From: Gemmatimonadales bacterium | Lineage (GTDB): Bacteria; Gemmatimonadota; Gemmatimonadetes; Gemmatimonadales; GWC2-71-9 | Assembly: GCA_036274515.1 (NCBI GenBank) | Contig: DASUFQ010000078.1 | Span: forward strand, 2,450 to 66,449 | Reading direction: 5' to 3' | Length of the DNA: 64,000 nucleotides | Part shown: one piece after another, positions 1 through 64,000 of the stretch | Layout of the letters: each line of letters begins with the position of its first letter | How positions within the stretch are numbered: the stretch's first letter is position 1 | Program-made: the position numbers and the translations under genes | Notes under the pieces: generated by a model | Seen by the model: the letters and a program-made list of their open reading frames with translations, nothing else | Databases searched by the model: none | What the model was told of the DNA's origin: nothing

Positions 1-1
1 G

Positions 2-118
2 CGGCAGACTGCGGTGGCGCACGGCGGCAGCATCGACGTGAAGGAGACGCCGGGGGGAGGCGCTACCTTCACGGTGACCCTCGCGATCGGTGCACCAGGC
101 CCGAGGACCGAGGACTGA
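2..118 (+). CDS. sensor histidine kinase, C-terminal fragment (5' end outside window)
   Basis: Frame 2 reads ...AHGGSIDVKETPGGGATFTVTLAIGAPGPRTED*, typical of the end of an HATPase_c domain. Stop TGA is at 116-118. A sigma-54 response regulator starts 60 nt downstream. Confidence 0.6.
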   Translation, partial: RQTAVAHGGSIDVKETPGGGATFTVTLAIGAPGPRTED

Positions 119-137
119 GGACTGGGGACCGAGGTCT
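103..137 (+). repeat. tandem heptamer array GAGGACC GAGGACT GAGGACT GGGGACC GAGGTCT (5 units)
   Basis: Read directly. It overlaps the last codons and the TGA stop of the kinase fragment. Confidence 0.9.
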
Positions 138-178
138 GGCCCTCCCCGCTTTCCCGCCTTGCACACCTATCTTTCCAA

Positions 179-1585
179 ATGCCCTCCATCCTCCTCATCG
201 ACGACGAGGCCAACATCCGCCGGATGCTCGGTGCGCTGCTGCGCGCCGAGGGGCACGAGGTGTCTGAGGCGCCAAACGGGAACGCCGCCCTGCTCCAGGT
301 GGACGAGACCGAGCCCGACGCGATCTTCCTCGACCTGATGATGCCGCCCGGCCCCGATGGGCTGGCCACCCTCCAGTCCCTGCGCGAGCGCGGGGTCTCG
401 GCGCCGGTCATCATGATGAGCGGCAAGGCGCAGCTGGCCGACGCGGTGCGGGCCGCCCGCCTCGGCGCCTTCCAGTTCCTCGAGAAGCCGCTCACCCCCG
501 AGTCGGTGCTCGTCACCCTGCAGGCGGCGCTCGACCTGTCGCGCACGCAGGCCGCCAACCGGGCGCTGCATGCGGCCCTCGGCCGCCGCGACGAGATGGT
601 GGGCGGCTCGGCCGCGCTCCGCCGGGTCCGCGAGCTGGTGGCGCAGGTGGCGCCGGGCGACACCCGGGTGCTGATAACCGGCGAGTCCGGCACCGGCAAG
701 GAACTGGTGGCCGCGGCGATTCATCGCGCCAGCGGACGGTCCGCCGGCCCCTTCGTGGCGGTCAATTCGGCGGCGATCCCGCGCGACCTGGTCGAATCCG
801 AAATGTTCGGCCACGAGCGGGGGGCCTTTACCGGCGCCAGCGAGCGGCGGATGGGCCGGTTCGAGCTCGCGGACCGCGGCACCCTCTTCCTCGACGAAGT
901 CGGCGACCTGAACCTCGAGGCGCAGGCCAAGCTCCTCCGCGTGCTCGAGGCAGGCGAGGTGCAGCGCGTCGGCGCCGAGCGCACCACCCGGGTCGACGTC
1001 CGCGTCATCGCCGCGACCAACACCCGGCTCGACGACGCGGTGGCGCGGGGACAGGTCCGCGAGGACCTCTTCTTCCGGCTGAATGTCTTCCCGATCCACC
1101 TGCCGCCGCTCCGCGAGCGGCTCGAGGACCTGCCGGCGCTGGTGCGTCACTTTGCGAGCCGGCTCCGGCCGCAGGCGCCGGTCGCGTTCACGCCGGCCGC
1201 GATCGCCGCCATGGCAGCGTATCCGTGGCCGGGCAACGTGCGGGAGCTGGCCAATGTGGTGGAGCGGCTGACGATCCTCTCGGACGGCGAGGTCGGCGCG
1301 GAAGCCGTCCACCAGGTGGTGCCGGCGGCGGGTGCGCGAATGGCGCGGCCCTCGCTGTCCGACCCTGGTCGTCCTCACCCCCTGTCCCCCTCTCCGGGAA
1401 CCGGAGAGGGGGGACGGAGGGAGGTGTCGCTCTCGTTGACGGAATCCCTGGAGACCCACGAGCGCGCGCTGATCCAGGCGGCGCTCGCCGAGGCGGGAGG
1501 CACGGTGGCGGAGGCCGCGCGCATCCTGCAGACCGACCGGGCGAACCTCTACCGGCGGATGAGGCGGCTGGGGTTGGGGGAGTAG
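179..1585 (+). CDS. sigma-54-dependent response regulator (NtrC family: receiver + AAA+ + Fis-type HTH)
   Basis: Receiver N-terminus (ILLIDDE...DLMMP), Walker A GESGTGKE, GAFTGA loop, C-terminal HTH (AEAARILQTDRANLYRRMRRLG). Confidence 0.95.
   Translation: MPSILLIDDEANIRRMLGALLRAEGHEVSEAPNGNAALLQVDETEPDAIFLDLMMPPGPDGLATLQSLRERGVSAPVIMMSGKAQLADAVRAARLGAFQFLEKPLTPESVLVTLQAALDLSRTQAANRALHAALGRRDEMVGGSAALRRVRELVAQVAPGDTRVLITGESGTGKELVAAAIHRASGRSAGPFVAVNSAAIPRDLVESEMFGHERGAFTGASERRMGRFELADRGTLFLDEVGDLNLEAQAKLLRVLEAGEVQRVGAERTTRVDVRVIAATNTRLDDAVARGQVREDLFFRLNVFPIHLPPLRERLEDLPALVRHFASRLRPQAPVAFTPAAIAAMAAYPWPGNVRELANVVERLTILSDGEVGAEAVHQVVPAAGARMARPSLSDPGRPHPLSPSPGTGEGGRREVSLSLTESLETHERALIQAALAEAGGTVAEAARILQTDRANLYRRMRRLGLGE
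1381..1421 (+). repeat. in-frame palindromic element (12-bp perfect stem CCCCCTCTCCGG / CCGGAGAGGGGG, 3-nt loop)
   Basis: Stem 1386-1397 pairs with 1401-1412. It encodes SPSPGTGEGG in the linker before the HTH. The arms are the same as in the hairpin inside tgt. Confidence 0.7.
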
Positions 1586-1594
1586 GGGCGCGGG

Positions 1595-1674
1595 CAGACG
1601 GCCAGACGGCCAGACGGTCAGACGGCCAGACGGTCAGACGGCCAGACGGCCAGACGGCCAGACGGCCAGACGGG
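1595..1674 (+). repeat. octanucleotide tandem repeat (CAGACGGY) x10
   Basis: Ten contiguous 8-bp units read directly (7 x CAGACGGC, 2 x CAGACGGT, 1 x CAGACGGG). Intergenic: 9 nt after the regulator stop and 193 nt before the OMP ATG. Confidence 0.95.
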
Positions 1675-1866
1675 CAGGAAATTAGTTCCCACGTTCGTCC
1701 TCTCCGCTTGGTGGAAAGGGGAACAGGGGGACAGGGGGAGAGGTGGAAACGGCGGAGGGGGAGAGGTGAAGACGGCGACGGGGAATGGCGAAGCCGGGAA
1801 GTGGGACAGGGCGGAAGGTCAACGATGGCGCGGAGGAGCGCGAGTGAGTCTGAGATTGGAGACCGC

Positions 1867-3606
1867 ATGAAGCAGCCCGCCTGGCACCTGCTCGCCCTGT
1901 TGTGCGCGCTCGCCGCGCCGGTCCACGCGCAGGACAGCGTGATGGTGATCGACCCCGACGCCCCCTTCGCGGACAGCACCACGCCCGGCGGATTGCCCGC
2001 GGCGGTCGTCCAGCAGCTCATCCGCACCTGGAATGATTCGGGCACCACCCGGTTCAACGGCCATGTCACGATCGCCGCCGGCACCCGGCTCCAGGGCCCC
2101 GTGGCCCTCTTCCGCGGAACGCTCCGGGTCGGCGGGGTCGTCGAGGGGCCGGTCACCGTCATCAACGGGAACCTGGTCCTCCTGCCCGGCGGGCGGGTGA
2201 CCGGTCCCGTGCTGGTGGTGGGGGGGCGCCTGGTGAAACAGGAGGGGAGCGTCCTCGAGGGCGGCGAGAAGGTGTACTGGGACCTGGCGCCGGTGGCCCG
2301 CCTCAACGACGGCACCCTCGCCCCGCAGAAGACGCCGGACCTCGAGAACCTCGGCCGGGCCGAGGCGACGTTCGGCGTCGGGAAGATCCGCACCACCCTG
2401 CACGCCTCGACCGGCGGTACCTACGACCGCGTCGAAGGCTTCCCGCTCGAGGCGGGACCGGCCTTCGAGTGGCGGGCCACGGAACGCGACCGCGTCAAGC
2501 TGGACCTGACGGGCATCGTCCGCACGACGACCGACCACAGCGACTCGCGGAGCGACTTCGGGTACCGGGCCAAGCTGGAATGGCGGCGGTTCGGGGAGAT
2601 CGGCTACGGATTCGGGGCCCGCGCCTGGAGCGTGATCGACGTCATCCCGGACCAGACACTCTCCCGCGCGGAGTCGGGGTGGTCGTCGATCCTGCTGCAG
2701 GACGACCAGTACGACTACTACGACGCCCAGGGGGTCGGCATCTACGGGTTCGTGGTGCCCGCGCGCCAGTTCCGGATCGACCTCTCCTACGACGGCGAGG
2801 AGCAGTCGTCGGTGCCCGCGAACGATCCCTGGTCGCTCTTCGTGAACGAGAGCCGGTGGCGACCCAACCCGCTGATCGACGATGGCGAATACTCCCTCGC
2901 GCGGGGATCGGTGACTCTCGACACCCGCGACAGCGACCGGCAGCCCGCCATCGGCTGGTATGCCAAGTTAAGCGCGGAATTCGGGGCCAGCGACGACGTC
3001 GCCCCGGCGGCGCTCCCGCCGGGCGTCCGAAACCCGATCGCGACCGACGGCTCCTACAACTACGCACTGCTGACCACCGACGTCCGGCGGTACTTCCGGC
3101 TCTCCCCGGACGACCGGCTGAGCGGGCGCGCCTACTTCTCCGGCTGGATGGGCGGCGACCCGCTGCCGGTGCAGCGGCGGCTCTCCCTCGGCGGCCCCTC
3201 GATCCTTCCGGGCGACGCCTTCCGCCAGATCAACTGCACCCCGCCCGGCGAGTCCAACCCCTCGCAGGCGAGCCTGTGCGACCGGACGCTCTTCTTCCAG
3301 GTGGAATTCCGGCACCGGCTGAACCTCGGATGGCACTACACCCTGAGCGAAGGGAAGGAAGGCTCGGCGGGCCGCATCATCGGCATCCAGACCGCCGATC
3401 TCGTGTTCCTCTCCGACCTCGGCACCGCCTGGCTGAGCGGGACCGGCCCGGGCCATGTGCCGAACAACCGTCTCCCCTCGCTCGACACCTGGACCGCCGA
3501 CATCGGCGCCGGCATCGACTTCGGGTTCATCGGCGCCTACCTGGCCAAGTCGGTGACCGACGACGGCCCGGTGCGCCTCTCCATCCGACTGCAGCGCCGC
3601 TTCTAG
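1867..3606 (+). CDS. outer-membrane beta-barrel protein (Omp85/surface-antigen-like) with N-terminal bactofilin-like beta-helical repeat region
   Basis: Signal peptide MKQPAWHLLALLCALAAPVHA-QD. G/V-rich repeats follow (GHVTIAAGTRLQGPVALFRGTLRVGGVVEGPVTVINGNLVLLPGGRVTGPVLVVGG), then alternating beta-strand sequence ending in ...IRLQRRF (C-terminal Phe). The start is taken at the internal ATG of the 1225-3606 ORF. Confidence 0.8.
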   Translation: MKQPAWHLLALLCALAAPVHAQDSVMVIDPDAPFADSTTPGGLPAAVVQQLIRTWNDSGTTRFNGHVTIAAGTRLQGPVALFRGTLRVGGVVEGPVTVINGNLVLLPGGRVTGPVLVVGGRLVKQEGSVLEGGEKVYWDLAPVARLNDGTLAPQKTPDLENLGRAEATFGVGKIRTTLHASTGGTYDRVEGFPLEAGPAFEWRATERDRVKLDLTGIVRTTTDHSDSRSDFGYRAKLEWRRFGEIGYGFGARAWSVIDVIPDQTLSRAESGWSSILLQDDQYDYYDAQGVGIYGFVVPARQFRIDLSYDGEEQSSVPANDPWSLFVNESRWRPNPLIDDGEYSLARGSVTLDTRDSDRQPAIGWYAKLSAEFGASDDVAPAALPPGVRNPIATDGSYNYALLTTDVRRYFRLSPDDRLSGRAYFSGWMGGDPLPVQRRLSLGGPSILPGDAFRQINCTPPGESNPSQASLCDRTLFFQVEFRHRLNLGWHYTLSEGKEGSAGRIIGIQTADLVFLSDLGTAWLSGTGPGHVPNNRLPSLDTWTADIGAGIDFGFIGAYLAKSVTDDGPVRLSIRLQRRF

Positions 3607-4266
3607 ATGCGCCTGGCGGCTCACCTCCTGCTGTTCGCGGCCCTGGCGCTCCCGGGTGCCGGCGTGCTGACCGCGCAGGGCGCCGCCGGCGTCAGGCTGG
3701 CGGTGGCCCTGACGCCGGACGCGGGGCGCCCGAACGGGAAGCTCCCCGAGGCGCGGGTCAGCGGCCTGCTGGAGGACGATCGCTGGACTTCCGCGCTGCT
3801 CAGCGGCCTCCCGCTCCGGCTCCACTACCGCCTCGAGCTCTGGCGCTCACGCTCCTCGTGGTTCGACGCGGCGGTCCGGTCGGTCGAATGGGACGTCGTC
3901 GTGCGGCGGGAACCGCTGCTCGACCAGTATACGGTCACCACCGTGCTCCTGGGCCGCACCCGCCAGCAGCGCTACCCCGACCTCGGCGCGCTCGGCAGCG
4001 CCCTCGGCGTGGCCTACCGGATCGCGGTGCGCCCGAGCGACCCGGGGGAGTACTACTACGTGGCGACGCTGTCGGTGTCGACGCTCTCCGACGCCGACCT
4101 CGACGAGATGGACCGGGTCATGCGGGGGGAGACCGGCGCCGCCACCGACGACAACGGCAACGTGGGCGACGCGGTCGGCCGGACCGCGCGCCGGATGCTG
4201 TTGCGCGTGGCGGGGCTGCCGATCATGCGGGTGGATGGGAGGAGCGAATCGTTCAGGATCAAATAG
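3607..4266 (+). CDS. secreted hypothetical protein
   Basis: The ATG immediately follows the OMP stop. Signal peptide MRLAAHLLLFAALALPGAGVLTAQ. GC3-rich codons. No family recognised with confidence. Confidence 0.6.
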   Translation: MRLAAHLLLFAALALPGAGVLTAQGAAGVRLAVALTPDAGRPNGKLPEARVSGLLEDDRWTSALLSGLPLRLHYRLELWRSRSSWFDAAVRSVEWDVVVRREPLLDQYTVTTVLLGRTRQQRYPDLGALGSALGVAYRIAVRPSDPGEYYYVATLSVSTLSDADLDEMDRVMRGETGAATDDNGNVGDAVGRTARRMLLRVAGLPIMRVDGRSESFRIK

Positions 4267-4338
4267 GACTGAGGACTGAGGGCGATCCGAAGGTCGTCGA
4301 ACCGGATCTCAGTCCCCAGTCCTCAGTCCTCGTTCCTA
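4264..4338. repeat. inverted pair of heptamer arrays forming a long hairpin between convergent genes
   Basis: Left arm TAGGACT GAGGACT GAGGGCG (4264-4284). Right arm is the reverse complement of TAGGAAC GAGGACT GAGGACT GGGGACT GAG (4308-4338). 14 bp pair perfectly (4265-4278 with 4317-4330), plus an inner GATCCG/CGGATC. Both flanking stop codons lie inside the arms. Confidence 0.85.
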
Positions 4339-4887
4339 GTGTGTCCGCAGCGCGTGCAGCGCGGCCTCTCCGTAGAACAGCCGGATGTACTTGGCCTGTG
4401 TCCGGCTCAGGCTCCGCACCGCCCACGACAGGTGGACGAAGTGGGGCTCGAGGGGCGGGTGCAGCGGCACCATCCCGCACTCCTCGGGGAGGCGGTTGCC
4501 CTTGCGGGTGTTGCAGGTGCTGCAGGCCGTCACCACGTTGGTCCACGCATTCCCGCCGCCGCGCGAGATCGGCACCAGGTGGTCGCGCGTGAGGCACTCG
4601 CGCGGACGCAGCTCCGGCTGGCTCCGGCTGCAGAACTGGCAGCGGTAGCCATCGCGGGCAAAGAGGAAAGTGTTGGTGACGTGGCGGCGGAAGCGGCGGG
4701 GGACGTGCACGAACTTGACGAGTCGGATGATGGCTGGCCGTGGGATGGCCAGCCGCTCACTTCGCATGTACTCCGGTCCGTCGGCCTCGACGATTTCGGC
4801 CTTGCCCTCGATGACCAGCCGCAGCGCCCGGCGGACGGGCACCATGGTCAGCGGCTCGAAAGAGGCGTTCAAGGCAAGGCAGCGCAT
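4336..4887 (-). CDS. HNH endonuclease family protein
   Basis: 183 aa from the internal ATG (MRCLALNASFEPL...). HNH/zinc motif CQFC...DHLVPISRGG...N...CSTCNTRKGN. The upstream 539-aa extension in the track is GC-shadow. Confidence 0.85.
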   Translation of the reverse strand: MRCLALNASFEPLTMVPVRRALRLVIEGKAEIVEADGPEYMRSERLAIPRPAIIRLVKFVHVPRRFRRHVTNTFLFARDGYRCQFCSRSQPELRPRECLTRDHLVPISRGGGNAWTNVVTACSTCNTRKGNRLPEECGMVPLHPPLEPHFVHLSWAVRSLSRTQAKYIRLFYGEAALHALRTH

Positions 4888-4967
4888 GCCGTGATTCCCG
4901 GGTGAGGTGGTTGGAAGAATCGTAACGGCCGGTGCTGGCGGCAGCAAGGGAGGGCCGGCCCGCGGCG

Positions 4968-6206
4968 CTACCGTCGGTGGACGGTCCGTCCCCCGAGGAT
5001 TGTCTCCACCACATCCGCCGGCCCGCTGGCCAGGATCGCCTCGAGAACGGCGTCGGCTGCCCGCGCCCCCGCGATCCCGACGACCGCCGCATCTCCCCAC
5101 ATCCCCGCGCGCAATGACCCGACCTCCCGCTCGAGCCCGAGCGCGGCGGCGGCCCCCGTCGTGGCCAGCGCCAACGCCGCGTCCGCCGCCAGCCCGGCCA
5201 GCGCCCGGGCGGCGCGCGCCTCGGCAAGCAGATCGAGCGCCCCGACGCTCACCTCCGAATCGGTGCCCACCCCCACCCGCAGCCCCGCGCGGAGGAAGGC
5301 TCCGATCGGCGCCGTGCCATGCCCGTGCCTGCGGTTGGAGAGCGGACAGTGCGCCACAGCGCAGCGATGGAGCCCAAGCAGCGCGATGTCCCGCGCCCCC
5401 GCCTGCACGACGTGGATGGCGAGGGTGGAGGGCCCCAGCACCCCGTGCTGCGCCAGCCACTCGACCGGGGACCGCCCCGGCAGCGAGGGGACCGGGATCC
5501 CGCGCGCCGCCCATGCCTCGGCAAAGGGCCCCGCGGCACCCTGCAGCAGTTCCGATTCGGCCGTGGATTCCGCGAGGTGCACCGCGATGGGGAAACCGCC
5601 GTCGGCGGCGAAGACGGCGATCGCCGCGTAGAGCGGCCCGCTGACGGTATAGGGCGCGTGCGGCGACACGCCGAGCCGCACGCGAGCGAAGGCAAACTGC
5701 CGGAGGGAGGCCATCCGCGCCCGGAAACCCGCCATGCTCTCGTCCACCTGGTCCGGATGGGGCCCGAACACCTCGTGGTAGGCGATGCCGCTCCCACCCG
5801 CCCCCGCCATCGCCTCGATGACCGCGCCGGAATCGCCGGTGTCCGCCACGGTCGTGACCCCGGCGGCATGGCAGGCGGCCAGGCCGGCACGCGCCGCGTC
5901 GAGGAAGTCGGCCTGCGAGCGCTCCGCCTTGAGTGCCCGCACCCGCCGAATCCATGACGGGAAGTCGTCCTCGGGGGCCTTGCCGGCCAGGCCGGTGAGC
6001 TCGAGATGGGTGTGGGTGTTGACCAGGCCGGGAATGAGGGCCGCGCCGGGGAACCGCTCGCGCTCGACCCCGTGAGGCGCGGCGACGGCGGCGCGGGGGC
6101 CGACCTCCCGGATGCGTCCGTCCGCGCCGATCAGCACCGCGCCGTCATGGATCGGCGGGCCATCCATGGGGACGACCCAGTCGGCGCTCAGGAGGCGAAC
6201 GGGCAC
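4968..6206 (-). CDS. amidohydrolase-family metal-dependent deaminase/chlorohydrolase (MtaD/aminofutalosine-deaminase-like)
   Basis: N-terminal LIPGLVNTHTHLEL metal-binding motif. Later H...H and D motifs (AVHLAES, GTDS). Confidence 0.85.
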   Translation of the reverse strand: MPVRLLSADWVVPMDGPPIHDGAVLIGADGRIREVGPRAAVAAPHGVERERFPGAALIPGLVNTHTHLELTGLAGKAPEDDFPSWIRRVRALKAERSQADFLDAARAGLAACHAAGVTTVADTGDSGAVIEAMAGAGGSGIAYHEVFGPHPDQVDESMAGFRARMASLRQFAFARVRLGVSPHAPYTVSGPLYAAIAVFAADGGFPIAVHLAESTAESELLQGAAGPFAEAWAARGIPVPSLPGRSPVEWLAQHGVLGPSTLAIHVVQAGARDIALLGLHRCAVAHCPLSNRRHGHGTAPIGAFLRAGLRVGVGTDSEVSVGALDLLAEARAARALAGLAADAALALATTGAAAALGLEREVGSLRAGMWGDAAVVGIAGARAADAVLEAILASGPADVVETILGGRTVHRR

Positions 6207-6207
6207 C

Positions 6208-8403
6208 TCACGGCTCGGTGGGCGCGGGCTCGATCGGGGCGGCGTCGACGGCGGTCGACTGCCCGAAGGGAAGGTGCACGGGGCAGGCTTCGTTCGGCTC
6301 GCTGCCGGGCAGGAACCACTCCATGCCGCGCACCGCCGTCGGGCAGTATGGCGAGGCCCGGAACCCGGTGGTGCGGTCGATTTCGACGCTGACCAGGCCG
6401 TCGGGCTGCGGCCACCCGCCGGGGGTGCTCCGCCGCTCGTAGACCTCCTCCATCATCTGCCGCCAGGCCGGCGCGGCGAGGATGCCGCCCTGCGCGTTCG
6501 GCTTGATCTTGTCGGGGTTGTCCAGGCCGAACCAGAAGCCGGCGACGAGGTCGGAGGTGTAGCCGATGAACCAGACGTCGAAGCCATCGTTGGTCGTGCC
6601 GGTCTTGCCGCCGATCGGGAAGTTGAGTCCCGCGGCGGCCCGGGTGCCGGTGCCGCGCCGCACCACGTCCTGCAGCGCGCCGTTCATCATCCAGGCCAGG
6701 GGCGGATCCATGACCGGATCGAGCCTCGGCTTGGGCTGCCAGAGGATGTTCCCCTGCCGGTCCTCCACCCGGAGGATGCCCATTGGCGTGGCCCGCTCCC
6801 CCTGGTTGGCGAAGGCGGTGTAGGCCGCGATCATCTCGAGGGGCTTCACCAGCGCCGACCCGAGGTGGATCGACGGCACGGCGGGAATCGGCGACGCGAC
6901 CAGCCCGAACCGGGTCCCCTCCGCGATCACCGCCTCCTCGCCGATTTCCATCCCGAGCTTGATGGCGATGATGTTGACCGACTGGTAGAGCGCCTGGCGG
7001 AGCGGCATCGGACCCCGGAAGGTATTGTCGTAGTTCTGCGGCTCCCAGGGCGGTTGCGACCCCGGCATCTCGACGGTGATCGGTTCGTCCACCATGACGG
7101 TCGTGAGCGGCACCCCCGCCCGCACACCGGCGGTGTAGACGATCGGCTTGAAGGTCGAGCCCGGCTGGCGGAGCGCCTGCGTGGCGCGATTGAACTTGCT
7201 GTCCTCGAAGTCCCGGCCGCCCACCATGGCGAGGATGTACCCGGTCTTCGCCTCGAGGGTGACGGTGAGCCCCTGCAGGTAGGGGCTCACGGTGTGCTCC
7301 GACTCGTCGTCGCGCTCGGCCTTCTTCTCGATGTAGTCGGCGTAGGTCTGGTGGCGGTACGGGCCGTAGGTGCCCGCCTCGATGGCACTCAGCTGCGCCT
7401 CCAGCGCCCGCTCGGCGGACTGCTGGATGTCGAGGTCGAGGGTGGTGTAGATCCGGAGGCCGTCGGTGTAGAGCCGCGGGCCGAAGCGGGCGTCCAGTTG
7501 CTGCCGGATGTACTCCACAAAATATTCCGCCACGCCGCTGAAGTCGTCGCGCGACGAGAGCAGCAGCGGGTAGGCCTTCCACCGCTGCGCCTCCTGCTCG
7601 GTGATGGTCCCCTGGGCCGCGAGGAGCCCGATGACCAGGTTGCGGCGCTGGAGGGCCCGCGCCGGATGCCGCCGCGGGTTGTAGCGGCTGGGCGACTTCG
7701 GGATGGCGGCCAGCGACGCCGCCTCGGCGACGTTGAGGTCCCGCGAGGACTTGCCGAAGTACCGCTGGGAGGCCGCCTCGACCCCGAAGGCGCGGTTGCC
7801 GAGGTCGATCTGGTTGAGGTACAGCTCGAGGATCTTGTCCTTGGAGTAGCGGGCCTCGATCTCGGTGGCGACCCGGGCCTCGCGGATCTTCCGGTCGAGC
7901 GACCGCTCCCGGCGGTTGAGGTCCTCCGGGAAAAGGTTGCGGGCCAGCTGCATCGTGATGGTCGAGAACCCCTCGCTCACGCCGCCGGCCAGGATGTTGG
8001 CCTTGACCGCGCCGAAGAACCGGATCCAGTCGATGCCGTGGTGCTGGTAGAACCGCTTGTCCTCGGTGGCCAGGAAGGCGGCGACCAGCGCCGGGGACAT
8101 CTCCTGGAGCGAGAGCACGGTGCGCCGCTCCTTGCCGAGGTCGGTGATGAGGCGGCCGTCGGCGGCGTACACCTTGGAGGCCTGGTCGGGATCGTAGGTG
8201 TCGAGCCCCTCGATGGAGGGGCACCGATTCCCCGAGCAGGCGCGCATCCAGGCGCCGGCGAGCAGGGCGGCGCCGAAGACGGTGACGCCGAGGACCGACA
8301 GGAGGGCCGTCCGGCGAATCTTCGGGGTGCGCCACCAGCGGAGAAGGGTGTCCCGGAGGGTGATCAGGAGGGCACGGAGCATTGAGGGAAAGTAATCGTC
8401 CAC
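6208..8403 (-). CDS. mrcA: penicillin-binding protein 1A (bifunctional transglycosylase/transpeptidase)
   Basis: GT51 motifs ([17 protein letters not shown]), transpeptidase SxxK (GSTFK) and KTGT. The start may be the second Met (8382). Confidence 0.95.
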
Positions 8404-8418
8404 CTAGCTTTCTCCACC

Positions 8419-9687
8419 ATGCCCACACTCCTGGACACCCTGGCCGCCCGCGGGTTGCTGCACGACGCCACCCCGGGGCTCGCCGCGCGGCTCGGGGGCG
8501 GTCCCGTCACCGCCTACGTGGGGTTCGACCCGACCGCCGACTCGCTGCACGTGGGGAGCCTGCTCCCGGTCATCGGGCTCGCCTGGCTGCAGCGCTTCGG
8601 CGGGCGGCCGATTGCCCTGGTCGGTGCCGGCACCGGGATGGTGGGCGATCCGAGCGGCAAGCGTGACGAGCGGCCGGTGCTCGCCGTGGAGGTGATCGAC
8701 CGGAACGCGGCGGCGCTCAAGGCGCAGCTGTCACGCTTCCTCGACTTCGAGGGGCCGGCCGCCGCCCGGATCATGAACAACGCCGACTGGCTCCGCGGCC
8801 TCGGGCTGATGGAGTTCCTGCGCGACACCGGCAAGCATTTCACCGTCAACTACATGCTGCAGAAGGACTCGGTGCAGAGCCGGATGGAAACCGGCATCAG
8901 CTTCACCGAGTTCAGCTACATGCTGGTGCAGGCCTACGATTTCTGGCACCTCTTCCGCACGGCGGGCTGCGAGCTGCAGATGGGCGGCAGCGACCAGTGG
9001 GGGAACATCACCGCCGGCATCGAGCTGATCGGGCGCCGGGAGCAGGGGAGCGCGCACGGCCTCGTCCTCCCGCTCCTCACCACCGCCACCGGCGCCAAGT
9101 TCGGCAAGAGCGAGGACGGCAACGTCTGGCTCGACCCCGCCCGCACCAGCCCCTACAAGTTCTTCCAGTTCTGGCTCAACACCGACGATCGCGACGTCGG
9201 TCGCCTGCTCAACTTCTTCACCTTCCTCCCCGACCGGGACATCGCCGAGGTGCTCGCCGAGCAGGCCACGGACCCGAGCCGCCGTGCGGCGCAGCGCCGG
9301 CTGGCCGAGGACATCACCACGCGGGTGCACGGGGCGGAGACGACCGCGCGCGTCGTGCGCGCCAGCGCCATCCTCTTCGGCGGCACCGACCTGCGCGGCG
9401 CGGACGCCGGGGTTTTCGAGGTCCTGGCCGGGGAAATGCCGACCAGCGCCCTCCCCGCCGGCCTCCTCGACACCGGCCTCTCCCTCGTGGACGCGCTGGT
9501 GACGGCCGGGCTCGCAGCGTCGAAGAGCGACGCGCGCCGGGGCATCCAGGGCAAGGGCTTTGCCGTCAACGGAGAAAAGACCGATGACGTGGAGCGCGCC
9601 CTCGGCCCCGGGGACCTGCTGGCGGGCGGGTACGTGATGCTGCAGAAAGGGCGGAAGAACTACGCGTTACTGAGGACTGAGGACTGA
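8419..9687 (+). CDS. tyrS: tyrosine--tRNA ligase
   Basis: Class-I signature HVGSL, KFGKS (KMSKS variant), C-terminal S4-like domain. The last codons LRTED* are encoded by a heptamer array. Confidence 0.95.
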
Positions 9688-10832
9688 GGGCTGAGCTTCT
9701 CCAGCATCCCCACCACCCGCTCCATCTCGTCCATCGTATTGAACAGGTGCGGACTCAGCCGGATCGCCCCCTCCCGCACCCCCGCCACCACCCCCTGCGC
9801 GCGGAGCTGCTTGTAGGCCCTGGCCGGCTCCGGCACCGCCACGCAGACGATCCCCGAGCCCCTGGCACCCACCGGCGAGGAGATCCGCACCCCCCGCCGC
9901 ACCGCCCAGTCGAGGATCGGCGCCTGCAGCCCGGCGATGTGCCGCGCGATCGCGGGGATGCCGATGTCGAGGAGCATGCCGACCGAGGTGTTGAATCCCG
10001 CGAAGTCCTGGTACGGTAGGGTGATCATCTCGAAGCGCCGGGCGTCGCTGCGGAGCCGCGGGTTGTAGTCCGTCAAGCGACCGAAGTCGTCGGTCCCCTC
10101 GAACGCCATCCACCCGGTCACGGCAGGGTCGACGACGGTCATTAATTCCTTCCGGACGTAGACGAACCCGCTCCCCCACGGCGAGAGCAGCCACTTCTGC
10201 CCCCCGCAGGCCAGGAGGTCCACCGGCGTGGCGGCGAGGTCCACCGGCACCGCCCCCAGCCCCTGGATCGCGTCCACCACGAGGTAGGTGTCGGTGGCGC
10301 GCGCCCGCTTCGACAGCCGGTCGAGGTCCACCCGGTAGCCGTTGCTGAACTGGACCAGGGACACGGCGACCACCCGCACCCGCGGATCGGCCATCCGTTC
10401 GAGGAGCGCCGCCTCGTCCGGCCACCCCTCCGCCGTGACCGGCGCCAGCTCGAGCGCGATGCCCCGTTCCGCCAGGCGCATCCAGGGGTAGACATTGGCC
10501 GGGAATTCCCGGTCGCTCGCGACGACCACGTCGCCCCGGTCGAGCGGCAGGCCCTGGGCCGCGAGATTGAGCCCGTAGCTGGTGTTGACCGTGAGCGCGA
10601 TCTCCTCGGGCGTGGCGTTCAGCAGCCGCGCCGCGAGGGCGCGCGCCTGGGTGAACTCGGCGAAGAGCTCGGGGTCACTCGTCCTGAAGGGCGCGGCGCG
10701 CAGGGTGCCGAAGTGATCGATGCGGCGGCGAGTGCGCTCCGGCAGCGGCCCGATCGAGGCGCTGTTGAGGTAGATCGCCTCGTCCAGCGCGGGAAACTCC
10801 TCGCGTCGAAGGGCGGCGAAGTCCGTGCTCAT
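9660..10832 (-). CDS. class-V aminotransferase / cysteine-desulfurase-like PLP enzyme
   Basis: Fold-type I class V pattern with the PLP lysine in ACGGQKWL. 390 aa. Confidence 0.9.
9666..9699 (+). repeat. tandem heptamer array (GTTACT) GAGGACT GAGGACT GAGGGCT GAGCTTC
   Basis: Read directly. It lies in the 28-nt overlap of convergent tyrS and the aminotransferase gene. Confidence 0.9.
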
Positions 10833-10842
10833 CGGGGGCGCC

Positions 10843-11676
10843 TCACCGGTCGGTCCGCAGCTTGGGGTCGTAGGCCTCGCGCAGCGTGTCGCCCACGAGG
10901 TTGAAGCCGAGGACCGCCAGCCCGATCGCGATGCCCGGCGCGAACGACACCCACGGGGCCACGCGGAGCAGGTCCCGCCCGTCGGCCACCATCGAGCCCC
11001 AGCTCGGTGTCGGCGGCTGGGCCCCGAGGCCCACGAACGACAGCGCCGCCTCGGCCATGATGGCGCCCGCCATGCCGAGGGTCGCGGCCACGATCACCTG
11101 GCCCCGGACGTTGGGGAGGAGGTGCCGGAAGAGGATCCGCCGGTCGGGGGCGCCCAGCGCCTGGGCGGCCGTCACGTACTCGGCGCTCTTGAGCACCAGC
11201 ACCTGGCCGCGCACCAGCCGCGCCATCGCCGCCCAGCCCACCACCCCGATCACGACGAAGACGACCGGAAGCGACGGGTTGACCGCCGCGGCCACCGCGA
11301 TAAGGAGGAGGAGGGTCGGAAAGGCGAGGGTCACGTCGGCCAGGCGCATGATGAGGGCGTCCACCCGCCGGCCGTAGTAGCCCGACACCAGCCCGAGGGT
11401 GACGCCGAGTGCGCTGGCCACCAGCTGGCTGATGATGCCGACGGCGAGGGATATCCGCGCGCCGTAGATGACGCGGGTGAGCACGTCCCTGCCCTGCGTG
11501 TCGGTGCCGAGCCAGTGGGACAGGCTTGGTGGGAGGAGGTAGGACTCCGCCGGATCGCCGACGTAGGGGCCGCCCGGGGCGACCACCGACGCCAGCGCCG
11601 CCGCGCCGACCACCAGCGCCACGAGCAGCAGGCCCAGCTGGAAGAAGCGGTCGGTGCGGAGCCGGGAGAGGAGCAT
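10843..11676 (-). CDS. peptide/nickel ABC transporter permease (DppC/OppC type)
   Basis: BPD_transp_1 pattern, N-terminal ...SHWLGTDTQGRDVLTRVIYGARISL typical of DppC/OppC. No cognate partner genes are adjacent. Confidence 0.9.
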   Translation of the reverse strand: MLLSRLRTDRFFQLGLLLVALVVGAAALASVVAPGGPYVGDPAESYLLPPSLSHWLGTDTQGRDVLTRVIYGARISLAVGIISQLVASALGVTLGLVSGYYGRRVDALIMRLADVTLAFPTLLLLIAVAAAVNPSLPVVFVVIGVVGWAAMARLVRGQVLVLKSAEYVTAAQALGAPDRRILFRHLLPNVRGQVIVAATLGMAGAIMAEAALSFVGLGAQPPTPSWGSMVADGRDLLRVAPWVSFAPGIAIGLAVLGFNLVGDTLREAYDPKLRTDR

Positions 11677-11687
11677 ATTGGAAGATA

Positions 11688-11717
11688 GCTCAGTCCTCAG
11701 TCCCCAGTCCTCGTTAC
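11688..11717 (-). repeat. tandem heptamer array (minus strand reads CGAGGACT GGGGACT GAGGACT GAGC)
   Basis: Read directly. It sits in the 50-bp gap between the divergent permease and patatin genes. Confidence 0.9.
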
Positions 11718-11726
11718 CTTTATTTC

Positions 11727-12866
11727 ATGACTTCCCCCCTGAACTTCAGCCTGGTCCTGGGCGGCGGCGGGCTGAAGGGACTGGCCCACATCGGCGCGCT
11801 GCAGGCGCTGGAGGAGGCCGGCCTCCGGCCGAGCGGCGTCGTCGGGTCCAGCATCGGGTCGCTGATCGCCGCGGCGTGGGCCGCCGGCCGGTCGGTGGAC
11901 TTCATGCGGGAGCGGGCGCTCCGGCTCAAGCGGCGGGACGTCTTCCAGGTGGCCCACACCGACATGGCGTTCAAGCGGATGCAGTCGCCGGCCATCTACC
12001 GGACCGAGCCGCTGGACTCGCTGATCTACGAGCTCGTCGGGGACAAGACGTTCGACGAGCTGCAGTACCCCCTCATCGTCAACACCGTCGACATCAATTC
12101 CGGGATGCAGGTGCTCTGGGGGCTGCCGGGGCTCCGGTTCGTGCCCGTGGCCGACGCCGTCTTCGCCTCCTGCGCCCTTCCCGGGATCCTCCCCCCGCGC
12201 GAAATCGCCGGCCGGTGGTACGTCGACGGCGCGGTGGCCGACAACCTGCCGGTCAAGGCCGCCACCGTCTGCGGCCCCGGGCCGATCGTCGCGATCGACG
12301 TGAGCGCCTCGATGGCGGTGCGGACCGACGTCGAGAAGACCGGCTTCGCCACGACCTACGCCCGCGGGCTCGAGATCGTGATGCAGACGATGCTCGAGCG
12401 GACGCTCCGCCTCTGGCAGCGGCCGCCCCTCCTGCTGGTGCATCCGCGCGTCGAGGACTACCCGATGTTCGTCTTCGACCGGACGCAGGAGCTGATGGCG
12501 GAAGGGTACCGCGCCATGCGCCAGCTGATCCCGGAGCTCCTCCGCCTGGTGGCCGAGCCGGAGGACGGCATCTACCCGCGCACCCCGGTCCGGATCCACG
12601 TGGACCGGTCGCGCTGCATCGGCTGCGGCGCCTGCGCGCTGCGCGCGCCGGGGATCTTCGCGATGGATGACCTGGGAAAGGCGGAGGTGATCGCGGCGCG
12701 CCAGGCGTGGTCGCCGCTGGACGGGATCTACGTGCGAAACTGCCCCACCGCGGCCATCAGCGCCCGGCCGGTTACCGGCGAGTGGGGGGGCGACAAGCCG
12801 CTCCCGATCGCCGCCGAGGCCCCCGGCCCCCGGCCCGCCGACCCGCCCCCTCAGACGATGCGGTAG
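11727..12866 (+). CDS. patatin-like phospholipase fused to a C-terminal single-cluster ferredoxin domain
   Basis: Patatin motifs GGGGLKG, GSSIGS (GxSxG) and DGA(V). The C-terminus has CIGCGAC...NCP (CxxCxxC...CP). Start at the internal ATG (MTSPLNFSLVLGGGG). Confidence 0.85.
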   Translation: MTSPLNFSLVLGGGGLKGLAHIGALQALEEAGLRPSGVVGSSIGSLIAAAWAAGRSVDFMRERALRLKRRDVFQVAHTDMAFKRMQSPAIYRTEPLDSLIYELVGDKTFDELQYPLIVNTVDINSGMQVLWGLPGLRFVPVADAVFASCALPGILPPREIAGRWYVDGAVADNLPVKAATVCGPGPIVAIDVSASMAVRTDVEKTGFATTYARGLEIVMQTMLERTLRLWQRPPLLLVHPRVEDYPMFVFDRTQELMAEGYRAMRQLIPELLRLVAEPEDGIYPRTPVRIHVDRSRCIGCGACALRAPGIFAMDDLGKAEVIAARQAWSPLDGIYVRNCPTAAISARPVTGEWGGDKPLPIAAEAPGPRPADPPPQTMR

Positions 12867-13714
12867 TTCCGGAACTCGAAGAGCCGGACCCCCGTCGCCC
12901 GCTCGAGCAGGTCGGACAGGAAATACCTCACAAAAGCCGGCTTGAACCGCCACGGGCCGATCCGCCCGGCGGCGGCCGCCCGGCGCTCGGCAATCCACTC
13001 CCGCGCCGTCTCCGGGTGTTCGCCGGTGAAGGGGCGGAGTCCGGGAATCCATGGGATCAGCGGGCGGTTGGGGTCGGCGTCGCGCCAGGGATACATCGTC
13101 TTCCCCAGCTCCCGCTTGGCGTCGAGCGCCTCGGAGGGGCGGGCCCATCCGTAGTGGAACATCGTGGCCGTCGTGCGCCGGGCGCGGATCCGCCGGTTGG
13201 CCTCCCCGACCCGGAAGCCCTGCGCCCCCTGGTAGGGGTGGATGCCGAGCGCCGGATCGAGGCGCACCGCGCGCACCTCCCGCCGGTACCAGCGCCGGTT
13301 GCTCGCCACGGTGTCAAAGCCGCCGTAGAAGTGCAGGTAGTTGACCAGCAACCCCTCCACCTGGGGATTACCGTCGCTGGCCTGGATCGCCTCCGCCAGC
13401 GCGTTGGCGCTCTTCCCGTCGAGGACTTCGTCGCCCTGGATGTCGATGCCCCACGGGTGCCGGCAGGCGCGCATCGCGCGCAGGGTCTCGTCGCCCAGCA
13501 CGTAGTTGCGGCGGGAGGTGTCCCACACCGTCTCGAGGATCCGGATCTTCGGGTCCTTGATCGAGCGGATCAGCTCCATGGTGTCGTCATCCGACTTGCC
13601 GACATTGACGATGACTTCCTCGCACACCGGCAGGATCGACCGGATGCTCTCGACGACGGGGAAGTCGTACTTGAAGGCGTTGCGGATGATGGTAAAGCCG
13701 GAAATCGGTATCAC
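12851..13714 (-). CDS. glycosyltransferase family 2-like protein
   Basis: N-terminal IPISGFTIIRNAFKYDFPV...VIVNVGKSDDDT resembles GT2 (GT-A) folds. GTG start inferred at 13714. The track ORF extension upstream is GC-shadow. Confidence 0.7.
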   Translation of the reverse strand: MIPISGFTIIRNAFKYDFPVVESIRSILPVCEEVIVNVGKSDDDTMELIRSIKDPKIRILETVWDTSRRNYVLGDETLRAMRACRHPWGIDIQGDEVLDGKSANALAEAIQASDGNPQVEGLLVNYLHFYGGFDTVASNRRWYRREVRAVRLDPALGIHPYQGAQGFRVGEANRRIRARRTTATMFHYGWARPSEALDAKRELGKTMYPWRDADPNRPLIPWIPGLRPFTGEHPETAREWIAERRAAAAGRIGPWRFKPAFVRYFLSDLLERATGVRLFEFRNYRIV

Positions 13715-13782
13715 GGGCTGACCTGTCGGTTGCGATGGGTCGGAGGCGGCTTCGGGGATTCTGGGGCGGCGGCGCGCCGGCG

Positions 13783-14754
13783 TCAATGCGACCGGCGCAC
13801 CACCTCGAGCAGCGCGTGCATCCGGTGCATGTAGGTGTGCTCCCGCAGCACCCGGGCCCGGCCGGCGCTCGCCACCGCCTCGGCGGCGGACGGGTCCTGC
13901 AGCGCCGCCTCCACCAGGGCGCGCATCTCGTCCACCGAGCGGTACACCAGCAGTTCCTTCCGGTCCTCGAAGTGCTGTTCGAGGTCGGCGCGATAGTCCA
14001 CCACCTGCGGCACCCCGATCGCGGCCACCTCGAAGGTCCGCTGGTTGACGCCCCGCTCCACGACGGCGGGCTCGGCGTCCGCCGAGCGGTGGATGTTGAC
14101 CGCCACCGACGCGCCGGCGTAGGCGCGGACGAAGTTCTCGGTGTCGAGCTGTTCCCCCCGGCAGTAGTCCCGCAGCGATGTGCGTCTCCACCCCGGCCCC
14201 CACACCGCCAGCCCGAACTCCACCAGCTCGGCCAGCAGGCGCTCCCGGCGCGGCGTGGCCGTGCCGGCAAAGACGACGTTGGCCCGGTACTGGTCCCGCG
14301 ACCGCATCGGCTTGTAGACCGACGGGTCGGCCGCCAGCGGGAGGTAGTGCACCGGCTTCTCCAGCTGGCCGGCAAGCGCCTCCTGCACGTCGGTGCCCGA
14401 CGCGAACACCAGGTCGTAGGCGGGGAGGGCGTGCTGCACGATGGCGAGCCCGTGCAAATCGTCGGGGATCCAGTTGACCCAGGTGCCGGGGTGGGCGCGC
14501 CGCAGCGTGGTGACCGCCTGCGCGGAGAGCGCCTCCCCGCGGACCACCAGCACGACGTCGGGGGCGCCGACCTCGAGTTCGCGGTCGAGGCGACTCACCA
14601 GGTCCCCCCCGCGGAGCCGGCTCAGGAGGCCGGGCCGGGCGGACACGTCGAACCGGGTGACGGTCTGCCCGTGCCGCTCGAGGGCGCGCTCGCGCTGCGC
14701 GGAGTGGGCGTTCAGGGCGTCGTCGTACGCGGCGACCACCAGCACCCGCGTCAC
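13783..14754 (-). CDS. CgeB-family glycosyltransferase-like protein
   Basis: 323 aa. The C-terminal half (NIHR...GVNQRTFEVAAIGVPQVVD...LVYRSVDEMRALVEAAL) resembles the CgeB/Glyco_trans_1_2 family. Confidence 0.7.
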   Translation of the reverse strand: MTRVLVVAAYDDALNAHSAQRERALERHGQTVTRFDVSARPGLLSRLRGGDLVSRLDRELEVGAPDVVLVVRGEALSAQAVTTLRRAHPGTWVNWIPDDLHGLAIVQHALPAYDLVFASGTDVQEALAGQLEKPVHYLPLAADPSVYKPMRSRDQYRANVVFAGTATPRRERLLAELVEFGLAVWGPGWRRTSLRDYCRGEQLDTENFVRAYAGASVAVNIHRSADAEPAVVERGVNQRTFEVAAIGVPQVVDYRADLEQHFEDRKELLVYRSVDEMRALVEAALQDPSAAEAVASAGRARVLREHTYMHRMHALLEVVRRSH

Positions 14755-16571
14755 GCGGCCGGCACCGGGTCGCGGAACTGGAGGTCGTGGAGCCGGCGGT
14801 AGAGCCCGCCCCGCTCGATCAGCTCGGCGTGCCGGCCCCGCTCCACCACGCGCCCCGCCTCCAGCACCAGGATCTGGTCGGCGTGGCGCACGGTGGCCAG
14901 GCGGTGCGCGATGACCAGCACCGTCCGGTCCTTCATCAGCCGTTCGATCGCTTCCTGCACCAGTCGCTCCGATTCGGTGTCGAGCGCGCTCGTCGCCTCG
15001 TCGAGGATGAGGATCGGCGGGTCGCGCAGGAGCGCCCGCGCGATGCTGATCCGCTGGCGCTGCCCGCCGGAGAGCCGCGTGCCCCGCTCGCCGAGGACGG
15101 TATCATACCCGTCCGGCAGCCCGGCGACGAACTCCGCCGCGTTGGCCGCGGCGGCGGCCGCCTCCACCTGGGCACGGGTGGCGCCAGGGGACCCGAAGGC
15201 GATATTCGCCTCGACGGTGTCGTTGAGGAGGACGGTGTCCTGGCTCACCACGCCGAGGATGCCGCGGAGCGACCGGCGCTGGATGGTGCCGAGCGGCACG
15301 CCGTCGAGGAGGATGCGGCCGCCCACCGGCTCGTTGAACCGGGGGAGCAGGTCCACCAGCGTCGTCTTGCCGGCCCCCGACGGCCCGACGATGGCGAGCA
15401 CCTTCCCCTTCTCCAGGCGGAACGAGATGTCGGAGAGGACCGGGGTCTCCGTGCCGTACCGGAAGGAGACGTGGTCGAAGACGATGTCCCGCTCGAAGCG
15501 GGCCGGCACGTCGCCCGGCGCGTCGACGTCGGAGACCGGCTCGTCCAGGAGCGCGTACACCCGCTCGGCGCTGGCCATCGCCACCGCCATGCTCGCGGGG
15601 TACTGGGAGATCGACTTGATGGGGGAGAGGAGCTGCAGCGACGCCACGAGGAAGGCGATGGCCGCCTCGGGGGTGAGCGGGACCCCGCCCACCAGCGCCG
15701 GCTGCGTGGCGGCGGCGATGATCAGGACGATGAGGAGCCCGCCGAAGATCTCGCTCATCGGGCCGGTGAGCGAGGAGTAGCGCTGGGTCCGCCGCACCTT
15801 GTCCCGGTAGTTGCTGAGCTGGCCCACCAGCTTCTGGAGCTGGCGCTCCTCCTCGCCGTAGGCCCGGATCAGCTTCACCGCGCCGACCTGCTCCGTCAGC
15901 GTGGAGGTGATGGCGGCGCGGTCGTGGGTGCGGGCCCGCGAGTGGCGCCGGAGCCGGACCAGCACGAACCGGAGCCCGAAGACGAGGAGCGGCGCCGCGG
16001 TCAGGGTCAGGAGCATCAGCCGGCCGCTGATCTGGCTCATCAACACCAGCACCACGGCGATCTTCACGACGCTCTGGAAGAGCTTCATCAGCGCGGCCGT
16101 CACCACTTCCTTCACCTGGTCGACCTCGGTCGTGATCGAGGCGAGGAGCTGGCCCTGCCGGGTGCGCTGGAAGAAGCCGAGGTCGAGCTTGAGGAGGTGC
16201 TCGAAAATCTGGGCGCGGAGGTCGCGCACCAGCCCCTCCTGCACCGCGACCTGCAGTTGCGCCGTGCTGTACGCCATCAGGTTGCGCAGCACCAGGCCCA
16301 GCACCAGCACGCCGAGGAGCCGGGCCACCGCCACGCTCGTCGGCACGCCGAGGATCAGCGGGTTGAGCAGCCACTCGGTGAAGCGGGTCAGCGCCGCCGA
16401 CCCGGAGGCGCCCAGCTGCCCGCTGGTGCCGAAGAGGAGCCGGAGGAGCGGGATGAGCACCACGACGGTGGTGCCGTCGAGCACGGACGCGAGGAACGAC
16501 GTCACCATGCCCAGGATGAACTGGGGGCGGTAGGGGCGCACCTGGCGAAGGAGGCGGAGCTCCGTCTGCAC
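14751..16571 (-). CDS. ABC exporter, fused permease/ATPase (MsbA-like lipid/glycan flippase)
   Basis: Six-TM N-terminal half, Walker A GPSGAGKTT, signature LSGGQRQRISIARALL, Walker B ILILDEATSALD. Confidence 0.9.
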   Translation of the reverse strand: MQTELRLLRQVRPYRPQFILGMVTSFLASVLDGTTVVVLIPLLRLLFGTSGQLGASGSAALTRFTEWLLNPLILGVPTSVAVARLLGVLVLGLVLRNLMAYSTAQLQVAVQEGLVRDLRAQIFEHLLKLDLGFFQRTRQGQLLASITTEVDQVKEVVTAALMKLFQSVVKIAVVLVLMSQISGRLMLLTLTAAPLLVFGLRFVLVRLRRHSRARTHDRAAITSTLTEQVGAVKLIRAYGEEERQLQKLVGQLSNYRDKVRRTQRYSSLTGPMSEIFGGLLIVLIIAAATQPALVGGVPLTPEAAIAFLVASLQLLSPIKSISQYPASMAVAMASAERVYALLDEPVSDVDAPGDVPARFERDIVFDHVSFRYGTETPVLSDISFRLEKGKVLAIVGPSGAGKTTLVDLLPRFNEPVGGRILLDGVPLGTIQRRSLRGILGVVSQDTVLLNDTVEANIAFGSPGATRAQVEAAAAAANAAEFVAGLPDGYDTVLGERGTRLSGGQRQRISIARALLRDPPILILDEATSALDTESERLVQEAIERLMKDRTVLVIAHRLATVRHADQILVLEAGRVVERGRHAELIERGGLYRRLHDLQFRDPVPAA

Positions 16572-16573
16572 CG

Positions 16574-18139
16574 TCAGGGCCGCCGCGGGGTGAGGAGGGC
16601 GATCGGCAGGACGACTTCCTCCGGCGACACCCCGCCGTGCAGGAAGGCGCCCCGGTAGCGGGCCTGGTACTCGCGCAGCTTGGTCGGGTAGACGAAGAAG
16701 CGATCGCCGGTGGCGAGGAGGAGCCGGGTGCCGGAAGTGCGCGGCGGCAGGCCGAACCGCTCGAGGTCGTCCACCACGAGCGCCGCGTCGCCGTCCTCGG
16801 CGCGGAGGTCCTCGCCGAACTTGTAGCGCAGGTGGCTGGTGGCGTCGCGCCGCGCGAAGACGGTGGCCGGGGTGTGGCAGTGGATCGAGCCGTGGTCGGT
16901 GGTGAGCAGCACCGGGACGTTGCGGCGCTCCGCCTCGCGGAGGGCGTCCCAGAGCGGCGACCGCTCGAACCAGGTGCGGGTGAGGTTCCGGAGCGCCTGC
17001 GTGTCGCGCGCTACCTCGAAGAGCGTCGAGTTCTCGGTCCGGCCGTGCGTCAGCTGGTCGATGAAGTTGAAGACCAGCGCCGTCACGCCGTCCTGCGCCA
17101 GGTGCGCCGGCAGCCGCCGGAGGAGGCCCTCGCCGTCCGCGGCGGTGAACACCTTCTCGTAGCGCACCGGCACCGCGCGCCCGGTGAGCTGCTGCAGGTG
17201 CTCCTCAAGCAGCTCCGCCTCGTGCGCGTTGAGCCCGGTCTCGTCCTCCGTCTTCCACCACTCCGGGTGCCGGGCCGCCAGTTCGTTGGGGAAGAGGCCG
17301 CTGAAGATCGCGTTCCGGGCAAAGGGCGTCGCGGTGGGGAGGATCGAGAAGTAGTGCGCCGTCTCGATGTCGAACCGGGTGGCCACCAGCGGCCGGATCA
17401 TGGCCCACTGGTCGAGCCGGAGGCAGTCGACCACCACGAGCAACGCCTTGCCCTGCGCGTCGAGCGTCGGCCGGACGAACTCCGCCACGATGTCCACCGA
17501 GAGCGCGGGCCGGTCCTCCTCCGAGCCGTTGAGCCAGGCGCCGTAGTGCCGGCCCAGGAACTTCGCGAAGTCGGCGCGGAGGGAGTCCTGCAGGGTGCGC
17601 AGCGCGTCCTGCAGCCCGGGCTCGTCGGCGCGGCCCAGCTTGACCTCCCACTCGGCGAGCTCGACGATCAGCTCCACCCACTCCCGCCACGCCATGGCCG
17701 CGCCGCGCCGGGTGTCGAGCTCGCGAAACCGGGTGGCGAAGTCGCGGGACAGGCGCTGCTGGCGGATGCGGTCGCCCTCCAGCAGGCGCGTCACCACCGA
17801 CAGGATCTGGCGCGGGTTGACCGGCTTGATGAGGTAGTCGCTGATCTCGGCCCCGATGGCGTCCTTGAGCGTCTCCTGCTCCTCGCTCTTGGTCACCATC
17901 ACCACCGGCATCGAGTGGTCCACGGCGCGGATGGCCTGGAAGATCTCGAGCCCGCGGCGCCCCGGCATCTGCTCGTCGAGCAGCACCACGCCGTACGGCT
18001 GCCGCTGCAGGAGCACCAGCGCGTCGTCGCCGTGCGGCGACTTGTCCACCGTGAACCCGTGTTCCTCCAGAAAGAGGATGTGCGACGTGAGGCTCTCGAC
18101 CTCGTCGTCGACCCACAGGATGCTCTTCGGGCGCGGCAT
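16574..18139 (-). CDS. response regulator with C-terminal PglZ (alkaline-phosphatase-superfamily) domain, PorX-like
   Basis: CheY-like receiver (ILWVDDE...LLDEQMPG...VMVTK) followed by PglZ-type motifs (VVVDCLRLDQW, TATPFARNAIFSG, LLTTDHGS). 521 aa, the same size and architecture as PorX. Confidence 0.85.
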   Translation of the reverse strand: MPRPKSILWVDDEVESLTSHILFLEEHGFTVDKSPHGDDALVLLQRQPYGVVLLDEQMPGRRGLEIFQAIRAVDHSMPVVMVTKSEEQETLKDAIGAEISDYLIKPVNPRQILSVVTRLLEGDRIRQQRLSRDFATRFRELDTRRGAAMAWREWVELIVELAEWEVKLGRADEPGLQDALRTLQDSLRADFAKFLGRHYGAWLNGSEEDRPALSVDIVAEFVRPTLDAQGKALLVVVDCLRLDQWAMIRPLVATRFDIETAHYFSILPTATPFARNAIFSGLFPNELAARHPEWWKTEDETGLNAHEAELLEEHLQQLTGRAVPVRYEKVFTAADGEGLLRRLPAHLAQDGVTALVFNFIDQLTHGRTENSTLFEVARDTQALRNLTRTWFERSPLWDALREAERRNVPVLLTTDHGSIHCHTPATVFARRDATSHLRYKFGEDLRAEDGDAALVVDDLERFGLPPRTSGTRLLLATGDRFFVYPTKLREYQARYRGAFLHGGVSPEEVVLPIALLTPRRP

Positions 18140-18215
18140 GACCCAAACCTAACCGCCGCTCGCGGCGGGGCACAACGCGCTGGCGGCCCCCGGCGGCGCG
18201 GCCTACATTCCCGCC

Positions 18216-19247
18216 GTGTCCCATTCCGGTCCTCCCCCCGGTCCGCGCATCCTCCTCGTGCGCTTCAGCTCCATCGGCGACATCCTCCTGACCACGCCGC
18301 TCATCCGCGCCCTCCGCGCGCGGCACCCGGGGGCCCGGATCGACGCCCTGACCAAGGTGCGCTTCGCGCCCCTGCTCGCCGACAACCCCCGCCTCGACGT
18401 GGTGCTGACCCCGGTGGACGGCGAGACCGTCCCTGCCCTGGCCCGCCGGCTCCGTCCGAACGGGTACACCCATCACCTCGACCTCCACGGCAGCCTCCGG
18501 TCCCGGCAGCTCCGGCTGCTGATGCCCGGCCGCTGGCGCGGCTACCGCAAGCACCGGCTGGCGCGCGGGGTGCTCGTCCTCACGCAGCGCAGCCACTACC
18601 CCAGCGGCACGCCGCCCGTCCCCGAGCGCTACTTCGAGGCGGCGGAAGGGCTCGACGTGCAGCCTGACGGCGGGCCGCCCGAATTCGCCCTCGGCGCCGC
18701 CGCGCGTGCCGAGGCGGAGGCGTTCCTCCGGGAGGCGGGGCTCGACCCCGCCGCCGGGATCGTGGCGCTGGCACCGGGGGCCGCGCATGCCACGAAGCGG
18801 TGGCCGCTCCGGCACTGGATCGCCCTCGCCCTCTCGCTGGCGGAGCGACGGCGTCCGGTGGTGGTCGTCGGGGGGCCGGAAGACGCCGCGGCGGCGGGGG
18901 AAATCGCCGCGGCGGTGCCGCGCGCCGTGGTGGCCGCCGGCCGGTTCGGCCTGCAGGGCACCGGCGCCCTGGTGGCGCGCGCGTCGGCCCTCGTGTCGGG
19001 CGACACCGGGGTCATGCACATGGCCACCGGGGTCGGGACGCCCGTCGTGGCCCTCTTCGGGCCGACGGTCGAGGCCTTCGGGTTCTTCCCCTACCGGGGC
19101 CGCGCCCAGGTGGTGCAGCGGGACCTGGCCTGCCGCCCCTGCAGCAGGATGGGGGGCGCCGAGTGCCCGCTGGGCCACCACAACTGCCTCGAGCTGATCC
19201 CGGCACGGGCGGTGAGCGACGCCCTCGCGGCGGTGGAGGCGGGGTGA
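18216..19247 (+). CDS. glycosyltransferase family 9 (LPS heptosyltransferase-like)
   Basis: N-terminal RILLVRFSSIGDILLTTPLIRALR and C-terminal SGDTGVMHMA are GT9 hallmarks. Confidence 0.85.
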   Translation: MSHSGPPPGPRILLVRFSSIGDILLTTPLIRALRARHPGARIDALTKVRFAPLLADNPRLDVVLTPVDGETVPALARRLRPNGYTHHLDLHGSLRSRQLRLLMPGRWRGYRKHRLARGVLVLTQRSHYPSGTPPVPERYFEAAEGLDVQPDGGPPEFALGAAARAEAEAFLREAGLDPAAGIVALAPGAAHATKRWPLRHWIALALSLAERRRPVVVVGGPEDAAAAGEIAAAVPRAVVAAGRFGLQGTGALVARASALVSGDTGVMHMATGVGTPVVALFGPTVEAFGFFPYRGRAQVVQRDLACRPCSRMGGAECPLGHHNCLELIPARAVSDALAAVEAG

Positions 19248-19642
19248 CCGACGAGCGCCCGCTGGCTCGCCCATGGGAGCCCGCCGCCGTTGCCCTTTCG
19301 GCGCTGCTGCCCCGCACCGTCCGGGGCCCGAAGCGGGAGGGGGTCTTTGCCCTCTGGCTCACCGTGCGAGTGGCGCTCGACTTCGGCCTGACGCCTCCCC
19401 TTCCCGACCGCGCCAGCCGGCGCCGGCTCACCGCGCTCGAACGGCGGCTCGCCAGCCTGACCCTCCCCGCCCCGCTCCGCCGCGCCCTCACCGCCGCCAT
19501 GGACCAGCTCCGCCCCGGCGACACCGCCTCCGCCGCGCTGGCGCTGACCCAGCTGGTGGCCCCGGTCCGGGACACCCTGGGCGGCGAGGCGGCCGACGCG
19601 ATTGCGCTCGCCGCCCGTGTGGCGCGAACTTCCGCCGCATGA
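19244..19642 (+). CDS. hypothetical protein
   Basis: GTG start in a GTGA overlap with the GT9 stop, and its stop in an ATGA overlap with the next gene. GC3-rich. No recognisable family. Confidence 0.4.
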   Translation: MTDERPLARPWEPAAVALSALLPRTVRGPKREGVFALWLTVRVALDFGLTPPLPDRASRRRLTALERRLASLTLPAPLRRALTAAMDQLRPGDTASAALALTQLVAPVRDTLGGEAADAIALAARVARTSAA

Positions 19643-20355
19643 AAGCGATCATCACCGCCGCCGGGCAGAGCAGCCGGCTCTGGGAAACCACCGGCCGGGA
19701 GCCGAAGACCCTCCTCCCCTTCGGCGACGGCTCGATCCTCCAGTCAATCCTCGGCAACTTCGGCGAGGTCGGCATCACGGAGTTCGTGATCGTGACCGGC
19801 TACCGCGGCGACCTCATCGCCCAGCACCTGCGCGAGCACGACAACTTCGGCATGGCGGTGGAGCTGCTCGACAACAAGGAATGGCACCGGGGCAACGGCC
19901 TCTCGGTCATGAAGGCGCTGGCCCACCTGGCGCCCGAGGAGCCGGCCATCCTCTCGATGGCCGATCATGTGGTGAGCCCGGCCGCGCTGGCGGCGGTGCG
20001 CGACGGCCCCGCCGGGATGAATCTCCTCCTGGTCGACCCGCGCATCGCCGAGTGCTTCGACCTCCCCGACGCCACGAAGGTCCGGCGCGAGGGGGACCGG
20101 ATTGCGGACATCGGCAAGGACCTGACCGACTACGACGTGCTCGATTGCGGGGTCTTCCGGCTGGACCAGCGGTTCCGCGCCGCGCTGGAGGCGGCGGTGG
20201 GCCAGGGGCGGGAGGGGATCAGCGACGGGGTGCGGGTGCTGGTGGAGGGGCCCGGGTTCGGGACGGTGCTCCTGCCGCCCGGCGCCGCCTGGCTCGACAT
20301 CGACACCCCCGAGAGCTACCACCACGCGCTGCTGCGGCGCGCCACCTTCGCCTGA
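19639..20355 (+). CDS. sugar/alcohol-phosphate nucleotidyltransferase (NTP_transferase fold, LicC/MobA-like)
   Basis: MKAIITAAGQSSRL...PKTLLPF N-terminus typical of nucleotidyltransferases. Confidence 0.8.
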   Translation: MKAIITAAGQSSRLWETTGREPKTLLPFGDGSILQSILGNFGEVGITEFVIVTGYRGDLIAQHLREHDNFGMAVELLDNKEWHRGNGLSVMKALAHLAPEEPAILSMADHVVSPAALAAVRDGPAGMNLLLVDPRIAECFDLPDATKVRREGDRIADIGKDLTDYDVLDCGVFRLDQRFRAALEAAVGQGREGISDGVRVLVEGPGFGTVLLPPGAAWLDIDTPESYHHALLRRATFA

Positions 20356-20369
20356 GGACCGGCCCCCCC

Positions 20370-21500
20370 ATGGCGAAGATCCGGCTCCTCTTCAAGATCG
20401 GGTTCGTGTACCACAAGGCGGCGTTCGACCCGGTCATCGAGCGGTTCCTGGCCGACGACCGCTACGACGTCTTCTTCGCGCTCGACGAGGAGCGGATGCG
20501 GCGCTGGGGCATCTTCAACGTCCCCTACCGCCCGCCCATCGTGGACCAGTGGGTGCGGGAGGGGTACCGCTTCACCAGGGAGCAGCGCGGCTTCGACGTG
20601 GTCATCGCGGGCGACACCATCCGCGACGCCGCCGCCTACGGCCGCACCCTCCTCTGCTTCCTGAACCACGGGACCGGGATCAAGACGATTCTCTACCGCA
20701 ACCTCGCGCAGCACCGCGGGACCCGCTACCAGATCTACGTCGAGGGCGCCTACCGCGAGGAGAAGATCCTCGAGTCAGGCCAGCTGGGCCGGAGCGAGAT
20801 CCACGTGGTGGGGCTCCCCAAGCTCGACGGCATCTTCCAGGGCCGTTACGCCCATCGCGACCGGTTCCTCTCCGAGCGCGGGCTCGACGCCGACAAGCCG
20901 ACGGTCCTCTTTGCCCCGACCTACAAGCCCACCTGCCTCTACGACGTGAAGGACGCCATCTTCGAGGCCACCAAGGACCGCTACAACCTGGTCGTGAAGC
21001 TGCACCACTACAGCTGGATGGGGAAATACGCGCCGCACGAGCAGCACCGGATCTTCGAGCGGCGGGTCCGCCGCTATCCGCACGCCCGGCTGGTGCCGAT
21101 GGAGGAGTACAACATCGTGCCGTGGATGGCCGCCGCCGACACGCTGATGAGCGAGGCGTCGAGCACCGTCTTCGATTTCCTCGCCCTGGGGAAGACCGGG
21201 ATCATCTACGACCTCCCGGGCGACCGCCTCAAGCACAGCGACGGGATGCCGCTCCTCGGCGAGGACAACCGGGACTTCCTCAAGGACGCCTTCGTCCACG
21301 TCTCGCGCCCTGACGACATCGGCGACGCCATCGGGCGAGCGCTGACGCCCACCGGAGCGATGCGGGCGGCACAGTCTGCCGAGCGGGAGCGGCTCTTCCA
21401 CAGGCTCGACGGCCACGCCTCCGACCGGATGAAGGCGTCGATCGAGGCGCTGCTGGCGGAGGGGGGGCACGAAAACGCCCCGGAGGGGCCGGGGCGCTAG
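20370..21500 (+). CDS. CDP-glycerol/ribitol phosphotransferase family protein (TagB/TagF-like)
   Basis: The C-terminal half (KPTVLFAPTYK...LVVKLHH...AADTLMSEASSTVFDFLALGKTGIIYD) resembles the Glyphos_transf family. Confidence 0.7.
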   Translation: MAKIRLLFKIGFVYHKAAFDPVIERFLADDRYDVFFALDEERMRRWGIFNVPYRPPIVDQWVREGYRFTREQRGFDVVIAGDTIRDAAAYGRTLLCFLNHGTGIKTILYRNLAQHRGTRYQIYVEGAYREEKILESGQLGRSEIHVVGLPKLDGIFQGRYAHRDRFLSERGLDADKPTVLFAPTYKPTCLYDVKDAIFEATKDRYNLVVKLHHYSWMGKYAPHEQHRIFERRVRRYPHARLVPMEEYNIVPWMAAADTLMSEASSTVFDFLALGKTGIIYDLPGDRLKHSDGMPLLGEDNRDFLKDAFVHVSRPDDIGDAIGRALTPTGAMRAAQSAERERLFHRLDGHASDRMKASIEALLAEGGHENAPEGPGR

Positions 21501-21527
21501 GACCACTGCCGCAGTGCGGACGCCCCG

Positions 21528-21953
21528 TCAGGTGGCCGGCGGGGGCTCCGCCGCAGGGGTGGCTGCCTGAGTATCTGGCAGCACCACGGCTCCGCTGATC
21601 TCGACGATCGTGAGCGGCATCCCCGGCGCCTGGCTGATCCGAATCCACATCGGATGGCCGTCCTTCAAGGCGTACAGCGCCATGGCCCCCACCGCGTCCT
21701 CGGCGTCGCTTTCCAGCGACCAGCCGCTCCTCGGCAGCAATACCCGGTAATAGCTGAGCACCTCGCCCGGCGAGGACTTGCTCCGGAAGGTGATCTGGAC
21801 CGCGTCTGCCGACCCGGCCCGCGACACCACCTCGGCCTGCGGCGGGACGGGGAGGAAGGGGAGGGCGGCGGCGGTCGACGCCGTTTCCCGGGCGGCATCC
21901 GCACGGCAGCCGGCCAGGGCAATGACGGCAAGGGCAAGCATTGGGTAGCGCAT
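21528..21953 (-). CDS. lipoprotein, function unknown
   Basis: MRYPMLALAVIALAGC lipobox. 141 aa. The longer track ORF upstream is antisense shadow of yebC. Confidence 0.7.
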   Translation of the reverse strand: MRYPMLALAVIALAGCRADAARETASTAAALPFLPVPPQAEVVSRAGSADAVQITFRSKSSPGEVLSYYRVLLPRSGWSLESDAEDAVGAMALYALKDGHPMWIRISQAPGMPLTIVEISGAVVLPDTQAATPAAEPPPAT

Positions 21954-22049
21954 AGGGGAGGGAGAGTAGCGGGATGGGCCGTCCGCGGTCAAGCGGATGC
22001 GTTGCCGCCCCGTGCGGGCGCGGCTATTCTTGGGGTCTGAATTCATGCG

Positions 22050-22808
22050 ATGGAGCAGGCCATGGCAGGGCATAGCAAGTGGAAGCAGATCAAGCGGAAA
22101 AAGGCGGTCACCGACTCGCGCCGGGCGTCGTCCTGGACCAAGGTGATCCGCGAAATCACCATCGCCGCCAAGTCGGGCGGGGGTGACCCGGGAGGCAACC
22201 CGCGTCTCCGGACCGCCATCGACGCCGCCAAGGCCGTCAACATGCCGGCCGAGAACATCGAGCGCGCCATCAAGAAGGGCACCGGCGAGCTCGAGGGCGG
22301 CAACATCGAGGAGGTGGCGTACGAGGGCTACGGCCCGGGCGGCGCCGCGCTCTTCATCGAGGGCACCACCGACAACCCCCACCGCACCGTGGCCGACATC
22401 CGGCACGCCTTCAGCCGGAACGGCGGCAACCTCGGCGCCACCAACTCCGTCGCGTGGATGTTCGTGCGCAAGGGCCAGCTCTACCTCGACGCCACCGCGC
22501 TGAACGAGGAAACGACCCTCGAGGCGGCGCTGGAGGCCGGCGCCGAGGACTTCGTGCGCGAGGGCGACCAGTTCATCGTGTCCACCGCGCCCAACGACTT
22601 CCACGCCGTGCAGGACGCCCTGCGCGCCCGCCACATCGCCGTCACCGAGTCGGAGCTGGCCATGGTGCCGCAGAATACCGTCAAGGTCGAGGGGAAGGAC
22701 GCCGAGGCGCTCTTCAAGCTCATCGAGGCGCTCGAGGAGCTGGATGACGTCTCCAAGGTCTTCTCCAATTTCGACATCGACTCCGAGTTGGCCGAGGCGG
22801 CCGGCTGA
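22050..22808 (+). CDS. yebC: YebC/PmpR family DNA-binding regulator
   Basis: MAGHSKWKQIKRKKA... canonical YebC N-terminus. 252 aa. Confidence 0.95.
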   Translation: MEQAMAGHSKWKQIKRKKAVTDSRRASSWTKVIREITIAAKSGGGDPGGNPRLRTAIDAAKAVNMPAENIERAIKKGTGELEGGNIEEVAYEGYGPGGAALFIEGTTDNPHRTVADIRHAFSRNGGNLGATNSVAWMFVRKGQLYLDATALNEETTLEAALEAGAEDFVREGDQFIVSTAPNDFHAVQDALRARHIAVTESELAMVPQNTVKVEGKDAEALFKLIEALEELDDVSKVFSNFDIDSELAEAAG

Positions 22809-22818
22809 CCGGCCGCCC

Positions 22819-23328
22819 GTGATCATCCTCGGCGTGGACCCCGGCACCGCCGTCACCGGCTACGGCGTCATCGAGGCCGGGCCCGGCGCCCGGGCACGGC
22901 TGGTCGAATGCGGCGTCGTGCGCACCCCCGCCCGCGACCCCCTGCCGGTGCGCCTCCGCGCCATCCGCGACGGGATGCTGGAGCTGCTCCAGCGGCACCG
23001 CCCCGACGCCGTGGCCATCGAGGACGTCTTCTACGGAAAAAACCTGCGCACCACCGTCGTGCTCTCGCATGCGCGCGGGGTCATCCTGCTGACCGCCGAG
23101 GAGGCCGGCGTGGCCATCGGCGAGTACCCCCCCGCGCTGGTCAAGAAGGCGGTGGTGGGGCGCGGCGGCGCGGCCAAGCCGCAGGTGGGTTACATGGTGG
23201 CGCAGCTCCTCCGGCTCACCGCCCCGCCCAGCCCGGCCGACGCCGCCGACGGCGTGGCGGTGGCGCTGGCGCACCACATCCTGGCGGGGGGCGCGGCGGC
23301 CCGCGCCCGCCGCGGGCAGGTCGCATGA
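22819..23328 (+). CDS. ruvC: crossover junction endodeoxyribonuclease RuvC
   Basis: IILGVDPGTAVTGYGVI..., AIEDVFYGKN and AADGVAVALAH motifs. GTG start inferred. Confidence 0.9.
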   Translation: MIILGVDPGTAVTGYGVIEAGPGARARLVECGVVRTPARDPLPVRLRAIRDGMLELLQRHRPDAVAIEDVFYGKNLRTTVVLSHARGVILLTAEEAGVAIGEYPPALVKKAVVGRGGAAKPQVGYMVAQLLRLTAPPSPADAADGVAVALAHHILAGGAAARARRGQVA

Positions 23329-23930
23329 TCGCGGGAGTGCGCGGCAAGCTGGCCAGCCTCGACCTCGACGTGGCCACCGTCGAGACGGCGGGCGGCGTCT
23401 CCTACGAGGTGCTGCTCCCGCTCGGGGTCCTCGGCCGGCTGCCGGCCCCCGGCGGCGCGGTGCACCTCTACACCGAATTGGTGATCCGCGAGGACTCCTG
23501 GCTCCTCGTCGGGTTCGACACCGCGCACGAACGGCTCGTCTTCCGCCGCCTCCTGCTGGCGAGCGGATTCGGGCCCCGGCTGGCGCTGGCGGTGCTCTCG
23601 ACCCTCGGCCCCGACCGCGCGGTGCGCGCCATCCTGCACAACGACCTCGGCGCGCTGGGCAGCGTGTCGGGCATCGGGAAGAAGAAGGCCGAGCGGCTGG
23701 TGCTCGAGCTGCGGGACCGGTTCAAGGACCTGCCGGTGGCGGCGGAACCGGCGGAGCCGCGGCCCGACCAGGCCTCGGTCAGCGCGCTCACCGGCCTCGG
23801 GTACCCGGCCGCGGCGGCGGAGGAAGCGGTGCGCGCCGTCCTGGCCGGTGGGATCACCGGCGACACGTCACTGATCGTGCGGCGGGCGCTCCAGCGCCTG
23901 ACCGCCGGCAAGGGAGGAAATTCGGCATGA
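23325..23930 (+). CDS. ruvA: Holliday junction DNA helicase subunit RuvA
   Basis: MIAGVRGKL... and the HhH motif [18 protein letters not shown] overlap with ruvC. Confidence 0.9.
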
Positions 23931-24100
23931 CCGTCACCGCCAGGACCGCCGAGTGGGAATGCACCCGCTGCGGCTCGACCAACCGGAAGCTCGTTCCCAA
24001 CACCCGGAACGACGCCACCGACCGCTGCGTCACCTGTCACGCCCGGCACGTGCTGGAGCCGGGCGCGACGACGGTGCGCTGGTCGGCCCGGGCCAGCTGA
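23927..24100 (+). CDS. 57-aa zinc-ribbon miniprotein (not in the ORF track, below its size cutoff)
   Basis: The ATG overlaps the ruvA stop (ATGA), and GGGAGGA lies 9 nt upstream. [57 protein letters not shown] has CxxC-18-CxxC. About 95 % G/C at third codon positions. It ends 17 nt before ruvB. Confidence 0.55.
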
Positions 24101-24117
24101 CCCCTGCGCCGACCTCG

Positions 24118-25135
24118 ATGACCCAGCGACTCGAAGTCACCACCCCCGACGCTCTCCCCGAGGAGACCGGCGCCGAGGCGGCGCTTCGCCCCTCGCGGCT
24201 CGACGAGTTCGTCGGGCAGGAACAGGTCAAGGCATCGCTCCAGATCGCCATGGACGCGGCGCGGGGGCGCGGCGAGTCGCTCGACCACACCCTCTTCTTC
24301 GGCCCGCCCGGCCTCGGCAAGACCACGCTCGCCATGCTGATGGCCCGCGAAATGGGGGTGCAGCTCCGCACCTCCTCGGGGCCGGTGCTCGAGAAGGCGG
24401 GGGACCTGGTGGGGCTCCTCACCACCCTCGGGCCGGGGGATATCCTGTTCATCGACGAGATCCACCGGATGCGCCCCGCGCTGGAGGAATTCCTCTACTC
24501 CGCCATGGAGGACTTCCGGGTGGACGTGCGGATCGCCGACGGCCCCAACGCCCAGACGATCCCGATGACGCTGGAACGCTTCACCCTGGTCGGCGCCACG
24601 ACGCGCTTCGGGCTCCTGACCCCGCCGATGCGCGCGCGCTTCGGGATGGTCGAGCGGCTCAACTTCTACCCGGCGGAAGACCTGGAGCGGATCGTGACCC
24701 GCTCGGCCACCCTGCTCTCGGTGCCGACCGACGCCGAGGGAGGGCTGGAGATCGCCAAGCGGAGCCGGGGGACGCCGCGGGTGGCCAACCGCCTGCTGCG
24801 TCGCGTGCGGGACTACGCGCAGGTGCGGGCCGACGGGAAGATCACCGGCCCCGTCGCGCGGGAGGCGCTCTCCCGGCTCAATGTCGACGAGTTCGGCCTC
24901 GACGACATGGACGCGCGGATCCTGACGACGCTGATCGAGAAGTTCGGCGGCGGGCCGGTGGGCCTCAACACCCTGGCGGTGGCGGTCGGCGAGGACAGCG
25001 GCACCCTCGAGGAAGTGTACGAGCCGTACCTGATCCAGCAGGGCTTCCTGGAGCGCACGCCGCGCGGCCGCTGCGCCACCGCCAACGCCTATCGCCGCTT
25101 CGGCATCACGCCGCCACCGGGACAGGCCACGATCT

Positions 25136-25146
<11 letters not shown>
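24118..25146 (+). CDS. ruvB: Holliday junction DNA helicase RuvB
   Basis: [12 protein letters not shown], Walker [15 protein letters not shown]. Confidence 0.95.
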
Positions 25147-27344
<2,198 letters not shown>

Positions 27345-27345
<1 letters not shown>

Positions 27346-27665
27346 TGCACGCGCTTTCCCTCATGGCCCCCGCCCCCGGCTCGGGCGGCGGCATGTCGGT
27401 CCTCCTCCTCCAGATCCTCCTCATCGGGGCGGTCTTCTACTTCCTGATCCTGCGGCCGCAGTCGCAGGCGCGGAAGAAGCACGCCGCGATGCTCGAGGCG
27501 CTGAAGAAGGGCGACGACGTCATCACCTCCGGCGGCCTCATGGGCAAGGTCCGGGGCATCAAGGACGACGAGGTGACGATCGAGAGCGGCACCAGCACCG
27601 TCGTGGTGCATCGCGCGCGCATCGTGCAGGTGGGCGACACCGCCGCCCCGACCGCCCAGCCCTGA
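27345..27665 (+). CDS. yajC: preprotein translocase subunit YajC
   Basis: TM segment plus ILRPQSQARKKHAAMLEALKKGDDVITSGGLMGKV, typical of YajC. The ATG overlaps the tgt stop by 1 nt. Confidence 0.85.
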
Positions 27666-28201
27666 TGCCGCTGCTGCCGATCCACCTCCTCGGATCCCCG
27701 GTGCTCCGGGAGGCCTCCCCGCCGGTGGGGGAGGTCACCGAGGAAGTGCGCCAGCTGGTCGACAGCATGTTCGAGACGATGGACGCCGCCGAGGGCGTCG
27801 GCCTGGCGGCCAACCAGGTCGGGACCGCTACCCGCATCGCGGTGGTGGACGCCGACGGGACCCGGATCGCGATGATCAACCCCGTCATCGTCGAGGCGTC
27901 GGGCAAGGAGACAGAGGAGGAGGGCTGCCTCTCGATCCCCGACGTCTATGCGGAGGTCACGCGCCCGGAGCGCGTCGTGCTCGAGGCCACGGGCCGGGAC
28001 GGGGCACCCTACCGGATCGAGGCGGCGGGACTCCTGGCCCGCGCCATCCAGCACGAGATCGACCACCTCGACGGCATCCTGTTTCTGGACCGCCTGAGTC
28101 CGATGAAGCGGCGCCTCCTGGTCGCGAAGTACCGGCGCGAGCACAAGGAGGGCGACGGCCTCCTGCGGGAGGTCGCGCGGCCCTCCGGCCGGACCCCCTG
28201 A
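27665..28201 (+). CDS. def: peptide deformylase
   Basis: GVGLAANQ, EGCLS, HEIDHLDG motifs. Confidence 0.95.
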   Translation: MPLLPIHLLGSPVLREASPPVGEVTEEVRQLVDSMFETMDAAEGVGLAANQVGTATRIAVVDADGTRIAMINPVIVEASGKETEEEGCLSIPDVYAEVTRPERVVLEATGRDGAPYRIEAAGLLARAIQHEIDHLDGILFLDRLSPMKRRLLVAKYRREHKEGDGLLREVARPSGRTP

Positions 28202-29124
28202 TGCGCATCGTCTTCTTCGGCACCCCCGATTTTGCGGTGCCCTCGCTCGACGCCCTCCGCCGCGGGGGCCACGAAGTCGCCGCCGTCGTCACCCAGCCCG
28301 ACCGACCGCACGGCCGCTCCCGCTCCCGGCTCATCCCCCCCCCGGTCAAGGTGGCGGCCCGCAACGCCGGCCTCCCGATCCTGCAGCCCGAGCGCCCGGT
28401 GGGCGACCTCTTCGCCGCCACGCTGCGGCATCACCGCGCCGACCTCGGCGTCGTGGCGGCGTACGGCCACATCCTCCACGAGGACATCCTCTCGATTCCC
28501 CATCGCGGGATGCTCAACGTCCACGCCTCGCTCCTCCCCCGGTGGCGCGGCGCCGGCCCGGTCCAGGCCGCGATTCTCCATGGGGACCGGGCGACCGGCG
28601 TGAGCATCATGCAGATGGAACGTGGCCTCGACAGCGGCCCGGTCTACCTGCGGCGCCAGCTGCCGATCGGCGCGGAAGACACGGCGGAGTCGCTGACGCT
28701 CCGGCTGGCGGAGCTGGGCGCCGAGGCGCTCCTCGAGGTGGTGGACGCCCTCGAGGGCGGCACCATGACGCCCGAGCCGCAGGTGGAGGATGACGCCACG
28801 TTCGCCCCCAAGGTCACGCGGACCTCCGCGGGGGTACCCTGGGAAAGGAGCGCAGTCGAGGTGGCGCTGCACCTCCGCGCCTTCGACCCGTGGCCCGGGG
28901 CATGGGCCGACGGCGCCGCGGGCGAGGTGAAGCTCTACACGCCGCGGATCGCGGAGGGGAGCGGCGCGCCGGGTGAGGTGCTGGAGGCGCAGCATGCGCT
29001 GGTGGTGGCCTGCGGCGACGGCGCGGTGCAGGTGGCCGAGGTGAAGGCGGCGGGGAAGAAGCGGATGGCGGCGGCGGAATGGCTCCGGGGCCGCCCGCTC
29101 AAGACGGGAGACCGCCTGACGTGA
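28201..29124 (+). CDS. fmt: methionyl-tRNA formyltransferase
   Basis: MRIVFFGTPDFAVPSL, NVHASLLPRWRGAGP. Confidence 0.95.
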   Translation: MRIVFFGTPDFAVPSLDALRRGGHEVAAVVTQPDRPHGRSRSRLIPPPVKVAARNAGLPILQPERPVGDLFAATLRHHRADLGVVAAYGHILHEDILSIPHRGMLNVHASLLPRWRGAGPVQAAILHGDRATGVSIMQMERGLDSGPVYLRRQLPIGAEDTAESLTLRLAELGAEALLEVVDALEGGTMTPEPQVEDDATFAPKVTRTSAGVPWERSAVEVALHLRAFDPWPGAWADGAAGEVKLYTPRIAEGSGAPGEVLEAQHALVVACGDGAVQVAEVKAAGKKRMAAAEWLRGRPLKTGDRLT

Positions 29125-29744
29125 GGCCGCTTCCGCGGCTCCACGCGATCACCGATCACGGCGTGCTTCACGACGCGGACCTCGGCATTCGCGCCGCGGC
29201 CATCGCGGCGGCGGGGCCGGCGGTGGCGCTGCACGTGAGGGACAAGGGGGGCACGGCGGCGTTCCTGGCCCGCTGCGCCGAGCGGTTCATGTCGCTGGCC
29301 GGGCCGCCGGAGGCAGCGGTCATCGTGAACGGGCGTCCCGACCTGGCGCGCGCGGTGGGGGCGCAGGGGGTGCAGCTCGGCGCGGGAGACCTCCGCACAG
29401 ATGACGCCCGCCGCGTGCTCGGCAACGGCTGGATCGGACGCTCGGTGCACTCGGTGGACCAGGCCGGCGAAGCGATTGCGGACGGCGCCGACTACCTCGT
29501 CCTCGGCCCCATCTTCGAGACCGCCACCCATCCCGACCGCCAGCCCCTCGGACTCGGCGTCCTGCGTGAAGCAGCCGCGCTCGGCTGCCCCGTGGTCGCC
29601 ATCGGCGGCATCACCGTCGCGCGGGCGGAGTCGGTGCGCGAGGCGGGCGCCTGGGGGATGGCGGCGATCCGGGCGCTCTGGGAGGCGAAGGACCCGTACG
29701 CGGCGGCAATGGAGATGGTCGGACTCTGGGCGGAGCCGGGATAG
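29121..29744 (+). CDS. thiE: thiamine-phosphate synthase
   Basis: LHAITD..., HVRDK, IGRSVHS, DYLVLGPIFET, AIGGI. GTG start in a GTGA overlap with fmt. Confidence 0.85.
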   Translation: MRPLPRLHAITDHGVLHDADLGIRAAAIAAAGPAVALHVRDKGGTAAFLARCAERFMSLAGPPEAAVIVNGRPDLARAVGAQGVQLGAGDLRTDDARRVLGNGWIGRSVHSVDQAGEAIADGADYLVLGPIFETATHPDRQPLGLGVLREAAALGCPVVAIGGITVARAESVREAGAWGMAAIRALWEAKDPYAAAMEMVGLWAEPG

Positions 29745-29749
29745 GCGGT

Positions 29750-30319
29750 TCAGCTCGACGGCGTGACCCGGTCGCCCAGGACGGGGAGGAACTTTGCCCA
29801 CGGCCCCACGTCGACGCGGTAGCGCTTCGCCATAACGCGCGACACCTGCGCGAGGTGGCCGAGGTCGTGCACCACCCAGGCGGCGAGCAACTGCCGGAGG
29901 GTGACGGGACCGAAGGTGGGGTGGATGCCCTCGAGGGCCAGCTCCGCGGCGCCGAGACGCCACGATTCGAGGGTAGCGAGGTTGGCGGCCCGGAGGCGGG
30001 CGAACTCGTCGAGCAGTGACGCGGGTGTGCGGCCGGCGTTCCGCGCGCGGTGCCGGAAGCGGTCGTAGGGCTCGAAGCGCGGGTCGCTCCCCCGGTCGAG
30101 GATGATCCGGGCCCGGACCAGCCAGTCGGTCTCCTCGCCGTCGATCAGGTGTCCCACCACATCGAAGGGGCTGAAGGTGTCGGGCCCTTCGTTGGCGCGC
30201 ACCCACGGGTCGGGCAATCCCTCCAGCATGGCAGCCAGGACCGGCGGCGTCCGGCGCAACTGATCCACCGCCTCCCCAAGCACGAACTCCCCCGCAGCCT
30301 CCCGATTCCCCCTCGTCAT
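29750..30319 (-). CDS. DinB-superfamily (four-helix-bundle, metal-binding) protein
   Basis: Histidines spaced as in DinB_2 proteins (VVGHLIDGE..., WVVHDLGHLAQ). Confidence 0.75.
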   Translation of the reverse strand: MTRGNREAAGEFVLGEAVDQLRRTPPVLAAMLEGLPDPWVRANEGPDTFSPFDVVGHLIDGEETDWLVRARIILDRGSDPRFEPYDRFRHRARNAGRTPASLLDEFARLRAANLATLESWRLGAAELALEGIHPTFGPVTLRQLLAAWVVHDLGHLAQVSRVMAKRYRVDVGPWAKFLPVLGDRVTPSS

Positions 30320-30329
30320 CGCCGATCCC

Positions 30330-30791
30330 CTACCCTTCCCCGAGCTTGGGCCTGTCGTCGTCTGGCGGGAGCGCGGGGCGTGCGCGGCGGGCCAGCAGCA
30401 GGCTCGCCGTGGCGGAACCGGAGCCGAGGAGGACGAAGAGCACGGCGTTCACGATGGCGGCGTCTGCTGACCAAGCCTGCCAGGCGTTGAGGGCAAGGAG
30501 CCCGTAGAGCAGCAGGCCGGCGCCGGCGCCGATGGCGGCGAAGCGGGGGATGGTCAGCTTGTCGAACCCGCGGCCGCGGGCGCTCAGCGCCATGAAGCCG
30601 GCAAACGCGAGCCCGATCGGGAAGGACCAGATCGCGCTCCCCACCACGGTGATGACCATCTCCGGCTCCGGCTTCACCCCGAAAAGCAGGATGGCCACCC
30701 CGGCGATGGTCGACGCGACGACGAACACCCCCGCCGAGAAGGTCAGGCCCATCGTGAGCATCCCGCGGACGATCCTCAACCAGCGCGGCAT
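30330..30791 (-). CDS. integral membrane protein, function unknown
   Basis: Four predicted TM segments. Start moved to the internal ATG (MPRWLRIV), because the track start would run through an AT-rich 21-bp palindrome. Confidence 0.6.
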   Translation of the reverse strand: MPRWLRIVRGMLTMGLTFSAGVFVVASTIAGVAILLFGVKPEPEMVITVVGSAIWSFPIGLAFAGFMALSARGRGFDKLTIPRFAAIGAGAGLLLYGLLALNAWQAWSADAAIVNAVLFVLLGSGSATASLLLARRARPALPPDDDRPKLGEG

Positions 30792-30811
30792 GGCCGGCCT
30801 CCAGGAAAGGT

Positions 30812-30832
30812 CTACTTTGTGCCACAAAGTAG
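30812..30832. promoter_or_regulatory. perfect 21-bp palindrome CTACTTTGTG-C-CACAAAGTAG (candidate operator)
   Basis: Read directly. It is the AT-richest stretch in the divergent gap between the membrane-protein/DinB operon and the S41 peptidase gene. Confidence 0.5.
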
Positions 30833-30942
30833 GTGAACCGCCCGCGCGCTGTCAACAGCCCGCCGAATCCTGACGGCCCCCTCCCCCGTAGGGCACCCTT
30901 GAATCCCGCCTCGTTCGCATCCCACCCTTTACCGGTACCTCC

Positions 30943-32382
30943 ATGCTGCCTGCACTCGGACTCCTGCTCTTCCTCTCCCCCTCCCCGTCCGACTCCACCC
31001 CCACCTGTTCCGCCACCCTCGCGCTCCTCGGGGAGCAGGTCCGGGCGAACTACGCCGGGTTTGCGCTGGAGCTGCAGGGCGAGCGGCTTCGGCAGTACTC
31101 GGCGATGAAGGCAGGCGTCGAGCAGCGCGCTGCCCGCACCGCCGGGGAGGGCTGCTTTTTCGTCCTGCGCGACTTCGTGGGATGGTTCGACGATCCCCAC
31201 CTCTTCGTCTTCCAGAGCACCCGGATCGACACCGCCGAGACCCGGCGCCGCGCCGCCTCGGTGGAGCGCCGGGGGGTGACCGAGGAAGGGGCGCGGGCCT
31301 ACTTCGCGCGGCAGGGAACGAGGCTCGACCCGATCGAGGGGATCTGGTACGACCGCGGGCTGCGTGTCGCGGTCCTCCCGGACTCGGGTCGGGGGCCGGG
31401 GCGGTTTGTGGCGGTGCTGCTGGCGAGCGACACGACCACCTGGGAGCCCGGGGCCGTGCGCGCCCGGATCGTCCGGCAACCCGACGGCTCGTACGACATC
31501 GATCTCGCGGGACCGAACCATGCCGTCCGTCACCTGCAGGGCACGATCTACCGGCATGTGCTTCTGCGGATGTCGCCTGGCATCTGGGGGAAGGAGTTTC
31601 CGGTGCCGGCGGCGGACTCCGGCACGCTCGACCCTGTGGACCCGCACCGCCCGGTGCTTTACGGGCGGAACGGCACCCTGGTCTTCGCGATCCCGTCGCA
31701 CGACGGCTTCCGGAGCGTCATCGACAGCATGGTGGCCGCCCACCGCGCCGACCTCGCCTCGGCGGACCGGCTGATCATCGACCTCCGCGGCAACGAGGGG
31801 GGCGGCTCGGCGATGACCGACGCGCTGGGACCATACGTGTCGCTGAAGACCGACCGGCCGACTCCATTTCCGCTCGACAAGCCGATGATGCTCTCCTCGG
31901 AGCGGCAGATCGCCTATGCCCGCCGCGCCTTCGGCCCGGAGAGCTCGGCGTTCGTCCGCGGGCTGGTGGCGCGGATGGAGGCTCATCCGGGCGAGCTGGT
32001 GCCGCTCAACGATCCCGACGCGCCAGCCTCGCCGCCGGACCCGCGCGACTGGGTGGTCGAATCGGGGCCGCGCGCCGTAGGGGTGCTGGTGGATGGGGGG
32101 ACGGTGAGCGCCGCCGAGGTGGTCGTGCTCTACGCCTTGCAGAGCCCGCGGGCGACGGTGTTCGGCGAGCCGACGGCCGGCGCGCTCGATTACCAGAGCG
32201 TCAACATCGTGCCGCTTTCGCCCGACGAGCGCCGCTGGTACCTCGGTTACGGCACGGTGACCCGTGCTCCCGGGCTGCCGGTCGGGGGGATGCGCGGCAA
32301 GGGAATCGCGCCCCAGGTGCCGCTCGACCTGGCCACCCTCTCCGACCCGGTGGGGCATGTGGAGGCGGCGCTTTCGATGTGA
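30943..32382 (+). CDS. S41-family (tail-specific-protease-like) peptidase
   Basis: LIIDLRGNEGGGSAM and the later SAAE region resemble the S41 catalytic core. N-terminal signal-like sequence. Confidence 0.75.
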   Translation: MLPALGLLLFLSPSPSDSTPTCSATLALLGEQVRANYAGFALELQGERLRQYSAMKAGVEQRAARTAGEGCFFVLRDFVGWFDDPHLFVFQSTRIDTAETRRRAASVERRGVTEEGARAYFARQGTRLDPIEGIWYDRGLRVAVLPDSGRGPGRFVAVLLASDTTTWEPGAVRARIVRQPDGSYDIDLAGPNHAVRHLQGTIYRHVLLRMSPGIWGKEFPVPAADSGTLDPVDPHRPVLYGRNGTLVFAIPSHDGFRSVIDSMVAAHRADLASADRLIIDLRGNEGGGSAMTDALGPYVSLKTDRPTPFPLDKPMMLSSERQIAYARRAFGPESSAFVRGLVARMEAHPGELVPLNDPDAPASPPDPRDWVVESGPRAVGVLVDGGTVSAAEVVVLYALQSPRATVFGEPTAGALDYQSVNIVPLSPDERRWYLGYGTVTRAPGLPVGGMRGKGIAPQVPLDLATLSDPVGHVEAALSM

Positions 32383-32428
32383 GCCGACCGGGGCGCCTCC
32401 GCAGCAGGGTGTCCCATCGGATGGCGCC

Positions 32429-33703
32429 TCACCCCTTCCCCACGCGCGCCGCCAGCGCCGCGTGCAACTCCGCATCGGCCCGGATCCGGTCGTCGTCGAG
32501 CCAGTCGGGCCGCGCCGCCGCCCCCGCAGCCGCCAGCGCCAGCAACAGCGGGCGGTAGTCCTCCGCCGGCCGGCGGTTGTCCACCAGCCATCCGTGGAGC
32601 GCCCAGACGAGCGGCGGTGTGCCATACACCGCGTCGCTCACGTTGACCGGGGCGCCACGGCGGAGGAGGAGTTCCACCGTCGCCGCGTCACCCTGGTAGG
32701 CCGTCACGTGAAGCGCTGTCTGCCCATCCGGGCCGCGGATGCCCGGATCCACGCCGTTGTCGAGGAGCAGGGTCACCACCTCGCCCCTGCCGTACCACGC
32801 CGCCATGATCATCGCGCGGCCGAGGGCATCAGTGCCTGCGGCACCGCTCGCATCGAGGCGCTGCGCCAGGAGATCCACCCGCCCGATCCCCGCCGCATCC
32901 TCCAGCGTCACCGCGGCGCCTCGCTCCGCCAGGTGGGCCGCCGCCTCCGGGCACCCGTTCGCCAGGCACGACCGGACAATGTCGTGGTCGAGGCGGGCGC
33001 CCCGTTCGAGGAGGAGGTCGGCCAGGGCGATCTGGACGCCGGCCAGGCGGGGGTGCGCGCTCGTCACTACGAGGCCAACGGTGGTGGAGCCGCCTCCGTA
33101 CACATCGGCCTCGGCGTCCACCTCGGCGCCGGCGTCCAGGAGGCAGCGCGCGACCTCCACGATGTTGGCGGGGGTCCGCTGGCGGTGGTGCTCGACCCCG
33201 TTGGCCGACACATAGTGGAGGAGGGTGGCGCGGTGCTCCCGGGTGGAGCGGGCGTGCACCAGGGCTGGGTCCGCCCGGAGGAGGCGCTCCAGGGCGGTGA
33301 GGTCGCCGGTCACGATGGCGTCGGCGGCCTCTTCGAAGGTGGAGATTCCAGATCCGGAGCGGACCAGCTCCTCGAGGTGGCGCACCAGCCTGGGCCAGCT
33401 CTCGAAACCGTGGGCCCGCGCCATCACGAACTGCGCCTCCGACAGCGCGCAGTCGGCCTGCGTCATCCGGTCGCGCGCGAAGGTGGCCAGCTGGCCGGCG
33501 CGGCGGGTCGCGTCCCGGTCGTCGAGGCGGCGGGTCCCCACGGCCTGCAGTCGTTCGAGCGCGGTGATCCAGCGGGCAGCCCATGCGTCGATGGCCTCGG
33601 GAGCGGCGCGGCAGGCGGCGGCCAGTTCCTTGGCGCGCTTGCGGTACTGGCCGAGGTCGGGGCGCAACGGGAGGGGGAGGGCGTCCTGCGGGTTGGGATA
33701 CAC
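32429..33703 (-). CDS. ankyrin-repeat protein
   Basis: Repeated TLLHYV..NG......LLDAGAEVDA and TALHVTAYQGDAATVELLLRRGAPVN ankyrin units. Confidence 0.85.
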   Translation of the reverse strand: MYPNPQDALPLPLRPDLGQYRKRAKELAAACRAAPEAIDAWAARWITALERLQAVGTRRLDDRDATRRAGQLATFARDRMTQADCALSEAQFVMARAHGFESWPRLVRHLEELVRSGSGISTFEEAADAIVTGDLTALERLLRADPALVHARSTREHRATLLHYVSANGVEHHRQRTPANIVEVARCLLDAGAEVDAEADVYGGGSTTVGLVVTSAHPRLAGVQIALADLLLERGARLDHDIVRSCLANGCPEAAAHLAERGAAVTLEDAAGIGRVDLLAQRLDASGAAGTDALGRAMIMAAWYGRGEVVTLLLDNGVDPGIRGPDGQTALHVTAYQGDAATVELLLRRGAPVNVSDAVYGTPPLVWALHGWLVDNRRPAEDYRPLLLALAAAGAAARPDWLDDDRIRADAELHAALAARVGKG

Positions 33704-34063
33704 ACGAATCTCCTTTCAGGGCGCCTGGAGTCCGCACCGATCAGGCTGAAGGAAGATTCGTCGGATTGTGACCAGCGGTGGGTGGGCACGGCCCTTTTCG
33801 CGGACTGATTGCGCCCCGGGCGCACCGTGAAGCTATCGCGCGGGCCGGCCGGGAGCAATCAGCGAGCCGTCCCAGGGGACGTGGCCCGGATCGGACGCCG
33901 GATGCGCGTAATAGCATCAGAGGGGGAACGGTGGGCTTCCGAAGCGGTGGCTGCGTCAGGGGTCAGGGGCCCACCGATCCTTCCGGGATTCGATTCCGGG
34001 CCGTAGCTTGGCGGCGCGGAGGGGGGAGGGGGGACAACATCTGCCAGGATCGTGAGGTGTACC

Positions 34064-34480
34064 ATGTCTATTCGACGGTTGGTCTGCCTGCTGGTGGTTC
34101 CCTGCCTCCTCAGCTGTGACACGGAGTTCACCGCGCCCCCGGTGTCGCTGCAGGTCAGGATGGAAATGGGCCCCGGGATGAGCGCGCTCCTGCCGCACCA
34201 GCAGGAAGGAACCCGGTTTCCGCTCACGGTCTTCGTCACGAAGGGCGACCAGCCGGCTTCCGGCGTGGAGGTGTCCTGGGACGATGGCCGGTCGCAGTCC
34301 AATCTGAGCAGCAAGCGCACCTACTCGGATGCCGACGGGATCGCCCGGACGGTCTGGAACCTTCCGGCCATCCCCGCCAATGTCCCCTGGACCTCCTATA
34401 GCACCCAGGTGTCGATTCCCGGCGCGTCCGGATCCCCGATCGTCTACACCATCGAGGTCTATCGCTGCACCAGGTGCTGA
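34064..34480 (+). CDS. lipoprotein with Ig-like-fold-type sequence, function unknown
   Basis: MSIRRLVCLLVVPCLLSC lipobox. A beta-rich body with DADGIARTVW, typical of bacterial Ig-like domains. Lower GC than its surroundings. Confidence 0.55.
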   Translation: MSIRRLVCLLVVPCLLSCDTEFTAPPVSLQVRMEMGPGMSALLPHQQEGTRFPLTVFVTKGDQPASGVEVSWDDGRSQSNLSSKRTYSDADGIARTVWNLPAIPANVPWTSYSTQVSIPGASGSPIVYTIEVYRCTRC

Positions 34481-34519
34481 CGGCGGCGGCGGAGATATTC
34501 CCAAGGGACCCGAACGGAG

Positions 34520-34741
34520 GTGGTGATGCCTTGGAGCAAGTGGATCCGGCAGGTGCACCGGTGGCTGTCCATCGTCTTCACGCTGACGGTCATCGCCAAC
34601 TTGGTCGTGCGGGCGCAGGGGGGCGGGGAGCCATCCCCCTGGATCACCTATTCGCCGCTCCCGCCGCTGGCGGTGCTGCTGTTCAGCGGGTTGTACATGT
34701 TCGTGCTGCCGTATGCGGGGAGGTGGAGAAACCGATCCTGA
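34520..34741 (+). CDS. small two-TM membrane protein
   Basis: 73 aa. WIRQVHRWLSIVFTLTVIANLVV and PLPPLAVLLFSGLYMFVLPY hydrophobic segments. Confidence 0.45.
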   Translation: MVMPWSKWIRQVHRWLSIVFTLTVIANLVVRAQGGGEPSPWITYSPLPPLAVLLFSGLYMFVLPYAGRWRNRS

Positions 34742-34924
34742 TGAACCCACCGCCGCACCGGCCCGCAAACAACGAAGGATTCGTCCAATGGAGAGGCGTT
34801 GCCAGCTGACCTGACTCTTCGGTAGATCGCCCAGGCCAGCACACCACGCCCGCCCACCGTCGATGGATAGGCCTCGCCGAGCCTCTCCTCTGGCGCACCC
34901 GACGTCCCCCCACGCCACACACGT

Positions 34925-34949
34925 CAATGGCCCCTTTTCGGGGCCATTG
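34925..34949. other. perfect 10-bp stem hairpin CAATGGCCCC-ttttc-GGGGCCATTG
   Basis: Read directly. It is intergenic with no flanking U-tract, so terminator function is unproven. Confidence 0.5.
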
Positions 34950-35149
34950 TCGCGTATTGGAGTAGACGGCCCAATCCAGGTCTCTGCGGCCTGGCGGGAG
35001 GTTGTCACCCAGGCCGTAAGATGGCGTGATCCGGCCGCGCGCGCCGCGGCACCCGGAAGCGGACGGCCGGCCACTGCTCTCTCACATGCTTGGATGAATC
35101 ACCAGACCGTGTCACACAGTTGATCCGTCCCCCTCCACAAGGAGTGCGT

Positions 35150-35647
35150 ATGCGCCACATGCTTTTCCTCGCGGCAGCCACGATCGCCCTACCGTCAGTC
35201 GCCTCAGGGCAGTCCTGCATGCCAACCCTCGCAGACCGGGATCAGAGCATGAACTCCGCCGTCGTCGTCACGCTCAACAAGAATGGAGTGGCGAGCTACT
35301 CGGAGCTTTCCGTCGCGTATCGAGAAGCTGGCCCAGCGCCTTCCGGAGGAGTGCGCCCACCGTCTTGGGCCAGCAACCGAGACAACCCGGCGCCCCAGCT
35401 GTTCAGCGACCGTACCTCAGCACCAGCGAGTGGGGTGATGCGGCAGCCCTTCGATATCACGCAATCCGACACGCTCGGCTTGACGATCTCCGTCGAGAGC
35501 TCTCCAAACGTCTCCATTGTACTGCGGTCCTGGGGCGATGTTCGCGCGACCTTCCGGGGTACCTGCTCGGCCGGGGGTGTCATTCATGGCTCGACGCCGG
35601 ATGTGGACTATCTCATCTACATCGTCCAGGCAGCCGGACCGCTGTAG
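35150..35647 (+). CDS. secreted hypothetical protein
   Basis: GGAG lies 5 nt upstream of the ATG. Signal peptide MRHMLFLAAATIALPSVASGQ. No recognisable family. Confidence 0.55.
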   Translation: MRHMLFLAAATIALPSVASGQSCMPTLADRDQSMNSAVVVTLNKNGVASYSELSVAYREAGPAPSGGVRPPSWASNRDNPAPQLFSDRTSAPASGVMRQPFDITQSDTLGLTISVESSPNVSIVLRSWGDVRATFRGTCSAGGVIHGSTPDVDYLIYIVQAAGPL

Positions 35648-35877
35648 GGCGGACTGCCAAGCTCCGCGCTACCTCAACGATCTCTTTGATGAGGGCAGGT
35701 TGAGACACGGCGGTGGGAGGCACGGTCCTCGCGTGACCCCCACCGCCGGCCCTCGCGTCACACGAAGGCAGGTACTCCGATCCTGACGCGAGATTACTCG
35801 GGGGAAAGGTCAACCCGGGCTAGATTTCAGGCGTCGCCTCTTACTGTGAGCGCTGCTCGCCGAATCTCGGAGCCCCC

Positions 35878-36087
35878 TTGCCCCACCTCTCCATCACCCT
35901 CAACGGCACCCCGCGCGAGGTCCCGGACCCGCTCACCCTGGCCGGCCTCCTCGAGCACCTCGAGCTCGACCCGCGCGCCGTGGTGGTTGAACGGAACCGC
36001 GCCATCGTCCGCCGACCCGATCTGGCCGGCACCCCGGTGGCCGAGGGGGACGTGATCGAGCTGGTGCACTTTGTGGGAGGCGGGTAG
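35878..36087 (+). CDS. thiS: sulfur-carrier protein ThiS
   Basis: 69 aa ending ...VHFVGGG. TTG start with GGAG upstream. Followed by thiG. Confidence 0.9.
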   Translation: MPHLSITLNGTPREVPDPLTLAGLLEHLELDPRAVVVERNRAIVRRPDLAGTPVAEGDVIELVHFVGGG

Positions 36088-36111
36088 CGTCCGGATCGTT
36101 ATCTTTCCCCC

Positions 36112-36921
36112 ATGACCGACACCATCCGGACCACCCCCCTGGAGTCCACCGACACCCCGCTCGACATCGGCGGCCGGAGCTTCCGCACCCGCCTCCTCGT
36201 GGGCACCGGCAAGTACCGCGACAACGCCGAGATGTCCCGCGCCATCGAGGCCTCCGGCGCCGAAGTCGTGACCGTGGCTGTCCGCCGCGTGGACCTCGAC
36301 CGCTCGAAGGAGCAGGGCGTCCTTTACCACCTCCCCGCCGACCAGTACTTCCTCCTGGCCAACACCGCCGGCTGCTACTCCGCCGACGAGGCGGTCCGCT
36401 ACGCCCGCCTGGCCCGCGAGGCCGGCTTCAACGAGTTCATCAAGCTCGAGGTGATCGGCGACAAGGAGACCCTCCTCCCCGACACCGACGGCCTCCTCGC
36501 CGCCACCCGCACCCTCGTGAAGGAGGGGTTCCAGGTCCTCGCCTACACCAACGACGACCTGATCACCGCCCTCCGCCTCGAGGACGCCGGCTGCGCCGCC
36601 GTCATGCCCCTCGCCTCTCCCATCGGGAGCGGCCTCGGCCTCCTCAACCCTTACTCCATCCGCACCATCAAGAGCCGGCTCGGCGTGCCGATCATCGTCG
36701 ACGCCGGTGTCGGCACCGCGAGCGACGCCTGCGTCACCAGGGAGCAGGGCGTCGACGGGATCCTGATGAACACCGCCCTCGCCGAAGCCGCCGACCCCGT
36801 CCTCATGGCCACCGCCATGCGGCACGCGGTGGAAGCGGGCCGCGCCGCGTGGCGCGCCGGCCGGATGCCCCGGCGCGAGACCGCCGTCCCCTCCAGCCCC
36901 ACCACCGGGATGCTGCGCTGA
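36112..36921 (+). CDS. thiG: thiazole synthase
   Basis: RLLVGTGKY, KLEVIGD, VMPLASPIGSG, DAGVGTASDA. Confidence 0.95.
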   Translation: MTDTIRTTPLESTDTPLDIGGRSFRTRLLVGTGKYRDNAEMSRAIEASGAEVVTVAVRRVDLDRSKEQGVLYHLPADQYFLLANTAGCYSADEAVRYARLAREAGFNEFIKLEVIGDKETLLPDTDGLLAATRTLVKEGFQVLAYTNDDLITALRLEDAGCAAVMPLASPIGSGLGLLNPYSIRTIKSRLGVPIIVDAGVGTASDACVTREQGVDGILMNTALAEAADPVLMATAMRHAVEAGRAAWRAGRMPRRETAVPSSPTTGMLR

Positions 36922-38225
36922 ACCAGCCCGTCGGCATCGAGGCGCGCCGGGCCGCCCTCACCATCCTCCGCGAGGTGCGCGACGGCCGCCCCTTCGACGC
37001 CGCCCTCGGCGGCGCCATCAACGGGCTCAACGACGCCGACCGCCGCCTGGCCCACGAACTCGCCGGCGGCGTCCTCCGCACTCAGGATGCTCTCGATGAC
37101 CGCCTCGCCCGCCTGATCCGGCTGGGCTGGGACTCGGTGGCCCCGCCGATGCGGGACCTCCTCCGGGTCGGCGCCTACCAGCTCCTCCACCTCGACCGCA
37201 TCCCACCGCACGCCGCCGTGAGCACCGCCGTCGACCTGGCCCGCGAAATGGCCGGCAGGGCCCCCGCCGGATTCGTGAACGCCGTCCTCCGCCGCATCGG
37301 CCGCGAGGCCACCCCCGCGCCGCTCGTCGAGTCGGCCGACCCGGTGGCCTCGCTGGCCCGCGCCCACAGCCACCCCGAATGGCTGGTCGCCGGCTGGGTG
37401 GCGCGCTTCGGCGCCGCGGACACCGCACGCCTCCTCGAGTGGAACAACGGCCGCCCTCCCCTCGTCCTCCAGGCGGCGCGCGAAGACCTGACCGCCCTGC
37501 GCGAACGGCTCGACGCCGCCGGCGTCCGGTCGAGCGCGGCCCCCTTCGGCGCCGGCCTCGTGGTCGACACCGGCAGGCCCGGCGACCTCCCGGGCTACGC
37601 CGAGGGCGCCTTCTTCATCCAGGACCCGGCGCAGGCGCTGGTGGCCCGCTTTGCCGACTTCGGACGGGGCGCCACCGTCCTCGACGCCTGCGCCGCCCCC
37701 GGCGGCAAGGCGATTGCCCTCGGCCGGCACGCCAGCCTCCTGGTCGCCGCCGAACGGAGCCGGCGCCGCGTGACCCGCCTCGGCGAGAACCTCCGCCGCG
37801 CCGGCTCGGGCCGCGAACTGTCGATCATGGCCGACGCCGCCGCACCGCCCCTCCGACCGGTGGACGGCGTCCTCCTCGACGCCCCCTGCCTCGGCACCGG
37901 CACCTTTGCCCGGCACCCCGACGCGCGGCTCCGGGTCACCCCGGAAGGGCTGCGCGACCTGGCGCGCACCCAGGCCGCCCTCCTCGACGGCGCGGCGGCG
38001 GCGGTCCGGCCCGGCGGGCTGTTAGTTTACGCCACATGTTCGCTCGAACCCGAGGAGAATGAGGAGCAGGTGGCGCGCTTTCTCGAGACACATCCCGACT
38101 TCACGCGCGAACCGTCCGGCGCGGTGCCCGCCGAGTGCCTCTCCGACGCCGGCGACCTCACCCTGCTCCCCCAGCGGCACGGCACCGACGGCGCCTACGC
38201 CGCCCGCCTCCGGAGGGCGCGGTGA
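36849..38225 (+). CDS. rsmB: 16S rRNA (cytosine967-C5)-methyltransferase
   Basis: NusB-like N-terminus, FIQDPAQ, DACAAPGGK, DAPC.GTG and YATCSLEPEENE motifs. The start is uncertain: GTG 36849 overlaps thiG by 73 nt. Confidence 0.85.
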   Translation: MARRPDAPARDRRPLQPHHRDAALNQPVGIEARRAALTILREVRDGRPFDAALGGAINGLNDADRRLAHELAGGVLRTQDALDDRLARLIRLGWDSVAPPMRDLLRVGAYQLLHLDRIPPHAAVSTAVDLAREMAGRAPAGFVNAVLRRIGREATPAPLVESADPVASLARAHSHPEWLVAGWVARFGAADTARLLEWNNGRPPLVLQAAREDLTALRERLDAAGVRSSAAPFGAGLVVDTGRPGDLPGYAEGAFFIQDPAQALVARFADFGRGATVLDACAAPGGKAIALGRHASLLVAAERSRRRVTRLGENLRRAGSGRELSIMADAAAPPLRPVDGVLLDAPCLGTGTFARHPDARLRVTPEGLRDLARTQAALLDGAAAAVRPGGLLVYATCSLEPEENEEQVARFLETHPDFTREPSGAVPAECLSDAGDLTLLPQRHGTDGAYAARLRRAR

Positions 38226-38974
38226 GGTTCCGGCGCTTCACCCCCGAGGGGAACCCGCAGGTGAGCCGCCGGTTCCTCCTCGGCCTCGCTGTGGTGGGCG
38301 GCGCCTCGCTCCTCGGCTACCTGGTGGCCGCGGCGGTGCTCTTTCCCGCCCCGATGAACGATGCCACCGTCGAGGTCCCCAGCGTCCTCGGCCAGTCCTT
38401 CACCTCCGCCACTGAAACTCTGGAGGCGGAAGGGTTCCGGGTCCGGCGCGAGGCGGAGCTGCCGCACCCGACCGCGCGCGGGGGCACCGTGATCTGGCAG
38501 GATCCGCCGGCGGCGATGCGGCTCCCCCCCTCGGCGGTGGTGCGGCTCACCGTGAGCACCGGCACCGAGGGCACCGTCATTCCCGACGTCGTCAACCTCG
38601 ACGTGGAACTGGCGAAGCTCGTCCTCCGCGAGGCCGGCTTCCGGGCGGGCGGCGTGGACTCGGTGGCCTCCCTCAGCACCCCGGGCACGGTCCTCGCCAC
38701 CCGGCCCGGGCTCGGCGTGGTCCGGAAGCCGGGGGAGCTGGTGACGCTGGTCGTGAGCCGCGGCCCCGCCGATATTCAGGTGCCCGCCCTCCGCGGCCTG
38801 ACCCGCGCGCAGGCGGAGGACCGGCTGGAGGCGCTCGGCCTCCTGGTGGGCTACGTGCGCACCGAGGACCGGCCCGGCGCGCGGGCCGGCGTGGTGCTTG
38901 AGCAGCGCCCCAATCCCGGCGTCCGCCTCCCCCGGCGGAGCCGGGTGGACCTGACCCTCGCGAGGGCCCCGTGA
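38222..38974 (+). CDS. PASTA-domain membrane protein (three PASTA repeats)
   Basis: N-terminal TM segment, then three units of about 65 aa of the type VP.v.G.....A...L...G. GTG start in a GTGA overlap with rsmB. Confidence 0.8.
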   Translation: MRFRRFTPEGNPQVSRRFLLGLAVVGGASLLGYLVAAAVLFPAPMNDATVEVPSVLGQSFTSATETLEAEGFRVRREAELPHPTARGGTVIWQDPPAAMRLPPSAVVRLTVSTGTEGTVIPDVVNLDVELAKLVLREAGFRAGGVDSVASLSTPGTVLATRPGLGVVRKPGELVTLVVSRGPADIQVPALRGLTRAQAEDRLEALGLLVGYVRTEDRPGARAGVVLEQRPNPGVRLPRRSRVDLTLARAP

Positions 38975-39636
38975 ACCCGATCATTGCACCCAGCGTGTTG
39001 AGCGCCGACCTCTCCCGGCTCCGCGAGCAGGTGGAGGCGGCCATCGCCGGCGGCGCCGAGTGGATGCACGTGGACGTGATGGACGGGCACTTCGTCCCCA
39101 ACCTCACCTTCGGCGCGCCGATGATCCGCGCCCTGCGCCGCATCACCGACCGCCCGATCGATGTCCACCTCATGGTGGAGCGCCCCGAGCAGTACATCGA
39201 CGACTACGCCGCCGCCGGCGCCAACGTCTTCTCGTTCCATCCCGAGGCCACCATCCACGTGCAGCGGCACCTGGCGGCCATTCGCGAGACGGGAATGCTC
39301 GCCGGGCTGGTGCTCAACCCCTCGACCCCGCTCGCCCTCATCGAGGAGGTGGTGGACAACCTCGACCTCGTGCTGGTGATGTCGGTCAACCCAGGGTTCG
39401 GCGGCCAGTCGTACATCCCCGCCGCCACCGACAAGATCCGGCGGGTGCGGGCGCTGCTCGACAGCCGCGGCTCCGCGGCGCGGCTCGAGGTCGACGGCGG
39501 GGTGACCGTCAAGACGATCCGCGAGGTGCACGAGGCGGGCGCCGACACCTTCGTGGCGGGCACCGCCGTCTTCGGCGCCCCCGATGTCCGCGCCGCCGTC
39601 AGCGAACTCCATCGCCTGTGCCTGGCGCGGGCTTGA
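38971..39636 (+). CDS. rpe: ribulose-phosphate 3-epimerase
   Basis: IAPSVLSAD, HVDVMDGHFVPN, MSVNPGFGGQ. Confidence 0.95.
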   Translation: MNPIIAPSVLSADLSRLREQVEAAIAGGAEWMHVDVMDGHFVPNLTFGAPMIRALRRITDRPIDVHLMVERPEQYIDDYAAAGANVFSFHPEATIHVQRHLAAIRETGMLAGLVLNPSTPLALIEEVVDNLDLVLVMSVNPGFGGQSYIPAATDKIRRVRALLDSRGSAARLEVDGGVTVKTIREVHEAGADTFVAGTAVFGAPDVRAAVSELHRLCLARA

Positions 39637-39649
39637 GGAGGGCAGGACC

Positions 39650-40186
39650 GTGAACAGGCAATGGTACGTCGTCGGCACGATCGTCCTGGCCATGGTGGCC
39701 GGCGCATTCATGCTGGTGAAGAACAGCCCCGACAACTACGGCGTGCAGGTCGGCCGGAAGGCCCCCGACTTCCGCGTCGTCGACCTCGCCACCGGCGACA
39801 CCATTTCGCTCCGGGAGCGCTACAAGGGCCAGGTGACCCTCGTGAACATCTGGGCCACCTGGTGCGGCCCCTGCCGCGAGGAGATGCCCTCGATGGAAGC
39901 CGCCTACAAGGAGCTGGAACCCAAGGGGTTCAAGGTCGCCGCGGTCAGCATCGATGACGGCTCCCCCGAGGACGTCGTCGGGTTCGCGAACTCCCTCGGT
40001 GTCACCTTCGATCTCCTGATGGACCGGAGCGGGATGATCCAGCGGGCCTACCAGACCACCGGCGTGCCCGAGAGCTTCCTCCTCGACCGCGACGGCGTCA
40101 TCGTCAAGCGGATCATCGGCGCGCACGACTGGAGCACCGCGGTGAACCGTTCCCTGATCGAGCGGCTGCTCGAACAGGGGAGCTGA
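39650..40186 (+). CDS. TlpA/ResA-family thiol:disulfide oxidoreductase
   Basis: TM anchor plus WATWCGPCREEMP thioredoxin motif. GTG start with GAGGAGGG upstream. Confidence 0.85.
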   Translation: MNRQWYVVGTIVLAMVAGAFMLVKNSPDNYGVQVGRKAPDFRVVDLATGDTISLRERYKGQVTLVNIWATWCGPCREEMPSMEAAYKELEPKGFKVAAVSIDDGSPEDVVGFANSLGVTFDLLMDRSGMIQRAYQTTGVPESFLLDRDGVIVKRIIGAHDWSTAVNRSLIERLLEQGS

Positions 40187-40196
40187 CCCCGCCGGC

Positions 40197-41237
40197 GTGC
40201 GCGTCCTCGGCATCGAGTCTTCCTGCGACGAGACCTCCGCCGCCGTGGTCCGCCTCGACGGCGGCCGCCCGGCGCTGGAGAGCGTCGTCATCCTCTCCCA
40301 GGACGTGCACAAGGTGTTCGGCGGAGTGGTGCCGGAGCTCGCCAGCCGGGCGCACCTCACCGCCATCATCCCGGTGGTGGACCGGGCGCTCGCCGAGGCG
40401 GGGATCGAGCTCGACGGGGTGGACGCGATCGCGGTGACGGCGGGGCCGGGGCTGGTGGGGGCGCTGCTGGTGGGGGTGATGTACGGGAAGACCCTGGCCT
40501 GGTCAGCGGGGCTCCCGCTCATCGGCGTGCACCACATGGAAGGCCACCTCTTTGCCCCGACGCTGGAGGACCCCGAGTTCGCCCCGCCCTTCGTCGGGCT
40601 CCTGGTGAGCGGCGGGCACACCCTCCTCCTCGACGTGCCGGCCTGGGGCGAGTACCGCCTCCTCGGTCAGACGCTCGACGACGCCGCCGGCGAGGCGTTC
40701 GACAAGGTGGCCACCCTCCTCGGCCTTCCCTACCCCGGCGGCGCCCCGCTCGAGAAGCTCGCCGCCACCGGGCGGGCCGGAACGTTCATCTTCCCCCGCC
40801 CCCTCCTCCGCGACCTCTCCGGCACCGGCCCCAACCGCTGGAACTTCTCGTTCAGCGGCCTCAAGACGGCGGTGCTCCGGGCGGTGCGCCAGTCCACCGA
40901 CCTCGACGCCGAGAAGGCGGACCTGGCCCGCGGGTTCCAGGAGGCGGCCATCGAGGTGCTCGTGGAGAAGACTGCCGCCGCCGCCGAGGAGCTGGGCTAT
41001 CCGCAGGCGATGATCGGCGGCGGGGTGGCCTGCAACCGGACCCTCGCCGCGCGGATGCGCGAGCGGCTCGGCGCCCGGGTCCGCCTGGCGGTGGCCACCC
41101 CGCGCCTCAACACCGACAACGCCGCGATGATCGCCGCCGCGGGGGCGTGGCGCCTCGCGCGCGGCGAGCGGAGCGACCCCGGCCTCGAGCCGAGCGACAG
41201 CCTCCCCCTCCCCGGACTCCTCACACCTGCCGCCTGA
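40197..41237 (+). CDS. tsaD: tRNA N6-adenosine threonylcarbamoyltransferase
   Basis: VLGIESSCDETS, GVHHMEGH, SGGHT. Confidence 0.95.
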   Translation: MRVLGIESSCDETSAAVVRLDGGRPALESVVILSQDVHKVFGGVVPELASRAHLTAIIPVVDRALAEAGIELDGVDAIAVTAGPGLVGALLVGVMYGKTLAWSAGLPLIGVHHMEGHLFAPTLEDPEFAPPFVGLLVSGGHTLLLDVPAWGEYRLLGQTLDDAAGEAFDKVATLLGLPYPGGAPLEKLAATGRAGTFIFPRPLLRDLSGTGPNRWNFSFSGLKTAVLRAVRQSTDLDAEKADLARGFQEAAIEVLVEKTAAAAEELGYPQAMIGGGVACNRTLAARMRERLGARVRLAVATPRLNTDNAAMIAAAGAWRLARGERSDPGLEPSDSLPLPGLLTPAA

Positions 41238-41249
41238 GGCGGAGCCCCG

Positions 41250-42092
41250 ATGCCAGTCTACCCCTTCAACATCCATCTCGGCCCGATGCAGGTGACCGGG
41301 TACGGCCTGATGATGATGGTCGCCTTCCTCACCGGCGGCTGGCTGATCGCGCTCGAGCTCCAGCGGCGGCACCTCAACCGGGAATATTCCTCGGACATCG
41401 TCATCGCCGCCCTCATCGGCGGCATCCTCGGCGCCAAGATCTGGTACGCGGTCCTGAAGGGAGACGCCGGGGCGCTCTTTTCCCTCGGCGGGCTCGTCTG
41501 GTACGGCGGGTTCCTCGGCGGGGTGACGGCGGTCCTCATCAACGGCTGGCGGCTTCGCGTGCCTCCGCGGTGGACCATGCAGGTCATGGCGCCGGCGCTG
41601 GCGGCGGCCTACGCCCTCGGCCGGATCGGCTGCTTCCTGGTGGGCGATGACTACGGTCGCCCGACCGACCTCCCCTGGGCCCTCTCCTTCCCCCAGGGAC
41701 TGCCCCCCACCACGGCGGGCAACCTGGCCGGCTTCGGCGTGCCGTTTCACCCCGGCACCGACCCCTCGACGGTGCTCGCGGTGCACCCGACACAGCTCTA
41801 CGAAACGATCCTGATGTTCTTCGCCTTCACGATCCTCTGGAAGCTGCGGACAAAGGCGTGGGGGACCGGCGCCATCTTCGGCGTGTACCTGGTGATGGCG
41901 GGGGTCGAACGGTTTTTCGTCGAGATCCTCCGTGCCAAGGACGATCGCTTCTTCGGCGGCTTCACGGCGGCGCAGCTGACCAGCGTGGCGCTGGTGGCGG
42001 TAGGGATGATCGTCTTCGCCAGACTGAAGGACGCGGGCGTCGCCCCGACGGGGGTGTACCTTTCCAATACACCAGCGGAAACTGTCAAATAG
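41250..42092 (+). CDS. lgt: prolipoprotein diacylglyceryl transferase
   Basis: YGLMMMVAF, GRIGCFL.GDDYG, HPTQLYE. Confidence 0.95.
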   Translation: MPVYPFNIHLGPMQVTGYGLMMMVAFLTGGWLIALELQRRHLNREYSSDIVIAALIGGILGAKIWYAVLKGDAGALFSLGGLVWYGGFLGGVTAVLINGWRLRVPPRWTMQVMAPALAAAYALGRIGCFLVGDDYGRPTDLPWALSFPQGLPPTTAGNLAGFGVPFHPGTDPSTVLAVHPTQLYETILMFFAFTILWKLRTKAWGTGAIFGVYLVMAGVERFFVEILRAKDDRFFGGFTAAQLTSVALVAVGMIVFARLKDAGVAPTGVYLSNTPAETVK

Positions 42093-42139
42093 TTCGACAA
42101 CGTGGTAAGTGACTCAGATCACATAGGTTGTGCCACAGC

Positions 42140-42181
42140 GCCGGGAATCGTCAAATTATCGTACGATTTCCGGCGTTTTTC
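42140..42181 (+). terminator. intrinsic terminator of lgt
   Basis: 11-bp stem GCCGGGAATCG (42140-42150) / CGATTTCCGGC (42164-42174, one G-U), 13-nt loop, then GTTTTT. Confidence 0.75.
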
Positions 42182-42211
42182 GCGACCTTCCCAAATATTG
42201 TAACTTAAACT

Positions 42212-42240
42212 GTGACAACGTGTTACGATCTTGTTAAATG
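42212..42240 (+). promoter_or_regulatory. sigma-70-like promoter GTGACA-17 nt-TGtTAAATG (extended -10)
   Basis: Read directly in a region of about 45-50 % GC. It sits 30 nt after the lgt terminator and just before the structured RNA candidate. Confidence 0.5.
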
Positions 42241-42246
42241 TGGCAT

Positions 42247-42418
42247 GAACGGTGCTTTAGTAAGAGACCAGCAAGGGGCGTATTCGAGCTCCAGGAAAAA
42301 GTGGTAGGTCGAAGAAGGGTTGGAGCGGGCACATCCGCCCGTTTCCGTATAACTCAGGGGGCGATCTACCACCTCTCTACGCAAGCGGCCCGCCGATTTC
42401 GGCGGGCCGTTTGCATTT
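42247..42418 (+). ncRNA. candidate structured small RNA (~170 nt), class not assigned
   Basis: It has its own promoter and terminator. Nested helices: 42254-42267/42374-42386, 42301-42311/42362-42372, and an apical hairpin at 42326-42341. GC is far below the genome average. There is no credible ORF. Confidence 0.55.
42387..42418 (+). terminator. intrinsic terminator GGCCCGCC-gatttc-GGCGGGCC followed by GTTTGCATTT
   Basis: 8-bp perfect GC stem, 6-nt loop and a T-rich tail on the plus strand. It lies 13 nt from the stop of the convergent FTR1 gene. Confidence 0.7.
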
Positions 42419-42430
42419 CCCCCTTGCTGC

Positions 42431-44551
42431 TCAGTACTGCCGCGCGTGCAGCCTGGCCTTGAGGCGGGCCACCTCGGCACGCAGCTCGGCCAGGTCGGCG
42501 TCCATCCGGTCGAGCGAACGGAGCAGGTCCACCTCGAAGTGCACGCCCCCCGACGGCGCCTTCGACTCCACGACCGCCCCGGCGTCGGCGGCGGGCGGGA
42601 GCGGATCCGGCACCAGTTCCTGCGTGACCCGGAGCCGCCGCGGCTCCAGGTAGAAGGTCCACACCAGCGCGATCACGAAGAGCAGGAGCAGCACCCCCTG
42701 CACCGCGAGCGACTCCACCGTCCGGTAGATTCCCAGTCGCTCGATCTGCGGCGCCCACTCCACCACCGTGATCGGCACCACCCCGCCCCCCTGCAATTCC
42801 GCGACGCCCTTCCCCGCGAAGACGAACGCCATGTAGTAGAGGAAGGCGCTGGTGACGCCAAAGAAGGGCTTGAGCGGGAGCTTCACCCCGAAGCGATTGA
42901 TCAGGACGTACACCACGCCGAGAACCACCGAGGCCGCGGCGATGCCGAGGAGCACCGGCATGACCGCCCCGCCGGCGGGGCCGGCGAGGAGGAGCGCCTT
43001 GTAGAAGAGGACGGTCTCCACCCCTTCCCGGTAGACCGCGAGGAATGCGACGGACGGCAGGGCAAAGGCGGAGCCCGACACCAGCGCGTCCTGCACCTTC
43101 CCCTTCACGAACCGGTTCCACTTCGCCACTTCCATCTTGGAGAGGAGCCAGTAGCTGACGTAGAAAAGCGCCGCGGTGGCCACCAGCATGGTGACCCCCT
43201 CGAGCACTTCCTGGCTGGCGGGGGAGAACCGGAAGATGGTCTCGAACGCCACGGCGGTCAGGAGGCTCACGACCACGGCGGCGGCGACCCCGACGTGAAT
43301 GTCGCGCCGGCGGCGGCGGTTGCCCGTCTTGACCAGGAAGGCGATCAGCGCGCCGATCAGGAGGATCGCCTCCAGCCCTTCGCGGAGGAGGATGACGAAC
43401 GACTGCACGAAGAGGTCGGCGCCGGTCATCGGCTCGGCGACGAGGCGTTCCGCCCGCGCGAGGTCGACGCCGAGTCCTGCGCGCAGCGTCCGGAGTTCCC
43501 CCGCGGTGGCGCCCCCCGACACCCGGCCCCGCAGCGTGGCGAACGACGCCTCGAGCCGCCCGGCGAGCGCCGGATCCACCGCGCGCACCCCCGATTCCAC
43601 CTGCTCGAAGGTCAGGTACGCCTCGAACGCCTCCCCGCCGGCGGCGTCGCTCTCCCCGAGGGCGGCCAGTGCCAGCGCCGAATCGAGCTGGGTCCCCACC
43701 TGCGCGAAGACCGCGGCTGACTCCGCCCCGCTGTCCTGGCCGTGGAAGCTCCGCACCGCGGCGATGGCGGCGGCGGATTGGTCGGGGATCCCGCCGATCG
43801 CCTCGGCGATCTGCCGGTCGGACATCCGCGCGGTGGTGCCGAAAGCGCGGAGGCCGGCGGGCACCTCGCCGGCGGGAGCGGGATAGCGGAGGAGGGTGGC
43901 GTACGCCGCGGCGGCCCAGCGATCGGAGCTGCTGAGCCGGGTCTCGAAGGCGGGCATCGCGGTGCCCGCGACGCCGATCGTGATCCGGCGGTAGTAGTCG
44001 AGCGGGGAAAGGTCGGCGAGCCCGGCGCCGTCGTTCAGCGTGGCGGGGGGCGGCGTGAGCCCGAGCCCGTCGGGGCCGTCGCCCCGGCCGGCGAGCCCGT
44101 GGCAGCCGGCGCAGTTCTTCTGGTACACCTGCGCCCCGCGCGCGAGCGACGGCGCGGCGGAGGGCACCTGGTCCACGTCCACCCGATAGCGGTCGGCCAA
44201 CCCGGCGGTCAGCGTCCGGGCGCCGAGCGCCACGGAATCGGGATCGGCGGTACGCCCGATCGCGGCGAGCAGGAGGTTCAATGCGGAAACGGTGGCGGCG
44301 GAAGATTCAGGGGGGAGCCGGCCGGCGGTGCGCACCGCCTCAGCGAGGAAGAGCCGGGCCTCCGCCACCTCGGCGGGGGCAATCACCCGCCCGGCAGAGA
44401 CGCCGACCCGGTACTCCTGCGCGGCGAGCTGGACGGTCGTCGCGATTCGCTGGACCACCTGCGTCAAATCGCCCCCGGGCGGGGGCGACGGTGCGCCCTG
44501 CTGGAGGGCAGCGACGAGCAGGATGGAGTGAACCGCGTTGGTGATAATCAT
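42431..44551 (-). CDS. cytochrome c / FTR1-family iron permease fusion protein
   Basis: Signal-like N-terminus, heme motif CAGCH, two REGxE motifs (LREGLEAIL, YREGVETVL) in a 7-TM FTR1 domain, and a C-terminal coiled-coil tail. Confidence 0.85.
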   Translation of the reverse strand: MIITNAVHSILLVAALQQGAPSPPPGGDLTQVVQRIATTVQLAAQEYRVGVSAGRVIAPAEVAEARLFLAEAVRTAGRLPPESSAATVSALNLLLAAIGRTADPDSVALGARTLTAGLADRYRVDVDQVPSAAPSLARGAQVYQKNCAGCHGLAGRGDGPDGLGLTPPPATLNDGAGLADLSPLDYYRRITIGVAGTAMPAFETRLSSSDRWAAAAYATLLRYPAPAGEVPAGLRAFGTTARMSDRQIAEAIGGIPDQSAAAIAAVRSFHGQDSGAESAAVFAQVGTQLDSALALAALGESDAAGGEAFEAYLTFEQVESGVRAVDPALAGRLEASFATLRGRVSGGATAGELRTLRAGLGVDLARAERLVAEPMTGADLFVQSFVILLREGLEAILLIGALIAFLVKTGNRRRRRDIHVGVAAAVVVSLLTAVAFETIFRFSPASQEVLEGVTMLVATAALFYVSYWLLSKMEVAKWNRFVKGKVQDALVSGSAFALPSVAFLAVYREGVETVLFYKALLLAGPAGGAVMPVLLGIAAASVVLGVVYVLINRFGVKLPLKPFFGVTSAFLYYMAFVFAGKGVAELQGGGVVPITVVEWAPQIERLGIYRTVESLAVQGVLLLLFVIALVWTFYLEPRRLRVTQELVPDPLPPAADAGAVVESKAPSGGVHFEVDLLRSLDRMDADLAELRAEVARLKARLHARQY

Positions 44552-44555
44552 TCTC
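44537..44555. promoter_or_regulatory. Fur-box-like 19-mer GTTGGTGATAATCATTCTC
   Basis: About 15/19 identity to the E. coli consensus GATAATGATAATCATTATC. It overlaps the ATG ATT ATC start of the iron permease gene. Confidence 0.35.
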
Positions 44556-44605
44556 AGGTCGTTTGGTCAGCGAAGCCGGAAAATATGGCACGCCTGAGCG
44601 ATTGG

Positions 44606-44989
44606 CTAGGGCTTGTCCCGCGAAAGGATGACCACCGCTCCCGCCACCCCGTGGGTGTGGGTGAGCGACAGGAGCAGCGTGCACGCCTCCGGCACCGTGG
44701 CGGCGAGTCCGTGCAGCGACAGCAGCGGCCGGCCGTCCGCCTCGCGCGACACCTCCAGGTCGTGCCACCCGACGGCGCGCATCCCCGGCAGCGATTGCAG
44801 CGCCTTGTACGCCGCTTCCTTGGCCGCCACCCGCACGGCAAAATGCGGCGCCGGGTCCGGCTGCCGCATCACGTATTCCCGTTCGCCGATGGTGAGGAAC
44901 CGGTCCAGCGCCCGCTCGCCGTAGCGGGACAGGATCGACCGCGCCCGCTCCACCTCCACCACATCCATGCCGACGCCGAGCACGCTCAC
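44606..44989 (-). CDS. acpS: holo-[acyl-carrier-protein] synthase
   Basis: GVGMDVVEVERA..., FAVRVAAKEAAYKAL, SLTHT. GTG start in a GTGA overlap with the upstream gene. Confidence 0.85.
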   Translation of the reverse strand: MSVLGVGMDVVEVERARSILSRYGERALDRFLTIGEREYVMRQPDPAPHFAVRVAAKEAAYKALQSLPGMRAVGWHDLEVSREADGRPLLSLHGLAATVPEACTLLLSLTHTHGVAGAVVILSRDKP

Positions 44990-45678
44990 AGGTGCCGCCA
45001 GAGCAGCTCCGCCACCGGACGGAGCGCGGCGGGAATGCGAAGGTATCCACCCAGCATGAGCCCTGCCCAGAGCGCCACGCCGTACACCACCGCCGTGGCG
45101 GTCCAGAGCGGCCAGCGCGCGCGGCGCCACGCCGCGATCGCGGCGATGTCGGCCTCCCACTCGGCGAGCTCCCAGGTGGCCGCGGCGCTGAGCCCCGACC
45201 AGGCGCTCTCCATCCGCCGTGCGGTGGCGAGCACCTGCGCGCTCCACGCCGGGCCGCTGGCGTGCTCGAGTTCCGCCGCGGCGCGAAGCATCGCCCCGGC
45301 GCTGGCACCGAGCCGCGCATGGATGGCCCGGTGTTCCTCGGGGGTGACGCGGTGCCGCTCCACCCGCCACTCCGGCATCCGCGCGGTCACCGCGGCCGCG
45401 GTGATCCGCTGGTCGAGCTGCCCGATGACCGCGGCCGCCGCCTCCTCGGTCGCCGCATCCCACATCGCCGCCCAGGCCGCCGGGGCCAGCGCCGCTCGCG
45501 CAGCCGAGTTGCTGCCGGCGTCGAGAGCCGCCCGCGCCTCCCCGGCGGCGCCGAGCAGCCGCGTCACCAGTGAGAGCCGGACCGGCGCGAGCAGGGCGTC
45601 GATGCCCTCCGGCGCCGCGGGGTGCACCAGCCTTCCCAGGGCGGGGCCGAGTTCGGGCAGCGTCACCGCGGCGCTCAT
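44986..45678 (-). CDS. Ala-rich hypothetical protein with a C-terminal TM anchor
   Basis: 230 aa from the ATG that overlaps the CYTH stop (ATGA). It ends in WPLWTATAVVYGVALWAGLMLGGYL...RHL. No recognisable family. Confidence 0.55.
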   Translation of the reverse strand: MSAAVTLPELGPALGRLVHPAAPEGIDALLAPVRLSLVTRLLGAAGEARAALDAGSNSAARAALAPAAWAAMWDAATEEAAAAVIGQLDQRITAAAVTARMPEWRVERHRVTPEEHRAIHARLGASAGAMLRAAAELEHASGPAWSAQVLATARRMESAWSGLSAAATWELAEWEADIAAIAAWRRARWPLWTATAVVYGVALWAGLMLGGYLRIPAALRPVAELLWRHL

Positions 45679-46289
45679 CGCCGTTCCCAGAGCGGGCGCT
45701 CGCCGCCCAGTTCGGCCACCGAGATGGCGGCGCGCTCCCCGGTCCGCTCCTCGAAGCGGCGGACGAACTCCACCAGCGGCTCCGGCTCGAACGCCGAGCG
45801 CGACAGCCCGCTCACGCCGATGGCGGCCTCGATCGCCTCCGGCGTGCCCTCCACCTCGACCAGGATGTCCATGCGGGGATACCACTCCAGCCGCACCTCG
45901 GCGCCATGCACCCGATACACCTCCACGAATCGATCGACCGACTTCGACACCGCGTACCCGAGCGACGCCAGCAGCGATCCCGCCCCCTCACCGCCGCCGG
46001 CGATGAAGAACTCCACCTCGTCACGCAGCTTGTACCCTTCCGCGCTGCGGCGGGTCGGGCCCTTCCACGCCATCTGGGCGCGCGGCTCTCCCTTGTCGGG
46101 CCGCCAGCTCCGCACCCTGAGGACCTCGCCCCTGTCGCTGAGCTCCCCGTCGCGATCGAGCAGCCGGTCCTCCATCAGCCCGCGGAACGACTCCTCCGCC
46201 CCCGACTCGACCAGGTGCCGGCGGAGGAGCGCCGCGTCGGGCACCACCGCCTTGACCTCCAGCTCCTGGTTCGGGCCGGCGGCGCTCAC
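45675..46289 (-). CDS. CYTH-domain protein (class IV adenylate cyclase / triphosphate tunnel metalloenzyme family)
   Basis: N-terminal ELEVK (ExExK signature). 204 aa, the size and pattern of CyaB-like CYTH proteins. Confidence 0.75.
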   Translation of the reverse strand: MSAAGPNQELEVKAVVPDAALLRRHLVESGAEESFRGLMEDRLLDRDGELSDRGEVLRVRSWRPDKGEPRAQMAWKGPTRRSAEGYKLRDEVEFFIAGGGEGAGSLLASLGYAVSKSVDRFVEVYRVHGAEVRLEWYPRMDILVEVEGTPEAIEAAIGVSGLSRSAFEPEPLVEFVRRFEERTGERAAISVAELGGERPLWERR

Positions 46290-46984
46290 CCGAGGATCGC
46301 CTCGAGCACGGCGTCGGTGTCGGAAAGGTCGTCGAACGCCGCGTACGCCCCGGCATCGATCAGCGCCCCCGCCGGGTAACTGCCGGTGGCCACGGCCACC
46401 GCGCGGGCGCCGATCCCCTGGCCGCAGGTCACGTCGGCCGGCGTGTCGCCGACGATCACGACCGCCTTCCCCGTCGGCACCCGGCCGAAGATCGGCGCCG
46501 CCCGCTCGGCCGCGATGGCGGGGAGGTCGGCGCGGCGCGCCGAGTCGGAACCGTAGGCGCCGACCCGGAAGCGCGCGGGATCGAGCCCGCCGGAACGGAG
46601 CTTGAGCCCCGCCCCCTGCACCAGGTTGCCCGTGAGGAGGCCGAGGACCACGTCGCTCCGCGCCTCGAGCCGGTCGAGGAGGGGGGAAACGCCGGGGAGC
46701 AGCCGGGTGGCGCCGGGGAACCGGCCGAGTTCCTCCTCGAGGAGCCCGACGTAGCGTCGGCAGACGTCGGCGATGGTGTCGGGGTCACCGGCGGAGGCGT
46801 CGCCCGCCGACTCGAGGAGCTCGCGCACGATTTGTGGGTCGGTCTTGCCGTCGAAGGCGAGGGTGCGCCAGGCATCGCCGTCGCCCAGCCGGTCAGCGAG
46901 GGCGGCGGTGATGGCGCGGCGCCCCGCCCCGGTGGTGAGCAGCAGCGTGCCGTCGATGTCGAAGAGGACCAGGACCCGTGTCAT
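46286..46984 (-). CDS. HAD-superfamily hydrolase (phosphoglycolate-phosphatase-like)
   Basis: VLFDIDGTLL motif I, LLTGN (motif II), VGDTPADV (motif IV). Confidence 0.85.
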   Translation of the reverse strand: MTRVLVLFDIDGTLLLTTGAGRRAITAALADRLGDGDAWRTLAFDGKTDPQIVRELLESAGDASAGDPDTIADVCRRYVGLLEEELGRFPGATRLLPGVSPLLDRLEARSDVVLGLLTGNLVQGAGLKLRSGGLDPARFRVGAYGSDSARRADLPAIAAERAAPIFGRVPTGKAVVIVGDTPADVTCGQGIGARAVAVATGSYPAGALIDAGAYAAFDDLSDTDAVLEAILG

Positions 46985-47775
46985 CCCGAGGCGGCCGCCC
47001 CCGGAATGCGCCGCGCCGTCACGTATTGCGCGTGCAGCTGGGCCGCCCGGCTGCCGGGCGCCCACGACTCGGTGAGCACCCCGCCGCACGCCACCGTCGA
47101 ATGCACCAGCATGTTCCCCGCGCCGATGAACGCCACGTGGGAAATGCCCCGGCCGGTCTCGCTGAAGAAGACGAGGTCACCGGGGAGCACGTCCGCCAGC
47201 GCCACCTCCTGGCCCTCGCGCGCCTGCGCCGAGGAATCCCTCGGCAGCCGGACCCCGCGCGCGGCGAAGGTCGTCTGCACCAGGCCGGAGCAGTCCACGC
47301 CGGCGTCGGTCACCCCGCCCCACTCGTACCGCACCCCCGCGAAGGTCCGGGCCGCCCACTCCTCCGCCGGCAGCACCGCCGCGCTCCGGCGCGCCTCGGC
47401 CTCCGGCAGGATGTGCCCCTGCACCAGCGGCCCCGAGGTGCCATCGGGGAGCCGGACCCGGCCGTGCTCCAGCACCGCGCGGGCCCGCACCGGCAGCCGG
47501 CGGCGTCCCGATCCCGTGTCGACCTCGGCGCCGACCGACCAGCCGGTGGCCGCGGCGCGCCACTCTTCCGCCTCGGCGTCGCCGCACTCGATGGCGTACC
47601 CGCGGTGGAGCCATCCCTCGTACCCGTCGACCTGCCCGCGCACCCGGAGCCACATCCCCTCGGCCGCGAGCACCGCCGCCGACTCGCCCAGCACGAGCTG
47701 CGACACCTGTTCGCTCCTGAGCGAGGCCTCCGCGTGGAGCGGCGCCACGGCGGCCCGCGCGATGACCGCGCTCAC
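46981..47775 (-). CDS. NlpC/P60 (C40) cell-wall peptidase with N-terminal SH3-like region
   Basis: YEWGG....GVDCSGLV catalytic Cys motif and HVAFI His. Confidence 0.85.
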   Translation of the reverse strand: MSAVIARAAVAPLHAEASLRSEQVSQLVLGESAAVLAAEGMWLRVRGQVDGYEGWLHRGYAIECGDAEAEEWRAAATGWSVGAEVDTGSGRRRLPVRARAVLEHGRVRLPDGTSGPLVQGHILPEAEARRSAAVLPAEEWAARTFAGVRYEWGGVTDAGVDCSGLVQTTFAARGVRLPRDSSAQAREGQEVALADVLPGDLVFFSETGRGISHVAFIGAGNMLVHSTVACGGVLTESWAPGSRAAQLHAQYVTARRIPGAAASG

Positions 47776-47951
47776 GCCAGGTCAGCCGCTGGCCGCTTGG
47801 CCTGGCAGGCGGCGCACCGGTCGATGCCGCGGAAGAAGCAGATGAGGCAGATGAAGGTGCCGCACCCGGCGCAGGGGTAGCCTTCCGACGCCCGCTCCTC
47901 GCGGCCGCAGGCCCGGCATTCCATCGCGTCGTGTTCGTGGAGTTCGGCCAT
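47772..47951 (-). CDS. 59-aa miniprotein with four CxxC pairs (predicted double zinc site)
   Basis: GGAGG lies 6 nt upstream of the ATG. MAELHEHDAMECRACGREERASEGYPCAGCGTFICLICFFRGIDRCAACQAKRPAADLA. Its stop overlaps the GTG of the NlpC/P60 gene (GTGA). It is part of a longer shadow ORF in the track. Confidence 0.6.
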   Translation of the reverse strand: MAELHEHDAMECRACGREERASEGYPCAGCGTFICLICFFRGIDRCAACQAKRPAADLA

Positions 47952-47962
47952 GGCGCCTCCGC

Positions 47963-49309
47963 TCAGATGTCCAGGTTCCAGCGCTTGATCTTGTTGATCA
48001 GCGTGGCGCGCGAGATGCCGAGCTCCTGCGCCGACCGCGTCCGGTTGCCGCCGTGATGCCGCAGCGTCCGCTCGATGTGCTGCCGTTCCAGCTCCTCGAG
48101 GGCGAGCGGCGTGTGCCGGCGGTCGCCGGGGCCGGGGCGCGCGCGGAACTCCCCGGGGAGGTGCTCGACGCCGACCACCGGCTGGCCGCGGCCCAGGATC
48201 AGCGCCCGTTCCAGCACGTTGCGCATCTCGCGCACGTTGCCCGGCCACGCGTAGCCCAGCAGCCGCTCCAGCGACTCCGCGCCGATCTCGGGAGGGCCAT
48301 CGGCCAGCTCGGTGCGGAGGTCGTGGAAGATGCGGTTGATGAGCGCCAGCCGGTCGTCACGGGAGCGGTCGCGCACCGCCGGGAGCCGCACCGGCATGAC
48401 GCTGAGGCGGTAGTAGAGGTCCTCGCGGAACCGCCCCTCCTCGACCTCGACGGCAAGGTCCTTGTTGGTGGCCGCGACCAGCCGCACGTCCACCGTGATT
48501 TCCCGGGTGCCCCCCAGCCGCCGGAAGGTCTTCGTTTCCAGCACCTTCAGCAGCTTCGGCTGCAGCTCGAGCGCGAGGTCGCCGATCTCGTCGAGGAAGA
48601 TCGTGCCGCGGTCGGCGATCTCGAAGAGCCCCTGCTTCCGGTCCTTGGCGTCGGTGAACGCCCCCTTCTCGTGCCCGAACAGCTCGGAATCGAGGAAGGT
48701 GGGGCTGAGCCCGGCGCAGTTGACCTCGACGAACGGCAGCCGCGCGCGGGGGCCGAGGTTGTGGATCATCCGCGCCACCCACCCCTTGCCGCTGCCGCTC
48801 TCGCCGAGGAGGAGGACGGTGGTCCGCTCGCTCTGGGCCAGGAGGGAAATCTGGTGGGCGAAGGCCTTCATCGTCGGTGAGCCGCCCAGCGAGTCGAGCC
48901 CCCGGCCCGGCGCGCCGTGGTTGACCAGCGCCTCGTTGACCCGGCGGAGCCGCGCCTTGTCGGCCACGCGGGCCGCGGCCGCCGAGAGGTGCGTCATGTC
49001 GACCGGCTTGGAGAGGAAGTTCTCCGCGCCGAGCTGCATGGCGCGCACCGCGGTGGCGACGTCGGTGTTGCCGGTCAGGAGGATGACGCTCGCGTCGCGC
49101 TCGCGCAGCCGTTCCAGCACCTCGAGGCCGTCCATCCCGGGGAGGTGAAGGTCGAGCATCACCACCTCGGGGTGCAGGCGATCGTAGGTGGCGAGCCCCG
49201 CCTCGCCGCTGAGCTCCCGGGTGACCTCCCACCCCAGCTGCTCGAAATAGTTGCCGATCGCACGGAGGACATCCGTGTCGTCGTCGATCAGCAGGACGGA
49301 ACCGATCAT
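47963..49309 (-). CDS. sigma-54-dependent response regulator (NtrC family)
   Basis: Receiver (VLLIDDD...MLDLHLPG), GESGSGKG Walker A, GAFTDA loop, C-terminal HTH (RSAQELGISRATLINKIKR). Confidence 0.9.
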   Translation of the reverse strand: MIGSVLLIDDDTDVLRAIGNYFEQLGWEVTRELSGEAGLATYDRLHPEVVMLDLHLPGMDGLEVLERLRERDASVILLTGNTDVATAVRAMQLGAENFLSKPVDMTHLSAAAARVADKARLRRVNEALVNHGAPGRGLDSLGGSPTMKAFAHQISLLAQSERTTVLLLGESGSGKGWVARMIHNLGPRARLPFVEVNCAGLSPTFLDSELFGHEKGAFTDAKDRKQGLFEIADRGTIFLDEIGDLALELQPKLLKVLETKTFRRLGGTREITVDVRLVAATNKDLAVEVEEGRFREDLYYRLSVMPVRLPAVRDRSRDDRLALINRIFHDLRTELADGPPEIGAESLERLLGYAWPGNVREMRNVLERALILGRGQPVVGVEHLPGEFRARPGPGDRRHTPLALEELERQHIERTLRHHGGNRTRSAQELGISRATLINKIKRWNLDI

Positions 49310-49322
49310 CGTGTCACCTCGC

Positions 49323-52300
49323 TCAGCGGCCGGGGTGCCGCGGGAGTTCGAACCAGATGCGCGCCCCGCCCCCCGGGCGGTTCTCGGCGCGGATGTCGCC
49401 GCCGTGCGCGCGCACGATGCCATGCGAAATCGACAGCCCCAGGCCGGTGCCCTCGCCCACGGGCTTGGTCGTGAAGAACGGCTCGAAGATGCGCGCCATC
49501 ACCTCCGGCGGAATGCCGGGGCCGGCATCGGCCGCCTCGAAACGGATGGCCTCGCCCACCGCCTCGATCCGGACGGTGCCGCTGCCTCCGGCCCCCCGCA
49601 TGGCGTGCGCGCCGTTCGACAGGAGGTTCAGCACCACCTGCCGGAGCTGGTCCGGGTCGGCGTGTGCCGCGGGGAGGTCGGCGGGGCACTCCACCGTCCA
49701 CCGCCCGAGGCGCTCCCCGCCGGCCGCAAGGACCTCCCGGGTGAGCGCTCCGAGGTCGAGCGCCGTGCGGCGGAGCGGGCGCTGCCGCGCGAAGGTCAGG
49801 AGGTCGGTCACGATCTGCGCCGCCCGCGTCGCTTCGCCCCGGATGCTCTCCACCACCCGGCGGCTGCCCTCGTCGAGCGGCTCGTCGAGGATCAGCGCCT
49901 GCGCCAGGGCGCTGATGCCGGCGAGCGGGTTGTTGAGCTCGTGCGCCACGCCGCTCACCAGCCGCCCGAGCGCCGCCAGCTTCTCGGTGTGCCCGAGCTG
50001 CTCCCGGAGCCGCTGCTCGTCGGTCACGTCGCGCGCGATTGCGAGCACCAGCGGCGCGCCGGCCTCCTCCCCCGCCGCCGGCACCGCCACCACCGCCGCC
50101 TCGCGCACTGCCCCGTCCGGCCGGCGCAGGTGCATCACAAACTCCCGCGGTTCGCCGGTGCGCACCGTGCGCAGCTGCTTCTGAACGTACTCCACCTCGG
50201 CGGGGACGAGGAAGTCCGCCAGCCGCGAGGCGGTGTCGAAGCCCGCCAGCGCGCGCGCGGAGGGATTGACCGAGCGGAGCGCCCCCGCCTCGTCCAGCGT
50301 GAAGATGGCGACCGGAACCGTGTCGAACAATGCCCGGTACCGGGCCTCCGACCGCCGGAGGTTGTCGGTGGCCACCCACTCGCGGGTCACGTCGCGCATC
50401 AGCGCCACCGCGCCCCCCGCCCCTTCCGCCACGCCGAGCGGCGCCAGCGACACCGCCAGCAGCCGTTCCCCCCCGTCGGGCCGGACCACCTGCGACTCGA
50501 ACCGGCGCGATCCCCCCGCGCCGGTGGTGTCCCCCGGCAGCAGTTCCGCCAGCGTGCGCCGGGTGAGCCCCTCGGCAGGGGTCCCGAAGAGATCCACCGC
50601 CGCCGCGTTCGCGTAGACCACCTGTCCCTGTTCGTCGGCCAGGACGATGGCGTCGTGCGCCGCCTCCACCACCAGCCGGAACCGCTGCTCGAGCCGGACC
50701 ACCTGGCTCACGTCGTCCACCGCCACCACATGGCCCCCCTCGGGGAGGGGCGTGGCCGTCACCACGAGCGACCGCCCGTCGAGCGACTCGATCAGGTCGG
50801 TCACGCCGGTGCCCGAACCGGCAGACAGGGTGAGCGGATCCTCGCGCGCGTCCCCCGCGTCCACGAAGACGGCGCGCAGCTGCCTCCCGACGATCTCCGT
50901 CACCGCCACCCCGGCCAGGTCGGCGATGAACCGGTTGGCCCGGACGATCAGGCCGTCGGCGTCCACGATGGCGAGCCCGGTCCCGGCGCCGTCGAACGCC
51001 GTCTGCCACTCGCGCCGGCTCCGGCTGACCTGGTCGAAGAGCCTGCTCTTGCCGATGGCGAGCGCCGCCTGGTCGGCAAAGGCCACGGCGAGCCGGCGTT
51101 CCTCGGACGAGTACTCCCGGGGCCGGTCGTGGAAGAAGGTCAGGACGCCGATCGTCTCGTTCGCGAAGACCAGCGGCAGGAAGGCGGCGGAGGCGTATCC
51201 CTCCGCCTTGGCGGCCGCCGCCATGGGCGACGACACATCCCGCCGGGCGTGCTCCGTGAAGACCGCCTCTCCCCGCAGGAGCGCCGGCGCCATCGGCAGC
51301 GCGTGAAACTGCCGCTCGAACGCCGCCGCGTACTCGGCGGACAGCCCGAGCCGGGCCAGGCACGACGCCGACGACTCGGCGCGCTGGAGCAGGAAGACCG
51401 CGCTCCGCTGGGCGCCGAAGACCCGCATCCCTTCCTCCGCCAGGAAGTGCGTGGTCCGGTCGGCGTCCTCGACCCCGGTGAGCGCATGCGCCACCCGGCC
51501 GAGGGCGTCGATCTGGTCGAGCCGGGTGAGCAGTTCGCCGCGGAGCCGGAGCCCGCTGATGGCCGCCGCCACCTGGTCCGCCACCGCCTGCAGCAGCTGC
51601 ATCGTGTCGGGACCGGGGGGCAGCCAGTCGGCGTCCGGGCCGGACACGGTCAGGACGCCGGTGAGGATCGAGCCGAACCGCATCGGCAGCATGGCGCCGG
51701 GGCGGTGCGGGCGGGGGCGCCGCGGGTCGGGAGCGGCCTCGGGCTCGCGTTCGAGGTCGGCGCTCGACCTCGCGGCGCCGCTCCGCGCCACGGCCATCTG
51801 CGGATCGCGCTCCCCCAGCACATCGCCGATCCGGTAGAGCCGGGCCTCGCTCCCCACCGAGCCCAGCACCACGAGCCCGGGCATCTGCTCGCCGGGCCGC
51901 CCGGCGATCATCGCGCCGGTGGCCTGGCCCACCGCCAGCGCCGCCTCGAGCCCGCGCTCGACGGTGGCGTCGAGGGTGCCGAGCGTCGAGAGATCGTGCG
52001 CCAGGGCGCGGAGCGCCTCGCTGCCGGCCAGCGCCGCCTCGGCCGCGACGGCGATGCGCGCGGCCTCGATGGCGATGGCGGCGTGCGCCGCGATGGCGGC
52101 GACCACCCGGACCGCCCCCTCGTCGTACGCCTCGGGCCGGTAGGATTGTGCCGAGAGCACGCCGATGAGGCGGTCGCCCAGCAGCATCGGCGCGTGGACC
52201 GCCGACTGGCTCAGCTCGCCGGTGCCGAAGACCGCGCCCCGCGTCGCCTGGACCGCCTCGGGGTGGTCGAGGGTAAGCACGCGGCGGTTCCGCACCACCC

Positions 52301-52556
52301 AGCTGGTGGGGCCCCGGCCGAGCGGCGCCTCGGACGACGCGATCCGCTCGCCGCGGTCGGTGTGGGCCACGAAGCGGAGCCGCTCGGTGGCGGGGTCCCA
52401 GAGCGCCACGTAGAAGGCGTCGCACTCCACCAGGCGGGCGACCTGTGCGTGCAGCACGTCGTAGAGCGCCGCGGGCTCGAGCAGCCGCGCAGTGGCCTCG
52501 GCGATGGCCGCCAGCACCTCGGTGGGGAGGGCGCCCCCGGGCTCCGCGCGGTTCAC
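49323..52556 (-). CDS. multi-sensor histidine kinase (several GAF and PAS domains + HisKA + HATPase_c)
   Basis: About 1077 aa with repeated GAF-like and PAS-like blocks. H-box GVAHELNNPL and G-boxes DAGPGI, GTGLGLS. GTG start in a GTGA overlap with the lipid-kinase stop. Confidence 0.9.
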   Translation of the reverse strand: MNRAEPGGALPTEVLAAIAEATARLLEPAALYDVLHAQVARLVECDAFYVALWDPATERLRFVAHTDRGERIASSEAPLGRGPTSWVVRNRRVLTLDHPEAVQATRGAVFGTGELSQSAVHAPMLLGDRLIGVLSAQSYRPEAYDEGAVRVVAAIAAHAAIAIEAARIAVAAEAALAGSEALRALAHDLSTLGTLDATVERGLEAALAVGQATGAMIAGRPGEQMPGLVVLGSVGSEARLYRIGDVLGERDPQMAVARSGAARSSADLEREPEAAPDPRRPRPHRPGAMLPMRFGSILTGVLTVSGPDADWLPPGPDTMQLLQAVADQVAAAISGLRLRGELLTRLDQIDALGRVAHALTGVEDADRTTHFLAEEGMRVFGAQRSAVFLLQRAESSASCLARLGLSAEYAAAFERQFHALPMAPALLRGEAVFTEHARRDVSSPMAAAAKAEGYASAAFLPLVFANETIGVLTFFHDRPREYSSEERRLAVAFADQAALAIGKSRLFDQVSRSRREWQTAFDGAGTGLAIVDADGLIVRANRFIADLAGVAVTEIVGRQLRAVFVDAGDAREDPLTLSAGSGTGVTDLIESLDGRSLVVTATPLPEGGHVVAVDDVSQVVRLEQRFRLVVEAAHDAIVLADEQGQVVYANAAAVDLFGTPAEGLTRRTLAELLPGDTTGAGGSRRFESQVVRPDGGERLLAVSLAPLGVAEGAGGAVALMRDVTREWVATDNLRRSEARYRALFDTVPVAIFTLDEAGALRSVNPSARALAGFDTASRLADFLVPAEVEYVQKQLRTVRTGEPREFVMHLRRPDGAVREAAVVAVPAAGEEAGAPLVLAIARDVTDEQRLREQLGHTEKLAALGRLVSGVAHELNNPLAGISALAQALILDEPLDEGSRRVVESIRGEATRAAQIVTDLLTFARQRPLRRTALDLGALTREVLAAGGERLGRWTVECPADLPAAHADPDQLRQVVLNLLSNGAHAMRGAGGSGTVRIEAVGEAIRFEAADAGPGIPPEVMARIFEPFFTTKPVGEGTGLGLSISHGIVRAHGGDIRAENRPGGGARIWFELPRHPGR

Positions 52557-53449
52557 GGCGACTCGGGCACCATGACGCGGATGGCCCCGGGCACCACGGT
52601 GGCGGTGAAGGGGGTGCTGCCGCCGAGGTCGCCGTCCATTTCCACCCGCGCGGGCGATTCGCACTCGACGTGGATCTCGCTGCCGCGGACGTGCCCGATC
52701 CGGGAGCCGGGGCCGTCGGCGCCACGGAGGAAGTGCCAGATGGCGTGCAGCCCCTCTGCCACGCCGTCGGCCCGCAGCACCAGCACGTCGAGCAGGCCGT
52801 CGTCAGGGCGAACGCCGTCGCCAAACCGGAGGAGCGGCGGCATGATCTCGGCGCAGTTGGCCACGAGGAGCATCGCGGCGTTGGCCTCGTATTCCACGCC
52901 GTCCACCCGGACGTGGTAGCGCAGGCTGCGCACCTCGCGGATGAGCCGGAGCGAGGTGGCGACGTACGCCCCCATCCCCCAGCGCTGCTTCAGGGTGGCG
53001 GGCGTCTCGGCCATGATCTGCGCGTCGAAGCCGGCGCCGCACGCCACGGCGAAGTAGTGGTGCTCGCCCGACGCGTCGAGGCGGCCGAGATCGAGGCGGC
53101 GCGAATGGCCCTTCACCAGCACCTCGGCGGCCCGCAGCGGCGAGAAGGGAATCCGCAGGTTGCCGGCCAGCAGGTTGCCGGTCCCGCCGGGGAGGAGGCC
53201 CAGCGCCACGTCGGTGCCGACCAGCGATGACGCGGCCTGCATCGTGGTTCCGTCGCCCCCGAAGACGGCGACGAGGTCCACCTGCGCCTCGGCGCCCTCG
53301 GTGGCCAGGCGGCGCGCATCCCCCGGGCCCCCGGTGGCCACGATCTCGACCTGCCAGCCGCCCCGGCGCAGGACGTCGCGCACGTCGGACACCGTCTTCG
53401 GCTTGGTGCGCGCCGCCGCGGGGTTGGTGATGACCAGGGCTCGTGGCAC
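52553..53449 (-). CDS. diacylglycerol-kinase-family lipid kinase (YegS/BmrU-like)
   Basis: ALVITNP..., VFGGDGT, LPGGTGN motifs. The GTG start lies 1 nt after the TamB stop. Confidence 0.85.
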   Translation of the reverse strand: MPRALVITNPAAARTKPKTVSDVRDVLRRGGWQVEIVATGGPGDARRLATEGAEAQVDLVAVFGGDGTTMQAASSLVGTDVALGLLPGGTGNLLAGNLRIPFSPLRAAEVLVKGHSRRLDLGRLDASGEHHYFAVACGAGFDAQIMAETPATLKQRWGMGAYVATSLRLIREVRSLRYHVRVDGVEYEANAAMLLVANCAEIMPPLLRFGDGVRPDDGLLDVLVLRADGVAEGLHAIWHFLRGADGPGSRIGHVRGSEIHVECESPARVEMDGDLGGSTPFTATVVPGAIRVMVPESP

Positions 53450-53450
53450 G

Positions 53451-56400
53451 CTAGAACTCCTGCTCCCAGAGGACGTCGAGGCCCGCCTGGTACCGGTCGT
53501 TGGTCGTGATCGGGGCGGTCTGCTGGTCGGCGGTGCACGAGGCCGAGGGCTCGAAACTGGCGAGGAAGCGGAACCCGCGCGCAAACCGGTACTCGAAGCT
53601 CGCGCCGATGTTCTTGTAGCTGGTGGCGCCGCCGGTTGTGCAGATGCCGGCGCTGAAGGTCAGGAAGGTCTTCCGGCCGACCTGCCACCCGGCCGCGAGC
53701 TGGGTGGCGGTGGACGAACCATAGGCGCCGCCGGCGGTGCCGGGCCGGAGTTCAATGTAGTCCACCGGCACCCGGAGGTCGGTGATCAGCGTGCGCTGGA
53801 GCTCGCTCGACACCGCGCCCGAGAGGTACGCCAGCCCGAGGTTGAGCGCCTGCTGCTGGTCGCCCGCCCCGCCGCCGGTCGTCTGGAGGTTCGAGGCCGG
53901 CCGCCGGAACATCAGGTACGACACCAGGGTGGTCTCGGAAATCGGCGGCAGGATCGTGGAGCTCAGCTGCAGCTCCGGCTCCAGCATGGTGCCGGTGATC
54001 TTGGCGATGACCGGGACATCCTGGCTCCCGTCGAGCGGACGGACGGTGTGCTCGGCCTCGATGTCGAGGTCGGCGTTCAGGTCGGGGGTCCCGAGGAACC
54101 GGACCTGGCCCTTGGTCACCTTGAAGTCGCGCCGCACCGGGCCGATGGCCAGGGTGTAGTTGCCGCGCAGGGCGTCGAGCCGGCCGTCCACCCGGTAGTC
54201 GCGGCGCAGCTTGTCCACCCGGACCTGGCCGCCGAGCTGGATGTTCGCCTCGTTGGAGCGGAGCCAGAAGGCGTCGCCCACCCGCACCGTCAGGTTGTCC
54301 ACCCGCAGCGAGTCGAGGAACCGGCTGCGGGTGCTGTACCCCCGCTGCAGCAGCCGCTGGAAGCGCTGGTCGAGGAGGTCCCGGAACTCCGGGTCGTCGA
54401 GGTCCACCACGTCCTTCGTCACCAGGTCGGCAAAGTACAGCGCGCCGCGGTTGGCGGTCATGGTGCCGGTCAGGGCGGGGCGGTCGAACGACCCCGTGAG
54501 CCGCATCCGGCCGCTGACGTCGAGGGTGAGGAAGTTGCGGATGTCGCTGGCCAGGAAGTCGGTGGCCACCAGCCGGAGGTTGAGCTCGGGGTTGGTCAGC
54601 GGCGTGAAGCGGACGCTCCCCGAGGCGTGCAGGGTTCCGTCGCTGGGGGCGCTCCGGAGCGCGAGCGAGTCCAAGGCCAGCGAGTCGTCCATGAAGCGGG
54701 CATGGCCATTGATGCTCGAATAGCGGATGCCGAGGGCCGGCACGGTGGCCGAGCCGCCGTGGATGTCGAGGAAGCCGGCCAGGCGCGGCGCCTCCCACGT
54801 CCCCTCGACCCGCACGTCGGCCGACAGGGTTCCCGACACCCGCCGCACCCGGGTGGTGAACGCCTCCAGCGTGCCGAGGTCGAGGCTGTCCGCCAGCGCG
54901 CGGATCGCCAGCGGGCCGTCCACCTGGCGGTTGGGCACGCCGGTGAGCGCCAGGTCGACCGGGAGCGCCACCTCGATGCCGAAGATCCGCTGTCCCGTCT
55001 TCCAGATGGAGAGGTTGCCCTCGAGCAGTCGCGACTCGTAGTGCAGGATCCCCTGGATGAACGGGGCGCGGAAATCGCCGAAGACGGCGTCACCGAGGGA
55101 GGCGGTGCCCTGGATGAGCGGCGCCTGCCGCGTGCCGGAGATCTCGAGGTCGGCCCCGATCGAGCCGGAGAGGCCGGCCGTGTCGCCGCGGAACATCCCC
55201 GAGACGTCGCGGAGGCTCAGGCCGTAGAGGTCGACATTGACCCGGCCCGGCGCGTCGCCAGGCAGGATCCCGGAGATGTTCACCGCCCCCGAGCCGTCCA
55301 CCGAGGCGAGCCGGAGCGGGGAGAGCACCATGCCGGAGTCGGTCCGCTCCGCCACCGCCGGGGCGCGGAGCCGCCACGGCCGGGCGCTCGAGCCGACGGA
55401 GAGCGAATCGATCGCGAACGACCGGGTCTCGCCTTCACTCGCGTAGCGGCCGGTGGCGGCGAAGAACCCCCCTTCCCCCGCCTCGAACGAGCCGGTCCAT
55501 TGGAGGGAGTCCACCCACCCCACCACGCCCGCGCGGACGTCGGTCGTCACCAGCGAGCCGCTCGCCACCGTATCGGCCAGCGTCTCGACGCTCAGGTGCG
55601 GACGGTCCCCGCCCACCCAGCCGAAGGTGGCGGAGAGGTGGTGCATCCGGGCCCCGCGGAAGGCGACCTGGCTGGCGGTGGCGAAGCCGGACGCGACCAG
55701 CGAATCGAGGGATCCGGCGAGCGAAAAGTCCAGCCGGCCGAAGCCCTCGAGCGCCCCCGTGGTGTCGGGCTCGAGCTCGAGCCGGGCAACCACCAGCGAG
55801 TCGAAGGCGCCGAGGCTGTCGAGCCGCGCGGTGAGTTCCATCTGCCCCTCGTGCGGGGCCGCCCAGCCGAGGGTGCCTGCCCCGCTCAGCGAACCGGCGT
55901 GCCACGCCACCTCGAGGGTGTCCACGATGAGCACGCTGTCCCGGACGCCGAGCCGCGCGGTGGCGGTGTCGATCCGGAAGGCGTCGAAGCGTCCGGGTCC
56001 GAGCGCGCCGGCGATGGTCCCTTCCGGGGCGCGAAGGGTGTCGATCGAGCCGACGACCAGGACGCGGCCCGCCAGGTCGGACGTCGGACCCTCGCCGCGC
56101 AGGGAGTGGAGGTCGAGCCGTCGGAACTCGATGTCGAGGGAATCGCCCCCCCAGTGCGGCGCGCTGAGGGTGGCGGGGCCGTGGGCGCGGATCGCGCCGA
56201 CCTGCCCGCTGACGTCGGCATCGAGGTCGAGGCGCTCGAGGGTGCCCGCCATCCGCACCTGCCCGCGCAGCGCGCCGAGCGCCGTGAGGGTGGGGTACCC
56301 GGCGCGGATCCCCTCGAAGGAGAGCGAGTCGAGGGTCAGGTCGCCGTCGAAGGCGGTGAGCGGGGTGCGGGTGTCGAGGCGGATCCACCCGGACAGCGCG

Positions 56401-57863
56401 CTCGGCGGTCGGGTGCCGTCGACGTGGCGCATGTCGCCGGTGAAGAGCACGTTCTGCCAGGGGCCCTCGAGCGTCCCCACCAGGCTGGCGCGCCCCTGCA
56501 GGGTGATGGTCGGGCTGAGACGCTGCACCGTGCGCAGGTCGATGTCCGACGACGCCAGCGAGAAGGCCCGGAAGCCGAGGCCGTCGGCGCCGCCGGTGAG
56601 GATCCGCCCCTCGCCTTGCAGCCGGCTGGTGGCGCCGCCGGGGATGTCGATGTCGGTCACGCTGACGTCGGCGGTGAGCGCCAGGTCGGTCAGGAACCCG
56701 GTGCCGGCGAGGCGCCCCGACAGGGTGCCGCGGATCGGCAGGGTGTCGAGATAGGGCCGCGCCGCCTCGAGGTCCAGCCGGTCGATTGTCAGGTCCATGT
56801 TCCGGACCCCAAGGCCGCGGCGCAGGTCCGTCAGCACCACGAGCGCGCCGTCCACCGCGGTGCTGTCGTTCCCGAGGTGCAGGTCGGCCAGGGTGATCGT
56901 GGTGCGGCTGGCGTCCTGCGACTTGGCGGTGACGGTGGCGCGCCCCGCGAGCGCGGGGAAGTCCGGCGAGATCCACCGCAGGTCCACCAGGTCGAGCCGG
57001 GTGAACTGCACGCCGAAGTCGAGGAGGAGGGGGCCCTCGGGAAAGGTGAGGACTCCCGCCCCGGTGAACCTCGAGCCGGGAAGCGCGCCGCGCGAGATCT
57101 CGAAGATGACGCTGTCCCCCGGCACCCGCACGCGCCCGCGCGCCTGCAGCAGGCGCACCGCCGGGTCGCTCACCCGGACGCCGAGGGTGTCGATCTGCAG
57201 CGAGAGCGGATCGCGGCCGGGGGTGCTGACCGTCAGGCGGTCGAGCCCCATGGTCAGGGAATCGAACCGGCGGACCTGCTCCAGTCCTTCGACCCCCTCG
57301 ACGATCACCCGGCCGGGAAACGCCCGCTCCGCGGCCAGCGCCGCCTCCCGCTGCCGCGGCGTGGCGCCGGCGGGTGGATCCCACGGGACGCGCAGGGTGA
57401 GGGTGCCCCGGCTGATGCGCAAGTCGTGGAACTCGATGAGCGGCGGCCGCGCCGTGCCGCTGCCCTCCCCGAGGTGCAGCACCTCCTCGTAATTCATCCG
57501 CCCGCTGCGGCGGCGCACGAGGTCGATGACCGGCGCCTCGGCCCGCACCTGCTGGAAGACGAACCGCCCGGCGAGGAGATTGGGGAGCCGGTAGCTGACG
57601 TCGAGCCGGGGGAAGGTGGCCACCGCCTTGCCCGCGCTGTCGGTCAGCACCACGCCGCGAAGCGAGAGGGAGGTCAGGAAGGTGCCCGAGACCTCGCCGA
57701 TGGTGAGGTTGCCGCGGAAGACCCGGTCGGAGAGCTCGGTCACCGTGCGCGCAAGGAGCCGCCGGCCGGGGGAGGCAACGGTCAGGGCCGCCAGGAGCCC
57801 TGCGACGAGGGCGAGCGTCCCGAAGCCCACCACGAAGACGATGTGCGCAAGGCGGCGCCGCAT
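53451..57863 (-). CDS. tamB: translocation and assembly module protein TamB (AsmA-like, DUF490 C-terminus)
   Basis: 1470 aa with an N-terminal TM anchor, a long repetitive beta-rich body and a conserved C-terminal block ending ...DVLWEQEF. It overlaps the upstream Omp85 gene by 1 nt. Confidence 0.85.
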   Translation of the reverse strand: MRRRLAHIVFVVGFGTLALVAGLLAALTVASPGRRLLARTVTELSDRVFRGNLTIGEVSGTFLTSLSLRGVVLTDSAGKAVATFPRLDVSYRLPNLLAGRFVFQQVRAEAPVIDLVRRRSGRMNYEEVLHLGEGSGTARPPLIEFHDLRISRGTLTLRVPWDPPAGATPRQREAALAAERAFPGRVIVEGVEGLEQVRRFDSLTMGLDRLTVSTPGRDPLSLQIDTLGVRVSDPAVRLLQARGRVRVPGDSVIFEISRGALPGSRFTGAGVLTFPEGPLLLDFGVQFTRLDLVDLRWISPDFPALAGRATVTAKSQDASRTTITLADLHLGNDSTAVDGALVVLTDLRRGLGVRNMDLTIDRLDLEAARPYLDTLPIRGTLSGRLAGTGFLTDLALTADVSVTDIDIPGGATSRLQGEGRILTGGADGLGFRAFSLASSDIDLRTVQRLSPTITLQGRASLVGTLEGPWQNVLFTGDMRHVDGTRPPSALSGWIRLDTRTPLTAFDGDLTLDSLSFEGIRAGYPTLTALGALRGQVRMAGTLERLDLDADVSGQVGAIRAHGPATLSAPHWGGDSLDIEFRRLDLHSLRGEGPTSDLAGRVLVVGSIDTLRAPEGTIAGALGPGRFDAFRIDTATARLGVRDSVLIVDTLEVAWHAGSLSGAGTLGWAAPHEGQMELTARLDSLGAFDSLVVARLELEPDTTGALEGFGRLDFSLAGSLDSLVASGFATASQVAFRGARMHHLSATFGWVGGDRPHLSVETLADTVASGSLVTTDVRAGVVGWVDSLQWTGSFEAGEGGFFAATGRYASEGETRSFAIDSLSVGSSARPWRLRAPAVAERTDSGMVLSPLRLASVDGSGAVNISGILPGDAPGRVNVDLYGLSLRDVSGMFRGDTAGLSGSIGADLEISGTRQAPLIQGTASLGDAVFGDFRAPFIQGILHYESRLLEGNLSIWKTGQRIFGIEVALPVDLALTGVPNRQVDGPLAIRALADSLDLGTLEAFTTRVRRVSGTLSADVRVEGTWEAPRLAGFLDIHGGSATVPALGIRYSSINGHARFMDDSLALDSLALRSAPSDGTLHASGSVRFTPLTNPELNLRLVATDFLASDIRNFLTLDVSGRMRLTGSFDRPALTGTMTANRGALYFADLVTKDVVDLDDPEFRDLLDQRFQRLLQRGYSTRSRFLDSLRVDNLTVRVGDAFWLRSNEANIQLGGQVRVDKLRRDYRVDGRLDALRGNYTLAIGPVRRDFKVTKGQVRFLGTPDLNADLDIEAEHTVRPLDGSQDVPVIAKITGTMLEPELQLSSTILPPISETTLVSYLMFRRPASNLQTTGGGAGDQQQALNLGLAYLSGAVSSELQRTLITDLRVPVDYIELRPGTAGGAYGSSTATQLAAGWQVGRKTFLTFSAGICTTGGATSYKNIGASFEYRFARGFRFLASFEPSASCTADQQTAPITTNDRYQAGLDVLWEQEF

Positions 57864-59977
57864 CAGAACGCCTGCCCCACGGCAAAATGGAAGACGAACC
57901 GGTCGGGATTCCCGGGCGGGAGGTAGGAGTCGCGGATCTTGTAGACCGCGTCCTGGTGGCTGAGGTAGAGCGCTCCCGCCTGCTGCGGGTAGCCGTTGTA
58001 CCCCACGTCGAGCCGCACCGGGCCAAGGGGGGTGACCAGCCGGAGGCCGACGCCGGGGGTCACCCGGATCCGCGGTTCGTTCTCGTAGCGGTCCCAGAGC
58101 ACGCCGGCGTCCACGAAGGCCGCCCAGCGGAAGATCCGGCCCAGGAACGGCGAGGGCATCCGCAGTTCGAGGTTCCCGACGCCCAGCATGTTGCCGCCGA
58201 TTGGCGAGAAGCGCAGCGCGCCCGGCGGGATCGGGGTCCCGGGGAGGTTGGTGGTGTCCACCGGCACGCTGTCGTTGACGATCAGGTAGTTGATCGGGCC
58301 CAGGCCGTTCAGCTGGTAGCCCCGCACGTCATTGGGGCCGCCGGCGTAGAACCGGTTGGCGGGCGGGACGTACCGGGTCTCCTCGGTGCTGTTGAACGAG
58401 GTGAGGGGCGCCCAGATGAACCCGCCGCGGAGGCGGAGGCTGAGCACCGACTGGCGCGACACCGTGCGGTACCAGGCCCGGTCCGCCACGAACAGGAAGA
58501 ATTGCTGGCTCTCGCTCGAGCCGAGGACCTGGGCGCTCACCGTCGCCTGGAAGGTGGTGCGCGAACCGCGGGTGGGATCCACCGGGTTGTCGAGCGACGG
58601 GAAGGTGGCGGAGGCGCCGAGGGCGCCGAGCCCCTGGTCGGAGCTCAGGCGCTCGATGTCGGTGGCGCTGCAGACGTCGAGCGAGACGCAGAAGCTCGCC
58701 GGGCTCGCCTGGGTGCTGCCGTAGGTGTACGCGTAGGTGAGCGAGAGCTTGGCCTGGCGCAGCGTCTCGCGGCTCAGGGTGAGGCCGGCGCCCAGCTCCT
58801 GGCGGAGGTACACCAGGTAGTCGGAGCGGCGGTCGGCGAAGATCGTGGTCGTCAGGGTGTTGTGCGGCGAGATGAACGCCGGCCGCCGCAGCGAGACTGC
58901 GAGGCTGTAGTTGACGACCCCTGAGCCGAGGGTGTCCGGCTTGAGCTGCTGGCAGAGGAAGCCGTCCTCCATGCCCCAGTCCGTGGGGGTTCCCACGCCG
59001 ATCTTGGAAAGCCGCCCGCTGATGTCGAGGATGCGGCCGCCGCCACCGAAATCCCGGAAGGTGATGCCGGCGCCGACGCGGAGGCAGTCCTCGGTGGCGT
59101 AGCCCACGCTGCCGCGCGCCCGGCGCGGCTTGCTCTCCGCCACCCGCACCGAGAGCGGGACCGAGTCCGACGCCGGGTCGTACGTGGTGCTGTCGATCCC
59201 CACCGCGGCAAAGCTGAACAGCTCCGAGCGGTAGAGGTTGCGCTGGCTTCGGTAGAGGTCCTCCTGCGAGAAGAGCTGGCCGGGCCGGGTGCCCAGCAGC
59301 TTGCGGACGACCTCCGGGGACACCCGCTTCGTTCCCGTCACGGTGATGGAGCTGATGTCCGAGAGCGGCCCCGGCTGGAGATCGATCGCCGCGTCGGCCA
59401 CCAGCTCGGCCTTGTCCCGCTCGAAGCTCTGGAAGGCGAGCGCGTCGGGATAGCCGCGGTCGCGGAGGCGCCGGACCAGGGTGTCGGCGGTGGCATCGAG
59501 CAGGATGCGATTGAACGGGTCCCCGGGGCGGAGCGGCAGGTCGCGCGCGATGACCTCGGGCTTCGCCACGGAGTCGAGTCCGAGGATCTGCAGCGAGTCG
59601 AGCCGGACCGGCTCGCCCTCCACGATGAGGAAGGTGATGTAGATGTCCTTCGGCGTCCGCCGGACGAGGGTGTCGACCTCCGCGTTCAGGTACCCGCTCT
59701 TGCGGTACAGCAGCGTGATCCGGAGGATGTCACGGTCGAACTCCACCTGGTCGAAGTAACGCTTTTCCCCGAGGCCCATCCAGCGGACCAGGCCGGAGCG
59801 CGCGAACCACGCCGAATTGGTGGTGGCGATGGCGGCCGAGAGCTGCGTCGCGTCGAGCGCGTGGTTCCCCTTGAAGGACAGGCCACGGATGACCAGTTCC
59901 TCGTCCTGAGCCGCGAGCGGCTGGACGATCCACAACCCCACGACCATCGCCAGGAGCGCGCGCCCCGGCACGCTCAC
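57863..59977 (-). CDS. tamA: Omp85-family outer-membrane protein (TamA/BamA-like, POTRA + barrel)
   Basis: POTRA-like repeats (IRGLSFKGNHAL...), a barrel with RGY-type motifs (NDVRGYQLNGLGP), ending ...FAVGQAF. The start is uncertain (GTG 59977 or ATG 59947). Confidence 0.85.
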   Translation of the reverse strand: MSVPGRALLAMVVGLWIVQPLAAQDEELVIRGLSFKGNHALDATQLSAAIATTNSAWFARSGLVRWMGLGEKRYFDQVEFDRDILRITLLYRKSGYLNAEVDTLVRRTPKDIYITFLIVEGEPVRLDSLQILGLDSVAKPEVIARDLPLRPGDPFNRILLDATADTLVRRLRDRGYPDALAFQSFERDKAELVADAAIDLQPGPLSDISSITVTGTKRVSPEVVRKLLGTRPGQLFSQEDLYRSQRNLYRSELFSFAAVGIDSTTYDPASDSVPLSVRVAESKPRRARGSVGYATEDCLRVGAGITFRDFGGGGRILDISGRLSKIGVGTPTDWGMEDGFLCQQLKPDTLGSGVVNYSLAVSLRRPAFISPHNTLTTTIFADRRSDYLVYLRQELGAGLTLSRETLRQAKLSLTYAYTYGSTQASPASFCVSLDVCSATDIERLSSDQGLGALGASATFPSLDNPVDPTRGSRTTFQATVSAQVLGSSESQQFFLFVADRAWYRTVSRQSVLSLRLRGGFIWAPLTSFNSTEETRYVPPANRFYAGGPNDVRGYQLNGLGPINYLIVNDSVPVDTTNLPGTPIPPGALRFSPIGGNMLGVGNLELRMPSPFLGRIFRWAAFVDAGVLWDRYENEPRIRVTPGVGLRLVTPLGPVRLDVGYNGYPQQAGALYLSHQDAVYKIRDSYLPPGNPDRFVFHFAVGQAF

Positions 59978-60132
59978 GCGGCGTCCCCCGCGGAGCCGGG
60001 GGCGCTCGTAATTGACGGCATGCTGTAAGATGCCTAGTTTCTTCACCTTACGCCACGGCGGGGGCGCTTCTGGCTCCCCCCTCCTTCCGGTGCGCGGACC
60101 ACCCGTCTCCAACCCGCACGGACCACCTGCCG

Positions 60133-61665
60133 ATGACGCGCTCGCTGCTCGCCGCTGTACTGGTTCTGGCCGCCTGTGAAGGCGCCGGCGGGCCGCGTTC
60201 CCTGACCTACTATTTCACCGCCGACCCGCGCTCCCTCGACCCCGCCTTTTCGACCGACGTGCCGAGCGGGGAGCTCATCGCCACCCTCTTCGACAACGTG
60301 ACCCAGTTCGACGCCGACGGGCGCCTGGTGCCCGGCCTGGCCACCCGGTGGGAGGCCGACCGCACCGGCGCCGTCTACACCTTCCATCTGCGGCGCGACG
60401 CCACCTTCCACGACGGCCGGCCGATCACCGCGCACACCGTCCGCGCCTCGTTTCGCCGGGTGCTGTCGCTGGCGTCGAAGGGGTCGCGCACCTGGACCCT
60501 GACCCCGATCCTCGGGGCGGCCGCCTACGCCGCCGGCACCGCGGATGACATCGCGGGGCTCGCGGTGCCGGACGACTCCACCGTCGTCATCACGCTCGAG
60601 GAACCGCTCAACGTCTTTCCCAAGCTGCTGGCCATGCCCGCCTCGGCCATCGTGCCCGAGTCGATCGGCCCCGACTTCAGCGAGCGACCGGTCGGGAGCG
60701 GGCCCTGGAAATTCGTGTCCTGGTCGCACGACGACGCGGTCCTCCTCGCCGCCAACGCCGAATACTGGGGCGGGCCGCCGGCGTCGGACACCCTCCGGGT
60801 GCGCATCATTCCCGAGCCGCTCACGCAGGCGGCGGAGTTCGAGTTCGGGCAGCTGGCGGTGGTGGAGGTGCCCTTCAGCGAAACGGCGCGGTGGGAGGCG
60901 GAGCACGCGGCGGAGCTGCAGCGCCGCGCCGCGCTCCGGGCACTCTATGTGGCCATCAACACCCGGCGCGGGCCGCTCCAGGACGTGCGGGTGCGCCGCG
61001 CCCTCAACCTCGGCGTCGACGCCGGCACCATGCTCCGGAACGTCATGTCGGGACGCGGGGTGCTCTCCGCCGGCGCCATTCCCCCCGGGCTGGAGGGATA
61101 CGACAGCACCCGCGCCCCGTACCCGTACGACCCGGCCGCGGCGCGCGCCCTCCTGGCCGAGGCGGGGTATCCCGACGGGATCACGCTGAAGCTGTGGCGG
61201 ACGCAGCGGACGGAGCTGGCCCGGATCGCCCAGGCCATCCAGCAGAGCCTCGCGCTCGCCGGCGTCACGATCGAGATCGTCGAGCGCGACGCGTCCAGCG
61301 CGCGCGCCGCCTCCTCCAAGGGCGAGGCCGACCTCTTCCTCACCGACTGGTACGCCGACTACCCGGACCCGGAGAGCTTCAACTACCCGACCTTCTACTC
61401 GAAGAACGCGGGGAGCGGCGGCAACCGGGCCTTCTATGCCGATCCGGTGACCGACCGCATGATCATGCGGGCGCGCGGGACCCCCGACGCGGCGCTCAAG
61501 GACAGCCTGAGCCGGGCCATCGACGCGCGCATCTTCGACGCGGCGCCCTGGATCTTCCTCTGGTTTCCGGCGGACCTCTGGGCCGAGCGCGCCGACGTGA
61601 CCGGCTGGGAAATCCCCGCCATCTTCAACGGCCAGCGCTGGCGCACCGCCCGGCGGGTGCCGTGA
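60133..61665 (+). CDS. peptide/nickel ABC transporter substrate-binding lipoprotein (family 5)
   Basis: Lipobox LVLAAC. SBP_bac_5 pattern (DPA...LFD.L......G...P.LA..W). Confidence 0.9.
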   Translation: MTRSLLAAVLVLAACEGAGGPRSLTYYFTADPRSLDPAFSTDVPSGELIATLFDNVTQFDADGRLVPGLATRWEADRTGAVYTFHLRRDATFHDGRPITAHTVRASFRRVLSLASKGSRTWTLTPILGAAAYAAGTADDIAGLAVPDDSTVVITLEEPLNVFPKLLAMPASAIVPESIGPDFSERPVGSGPWKFVSWSHDDAVLLAANAEYWGGPPASDTLRVRIIPEPLTQAAEFEFGQLAVVEVPFSETARWEAEHAAELQRRAALRALYVAINTRRGPLQDVRVRRALNLGVDAGTMLRNVMSGRGVLSAGAIPPGLEGYDSTRAPYPYDPAAARALLAEAGYPDGITLKLWRTQRTELARIAQAIQQSLALAGVTIEIVERDASSARAASSKGEADLFLTDWYADYPDPESFNYPTFYSKNAGSGGNRAFYADPVTDRMIMRARGTPDAALKDSLSRAIDARIFDAAPWIFLWFPADLWAERADVTGWEIPAIFNGQRWRTARRVP

Positions 61666-62582
61666 CGCGGTTCCTCGCCTGGCGGCTCCTCGTGGTCCTG
61701 CCGACCCTCTTCGGCGTGCTCGTGGTCGCGTTCCTCCTCCTCCACGTCGCGCCGGGCGACCCGGTCCAGGCCATGGTCGGGGAACGCGCCGATTCCGCCA
61801 CGATCGTCCGCCTGCGCGCGGAGCTGCATCTCGACGAACCCCTCCCGAAGCGGTTCCTGCTCTACACCGCGGGCATCGTGCGGGGGGACCTCGGCAAGAG
61901 CTACATTACCGGGCGGCCGATCCTGGGCGAGCTGCTCCACCGCTTCCCCTACACCCTGCGGCTCGCGCTGGCGGCGATGCTCCTGGCGGTGAGCGGCGGC
62001 ATGCTGGTCGGGATCGTCGGCGCCTGGCGACCGGGCGGATGGTTCGACCGCATCATGACGCTGGGCGCGTACCTCGGGGTCTCGTTCCCGGTGTACTGGG
62101 TGGGGCTCCTGCTGATCCTGATCTTCGCGGTGCAGCTGCACTGGCTGCCGCCCTCCGGGTCGGGCGGGCTCGCGTTCCTCGTCCTGCCGGCACTGACCCT
62201 CGGCATGCGGTCGGTGGCGGTCATCGCGCGGATGACGCGCGCCGCCATGCAGGAGGTGCTGCAGGCCGACTACATCCGTTCCGCCCGCGCCATCGGGCTG
62301 GGCGAACGGCGCGTCGTGCTGCGCCACGGGCTCCGGAACGCCCTGCTGCCGGTCATCACCGTCATCGGCCTGGACTTCGGCAGCTACCTGACCGGCTCCA
62401 TCCTGACCGAGACCATCTTCTCGTGGCCGGGCGTCGGGCGCTTCGTGCTCAACGCCATCAGCAAGCGGGACCTCCCCGCCATCCAGGGGAGCATTCTCTT
62501 CCTCAGCGTCGTGTTCGTCCTTGTCAACCTCGTCACCGACCTCGTCTATGCCAAAGCCGATCCCCGGATCTCCTATGATTGA
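61662..62582 (+). CDS. peptide/nickel ABC transporter permease (DppB/OppB type)
   Basis: VVLPTLFGVLVVAFLLLHVAPGDP N-terminus and the EAA-loop region. GTG start in a GTGA overlap with the binding-protein stop. Confidence 0.9.
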   Translation: MTRFLAWRLLVVLPTLFGVLVVAFLLLHVAPGDPVQAMVGERADSATIVRLRAELHLDEPLPKRFLLYTAGIVRGDLGKSYITGRPILGELLHRFPYTLRLALAAMLLAVSGGMLVGIVGAWRPGGWFDRIMTLGAYLGVSFPVYWVGLLLILIFAVQLHWLPPSGSGGLAFLVLPALTLGMRSVAVIARMTRAAMQEVLQADYIRSARAIGLGERRVVLRHGLRNALLPVITVIGLDFGSYLTGSILTETIFSWPGVGRFVLNAISKRDLPAIQGSILFLSVVFVLVNLVTDLVYAKADPRISYD

Positions 62583-64000
62583 CGCCGCGCGGCGCACCCT
62601 CCCCCTCCTCGTGCTGGCCACGCTCTTCGGGGCCGGCGCGGCCGGGGCGCAGGCGCTCCAGAAACGGGTGGACGCGAAGCTCGCCGCCTCGCCGCTCGAT
62701 CACAACCTCTGGGGGATCGTGCTCCTCGATCCGGCCGGGAAACAGCTCTACGGCCGCAACGCCGACCGGATGTTCATCCCGGCGAGCAACACGAAGCTCG
62801 TGGTGAGCGCGGTGGCGGCCGCCCTCCTTCCGCCCGACTGGACGGTGCAGACCAGCGTCTACGCCGACGGGCCGGTGGACGCCGGCGTCCTCCAGGGGGA
62901 CCTGATCCTCTACGGCCGCGGCGACCCCACCATGGGTGTCCGCTGCTACGCGGTCGACACCACCGCCCCGGGGGCGTGCGACACCGACCCCTCGGACCGC
63001 TTCCGGCGGCTCGCCGGCGCGATGCGCGCCGGCGGCATCACCACCGTCACCGGCGACATCATCGGGGACGGCAGCTACTTCCACGACGAGCTCGTGAACG
63101 GGGATTGGGAGGCCTACGACCTGAACTGGTGGTACGCCGCGCCGGTGTCCGGGCTCGGGTTCAACGACAACAGCATCGACTTCACCTACGCGCCCGGCGC
63201 CACCGTCGGCGCCCCGGCCACGATCTCCTTCACGCCGAATTTCGGCACCGTGGCGTTCGAGAACCGGACGCGCACCGTCCCCGCGGGGCGGCCCACCACC
63301 ATCGACTTCTACCGCGAGGTGGGCACCCTCCGGGTCTGGGCCGAGGGCGACGTGGCGCTCGATTCGCGAGGCGGCAAGGAATATTTCGCCCTCCCCGACC
63401 CCGACCACTTCGCCGCCTCCGCGCTGCGCGCCGCCCTGGCCGACAGCGGCATCGCGGTGCTCGGCGCCACCCGCTCCACCACCGACTCGATGCTCTACCG
63501 CGCGGCGCGCCTCGGGACGCCCCTCGCCGAGGTTTCCTCACGCCCCGTCAAGGACTGGATCTTCCCGATCCTCAACACCAGCCAGAACTGGTTCGCGGAA
63601 ATGCTGCTCAAGCAGCTCGGCCGCCAGTTCGGCGGGGACGGGTCGTGGAAGGGCGGGCTTGCGGTGGAGCGCCGCTTCCTGATCGACTCGATGCACGTCG
63701 ACTCCACCGAGTTCGCACTGCGCGACGGCTCGGGGCTCTCCAGCTCCAACCTCGTGTCGCCGAAGGCCTTCGCGACGCTGCTGTCGTGGATGCGAAAGCA
63801 CCCGAACTATCCGTCGTTCGCGGCGGGGTTGCCCCAGTCGGGGCAGCGCGGCTCGCTCCGGACGCGGTTCGTCGGCACCCCGCTCGAAGGGCTCGTCCGC
63901 GCGAAGACCGGCAGCATCAGCCGCGTCAACACCCTGTCCGGGTATATCGACCTGCCGGGGCGCACCCTCGCCTTCTCCGTCCAGGCCAACAACCACACCC
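62575..64000 (+). CDS. dacB: D-alanyl-D-alanine carboxypeptidase/endopeptidase (PBP4, peptidase S13), 3' end outside window
   Basis: Frame 1 is open from ATG 62575 to the window end (not in the ORF track because it has no stop). Signal peptide MIDAARRTLPLLVLATLFGAGAAGAQA, SNTK (SxxK) and KTGS (KTG) motifs. Confidence 0.85.
   Translation, partial: MIDAARRTLPLLVLATLFGAGAAGAQALQKRVDAKLAASPLDHNLWGIVLLDPAGKQLYGRNADRMFIPASNTKLVVSAVAAALLPPDWTVQTSVYADGPVDAGVLQGDLILYGRGDPTMGVRCYAVDTTAPGACDTDPSDRFRRLAGAMRAGGITTVTGDIIGDGSYFHDELVNGDWEAYDLNWWYAAPVSGLGFNDNSIDFTYAPGATVGAPATISFTPNFGTVAFENRTRTVPAGRPTTIDFYREVGTLRVWAEGDVALDSRGGKEYFALPDPDHFAASALRAALADSGIAVLGATRSTTDSMLYRAARLGTPLAEVSSRPVKDWIFPILNTSQNWFAEMLLKQLGRQFGGDGSWKGGLAVERRFLIDSMHVDSTEFALRDGSGLSSSNLVSPKAFATLLSWMRKHPNYPSFAAGLPQSGQRGSLRTRFVGTPLEGLVRAKTGSISRVNTLSGYIDLPGRTLAFSVQANNHT

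Follow-up and report, generated by a model that had tools for sequence, protein, structure and literature searches.

How did tandem arrays of one heptamer, GAGGACT, come to lie on the ends of several different genes of a Gemmatimonadales bacterium (GC about 72%), and do they belong to a kind of repeat that has already been described? The window, that is, the entire 64-kb stretch of DNA that was analysed, contains five such arrays (Table 1), which the first-pass annotation had portrayed as strictly oriented relative to genes, confined to one region and outside the repeat classes that it considered.

Heptamer arrays in the window

The repeat family is real: the tandem dimer GRGGACTGRGGACT occurred six times in the window, compared with 0.00 expected from 100 shuffles, and all six copies fell inside the five arrays of three to five units that had been noted initially. 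The ranges first assigned to arrays 1 and 2 held, whereas those of arrays 3, 4 and 5 had been drawn a few bases too wide. The remaining 52 kb indeed contained no tandem copies, with single units not in excess over chance; GAGGACT, counted singly, was found 19 times in the window, with 10 occurrences in the arrays and the other 9 matching the chance expectation of 8.9. Four of the five arrays were confirmed to be in sense orientation and either to provide a stop codon or to lie right next to one; in two genes, those of the histidine kinase (...PRTED*) and TyrRS (...LRTED*), the stop codon is the TGA of a repeat unit. Array 5 is not on a gene end. Stop codons were taken from open reading frames and a gene caller, whose stop positions agreed with those of the L001 gene calls. 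The arrays are not an assembly artefact: L001, a JGI assembly of a relative, and L002, a Logan assembly of the same relative, were 99.95% identical over 5.5 kb and carried identical arrays.

Table 1. Heptamer arrays of the window, with their units and neighbouring genes
Feature	Position	Strand	Units	Gene context
Array 1	103..137	+	five heptamers: GAGGACC GAGGACT GAGGACT GGGGACC GAGGTCT	encloses histidine-kinase TGA stop (116-118); NtrC-like gene start (179) 42 nt downstream
Array 2	4264..4284	+	TAGGACT GAGGACT GAGGGCG; left hairpin arm	first three bases (4264-4266) are the TAG stop of the DUF4390 gene (3607-4266)
Array 3	4308..4331	-	GAGGACT GAGGACT GGGGACT GAG; right hairpin arm	begins 4 nt past the TAG stop (4338-4336) of the HNH gene (4336-4887, -)
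Convergent pair, arrays 2 + 3	4264..4338	.		between converging DUF4390 and HNH gene ends
Array 4	9669..9695	+	ACTGAGG x3, then GCTGAG	encloses TyrRS TGA stop (9685-9687)
Array 5	11689..11712	-	GAGGACT GGGGACT GAGGACT GAG	between divergent starts of ABC permease (ATG 11676, -) and patatin gene (ATG 11727, +)

The case for confinement to one region is weak. Arrays occupy four junctions in the window, and their clustering yielded a scan-statistic P of about 0.01 (56 junctions), yet the other 52 kb is short of intergenic space, consisting mostly of tightly packed co-directional genes and operons, so that the clustering is weak evidence. In addition, arrays were found at other junctions in relatives and on other Gemmatimonadales contigs (L054, L069, L076, L081 and L097). 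The family is lineage-wide, with the unit GAGGACT, which in another register reads GGACTGA.

Placement, stop codons and turnover

Arrays of the GAGGACT unit were present at no fewer than 120 loci from more than ten phyla, and the family sample comprised 163 arrays from these at least 120 genome loci, the window and its relatives. Among the arrays listed, 17 of 163 lay inside a called gene; the median distance from the stop to the start of a sense array was 7 nt, 48 of 84 being within 10 nt of the stop and 26 of 84 overlapping it, and for antisense arrays the median distance to gene ends was 80 nt. Strict orientation does not extend to the family, in which co-directional junctions held 35 sense and 23 antisense arrays. 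The rule that holds family-wide is closeness to the ORF located 5' of the G-rich strand, in either orientation of that ORF: it was the nearer one for 65 of the 80 solo arrays listed (p = 1e-8), the bias persisted among the arrays listed when those supplying the stop were set aside (47:15), and arrays listed with a 5'-side ORF on the opposite strand were still nearer to it in 17 of 23 cases. Solo arrays accounted for 127 of the 163 listed. All 18 close pairs among the arrays listed were convergent, (GGACTGA)n...(TCAGTCC)n, and 13 of the 14 listed pairs with two called neighbours followed at least one gene end, with 6 of the 14 located between convergent ends.

A run of three sense units puts a TGA into each of the three reading frames, whereas the antisense strand of the arrays is stop-free in every frame; therefore, a sense array can replace the final 2-5 codons of a gene and an antisense array extends the protein. 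Array-encoded tails of the form ...TED*, ...AED* and ...TAD* were found across five different proteins, and the translated tail of the histidine kinase at array 1 reads ...GAPGPRTED*. TyrRS homologues are of equal length and differ in their last 3-4 residues, and the convergent aminotransferase gene (9660-10832, minus strand) reads array 4 antisense, acquiring an array-derived tail. We sought conservation of the stop codon among 90 variant units inside arrays and saw no sign of it, the stop being kept in 52 of the 90 compared with about 62% expected, an observation that runs counter to the explanation favoured below.

Comparison of orthologous gene ends in relatives showed that both the presence of arrays and their unit number vary at the same junctions. 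The window and the more distant L001, in which three junctions carry arrays, have arrays in common at three junctions with differing unit numbers; at those three, closer relatives carry different repeats or hairpins. The TyrRS and permease/patatin junctions are each occupied by a convergent pair in L001, in contrast to the solo arrays 4 and 5 in the window. L001 and L002, which represent two samples of one species, did not differ in unit number, indicating that arrays do not mutate exceptionally fast over such a period, a further point against the explanation favoured below. Occupied junctions stay constant between related genomes while arrays come, go and resize, and other, lineage-specific hairpin families occupy the same junctions in relatives. 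The TyrRS stop of relatives reads TAGGACT, and the end of the NtrC-like gene is GGGGAGTAG in the window and GGGGACTGA in L004.

A rival reading, with which such turnover agrees, is that the arrays are neutral, functionless by-products of polymerase slippage, their placement marking where a 7-nt repeat is tolerated, that is, in intergenic regions and at the extreme ends of coding sequences. Heptamers are reported to be the commonest long SSRs in bacteria and have been attributed to slippage (Mrazek 2007, according to passages of PMC4679880 that cite it; PMC4692102), no role could be assigned to the Xanthomonas and Nostoc repeats (PMC4692102), and close relatives have lost or replaced their arrays. 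The GAGGACT unit is not unique among heptamers of equal composition, with a count of 34 in viral contigs compared with 38, 56 and 38 for the others, and the stops within arrays are not conserved. However, tolerance predicts a spread over the whole spacer rather than a median distance of 7 nt to the stop, does not predict the 65:15 bias to the 5' side or its persistence without stop-supplying arrays, and leaves unexplained both the uniformly convergent pairs and the recurrence of one unit across many junctions. We consider a purely neutral origin rather unlikely.

An alternative is that paired arrays are small MITE-like or REP-like mobile elements, copied to new junctions by a transposase, as might be suggested by the occurrence of one sequence family at many junctions, the inverted-repeat architecture of the pairs and the presence in relatives of further lineage-specific hairpin families at these junctions. 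The spacers between the arms are, however, wholly different among pairs of one genome, neither a target-site duplication nor a conserved core was seen, and arm length changes in whole 7-nt steps. Moreover, solo arrays are frequent among those listed, and no transposase gene adjoins any array in the window, making transposition highly improbable.

Relation to known repeats

Rehm et al. 2015 (PMC4692102) described dispersed G-rich heptameric SSRs in Xanthomonas (GGGAATC) and Nostoc PCC 7120 (GGGGA(C/T)T), which contain 2-26 units, mostly 2-5, are about 90% intergenic, occur in convergent pairs in 70 of 186 cases and differ between relatives in presence and copy number and, at the same junction, in length. 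The arrays studied here likewise consist of a 7-nt unit repeated head to tail, mostly 2-5 times, in many dispersed, overwhelmingly intergenic copies. They are nearest to the 5'-side ORF, with coding-strand arrays 0-50 bp from the stop or overlapping it, frequently form convergent pairs capable of folding into stem-loops, are few between divergent genes, and vary in length and sequence between relatives at one junction. All five defining features of the class were found, and the arrays are dispersed heptanucleotide SSRs of the Xanthomonas/Nostoc type, with the Nostoc heptamer GGGGACT present as a minority unit. They differ in the consensus, GAGGACT, which has GG tracts only and is not expected to form quadruplexes, in the presence of TGA in every unit (there is none in GGGAATC or GGGGACT) and in the GC-rich Gemmatimonadales host. 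Assignment to the quadruplex-forming class of Rehm et al. was rejected, given that it requires at least four consecutive tracts of at least three G and only scattered GGGGACT units have a long G-tract. What is new is the GAGGACT unit and the phylum; the class of repeat is already described. The initial interpretation is accordingly supported in part: the arrays are neither REP/BIME nor MITE, but do match the heptameric repeats of Xanthomonas and Nostoc.

The cyanobacterial short tandemly repeated repetitive sequences include STRR1, reportedly (CCCCAGT)n and said to go back to Mazel et al. in 1990; STRR arrays can run much longer. The rotated reverse complement of that unit, GGGGACT, is one substitution from our consensus, and variants of this kind are present in arrays 1, 3 and 5, although consensus unit and phylum differ. 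Identity with STRR1 was rejected, the consensus here being GAGGACT with GGGGACT in the minority and the host belonging to the Gemmatimonadales and not to the heterocystous cyanobacteria. These cyanobacterial repeats are cited in PMC4692102 as heptanucleotides of Calothrix PCC 7601. TAACTGA direct repeats were reported from marine Beggiatoaceae, Cyanobacteria and Bacteroidetes (MacGregor 2015, PMC4679880). The two heptamers have an ACTGA core in common and a stop codon in each unit, and both occur intergenically in sets of 2-6 copies, with a patchy distribution across phyla and indels between strains in steps of 7 nt; unlike our arrays, which lie predominantly on or just past stops, TAACTGA repeats in the Beggiatoa genome are mostly located just upstream of starts, in forward orientation.

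A REP consists of one imperfect palindrome that has a conserved head, and REPs are associated with RAYT transposases. The arrays resemble REP/BIME elements in being short, abundant, intergenic, lineage-specific and situated at gene ends, but are built of direct tandem heptamers, and a single array is not palindromic. REP/BIME was rejected because a self-folding imperfect palindrome is expected of it, whereas shuffled sequence folded at least as well as the solo arrays (z +0.6 to +1.4), which lacked palindromic structure. MITE, which calls for terminal inverted repeats enclosing a conserved core and for target-site duplications, was rejected as well, since the spacer of the window pair and those of the three pairs in L001 had no common sequence beyond a partial unit. 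Covariance models of Rfam 15, run on positions 1-13000 with E up to 1, matched none of the arrays.

Predicted folds and possible roles

The pair at 4264-4338 is predicted to form a long hairpin on transcripts of either direction (-43.9 kcal/mol, z -4.8, for the plus strand; -45.8 kcal/mol, z -5.7, for the minus strand), and the orthologous pair in L001 is predicted to be more stable still (-58.2 kcal/mol, z -9.4). Like intrinsic terminators, paired arrays are GC-rich predicted hairpins right after gene ends, often between convergent genes; unlike them, their stems are much longer (17-28 bp) and made of tandem units, a clear U-tract is missing in this GC-rich lineage, and solo arrays form no hairpin. 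The tails following the window pair are only moderately U-rich, and on a contig from the Acidobacteriota (L061) one pair lies between an A-run and a T-run, reminiscent of a bidirectional terminator. One canonical terminator was found in 20 kb of the window compared with 5.1 in shuffles, and a scan with the terminator consensus detected none at any array. Paired arrays probably act as terminator-like hairpins.

On balance, we favour as the probable explanation that the arrays are slippage-maintained heptamer SSRs at gene ends, of the Xanthomonas/Nostoc kind, the pairs of which form terminator-like or stabilising hairpins. Replication slippage would add and remove units, and an array would colonise a gene end that already carries a proto-unit, of which TAGGACT at the TyrRS stop and the difference between GGGGAGTAG (window) and GGGGACTGA (L004) at the NtrC-like gene end may be examples. 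Arrays would be tolerated at the ends of coding sequences because each unit has a TGA, and may persist there because resizing cannot harm the protein. Paired arrays would constitute long hairpins that end or stabilise both converging transcripts in a genome nearly devoid of canonical terminators, and solo arrays could be half-remnants or seeds of pairs.

Some observations sit uneasily with parts of this scheme. Slippage alone leaves unexplained why one unit is found at many unlinked junctions of one genome and why arrays stay close even to a 5'-side ORF that is encoded by the other strand (17 of 23). One L001 pair and array 5 are flanked by divergent gene starts, an implausible position for a terminator, and the missing U-tract also speaks against termination.

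The RNA of array 1 (z +1.19) and that of array 5 are predicted to be unstructured, and arrays might instead be platforms for a factor or structure that acts on single-stranded nucleic acid. Candidates would be an RNA-binding protein working in a 7-nt register (of the S1, cold-shock or CsrA type, which has been suggested for TAACTGA repeats), weak G-quadruplexes with two tetrads, or the antisense C-rich, G-poor (UCAGUCC)n, which would load Rho and stop antisense or leader transcription. Solo arrays, being less structured than shuffled sequence, would offer accessible single strands, each unit has GGA and GAGG, and the complement, as read off the sequence, has a C content of 43% and a G content of 14%, each unit contributing three YC dinucleotides. 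The placement is strand-polar whichever way the neighbouring gene points, in agreement with Rehm et al. (PMC4692102), many phyla have the unit, and candidate binding proteins are discussed in PMC4679880. Nevertheless, the G-tracts are two G long compared with the quadruplex-forming G3-4 tracts (PMC4692102), unrelated heptamers are equally common and the 4-nt GAGG appears to be a weak Shine-Dalgarno match, so that we hold a binding platform to be decidedly unlikely.

A broader and doubtful proposition is that arrays of TGA-bearing heptamers (GGACTGA, TAACTGA and relatives) are a pan-bacterial punctuation element of gene boundaries and not slippage debris. It would be a strand-polar element, brought to ORF borders by a copying mechanism and supplying stops in three frames; just as doubtfully, its paired arrays would provide bidirectional hairpins and its C-rich tracts would load Rho facing antisense or leader transcripts. 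Bearing on it are the spread over at least 120 loci and more than ten phyla, the single orientation of all 18 close pairs, the 5'-side rule for either orientation of the neighbour and the enrichment in viral contigs, where four of five TGA-bearing heptamers were 3-9 times commoner than three stop-free heptamers of identical composition.

To our knowledge, dispersed bacterial heptamer repeats, known since 1990, are still without an accepted function. The published placement rules (5'-side ORF, stop overlap and convergent pairs) extend far beyond Xanthomonas and Nostoc. The arrays matter for annotation and protein evolution, as they give unrelated proteins the same ...TED* tail, or antisense extensions. 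If paired arrays do indeed terminate transcription in GC-rich lineages without canonical terminators, recognising them would help the prediction of operons and 3' ends.

Heptamer arrays at gene ends

The five arrays reported by the first-pass annotation, tandem runs of the heptamer GAGGACT (GGACTGA in another register, TCAGTCC on the complement), were all recovered from the window sequence, establishing the anatomy of the family (table below). Six copies of the exact tandem dimer GRGGACTGRGGACT are present, against 0.00 expected from 100 dinucleotide-preserving shuffles, and all of them fall within arrays 1-5. GAGGACT itself is found 19 times, with 10 copies in arrays and 9 singletons versus 8.9 expected by chance. 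Because the dimers are confined to the arrays and the singletons match chance, the remaining 52 kb, which was said to hold no tandem copy, indeed contains no arrays, and single units are not in excess there.

Arrays and neighbouring genes in the window
Feature	Position	Strand	Units
Histidine kinase, C-terminus	to 118	+	
Array 1	103-137	+	GAGGACC GAGGACT GAGGACT GGGGACC GAGGTCT
NtrC-like activator	179-1585	+	
Omp85-like protein	1867-3606	+	
DUF4390 protein	3607-4266	+	
Array 2	4264-4284	+	TAGGACT GAGGACT GAGGGCG
Array 3	4308-4331	-	GAGGACT GAGGACT GGGGACT GAG
HNH protein	4336-4887	-	
Amidohydrolase	4968-6206	-	
PBP1A	6208-8382 or 8403	-	
TyrRS	8419-9687	+	
Class V aminotransferase	9660-10832	-	
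Array 4	9669-9695	+	ACTGAGG x3, then GCTGAG
ABC permease	10843-11676	-	
Array 5	11689-11712	-	GAGGACT GGGGACT GAGGACT GAG
Patatin-ferredoxin protein	11727-12866	+	

Gene order was deduced from ORFs, Pfam labels on the syntenic gene calls of relatives and our own codon-usage gene caller, which reproduced the stop coordinates of the gene calls of L001, the syntenic locus of one relative. The window, from a Gemmatimonadales metagenome-assembled genome, encodes a TyrRS with 100% identity to an NCBI Gemmatimonadales entry, and the HNH gene keeps its synteny in relatives without arrays. The association with stop codons proved correct: the kinase and TyrRS both end at a TGA inside an array with RTED* tails, the TAG opening array 2 serves as the stop of the DUF4390 gene, and the HNH gene stops 4 nt ahead of array 3. 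Array 5 sits between two divergent gene starts (ABC permease and patatin). Other short repeats are also present: an array of the octamer CGGCCAGA (1591-1677; ~11 units, 92% matches) begins 6 nt past the TAG that ends the NtrC-like gene, and a G/A-rich segment with GGACAGGG repeats and 23-nt repeats (1713-1797) takes up the long spacer ahead of the Omp85-like start (~1867).

Three sense units place a TGA at offsets 4, 11 and 18, that is, in all three frames, and the complement TCAGTCC is stop-free in every frame, both facts being evident from the sequence itself. That arrays rewrite protein tails is likewise established. TyrRS homologues all comprise 420-422 residues, with the last 3-4 residues variable, and the TED tail of the window protein is array-encoded. 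The NtrC-like protein ends in LGLGE* in the window versus LGLGTED* in the relative L004, where a four-unit array covers the stop; patatin ends in PRAED* in the relative L003 and the aminotransferase in GLRTAD* in L001. Compared with its counterparts in L003 and L004, the window aminotransferase has ~10 additional residues and reads through array 4 in antisense, resulting in a 28-nt tail-to-tail overlap with TyrRS (9660-9687).

Placement across genomes and kinship with known repeats

In 185,579 species genomes, GGACTGAGGACTGAGGACTG yielded at least 120 stretches, against ~1 by chance (our own arithmetic). Hosts among the matches listed include Acidobacteriota, Chloroflexota, Cyanobacteria, Gemmatimonadota, several proteobacterial classes, Desulfobacterota, Myxococcota, Planctomycetota, Nitrospirota and Bacteroidota, with locus GC contents from 0.31 to 0.73. 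Placement rules were established on 163 arrays with three or more units, comprising the matches listed, the window and its relatives; among these, unit number peaks at 3-4. Sense arrays following a gene end (n = 84, among the matches listed) start at a median of 7 nt past the stop, with 48/84 lying no more than 10 nt from it and 26 overlapping it; antisense arrays lie at a median of 80 nt from the gene end, none within 10 nt. Solo intergenic arrays are closer to the ORF on the 5' side of their G-rich strand in 65 of 80 cases among the matches listed (p = 1e-8), a bias also seen for arrays that do not themselves provide the stop (47:15) and for those whose neighbour is the start of an opposite-strand gene (17:6). 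The strict orientation relative to genes proposed initially had to be abandoned, since co-directional junctions among the matches listed contain 35 sense versus 23 antisense arrays. Close pairs, in turn, have a fixed internal orientation: 36 of the 163 arrays form 18 pairs, all 18 of the form (GGACTGA)n...(TCAGTCC)n and none reversed, and the 14 pairs with two called neighbours lie between convergent ends (6), co-directional genes (7) or divergent starts (1), again among the matches listed. In a deltaproteobacterial MAG (L015, 2040-2270) and Egbenema sp. (L120, 2680-2890), GGACTGA arrays are themselves part of longer tandemly repeated units of ~61-68 bp, in which array and conserved spacer recur three times. 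A Syntrophobacteraceae locus (L116, 640-1100) carries GGACTGA, CACGAAT/CACGATT, GTGACGA and GTGAATC arrays side by side, such that some genomes host many heptamer families together.

These arrays follow the placement rules of the GGGAATC (Xanthomonas) and GGGGA(C/T)T (Nostoc) repeats described by Rehm et al. (PMC4692102). The latter are dispersed and mainly intergenic, lie nearer the 5' neighbouring ORF in either orientation, are located on the coding strand at most 50 bp from the stop or overlapping it, form numerous convergent pairs, are scarce between divergent genes and differ in length among relatives, with no function found for them (PMC4692102). An identity as MITE or REP was rejected on the pair spacers and the fold. 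Thus, the assertion that the arrays do not fit REP/BIME or MITE descriptions is borne out, but they are not outside known descriptions, as the Xanthomonas/Nostoc rules match (PMC4692102). The TAACTGA repeats of MacGregor share the ACTGA core and a patchy cross-phylum spread but, unlike the GAGGACT arrays, are mostly located ahead of start codons (PMC4679880). According to Mrazek, as cited in PMC4692102 and PMC4679880, heptamers are the commonest class among the long simple-sequence repeats of bacteria and are explained by slippage. The GAGGACT unit differs from published heptamers in that its G-tracts are only two G long, so that the quadruplex property is not expected, and a literature search on dimer strings returned no bacterial report of it. 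Hence, we regard the unit as new within an already known kind, the heptamer simple-sequence repeats.

Control scans of viral contigs, in which stretches matching 20-mer queries were counted for heptamers of equal base composition, led us to reject GGACTGA as uniquely favoured: it is one among several common heptamers, with 34 stretches versus 38 for GTCAGGA, 56 for GGTCAGA and 38 for GCAGTGA, which are likewise TGA/TCA-bearing permutations. A further TGA/TCA-bearing unit, GCGATGA, gave 5 stretches, and the stop-free GGCAGAT, GGATGCA and GGAGACT gave 6, 8 and 11. Stop-bearing heptamers may be favoured over stop-free ones, which is only suggestive, as the comparison spans eight units, too few to decide, and ATG is present in two of the three controls that lack a stop. 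Variant units inside arrays gave no signal of stop conservation (stop kept in 52/90 versus ~62% expected), no polar decay towards the 3' side was seen, with flanks equally random past one unit, and the search for conserved flanks or an insertion target found only partial units (A before the array, G after).

Turnover between relatives

Syntenic loci of relatives were drawn from metagenomes and genomes. Their TyrRS identity to the window is 80% for L001 and L002 (JGI and Logan assemblies of one species), 85% for L005, 87% for L003 and L004, and 86-89% for L311 to L314, and L001 was consistently the most distant across the ten proteins compared. An assembly artefact was rejected: the independent assemblies L001 and L002 are 99.95% identical and bear identical arrays, which also argues against very fast length change.

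L001 has convergent (GAGGACT)3-4 pairs at the same three junctions as the window (DUF4390/HNH, TyrRS/aminotransferase and permease/patatin), so that arrays 4 and 5 each look like the remaining half of a former pair. The regional clustering noticed previously stands in that all four junctions with arrays lie inside a stretch of 9 out of 56 (P ~0.011, simulation), but this figure overstates it, because 3/7 of the convergent and 2/7 of the divergent junctions of the window are concentrated in its first 13 kb and most of the rest is taken up by co-directional genes that abut one another over long stretches and leave arrays no room. Given the three junctions common to L001, a group of old hairpins at gene junctions is a better description of the cluster.

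In the closer relatives, GAGGACT arrays are absent from those three junctions, with other elements in place. L003 has (GGGGAAGC)3 directly 3' of the TyrRS stop (11266-11300), and L311 and L312 have one proto-unit, TAGGACT, on that stop. Inverted repeats with arms of GGGACTT/GGGACTA type, similar to the Nostoc unit, sit in L004 (5785-5935, 14835-14935 and 16055-16160) and L003 (5785-5920) at junctions with GAGGACT arrays in the window or L001. At other junctions, L004 carries (GAGGACT)4 on the NtrC-like stop, where the window has (CGGCCAGA)11, a different short repeat in an equivalent gene-end position, and L003 and L314 have GAGGACT arrays at the patatin/glycosyltransferase junction. A second hairpin family, with CTTTGCG-type repeat arms, is found in L003 at kinase/NtrC (1640-1720) and NtrC/Omp85 (3185-3265); together with the other L003 repeats, it suggests lineage-specific sets of junction hairpins with arms made of repeats.

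The TyrRS/aminotransferase junction is a variable spot. A HerA/DUF87-type ATPase gene separates the two genes in L004 (11278-12819), L005 (11323-12864) and L314 (1411-2961), with a 390-bp spacer instead in L003. The ENA contig L005 (770-9600) has fragmented kinase, NtrC-like, HNH/amidohydrolase and PBP1A genes, which may reflect assembly indel errors or pseudogenes.

Folding and putative function

Where the DUF4390 and HNH gene ends converge, arrays 2 and 3 are paired in convergent orientation and fold into a long hairpin on both transcripts (-43.9 kcal/mol, z -4.8; -45.8 kcal/mol, z -5.7); the paired-array hairpins of L001 reach -54 to -58 kcal/mol. Solo arrays show no more structure than shuffles, and if anything less (z +0.6 to +1.4). 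Canonical terminators (hairpin plus T-tract) are nearly absent from window positions 1-20000 (1 versus 5.1 in shuffles), the sole such site lying away from the arrays, and an Rfam scan gave zero matches at the arrays.

Neither the spread of one unit to many junctions nor the closeness to the 5'-side ORF on either strand is accounted for by any of the tested models. Slippage would lengthen and shorten the arrays, which may take hold at stop codons already bearing a proto-unit and persist there because a change in length would be harmless to the protein. We assign the arrays to a heptamer simple-sequence-repeat family with high confidence and, with moderate to low confidence, attribute to paired arrays a putative hairpin/terminator role, in which they would act as bidirectional hairpins ending or protecting transcripts.

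What the first reader, a model, noticed from the sequence alone, without database searches (positions are those of the whole stretch)
42212..42418. Self-contained ~170-nt structured RNA gene between lgt and the iron permease
The 338-bp gap between convergent lgt (stop 42092) and the FTR1 gene (stop 42431) falls to roughly 50 % G+C in a ~70 % genome. It is laid out as its own transcription unit.
- lgt first gets its own terminator: an 11-bp stem at 42140-42174 followed by GTTTTT.
- 30 nt later there is a promoter, GTGACA-17 nt-TGtTAAATG.
- About 170 nt follow with nested long-range helices. GCTT..GTA.GAGA (42254-42267) pairs with TCTC.TAC..AAGC (42374-42386). GTGGTAGGTCG (42301-42311) pairs with CGATCTACCAC (42362-42372, one G-U). 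There is an apical hairpin CGGGC-acatcc-GCCCG (42326-42341) and a 33-nt 5'-side arm that can form GGGGC/GCTCC.
- A second GC-rich terminator with a T-rich tail sits at 42387-42418.
The only ORFs are a 74-aa GC-shadow and a 20-codon ATG ORF built from codons that are rare here (TTA, GTA, AGA, CAA, TAT, AAA). By eye it does not match tmRNA, RNase P, SRP RNA or any riboswitch core I know. The length is 6S-like, but the loop asymmetry is not the classical 6S shape.
Basis: seen in the sequence. Interest (0 to 1): 0.7.

Follow-up and report, generated by a model that had tools for sequence, protein, structure and literature searches.

The report
New sigma-54-driven small RNA gene
The gap after the lgt gene holds a real, previously uncatalogued ~150-base structured RNA gene that is conserved across soil Gemmatimonadota and is probably switched on here by a sigma-54 promoter, although what the RNA does remains unknown.

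Summary
The structured RNA is real. The window comes from a Gemmatimonadales genome. A homologous element lies just downstream of lgt in 55 of 80 related genomes and in 119 soil metagenome contigs. Covariation supports five helices: 97.8% of cells are paired, 31 of 43 pairs show compensatory changes, and 0 of 500 shuffles reach that.

- **Promoter.** The proposed sigma-70 promoter (42212-42240) is not conserved. Instead, an exact sigma-54 -24/-12 element (TGGCAT-N5-GTGC, 42241-42255) is present in all 56 sequences found through lgt. It puts the start near 42267, so the RNA is about 152 nt (42267-42418).
- **Outer helix.** The helix 42254-67 / 42374-86 is not supported (48% paired). Its 5' arm is promoter DNA.

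Two TGTC-N9-GACA palindromes sit at -176 and -110, and a third dyad sits at -54. This is the usual layout for an enhancer-binding activator. A sister lineage carries the same RNA core with a fully swapped main stem and a TTGACA-N17-TAnnnT promoter, as happens with GlmY/GlmZ.

There is no Rfam match, no conserved ORF and no co-oriented downstream gene. It is most likely a trans-acting regulatory RNA whose invariant purine-rich internal loop is the working part. Expression and function are untested.

The parts
42083..42099 (.). Upstream palindrome 1 (TGTCAAATAGTTCGACA), centred about -176 from the predicted start. It overlaps the lgt stop codon (TAG, 42090-42092). Putative binding site for an enhancer-binding activator.
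   Evidence: It is the only exact TGTC-N9-GACA in the 64 kb window. A relaxed match lies at -180 to -176 in 54 of 132 sigma-54-type homologs, and at no other position except the -111 site.
42138..42181 (+). lgt terminator hairpin (stem 42138-42177) followed by a T run.
   Evidence: It folds at -24.4 kcal/mol and is followed by UUUUU. In the closest relatives L001-L007, a GCCGAAA...TTTCGGC stem plus a T run is kept.
42149..42165 (.). Upstream palindrome 2 (CGTCAAATTATCGTACG), centred about -110. It lies in the upper part of the lgt terminator hairpin.
   Evidence: A relaxed match lies at -113 to -110 in 97 of 132 homologs. The consensus is CGTCnA....CTnGACA. A control region scores lower.
42200..42226 (.). 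Third dyad, GTAAC-N17-GTTAC, centred at -54, between the upstream sites and the promoter. It may be an IHF-like bending site or the site of a second regulator.
   Evidence: Inverted repeats are centred exactly at -54 (49 hits). The right half-site [AG][CG]TTAC lies at -47 to -45 in 70 of 132 homologs. Distant homologs read GTAAGTCGTTG..CAACGACTTAC.
42241..42256 (+). Sigma-54 promoter: -24 TGGCAT (42241-46) and -12 GTGCT (42252-56). The GG and GC are spaced exactly as in the consensus.
   Evidence: [TC]GGCA[CT]-N5-[TG]TGC is found in 56 of 56 sequences. GGCA and TGC are invariant columns, while the N5 spacer varies. The strict pattern matches only once in the window.
42267..42418 (+). The small RNA itself, about 152 nt. 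The 5' end is predicted from the -12 element. The 3' end is the U-rich tail.
   Evidence: The covariance model matches 42266-42420 at 149 bits, E = 1e-40, and it is the only copy in the window.
42275..42292 (+). 5' hairpin (GGGGC / GCUCC). Its sequence varies between genomes, and a few homologs lack it.
   Evidence: All 5 pairs show compensatory changes and 91.7% of cells are paired. It is absent in L119, L124, L177 and L191.
42301..42372 (+). Central hairpin, the conserved core. From the outside in:
- P1: 42301-11 / 42362-72.
- Invariant purine internal loop: AAGAA (42312-16) opposite AGGGGG (42356-61).
- P1b: GGGU/ACUC (42317-21 / 42352-55).
- P2: 42322-30 / 42337-46.
- Apical loop: ACAUCC.
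- Junction: GUAUA (42347-51).
   Evidence: Mean pairwise identity is 90%, against 40% for the 5' hairpin region. Compensatory changes occur in 7 of 11 P1 pairs, and P1 is wholly swapped to GUCCCAGGAC/GUUCUGGGAC in the sister subfamily. They also occur in 5 of 8 P2 pairs. P1b is invariant.
42381..42418 (+). Intrinsic terminator: a 15-bp stem (42381-95 / 42400-14), a 4-nt loop, and a UUUGCAUUU tail.
   Evidence: 14 of 15 pairs show compensatory changes. The T-rich tail is conserved on the + strand only.

Best explanation
Window 42267-42418 (+) is an independently transcribed small RNA gene of about 150 nt. It belongs to a family conserved in Gemmatimonadota and not yet in Rfam.

**Transcription (inferred).** In this lineage the gene is read from a sigma-54 promoter (42241-42256). 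A sigma-54 promoter needs an NtrC-type enhancer-binding activator. That activator most likely binds the two TGTC-N9-GACA palindromes at -176 and -110. A third dyad at -54 probably helps DNA looping or binds a second regulator.

**Structure (shown by covariation).** The transcript folds into:
- a variable 5' hairpin;
- an A-rich linker;
- a long central hairpin with a strictly conserved purine-rich internal loop (AAGAA opposite AGGGGG) and a conserved apical module;
- a short C/U-rich linker;
- an intrinsic terminator.

**Function (inferred).** It acts in trans as a regulatory RNA. The invariant internal loop is the functional site. The most likely mechanism is binding or sequestering a protein. 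Base-pairing with pyrimidine-rich mRNA segments is less likely.

**Shown versus inferred.** Shown: conservation, structure, strand, promoter and operator motifs, non-coding status, independence from flanking genes. Inferred: the start site, sigma-54 and activator dependence, and the trans-acting mechanism.
For: - **Distribution.** Homologs lie directly downstream of lgt in 55 of 80 Gemmatimonadales genomes. They also occur in 119 of 120 metagenome contigs that match the core pattern, and lgt is immediately upstream in 78 of the 79 with enough sequence.
- **Structure.** 97.8% of cells are paired, 31 of 43 pairs show compensatory changes, and 0 of 500 shuffles reach that. Shifted-register controls pair in 33-49% of cells (one search gives the same result on a MAFFT alignment that was not fitted to the structure). 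The top mutual-information pairs all lie within the five helices.
- **Strand.** G-U pairs occur at fixed positions: 84 of 99 sequences at one P1 pair and 98 of 99 in P1b. The + strand folds better.
- **Promoter.** The sigma-54 motif is present in 56 of 56 sequences, with invariant GG/GC and a variable spacer. Two bEBPs (enhancer-binding activators that carry the sigma-54 interaction domain, PF00158) are encoded in the window.
- **Operators.** Two palindromes and the -54 dyad are fixed in position.
- **Independent start point.** The sister subfamily carries TTGACA-N17-TAnnnT at the equivalent place. That puts the RNA 5' end at the same point just before the 5' hairpin.
- **Stand-alone gene.** The downstream gene is always convergent: FTR1 here, rraA in most relatives. 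One homolog sits next to a different gene (L083).
- **Core constraint.** The core is 90% identical across genomes whose Lgt proteins are 58-80% identical to the window's.
- **Precedent.** GlmY/GlmZ use a sigma-54 promoter, TGTCN10GACA activator sites more than 100 bp upstream, and IHF. Some genera have replaced sigma-54 with sigma-70 (PMC3045617).
Against: - There is no expression data of any kind. The start site is predicted only.
- The -12 element in the window's own clade is GTGC rather than TTGC.
- No activator can be assigned. The nearest one (47963-49423) has a non-canonical GAFTDA loop. One relative with a sigma-54-type RNA promoter has a degenerate loop in that orthologue (L205).
- No target was found. 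Neighbouring genes carry no conserved complementarity to the loops.
- The RNA is absent from this locus in 23 related genomes with enough sequence to judge (2 more contigs are truncated), so it is not essential to the clade.
- The metagenome set was recovered with a pattern that required the two loop sequences. The invariance of the loops is therefore unbiased only for the 55 genomes found through lgt.
Confidence: 0.8

Rival explanations
1. One reading: an RNA of about 170-180 nt, made from a sigma-70-like promoter (GTGACA-17-TAAATG, 42212-42240). Its 5' region (42254-67) pairs with 42374-86 to close the molecule.
For: In the single window sequence, the minimum-free-energy fold draws part of this helix.
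Against: The helix is paired in 48% of cells and is no better than shuffles or shifted registers. The proposed -35 and -10 are not conserved. The segment 42241-56 is an invariant sigma-54 motif. The promoter scan finds no + strand sigma-70 site here.
Confidence: 0.04
2. A cis-acting 3' UTR element of lgt. The structure would be made by read-through from lgt and would stabilise, process or terminate that mRNA.
For: It is almost always immediately downstream of lgt and co-oriented with it. In distant relatives the lgt-proximal hairpin lacks a clear T run.
Against: A conserved promoter of its own (sigma-54 or sigma-70, depending on lineage) lies between lgt and the RNA. In this window lgt has its own terminator. 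L083 carries the RNA without lgt. Many relatives have lgt without it.
Confidence: 0.06
3. A 5' leader or riboswitch controlling a downstream gene by attenuation at the 42381-42418 terminator.
For: A highly conserved aptamer-like core followed by a terminator is the usual riboswitch layout.
Against: No co-oriented gene follows in any arrangement. The next gene is convergent: FTR1 in the window clade and rraA in most others. No Rfam riboswitch matches.
Confidence: 0.02
4. A small-protein gene: either the 20-codon ATG ORF at 42245-42307 or the 74-aa ORF at 42238-42462.
For: Both ORFs exist in the window. One reading frame stays open through the core in some relatives.
Against: The ATG is created by the window-specific TGGCATG. 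The other 55 sequences read TGGCAC, TGGCATC or TGGCATT. Single-base indels occur inside the core (GGGTTGG versus GGGTGG; GTATAAC versus GTAAAC). Substitutions are pairwise compensatory, and P1 is fully swapped in the sister subfamily.
Confidence: 0.01
5. A divergent member of a known housekeeping RNA family (6S, SRP/4.5S, or GlmY/GlmZ) that Rfam models fail to recognise.
For: The length is similar to 6S or GlmY. The sigma-54 layout and three-hairpin plan resemble GlmY/GlmZ.
Against: No hit appears even at E <= 10 on 431 nt, or at E <= 1 on six other representatives. The 5' and 3' ends do not pair and there is no central bubble. The RNA is absent from this locus in many close relatives, which is unlikely for a housekeeping RNA.
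Confidence: 0.04

Closest known systems
GlmY / GlmZ small RNAs of Enterobacteriaceae (sigma-54, GlrR/QseF and IHF controlled)
   Same: - It is a stand-alone sRNA gene of about 150-200 nt.
- It has a sigma-54 -24/-12 promoter.
- Several TGTC-N(9-10)-GACA activator palindromes lie more than 100 bp upstream, with a further conserved site between them and the promoter.
- In some lineages the sigma-54 promoter is replaced by a sigma-70 promoter while the RNA is kept (PMC3045617).
- It has three stem-loops ending in a terminator.
- The neighbouring genes relate to the cell envelope.
   Different: - There is no sequence or Rfam similarity.
- It comes from a different phylum.
- It has two upstream sites spaced about 66 bp apart, not three.
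- The spacer is 9 nt, not 10.
- No adjacent glrK/glrR-type operon is directly linked.
- No RapZ, glmS or any other partner is known.
- The core is a purine-rich internal loop that has no counterpart in what I recall of GlmY/GlmZ (from memory, not checked here).
Other sigma-54-dependent sRNAs: Qrr1-5 (Vibrio, LuxO), CrcZ/CrcY (Pseudomonas, CbrB), NrsZ, Pxr (Myxococcus). These comparisons rest on my own knowledge.
   Same: They are regulatory RNAs whose synthesis depends on an NtrC-family response regulator acting on a sigma-54 promoter with upstream dyad sites.
   Different: They are unrelated in sequence and fold. Qrr and NrsZ act by base-pairing, and CrcZ acts through A-rich protein-binding motifs. 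Here the conserved element is a purine-purine internal loop inside a long helix.
6S RNA
   Same: Similar length. It is an abundant-looking structured RNA with its own promoter and terminator.
   Different: The ends do not form a closing stem and there is no large central bubble. No Rfam 6S match was found. Distribution among close relatives is patchy.

Membership tests
Sigma-54-dependent promoter | GG at -24 and GC at -12 with exact spacing (TGGCAC-N5-TTGC), conserved in orthologous positions | tested here: met
   56 of 56 sequences match. GGCA and TGC are invariant columns and the spacer varies. The window reads TGGCATgaacgGTGC at 42241-55.
Sigma-54-dependent promoter | Upstream activator sequences (dyad sites) about 80-200 bp upstream | tested here: met
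   TGTC-N9-GACA-type dyads are fixed at about -178 and about -111.
Sigma-54-dependent promoter | The genome encodes sigma-54 and AAA+ enhancer-binding activators | tested here: inconclusive
   Two activators with PF00158 are encoded in the window: 179-1585 with a GAFTGA loop and 47963-49423 with GAFTDA. rpoN itself is not in the 64 kb window.
Sigma-54-dependent promoter | Transcription depends on rpoN and on the activator | not testable with these tools
   This needs genetics or in-vitro transcription.
Independent structured small RNA gene | Secondary structure maintained by compensatory substitutions | tested here: met
   31 of 43 pairs are compensatory, 97.8% of cells are paired, and 0 of 500 shuffles reach that. 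An alignment not fitted to the structure gives 19 of 38 pairs and 98.0%.
Independent structured small RNA gene | Own promoter and own intrinsic terminator, with no coding potential | tested here: met
   Promoter. Terminator: 14 of 15 pairs covary and there is a U tail. The ORFs are not conserved and the core contains indels.
Independent structured small RNA gene | A discrete transcript is detected | not testable with these tools
   No transcriptome data are available.
6S RNA (RF00013 and relatives) | Closing stem formed by the 5' and 3' ends, a large central bubble, and a match to the Rfam models | tested here: not met
   The end-to-end helix is unsupported. The consensus is three separate hairpins. 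There is no Rfam hit at E <= 10.
GlmY/GlmZ family | Sequence and structure homology to the Rfam GlmY/GlmZ models | tested here: not met
   No hit. The resemblance lies in promoter layout only.
Riboswitch / cis-regulatory leader | Located upstream of, and co-oriented with, the regulated ORF | tested here: not met
   The downstream gene is convergent in all arrangements.
Hfq- or CsrA-type partner-dependent sRNA | Binding to the chaperone or partner. For CsrA, repeated GGA motifs in loops. | tested here: inconclusive
   No conserved GGA lies in a loop (read by eye). There are A-rich (AAGAAG, GAAAAG) stretches and a U tail, which is compatible with Hfq. Binding cannot be tested here.

The most novel reading that the evidence does not exclude
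The invariant module is a new protein- or ligand-recognition fold. It consists of five stacked purine-purine oppositions (AAGAA opposite AGGGGG) flanked by GGGU/ACUC and a conserved apical hairpin. On this reading the RNA is a decoy or sequestering regulator, in the manner of GlmY, CsrB or 6S. It would link a sigma-54 two-component signal to cell-envelope physiology in Gemmatimonadota, a phylum with no described regulatory RNA. The syntenic NtrC-type regulator (47963-49423) may be its activator, because the state of that regulator's sigma-54-contact loop tracks the RNA's promoter type.
Probability: 0.3. Interest if true: 0.7.

Novelty: new member of a known kind. Interest (0 to 1): 0.55.

Why it matters
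Gemmatimonadota are abundant in soils but barely studied genetically. My full-text searches found no description of a regulatory RNA in the phylum.

This element offers several things:
- a well-defined, covariation-supported RNA family;
- a readable control region (sigma-54 promoter, two activator dyads, a third dyad), so the signal pathway can be tested with simple reporter and footprint experiments;
- a core more conserved than the neighbouring protein genes, which points to a specific molecular partner worth finding.

It can be added to Rfam and to genome annotation pipelines straight away.

Tried and rejected
- **Rfam.** I searched the whole window at gathering score, the region at E <= 10, and six other representatives at E <= 1. 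Only chance hits appeared (CopA, miRNAs, leader peptides).
- **tRNA/tmRNA.** The ARAGORN scan found none.
- **Source record.** An exact-protein look-up of Lgt to find the source record found nothing on record.
Both were rejected.
- **Micropeptide reading.** Rejected.
- **Leader/riboswitch reading.** Rejected on gene orientation.
- **More copies.** There is no second copy in the window and no divergent copy in the 25 lgt loci that lack it, by either profile HMM or covariance model.
- **Pseudoknots.** A mutual-information scan found no covarying pairs outside the five helices.
- **Targets nearby.** Neighbouring genes show no conserved complementarity to the two loop strands.
- **Phage origin.** There are no matches in viral contigs.
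- **Other regulon members.** A search for sigma-54 sites or dyads elsewhere in the window gave chance-level counts apart from the sites at this locus. My first dyad pattern had the wrong spacing and was discarded.
- **A sigma-54-like match at 52746-61.** It lies inside a lipid-kinase coding sequence and was dismissed.
- **Assigning the syntenic response regulator as the activator.** The correlation is suggestive. It has one exception and is confounded by phylogeny, so I do not claim it.
- **Literature.** Searches for any Gemmatimonadetes sRNA or RNA motif found nothing relevant.
Full report
**1. What is at the site**

The window is a high-G+C genome of the order Gemmatimonadales. All 80 closest lgt loci in the species-representative genome set are Gemmatimonadales or Gemmatimonadota MAGs.
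- lgt (41250-42092, +, PF01790) and a cytochrome-c/FTR1 fusion gene (42431-44551, -, PF03239 plus PF13442) converge on a 338-bp gap.
- G+C in the gap drops to 0.46-0.52, against 0.66-0.79 around it.
- The plus strand of 42240-42418 folds at -86.9 kcal/mol, z = -6.6 against dinucleotide shuffles. The minus strand gives z = -4.2.
- No tRNA or tmRNA is present. No Rfam family matches at gathering score over the whole window, or at E <= 10 over 42050-42480.

**2. Conservation**

An nhmmer search with 42100-42430 found a plus-strand match immediately after lgt in 55 of the 80 genome loci, with E from 6e-58 to 3e-12. A profile built from these found the same 55 plus the window and nothing else.

A metagenome scan used the two most conserved strings (GAAGAAGGGT-N20-40-ACTCAGGGGGC). 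Of these, 119 are true homologs and one (L098) is an AT-rich chance match. Among the 79 with more than 600 nt upstream, 78 have lgt directly upstream. Viral contigs gave nothing.

Gene order is conserved: thioredoxin-like, tsaD, lgt, [RNA], then the convergent FTR1 and a phosphopantetheinyl transferase.
- In most relatives a convergent rraA (PF03737) lies between the RNA and FTR1. It is missing in the window's clade.
- In 23 of the 25 genome loci without the RNA there is enough sequence to see that it is absent, and in many of them lgt and FTR1 nearly abut. The other two contigs end too soon to tell.
- The covariance model finds no divergent copy there, and only one copy in the 64 kb window.

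**3. The promoter is sigma-54 type, not the one proposed**

Reading the homologs side by side shows TGGCAC-N5-TTGC 50-62 nt upstream of the conserved core.
- [TC]GGCA[CT]-N5-[TG]TGC is present in 56 of 56 sequences.
- In the alignment, GGCA and TGC are invariant columns while the five bases between them vary freely. This is the signature of a -24/-12 promoter.
- In the window it is TGGCATgaacgGTGC (42241-42255), the only match to the strict pattern in 64 kb.
- With C42255 at -12, the start is predicted at about 42267. The stretch from -11 to -1 is AT-rich in all homologs.

**4. Upstream control elements**

I aligned 132 sigma-54-type copies on the promoter. Matches to a relaxed TGTC-N9-GACA dyad pile up at only two positions: -113 to -110 (97 of 132) and -180 to -176 (54 of 132). 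No other position collects even three.
- Consensus sequences are nGTCAAAnAnTTnGACAG for the distal site and CGTCnA....CTnGACA for the proximal site. A control interval scores clearly lower.
- In the window the distal site is a perfect TGTCAAATAGTTCGACA (42083-42099). It overlaps the lgt stop codon and is the only exact match in the window.
- The proximal site is CGTCAAATTATCGTACG (42149-42165).
- In the window's clade that hairpin keeps a G+C-rich base and a T run, so it probably does terminate lgt as well.

A third dyad is centred exactly at -54 (GTAAC-N17-GTTAC here, 42200-42226; GTAAGTCGTTG..CAACGACTTAC in distant homologs). The right half-site lies at -47 to -45 in 70 of 132 copies. In some genomes it reads like an IHF site (for example AATCAACGACTTA).

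Two dyads more than 100 bp upstream, plus an intervening site, is the standard arrangement for an NtrC-family activator. It is very close to the glmY/glmZ control regions, which have TGTCN10GACA sites, IHF and sigma-54 (PMC3045617).

**5. Structure**

On a plain MAFFT alignment of 55 sequences:
- P1 (42301-11 / 42362-72), P1b (GGGU/ACUC), P2 (42322-30 / 42337-46) and the terminator are paired in 98.0% of cells.
- 19 of 38 pairs show changes on both sides.
- 0 of 500 shuffles reach this, and shifted registers give 33-49% pairing.

I then built a covariance model (152 positions, 43 pairs) and aligned 99 diverse copies with it.
- 97.8% of cells are paired and 31 of 43 pairs are compensatory, with 0 of 500 shuffles as high.
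- By helix, compensatory pairs are: 5' hairpin 5 of 5, P1 7 of 11, P2 5 of 8, terminator 14 of 15. P1b is invariant.
- This alignment is fitted to the model, so it leans towards the structure. The unfitted result agrees for the helices it covers (the 5' hairpin was not aligned well enough to test there).

The strand is fixed by G-U pairs (84 of 99 at one P1 pair, 98 of 99 in P1b). All the highest mutual-information column pairs fall inside these helices, so no pseudoknot is supported.

The core (P1 to P1') is 90% identical on average. The 5' hairpin region is 40% identical and the terminator 69%. The Lgt proteins of these genomes are only 58-80% identical to the window's. A few copies lack the 5' hairpin altogether, so it is dispensable (L119, L124, L177, L191).

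**6. A sister subfamily with a different promoter**

At least twelve metagenome copies (L083, L102, L114, L117, L133, L140, L148, L156, L164, L170, L182, L187) and five more recovered later (L201, L202, L203, L206, L208) share these features:
- the same internal loop, P1b and P2;
- P1 completely exchanged (GUCCCAGGAC / GUUCUGGGAC);
- a TTGACA-N17-TAnnnT promoter in place of the sigma-54 motif and dyads, in every copy where the upstream region is present.

They lie in the same tsaD-lgt-RNA-FTR1 synteny, in genomes with more distant Lgt (51-58% identity). L083 is the exception and sits next to a different gene.

Both promoter types place the 5' end at the same point, a few bases before the 5' hairpin. 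This supports the predicted start independently. It also shows that the RNA body, not the regulation, is the conserved unit. GlmY/GlmZ behave the same way: sigma-54 dependence has been lost in favour of sigma-70 promoters in some enterobacteria.

**7. What it is not**
- **Not coding.** The 20-codon ORF starts at an ATG created by the window-specific TGGCATG. All other copies read TGGCAC, TGGCATC or TGGCATT. Single-base indels occur inside the core. The substitution pattern is pairwise, not triplet.
- **Not a leader or riboswitch.** The next gene is always convergent.
- **Not 6S-like.** The ends do not pair and there is no central bubble.
- **Not housekeeping.** Sister lineages lack it at this locus.
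- **Not mobile or phage-borne.** It is single-copy and syntenic, with no viral hits.

**8. How it probably works**

*Shown:* a stand-alone, structured, plus-strand RNA gene with a sigma-54-type promoter and activator-type dyads.

*Inferred:* a signal sensed through an NtrC-family activator switches on the RNA, which then acts in trans.

The most constrained part is the internal loop. AAGAA (42312-16) faces AGGGGG (42356-61), between P1 and the invariant GGGU/ACUC. These could stack as consecutive A-G and G-G oppositions. Such a purine-lined, widened helix is a typical protein-recognition surface, so I favour a protein-binding or decoy mechanism. That step is inference only.

Base-pairing through the loop strands or the C/U-rich linker (CUCUCUAC, 42373-80) remains possible. 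However, the linker is not conserved across the family, and no complementary site is conserved in neighbouring genes.

The surrounding genes are largely envelope-related: a PASTA protein, lgt, NlpC/P60, TamA/TamB and a YegS-type lipid kinase. This fits the proposed link between sigma-54 and the cell exterior (PMC3162934), but it is circumstantial.

**9. A candidate activator (lead, not a claim)**

An NtrC-type response regulator (47963-49423, -; true start probably M38, giving 448 aa) lies 5.5 kb away in a conserved gene array.
- Its sigma-54-contact loop reads GAFTDA in the window and in 123 of 215 collected orthologues. The remaining orthologues have hypervariable, degenerate loops.
- Where both the regulator and the RNA promoter can be seen, GAFTDA goes with the sigma-54-type RNA promoter 7 times (window, L128, L142, L152, L163, L199, L204).
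- A degenerate loop goes with the sigma-70-type promoter 6 times (L156, L201, L202, L203, L206, L208) and with absence of the RNA once (L062).
- There is one exception: L205 has GSHDAA with a sigma-54 promoter.

The pattern is confounded by phylogeny. It would be explained equally well by lineage-wide loss of rpoN, which I could not test.

**10. Verdict**

The promoter, the 5' boundary and one helix needed correction. It is a new family within a known kind, the sigma-54/activator-controlled small RNAs. Its anatomy is unusually clear, but no expression or functional data exist yet.

Noticed in passing
window 47963-49423 (-); orthologues P0001-P0215; loci L201-L208: A syntenic NtrC-type response regulator has a GAFTDA sigma-54-contact loop in lineages whose RNA has a sigma-54 promoter. 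In lineages with the sigma-70-type RNA promoter the loop is hypervariable and degenerate. The tally is 7 versus 6, plus one RNA-less case and one exception (L205). The cause could be co-evolution or lineage-wide loss of rpoN.
   Followed up: partly
window 49323-52664 (-): A 1113-aa GAF/PAS histidine kinase sits between the YegS-type lipid kinase and the response regulator in this window only. In all relatives examined, the lipid kinase directly precedes the regulator.
   Followed up: partly
L040 5197-5682 (-) and equivalents in most sigma-54-type loci: A convergent rraA (RraA-like/aldolase, PF03737) gene lies between the RNA and FTR1 in most relatives. It is absent from the window's clade.
   Followed up: partly
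window 42431-44551 (-): The iron permease is a 706-aa fusion. An N-terminal cytochrome c domain (PF13442/PF00034, residues 136-217) precedes the FTR1 permease (residues 383-587). Some relatives (L201, L202) have a shorter FTR1 of about 340-360 aa without it.
   Followed up: no
L083 (2285 nt): One sigma-70-type copy of the RNA does not follow lgt. It follows a 457-aa ORF that looked to me, from its sequence alone, like a nitronate-monooxygenase-type enzyme (no family search was run). So the RNA is not strictly tied to lgt.
   Followed up: no
window, 10 sites (e.g. 18559, 23581, 38325): The loose pattern TGGC-N8-TGCW occurs 10 times against 3.3 expected, and 0 of 100 shuffles reach this. Eight matches are on the + strand. 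The one checked (52746-61) lies inside a coding sequence, so this is probably codon-composition bias rather than promoters.
   Followed up: partly
window 179-1585 (+) and 4336-5955 (-): A second, canonical GAFTGA NtrC-type activator lies at the window's start. A 539-aa ORF with a C-terminal HNH endonuclease domain lies nearby.
   Followed up: no
L133 about 1185-1210 (-): In one sigma-70-type copy the 5' hairpin itself reads TGGCACCCCAGGTGC. This matches the sigma-54 pattern, and the spacing would start transcription at P1. It may be chance or a vestige.
   Followed up: no

Follow-up and report, generated by a model that had tools for sequence, protein, structure and literature searches.

A probable modular "uber-operon" linking tamA-tamB to acpS in Gemmatimonadota

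The E. coli genes rnc-era-recO-pdxJ-acpS form a heterogeneous housekeeping "uber-operon" that carries acpS at its tail. In the tamA-tamB (ytfM-ytfN) operon of Proteobacteria and in the bamA-tamB and tamL-tamB operons of other phyla, a gene for an Omp85-family protein is located immediately before tamB (Heinz et al. 2015, PMC4494059). The locus described here likewise carries such a gene pair, with a stop/start overlap and a TamB protein that has an N-terminal anchor and a C-terminal PF04357 domain. It differs from the tamA-tamB operons found elsewhere because the pair precedes, phylum-wide, the gene for a lipid kinase of the YegS type, with other genes behind it. The corresponding third gene in E. 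coli is ytfP.

The locus resides in a 64,000-nucleotide stretch of Gemmatimonadales DNA with a GC content of 72%, which we call the window. A first-pass annotation had proposed a chain of 11 minus-strand genes with 10 short junctions, and this gene structure was borne out in full. All 11 open reading frames translate without an internal stop, and a crude, self-written codon-usage gene caller independently reproduced all 10 junctions, which consist of six 4-nt overlaps, one 1-nt overlap, and gaps of 1, 11, and 13 nt. The proposed domain assignments were also confirmed by Pfam or, for CYTH, by a profile of orthologs. The sole ambiguous start in the chain is that of the tamA-like gene (GTG at 59977 versus 60046), where we prefer 59977, which yields a convincing signal peptide and agrees with the orthologs. 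No terminator-like site was found on the coding strand within the chain. We think it reasonably probable that these genes belong to a genuine neighborhood of Gemmatimonadota that is of ancient conservation but modular (an "uber-operon"), rather than to a fixed 11-gene envelope module.

A divergent intergenic region (59978..60132) separates the tamA-like gene from a plus-strand SBP_bac_5 gene. Inspection of its sequence revealed a conserved noncoding block upstream of the tamA-like gene (approximately 60057-60011, minus strand, GTGGCGTAAGGTGAAGAAACTAGGCATCTTACAGCATGCCGTCAAT); in an alignment of 34 relatives, this block is conserved at TamA identities as low as 46%. A C5/G5 hairpin (60003-59985) is present just ahead of the start codon, and neither a sigma-70 nor a sigma-54 consensus was found in the region, which probably serves the chain as promoter/operator and leader. 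The tamA-like gene (57863..59977) encodes a 704-aa outer-membrane protein with a signal peptide, for which Pfam reports Omp85 (1e-41) and three POTRA repeats. Its NCBIfam scores are below cutoff for both BamA (221 bits, cutoff 297) and TamA (98 bits, cutoff 625), and its PDB matches include BamA (5e-21) and TamA (2.5e-20). Judged from these similarities, the Omp85 partner of TamB is TamA-like or BamA-like, with no assignment to TamA, TamL, or BamA possible. In relatives, this gene is directly upstream of tamB without exception, and in the window the tamB start overlaps the tamA stop by 1 nt (TGATG). TamB itself (53451..57863, 1470 aa, PF04357 at 2e-44) is membrane anchored through an N-terminal hydrophobic segment (residues 8-26).

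Separated from the tamB stop codon by 1 nt is the gene for a soluble lipid kinase (LipK, 52553..53449, 298 aa). This protein resembles the YegS/BmrU/Rv2252 kinases (DAGK_cat family, DgkB-like) in having Pfam DAGK_cat and YegS_C domains, a GGDGT motif, and a TIGR00147 score of 133 bits (cutoff 118.65), and it falls below the cutoff of every NCBIfam equivalog model (YegS, DgkB-type, and MamU). The order tamA-tamB-lipK is present at 72 of the 74 loci with enough sequence, at TamB identities down to 25-28%. A conserved place immediately behind tamB is not known as a trait of the kinase family. No paper linking TamB with YegS-type kinases was found in the literature library searched. The best-founded functional link in the chain would be that between TamB (lipid transport/outer-membrane biogenesis) and LipK, perhaps together with the miniprotein discussed below.

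The lipK gene shares a 4-nt overlap (GTGA) with the gene for a cytoplasmic multisensor histidine kinase (HK, 49323..52556, 1077 aa), in which Pfam identifies three GAF, three PAS, HisKA, and HATPase domains and no membrane segment was found. A 13-nt gap then leads to the gene for an NtrC-type response regulator (47963..49309, 448 aa) with receiver, AAA+ (Sigma54_activat), and HTH_8 domains. NtrB/NtrC-type systems such as AtoSC, ZraSR, and GlrKR likewise pair a HisKA/HATPase kinase with an adjoining receiver-AAA+-HTH_8 regulator, and the best NCBIfam similarities here are to AtoC and NtrC, both below cutoff. Unlike those systems, the pair described here has a soluble kinase that many loci lack, there is no sigma-54 promoter in its vicinity, and the regulator loop reads GAFTDA instead of GAFTGA. 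For D. vulgaris, the GAFTDA variant is regarded as compatible with activation through sigma-54 (PMC4641369), and for VfmH, which also has it, this has been left open (PMC10714721). The loop is degenerate in more distant orthologs (GAVPEA, GAHPTA), and the regulator is 82-95% identical in relatives with TamB identities of 45-78%. A search for sigma-54 promoters had been suggested as a route to the regulator's targets, but none is detectable within the window, where 39 matches at ≤2 mismatches compare with 50 expected by chance.

HK is a variable element, being found in 24 of 59 relatives as well as in the deep lineages L103, L104, and L108, and its length ranges from ~800 to 1080 aa across close relatives. 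In 34 relatives, no gene lies between those for LipK and the regulator, which are separated by a spacer of 13-261 nt that contains a conserved motif, which argues for a second transcription start at this site in those relatives. In the lineage of the window, HK would fill the spacer that most relatives possess, and its presence there leaves all chain junctions at ≤13 nt.

Beyond an 11-nt gap (GCGGAGGCGCC) that includes its own GGAGG ribosome-binding site is the gene for a 59-aa miniprotein (mini, 47772..47951). Alignment of orthologs reveals eight invariant or near-invariant Cys residues (C-x2-C-x11-C-x2-C-x4-C-x2-C-x7-C-x2-C). No other protein in the block is as conserved as mini, which has 60-71% identity where TamB has 28-34% and is present in 45 of 47 relatives. 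Its 966 database clusters are all unnamed and none has a Pfam domain; at 50% clustering, only 71 representatives exist among 1.84 billion proteins, and the family is apparently restricted to Gemmatimonadota. The AlphaFold model (pLDDT 82) and the Cys pattern predict a binuclear cross-brace zinc finger. The spacing of the eight Zn ligands and the class of the top fold matches are like those of cross-brace (treble-clef) PHD, RING, ZZ, and C1 fingers. In contrast to these, mini is a stand-alone bacterial protein with all-Cys ligands, and no PDB match is significant (best Foldseek E value of 0.13); a weak Pfam match to C1_2 is below cutoff. We rejected the idea that mini is a partner of the regulator, given that it is present at loci without the regulator. 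Mini, which is unannotated, is in our view the most interesting part of the chain.

The remaining genes are each joined to the preceding one by a 4-nt overlap, beginning with that between mini and a gene for an SH3b-NlpC/P60 cysteine peptidase (46981..47775, 264 aa). The first-pass annotation had called this protein a peptidoglycan hydrolase. However, no signal peptide or hydrophobic N-terminus was found, and its best PDB matches are the dipeptidyl-peptidase (DPP) VI structures 3PVQ and 3NPF along with 3H41. It shares the SH3b and NlpC/P60 architecture and the DCSG catalytic Cys of the YkfC/DPP VI gamma-D-glutamyl-L-diamino-acid endopeptidases and has its best full-length matches in these structures, although only one SH3b region is detectable. 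These characteristics point to murein-peptide recycling rather than wall cleavage. The gene is variable, being absent in L069, L094, L095, L098, L100, and L101. Next is a HAD-superfamily phosphatase (46286..46984, 232 aa, Pfam, DxDGT motif) that yields only weak, subthreshold NCBIfam matches and is found in 34 of the 37 relatives with enough sequence and also in L100, L101, L103, and L104. A CYTH/triphosphate-tunnel metalloenzyme (45675..46289, 204 aa, ExExK motif) follows; its own Pfam match is below cutoff (0.003), but 8 of 13 orthologs match CYTH (best 8e-7), and their profile matches the triphosphate-tunnel enzymes Saci_0718 (1e-9) and PH1819 (3e-9). This element is also variable (20 of 32 relatives).

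The penultimate gene (44986..45678) encodes TA, a C-terminally anchored protein of 230 aa that is rich in Ala, helical throughout, and hydrophobic in a single segment near its C-terminus (approximately residues 191-210), for which Pfam, NCBIfam, and the PDB offered no match to any known family. Its orthologs are directly upstream of acpS, with a 4-nt overlap at most loci, including L100 and L101. The chain ends with holo-ACP synthase AcpS (44606..44989, 127 aa, PF01648, TIGR00516 at 66.6 bits versus a cutoff of 59.8). A gene for a 706-aa cytochrome c-FTR1 iron permease fusion (42431..44551, Pfam) begins 54 nt past acpS on the same strand. No terminator was found in this gap, and many relatives have the same gene after acpS with gaps of 57-200 nt, so it is possibly a 12th cotranscribed gene.

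Dispersal of these genes in relatives would speak against their linkage, and we find instead that the neighborhood is seen again at about 100 loci of Gemmatimonadota, some of them in lineages where the flanks differ and TamB identity is 28-34%. The sample comprises 109 related loci and is dominated by one taxonomic order and by metagenome fragments; all counts are raw and taxonomically unweighted. Close relatives (TamB identity ≥58%) keep the full order, and a broader clade (40-47%) has TamA-TamB-LipK, a spacer, and regulator-mini-(NlpC)-HAD-(CYTH)-TA-AcpS. L100 carries TamA-TamB-LipK-mini-HAD-TA-AcpS, to which L101 and the P0148 locus add an S58 peptidase. Other orders are LipK-HK-regulator-mini-S58-NlpC...HAD-CYTH (L103), LipK-HK-mini-S58...HAD-CYTH-x-AcpS (L104), and LipK-(HD response regulator)-regulator-mini-M1 (L106). 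The variable slots are occupied elsewhere by S58, M1, and M14 peptidases, EamA, and the HD-domain response regulator. Junctions from the regulator to AcpS are 4-nt overlaps in most orthologs even without NlpC or CYTH, a statistic biased toward agreement by the choice of ortholog start codons near those of the window.

One explanation holds that the chain has no functional link and arose merely because the genome is compact and rearranges slowly, so that several unrelated small operons (tamAB-lipK, HK-regulator, and housekeeping enzymes ending in acpS) came to abut on one strand. Tight packing is indeed the norm of this genome. According to the gene caller, 22 of the 32 same-strand junctions outside the chain but in the same window (69%) are ≤13 nt, and 14 are overlaps. 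A run of 10 tight junctions has a p of ~0.02 under independence, and a second run (22050-29744) has 10 junctions, all ≤17 nt. This yebC-ruvCAB-queA-tgt-yajC-def-fmt-thiE chain has 11 genes, of which 10 received a Pfam assignment, and joins unrelated housekeeping functions as tightly as the TamAB chain does. Tightness carries little information and is by itself not above chance. Synteny also extends, in much of the clade that was sampled, to the flanking genes (SBP_bac_5 upstream; FTR1-cytochrome c and lgt downstream), and so part of the conservation may be plain synteny inertia. Moreover, the type-II lineages L102, L105, and L109 retain TamA-TamB-(CLC)-M48-LipK with no mini, HAD, or AcpS nearby. 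Nevertheless, the scaffold tamAB-lipK-mini...HAD-TA-acpS persists at TamB identities as low as 28-34%. It does so next to at least three upstream flanks (SBP_bac_5; Pyr_redox with or without peptidase S13; GGDEF response regulator) and several downstream ones, and the block stays together although genes have been inserted into it and lost from it. We judge pure compaction to be quite improbable.

The opposite extreme follows the first-pass annotation, which saw one envelope-homeostasis module, and makes the 11 genes a single operon dedicated to that task. HK and the sigma-54 regulator would sense the envelope or lipid state and control a single regulon for TamAB-mediated lipid and protein export, phosphorylation of lipids, activation of ACP, and turnover of peptidoglycan. 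The repeated linkage of the genes in deep lineages whose flanks differ agrees with this view, as do the lack of coding-strand terminator-like sites and of promoter room at the junctions in the window. Most lineages also have a signaling gene (HK, NtrC-type regulator, HD response regulator, or upstream GGDEF response regulator) within or beside the locus, and lipid proteins (TamB, LipK, AcpS) and murein-peptide enzymes (NlpC/P60; S58 and M14 elsewhere) fit one theme. However, HK is missing from 35 of 59 relatives, the regulator is absent in L100, L101, L104, and the P0148 locus, and NlpC/P60 and CYTH are dispensable. Relatives without HK have the conserved spacer and motif ahead of the regulator, whose altered loop and lack of a sigma-54 promoter in the window also fit poorly. 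Furthermore, NlpC/P60 has no signal peptide, no role in the envelope can be demonstrated for HAD, CYTH, or TA, and unrelated genes are chained as tightly in the same genome. The idea of a single envelope module thus finds only partial support, and a single dedicated operon seems unlikely to us.

In the modular neighborhood that we prefer, the tamA-like gene, tamB, lipK, mini, and, further along, HAD, TA, and acpS form a constant scaffold with two variable slots. The slot between lipK and mini holds signaling genes (HK and regulator here; elsewhere only the regulator, only the kinase, or an HD-domain response regulator) or is empty, and that between mini and HAD holds cytoplasmic peptidases (YkfC-type NlpC/P60 here, S58 or M1 elsewhere). 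Transcription probably starts in the conserved stretch ahead of tamA and probably extends through the chain, with translational coupling probable at the 1- and 4-nt overlaps, although internal promoters may lie within coding sequence. The remaining genes may simply ride along, as acpS does in rnc-era-recO-pdxJ-acpS. Like that operon, the chain is a conserved, codirectional, tight run with acpS at its tail, and the yebC...thiE chain of the window is likewise a codirectional, tightly packed run of functionally unrelated genes. The TamAB chain differs from both in gene content, in that it begins with envelope genes and includes signaling genes.

All eleven minus-strand gene models between 44606 and 59977 translate cleanly. 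They encode, in order, a TamA-like protein, TamB, a YegS-type lipid kinase (LipK), a GAF/PAS histidine kinase, an NtrC-type regulator, a 59-aa miniprotein with eight cysteines, a peptidase with SH3b and NlpC/P60 domains, a HAD protein, a CYTH protein, an Ala-rich protein proposed to be tail-anchored, and AcpS. The ten junctions are as tight as the first-pass annotation had claimed (-4 to +13 nt), and they were reproduced by an independent gene caller, a simple codon-usage-based program trained on the window. The tamA/tamB junction is -1 (TGATG), tamB/lipK is +1, lipK/histidine kinase is -4, histidine kinase/regulator is +13, and regulator/miniprotein is +11 with GGAGG inside; the remaining five (miniprotein/NlpC, NlpC/HAD, HAD/CYTH, CYTH/tail-anchored protein, and tail-anchored protein/AcpS) are all -4. 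The sole uncertain start in the chain is that of TamA, which may lie at 59977 or 60046.

Junction tightness of this kind is ordinary for the source genome. Elsewhere in the window, 22 of 32 same-strand junctions (69%) measure at most 13 nt, and 14 of the 32 are overlaps. Eleven other genes, at 22050 to 29744 on the plus strand, form a second chain linked by overlaps, and 10 of them have Pfam assignments (yebC, ruvC, ruvA, ruvB, queA, tgt, yajC, def, fmt, and thiE). Its junctions are 10, -4, -4, 17, -11, -4, -1, -1, -1, and -4 nt, and a 57-aa ORF sits between ruvA and ruvB at 23927 to 24100. This second chain mixes recombination, tRNA modification, secretion, translation, and thiamine synthesis, so unrelated housekeeping genes are evidently also joined by overlaps in this genome. 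Based on general knowledge of operons, the junction pattern therefore supports co-transcription and translational coupling rather than shared function. Overlapping gene runs are the default in compact high-GC genomes, and reading such a run as a module needs comparative evidence.

We mapped all proteins from the window onto a TamB-anchored sample of 20 loci from genomes and 79 from metagenomes, together with 10 additional places from deeper lineages, 9 of which had DNA. A search for LipK homologues gave at least 120 matches; among those listed, identity was never below 60%, which is too close to probe deep linkage. TamB from a distant locus (L083) was used as the query for the deep search instead. 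Close relatives (TamB identity of at least 58%) retain the full gene order and both flanks. In the broader clade (TamB 40 to 47%), an SBP5 gene on the opposite strand lies upstream of TamA-TamB-LipK, and a spacer then precedes regulator-miniprotein-(NlpC)-HAD-(CYTH)-tail-anchored protein-AcpS. Beyond AcpS in this clade are a gap of ~100 to 200 nt, an FTR1-cytochrome c gene, and an oppositely oriented lgt gene.

Of 74 loci, 72 have LipK downstream of TamB; the miniprotein occurs in 45 of 47, and HAD in 34 of 37. CYTH occurs in 20 of 32 loci, several loci lack NlpC, and the histidine kinase is missing from 35 of the 59 loci with sufficient sequence. Despite gene losses such as those of NlpC or CYTH, the junctions from the regulator to AcpS mostly remain at -4.

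More distant loci preserve parts of the same order. L100 (TamB 34%) has Pyr_redox and peptidase S13 genes upstream and reads TamA-TamB-LipK-miniprotein-HAD-tail-anchored protein-AcpS; L101 (TamB 34%) and the P0148 locus share this type of upstream flank and this order, with an S58 peptidase added after the miniprotein. L103 (TamB 28%, SBP5 upstream on the opposite strand) carries TamA-TamB-LipK-histidine kinase-regulator-miniprotein-S58-NlpC and, further on, HAD-CYTH-M14, the M14 peptidase gene lying past CYTH. L104 (TamB 28%) is preceded by a GGDEF response regulator gene and carries TamA-TamB-LipK-histidine kinase-miniprotein-S58 and then EamA-HAD-CYTH-(253 aa)-AcpS. In L106 (TamB 33%), TamA-TamB-LipK is followed by an HD response regulator gene, the regulator, the miniprotein, and an M1 peptidase. 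At L108 (TamB 28%, again with an opposite-strand SBP5 gene upstream) the order is TamA-TamB-histidine kinase. L102, L105, and L109 (TamB 25 to 28%, TsaD and metallophosphatase upstream) read TamA-TamB-(CLC)-M48-LipK-abhydrolase, and L107 (TamB 24%) is without LipK.

These comparisons reveal a persistent scaffold, tamA-tamB-lipK-miniprotein followed by HAD-(CYTH)-tail-anchored protein-acpS, with two variable slots, one for signaling genes and one for cytoplasmic peptidases. The slot after the miniprotein holds an S58/DmpA-like, NlpC/P60, or M1 enzyme depending on lineage (L101, L103, L104, L106, and the P0148 locus). The changing peptidases may reflect a peptide-processing theme.

The two-component genes in the signaling slot have the domains that had been assigned to them. 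Pfam and NCBIfam confirm three GAF, three PAS, HisKA, and HATPase domains in the histidine kinase, which is soluble. Its length ranges from ~800 to 1080 aa even among close relatives whose regulators are 90 to 95% identical. GAF/PAS units have been gained and lost between the window protein (49323 to 52556) and those of L001, L002, L008, L013, L021, L023, L042, and L082. The regulator has receiver, AAA+ Sigma54_activat, and HTH_8 domains with Walker A and B motifs (GESGSGK and IFLDE). Its loop reads GAFTDA, not GAFTGA, in the window protein, and 45 of 52 orthologues share this variant; five others, more distant, carry GAFAEA, GAVPEA, GAFVEA, GAHPTA, or GAFIEA, and no recognizable loop motif is present in 2 of the 52. 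A paralogous NtrC-type regulator encoded at 179 to 1585 on the plus strand (40% identical) has the canonical GAFTGA. In D. vulgaris, the GAFTDA variant is viewed as consistent with sigma-54 activation (PMC4641369), and for VfmH it is left unresolved (PMC10714721). A proposed search for sigma-54 promoters as targets of the regulator (TGGCAC-N5-TTGC, up to 2 mismatches) yielded 39 matches in the 64-kb window, none of them convincing, compared with 50 expected. There is thus no enrichment, and no intergenic -24/-12 match with 1 mismatch or fewer occurs within the window.

At loci that lack the histidine kinase and have a callable junction (n = 34), 13 to 261 nt separate LipK from the regulator. 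Motifs in this spacer are conserved in a subclade-specific manner. One example is GTGACTAATTTYTGGGGG followed by a C-rich complement (L027 to L093, including L034, L041, and L048), and another subclade (L055, L057, L060, and L061) has TTTGACAG...CTGTCAAA inverted repeats. No promoter consensus was recognized in the spacer motif, and its conservation hints at a possible second start site before the regulator in those relatives.

Within the chain itself, a scan of 42 to 61 kb, by consensus only, found no coding-strand terminator-like site inside 44606 to 59977. A divergent SBP_bac_5 gene bounds the chain upstream at a distance of 155 nt. At the other end, 54 nt with no terminator separate the chain from a cytochrome c-FTR1 gene on the same strand. 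Conservation of a non-coding block of ~47 nt upstream of tamA (~60057 to 60011) extends to 34 relatives, with TamA identity as low as 46%. It has the form GCGTAAG..AAACTA..CTTACAG..GCC-GTCAAT, including the inverted repeat GTAAG-N18-CTTAC, and close relatives carry after it a C5/G5 hairpin (59985 to 60003) that takes in the likely Shine-Dalgarno sequence. The block does not match a known promoter consensus, and it is the best candidate for the promoter or operator of the chain.

A sigma-70 scan of 42 to 61 kb gave a single promoter-like match, at 42226 to 42197 on the minus strand and outside the chain. It lies in a 338-nt gap (42093 to 42430) that separates lgt from the convergent FTR1-cytochrome c gene and also has two weak -24/-12-like matches and no Rfam match. 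Scanning the window against Rfam and for tRNAs found nothing. The relatives of the window place it in Gemmatimonadales. Its G+C content is 70 to 75% and drops to 0.65 at 34 to 36 kb. Two stretches of ~1.1 kb and 0.8 kb within 34000 to 38200 are without a confidently called gene or a tRNA or Rfam match, and GC skew is strongly negative at 36 to 38 kb.

At the head of the chain, TamB is confirmed by PF04357 (152.7 bits, cut-off 22.4) in a protein of 1470 aa with hydrophobic residues 8 to 26. LipK has DAGK_cat and YegS_C domains, the GGDGT motif, and a TIGR00147 score of 133.1 bits (above 118.65), and it is below the cut-off of all NCBIfam equivalog models. The TamA-like protein has an Omp85 barrel (1e-41) and three POTRA matches in Pfam, its N-terminal region of ~330 aa would fit about four POTRA domains, and its gene adjoins tamB in all relatives. 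Its designation as Omp85 holds, but scores do not assign it to TamA or BamA: both NCBIfam models are below cut-off (TamA 98 bits versus 625, BamA 221 versus 297), and the PDB scores for the two are about equal. Operons of bamA with tamB are common outside Proteobacteria, and bamA-like/tamB operons are the rule once Bacteroidota are set aside as well (PMC4494059).

In the downstream portion of the chain, HAD (Pfam) and AcpS (TIGR00516, 66.6 bits versus a cut-off of 59.8) are confirmed. The CYTH protein in the window scores below the Pfam cut-off when taken alone (17.8 bits versus 23.2), but the assignment is borne out by ELEVK at residues 9 to 13, CYTH matches for 8 of 13 orthologues, and an orthologue profile that finds TTM structures at 1e-9. 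The tail-anchored candidate shows a single hydrophobic segment, which is C-terminal, and searches of Pfam, NCBIfam, and the PDB found no match for it, including when an 18-sequence profile was used; its single-sequence structure model is unusable (pLDDT 48). The NlpC/P60 domain (PF00877, 1.8e-21, DCSG motif) and the SH3b domain are present. However, the description of this protein as a peptidoglycan hydrolase is not upheld, as there is no N-terminal hydrophobic segment and the maximum KD19 value of 1.35 is internal. Its best full-length structural relatives in the PDB are YkfC and dipeptidyl-peptidase VI, enzymes that cleave free murein peptides. Given these relatives and the lack of a signal peptide, recycling in the cytoplasm seems likelier than hydrolysis of the wall. 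The enzymes that take this slot elsewhere (S58 and M1) are peptidases too.

No other protein of the block is as well conserved as the miniprotein, which has 60 to 71% identity where TamB has 28 to 34%, LipK 33 to 51%, and HAD 51 to 60%. Its consensus is EHDxMxCRxCGxEERASEGYPCxxCGTFxCxxCxxRGVxxCxxC. Across 49 aligned sequences, seven cysteines are invariant and the eighth is kept in at least 90%; their spacing is constant, and the eight putative zinc ligands are in cross-brace spacing. The database contains 966 clusters at 90% identity, all annotated as hypothetical and none with a Pfam domain, and wherever a cluster names its source, that source is Gemmatimonadales. Searching 1.84 billion representatives with a profile returned only 71 small proteins and no informative domain fusions. 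There is no significant match to a named family by Pfam (C1_2 at 18.9 bits, cut-off 26), NCBIfam, or Foldseek. The top PDB fold matches of the AlphaFold model (pLDDT 82) are all PHD, RING, ZZ, or C1 cross-brace zinc fingers, the best with a Foldseek E value of 0.13, and the ligand spacing fits this class. The miniprotein represents a new small family. The idea that it is a dedicated partner of the regulator was rejected, since L100, L101, L104, and the P0148 locus encode the miniprotein but not the regulator.

We consider it reasonably probable that the chain is a mosaic: an anciently conserved, probably co-transcribed neighborhood, whose best-founded functional core would be TamB and LipK, perhaps with the miniprotein. 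The first-pass annotation had instead proposed one envelope-homeostasis module. The recurrent scaffold in relatives agrees with that proposal, but the two slots with varying signaling and peptidase genes do not, and a single dedicated operon under its own two-component system seems to us doubtful. Compaction or synteny that carries no function appears less plausible again. It would account for the ordinary tightness of the junctions, and flanks are often conserved along with the scaffold. Nevertheless, the scaffold is kept under at least three different upstream flanks, to 28% TamB identity, and thus the genes of the chain are not dispersed in relatives. As flanks are often conserved too and the counts are uncorrected for phylogeny, this recurrence makes selection for linkage of the scaffold genes likely rather than proven.

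It is the phylum-wide adjacency of tamB, lipK, and the miniprotein gene, rather than the tight junctions, that repays follow-up. Current work on TamB and its AsmA-like relatives treats them as conduits that carry phospholipids to the outer membrane, and we know of no physiological role for YegS-type lipid kinases. Our literature searches found no paper connecting TamB to these kinases and no relevant match for TamB with Gemmatimonadetes. Flank-independent adjacency of the two genes offers a specific lead that can be tested in a phylum that has received little study, and this lead is strengthened by a neighboring miniprotein that is unannotated and better conserved than any other protein of the block.

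A more specific and, in our estimation, quite improbable proposal is that tamA-tamB-lipK-miniprotein forms a functional unit peculiar to Gemmatimonadota, in which the kinase and the finger serve lipid transport by TamB. The kinase would phosphorylate a lipid handled by TamB, and the miniprotein would act as its lipid- or protein-docking or regulatory subunit, thereby linking the modification of phospholipids with the transport that TamB mediates to the outer membrane. Further along the chain, HAD, the membrane-anchored protein, and AcpS would supply or recycle lipid precursors. If this were true, YegS-family kinases would gain a physiological role and a new small zinc-finger family would be defined. 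The arrangement of a C1/ZZ-like miniprotein beside LipK would, by analogy, recall eukaryotic diacylglycerol kinases, which have a C1 plus DAGK_cat architecture.
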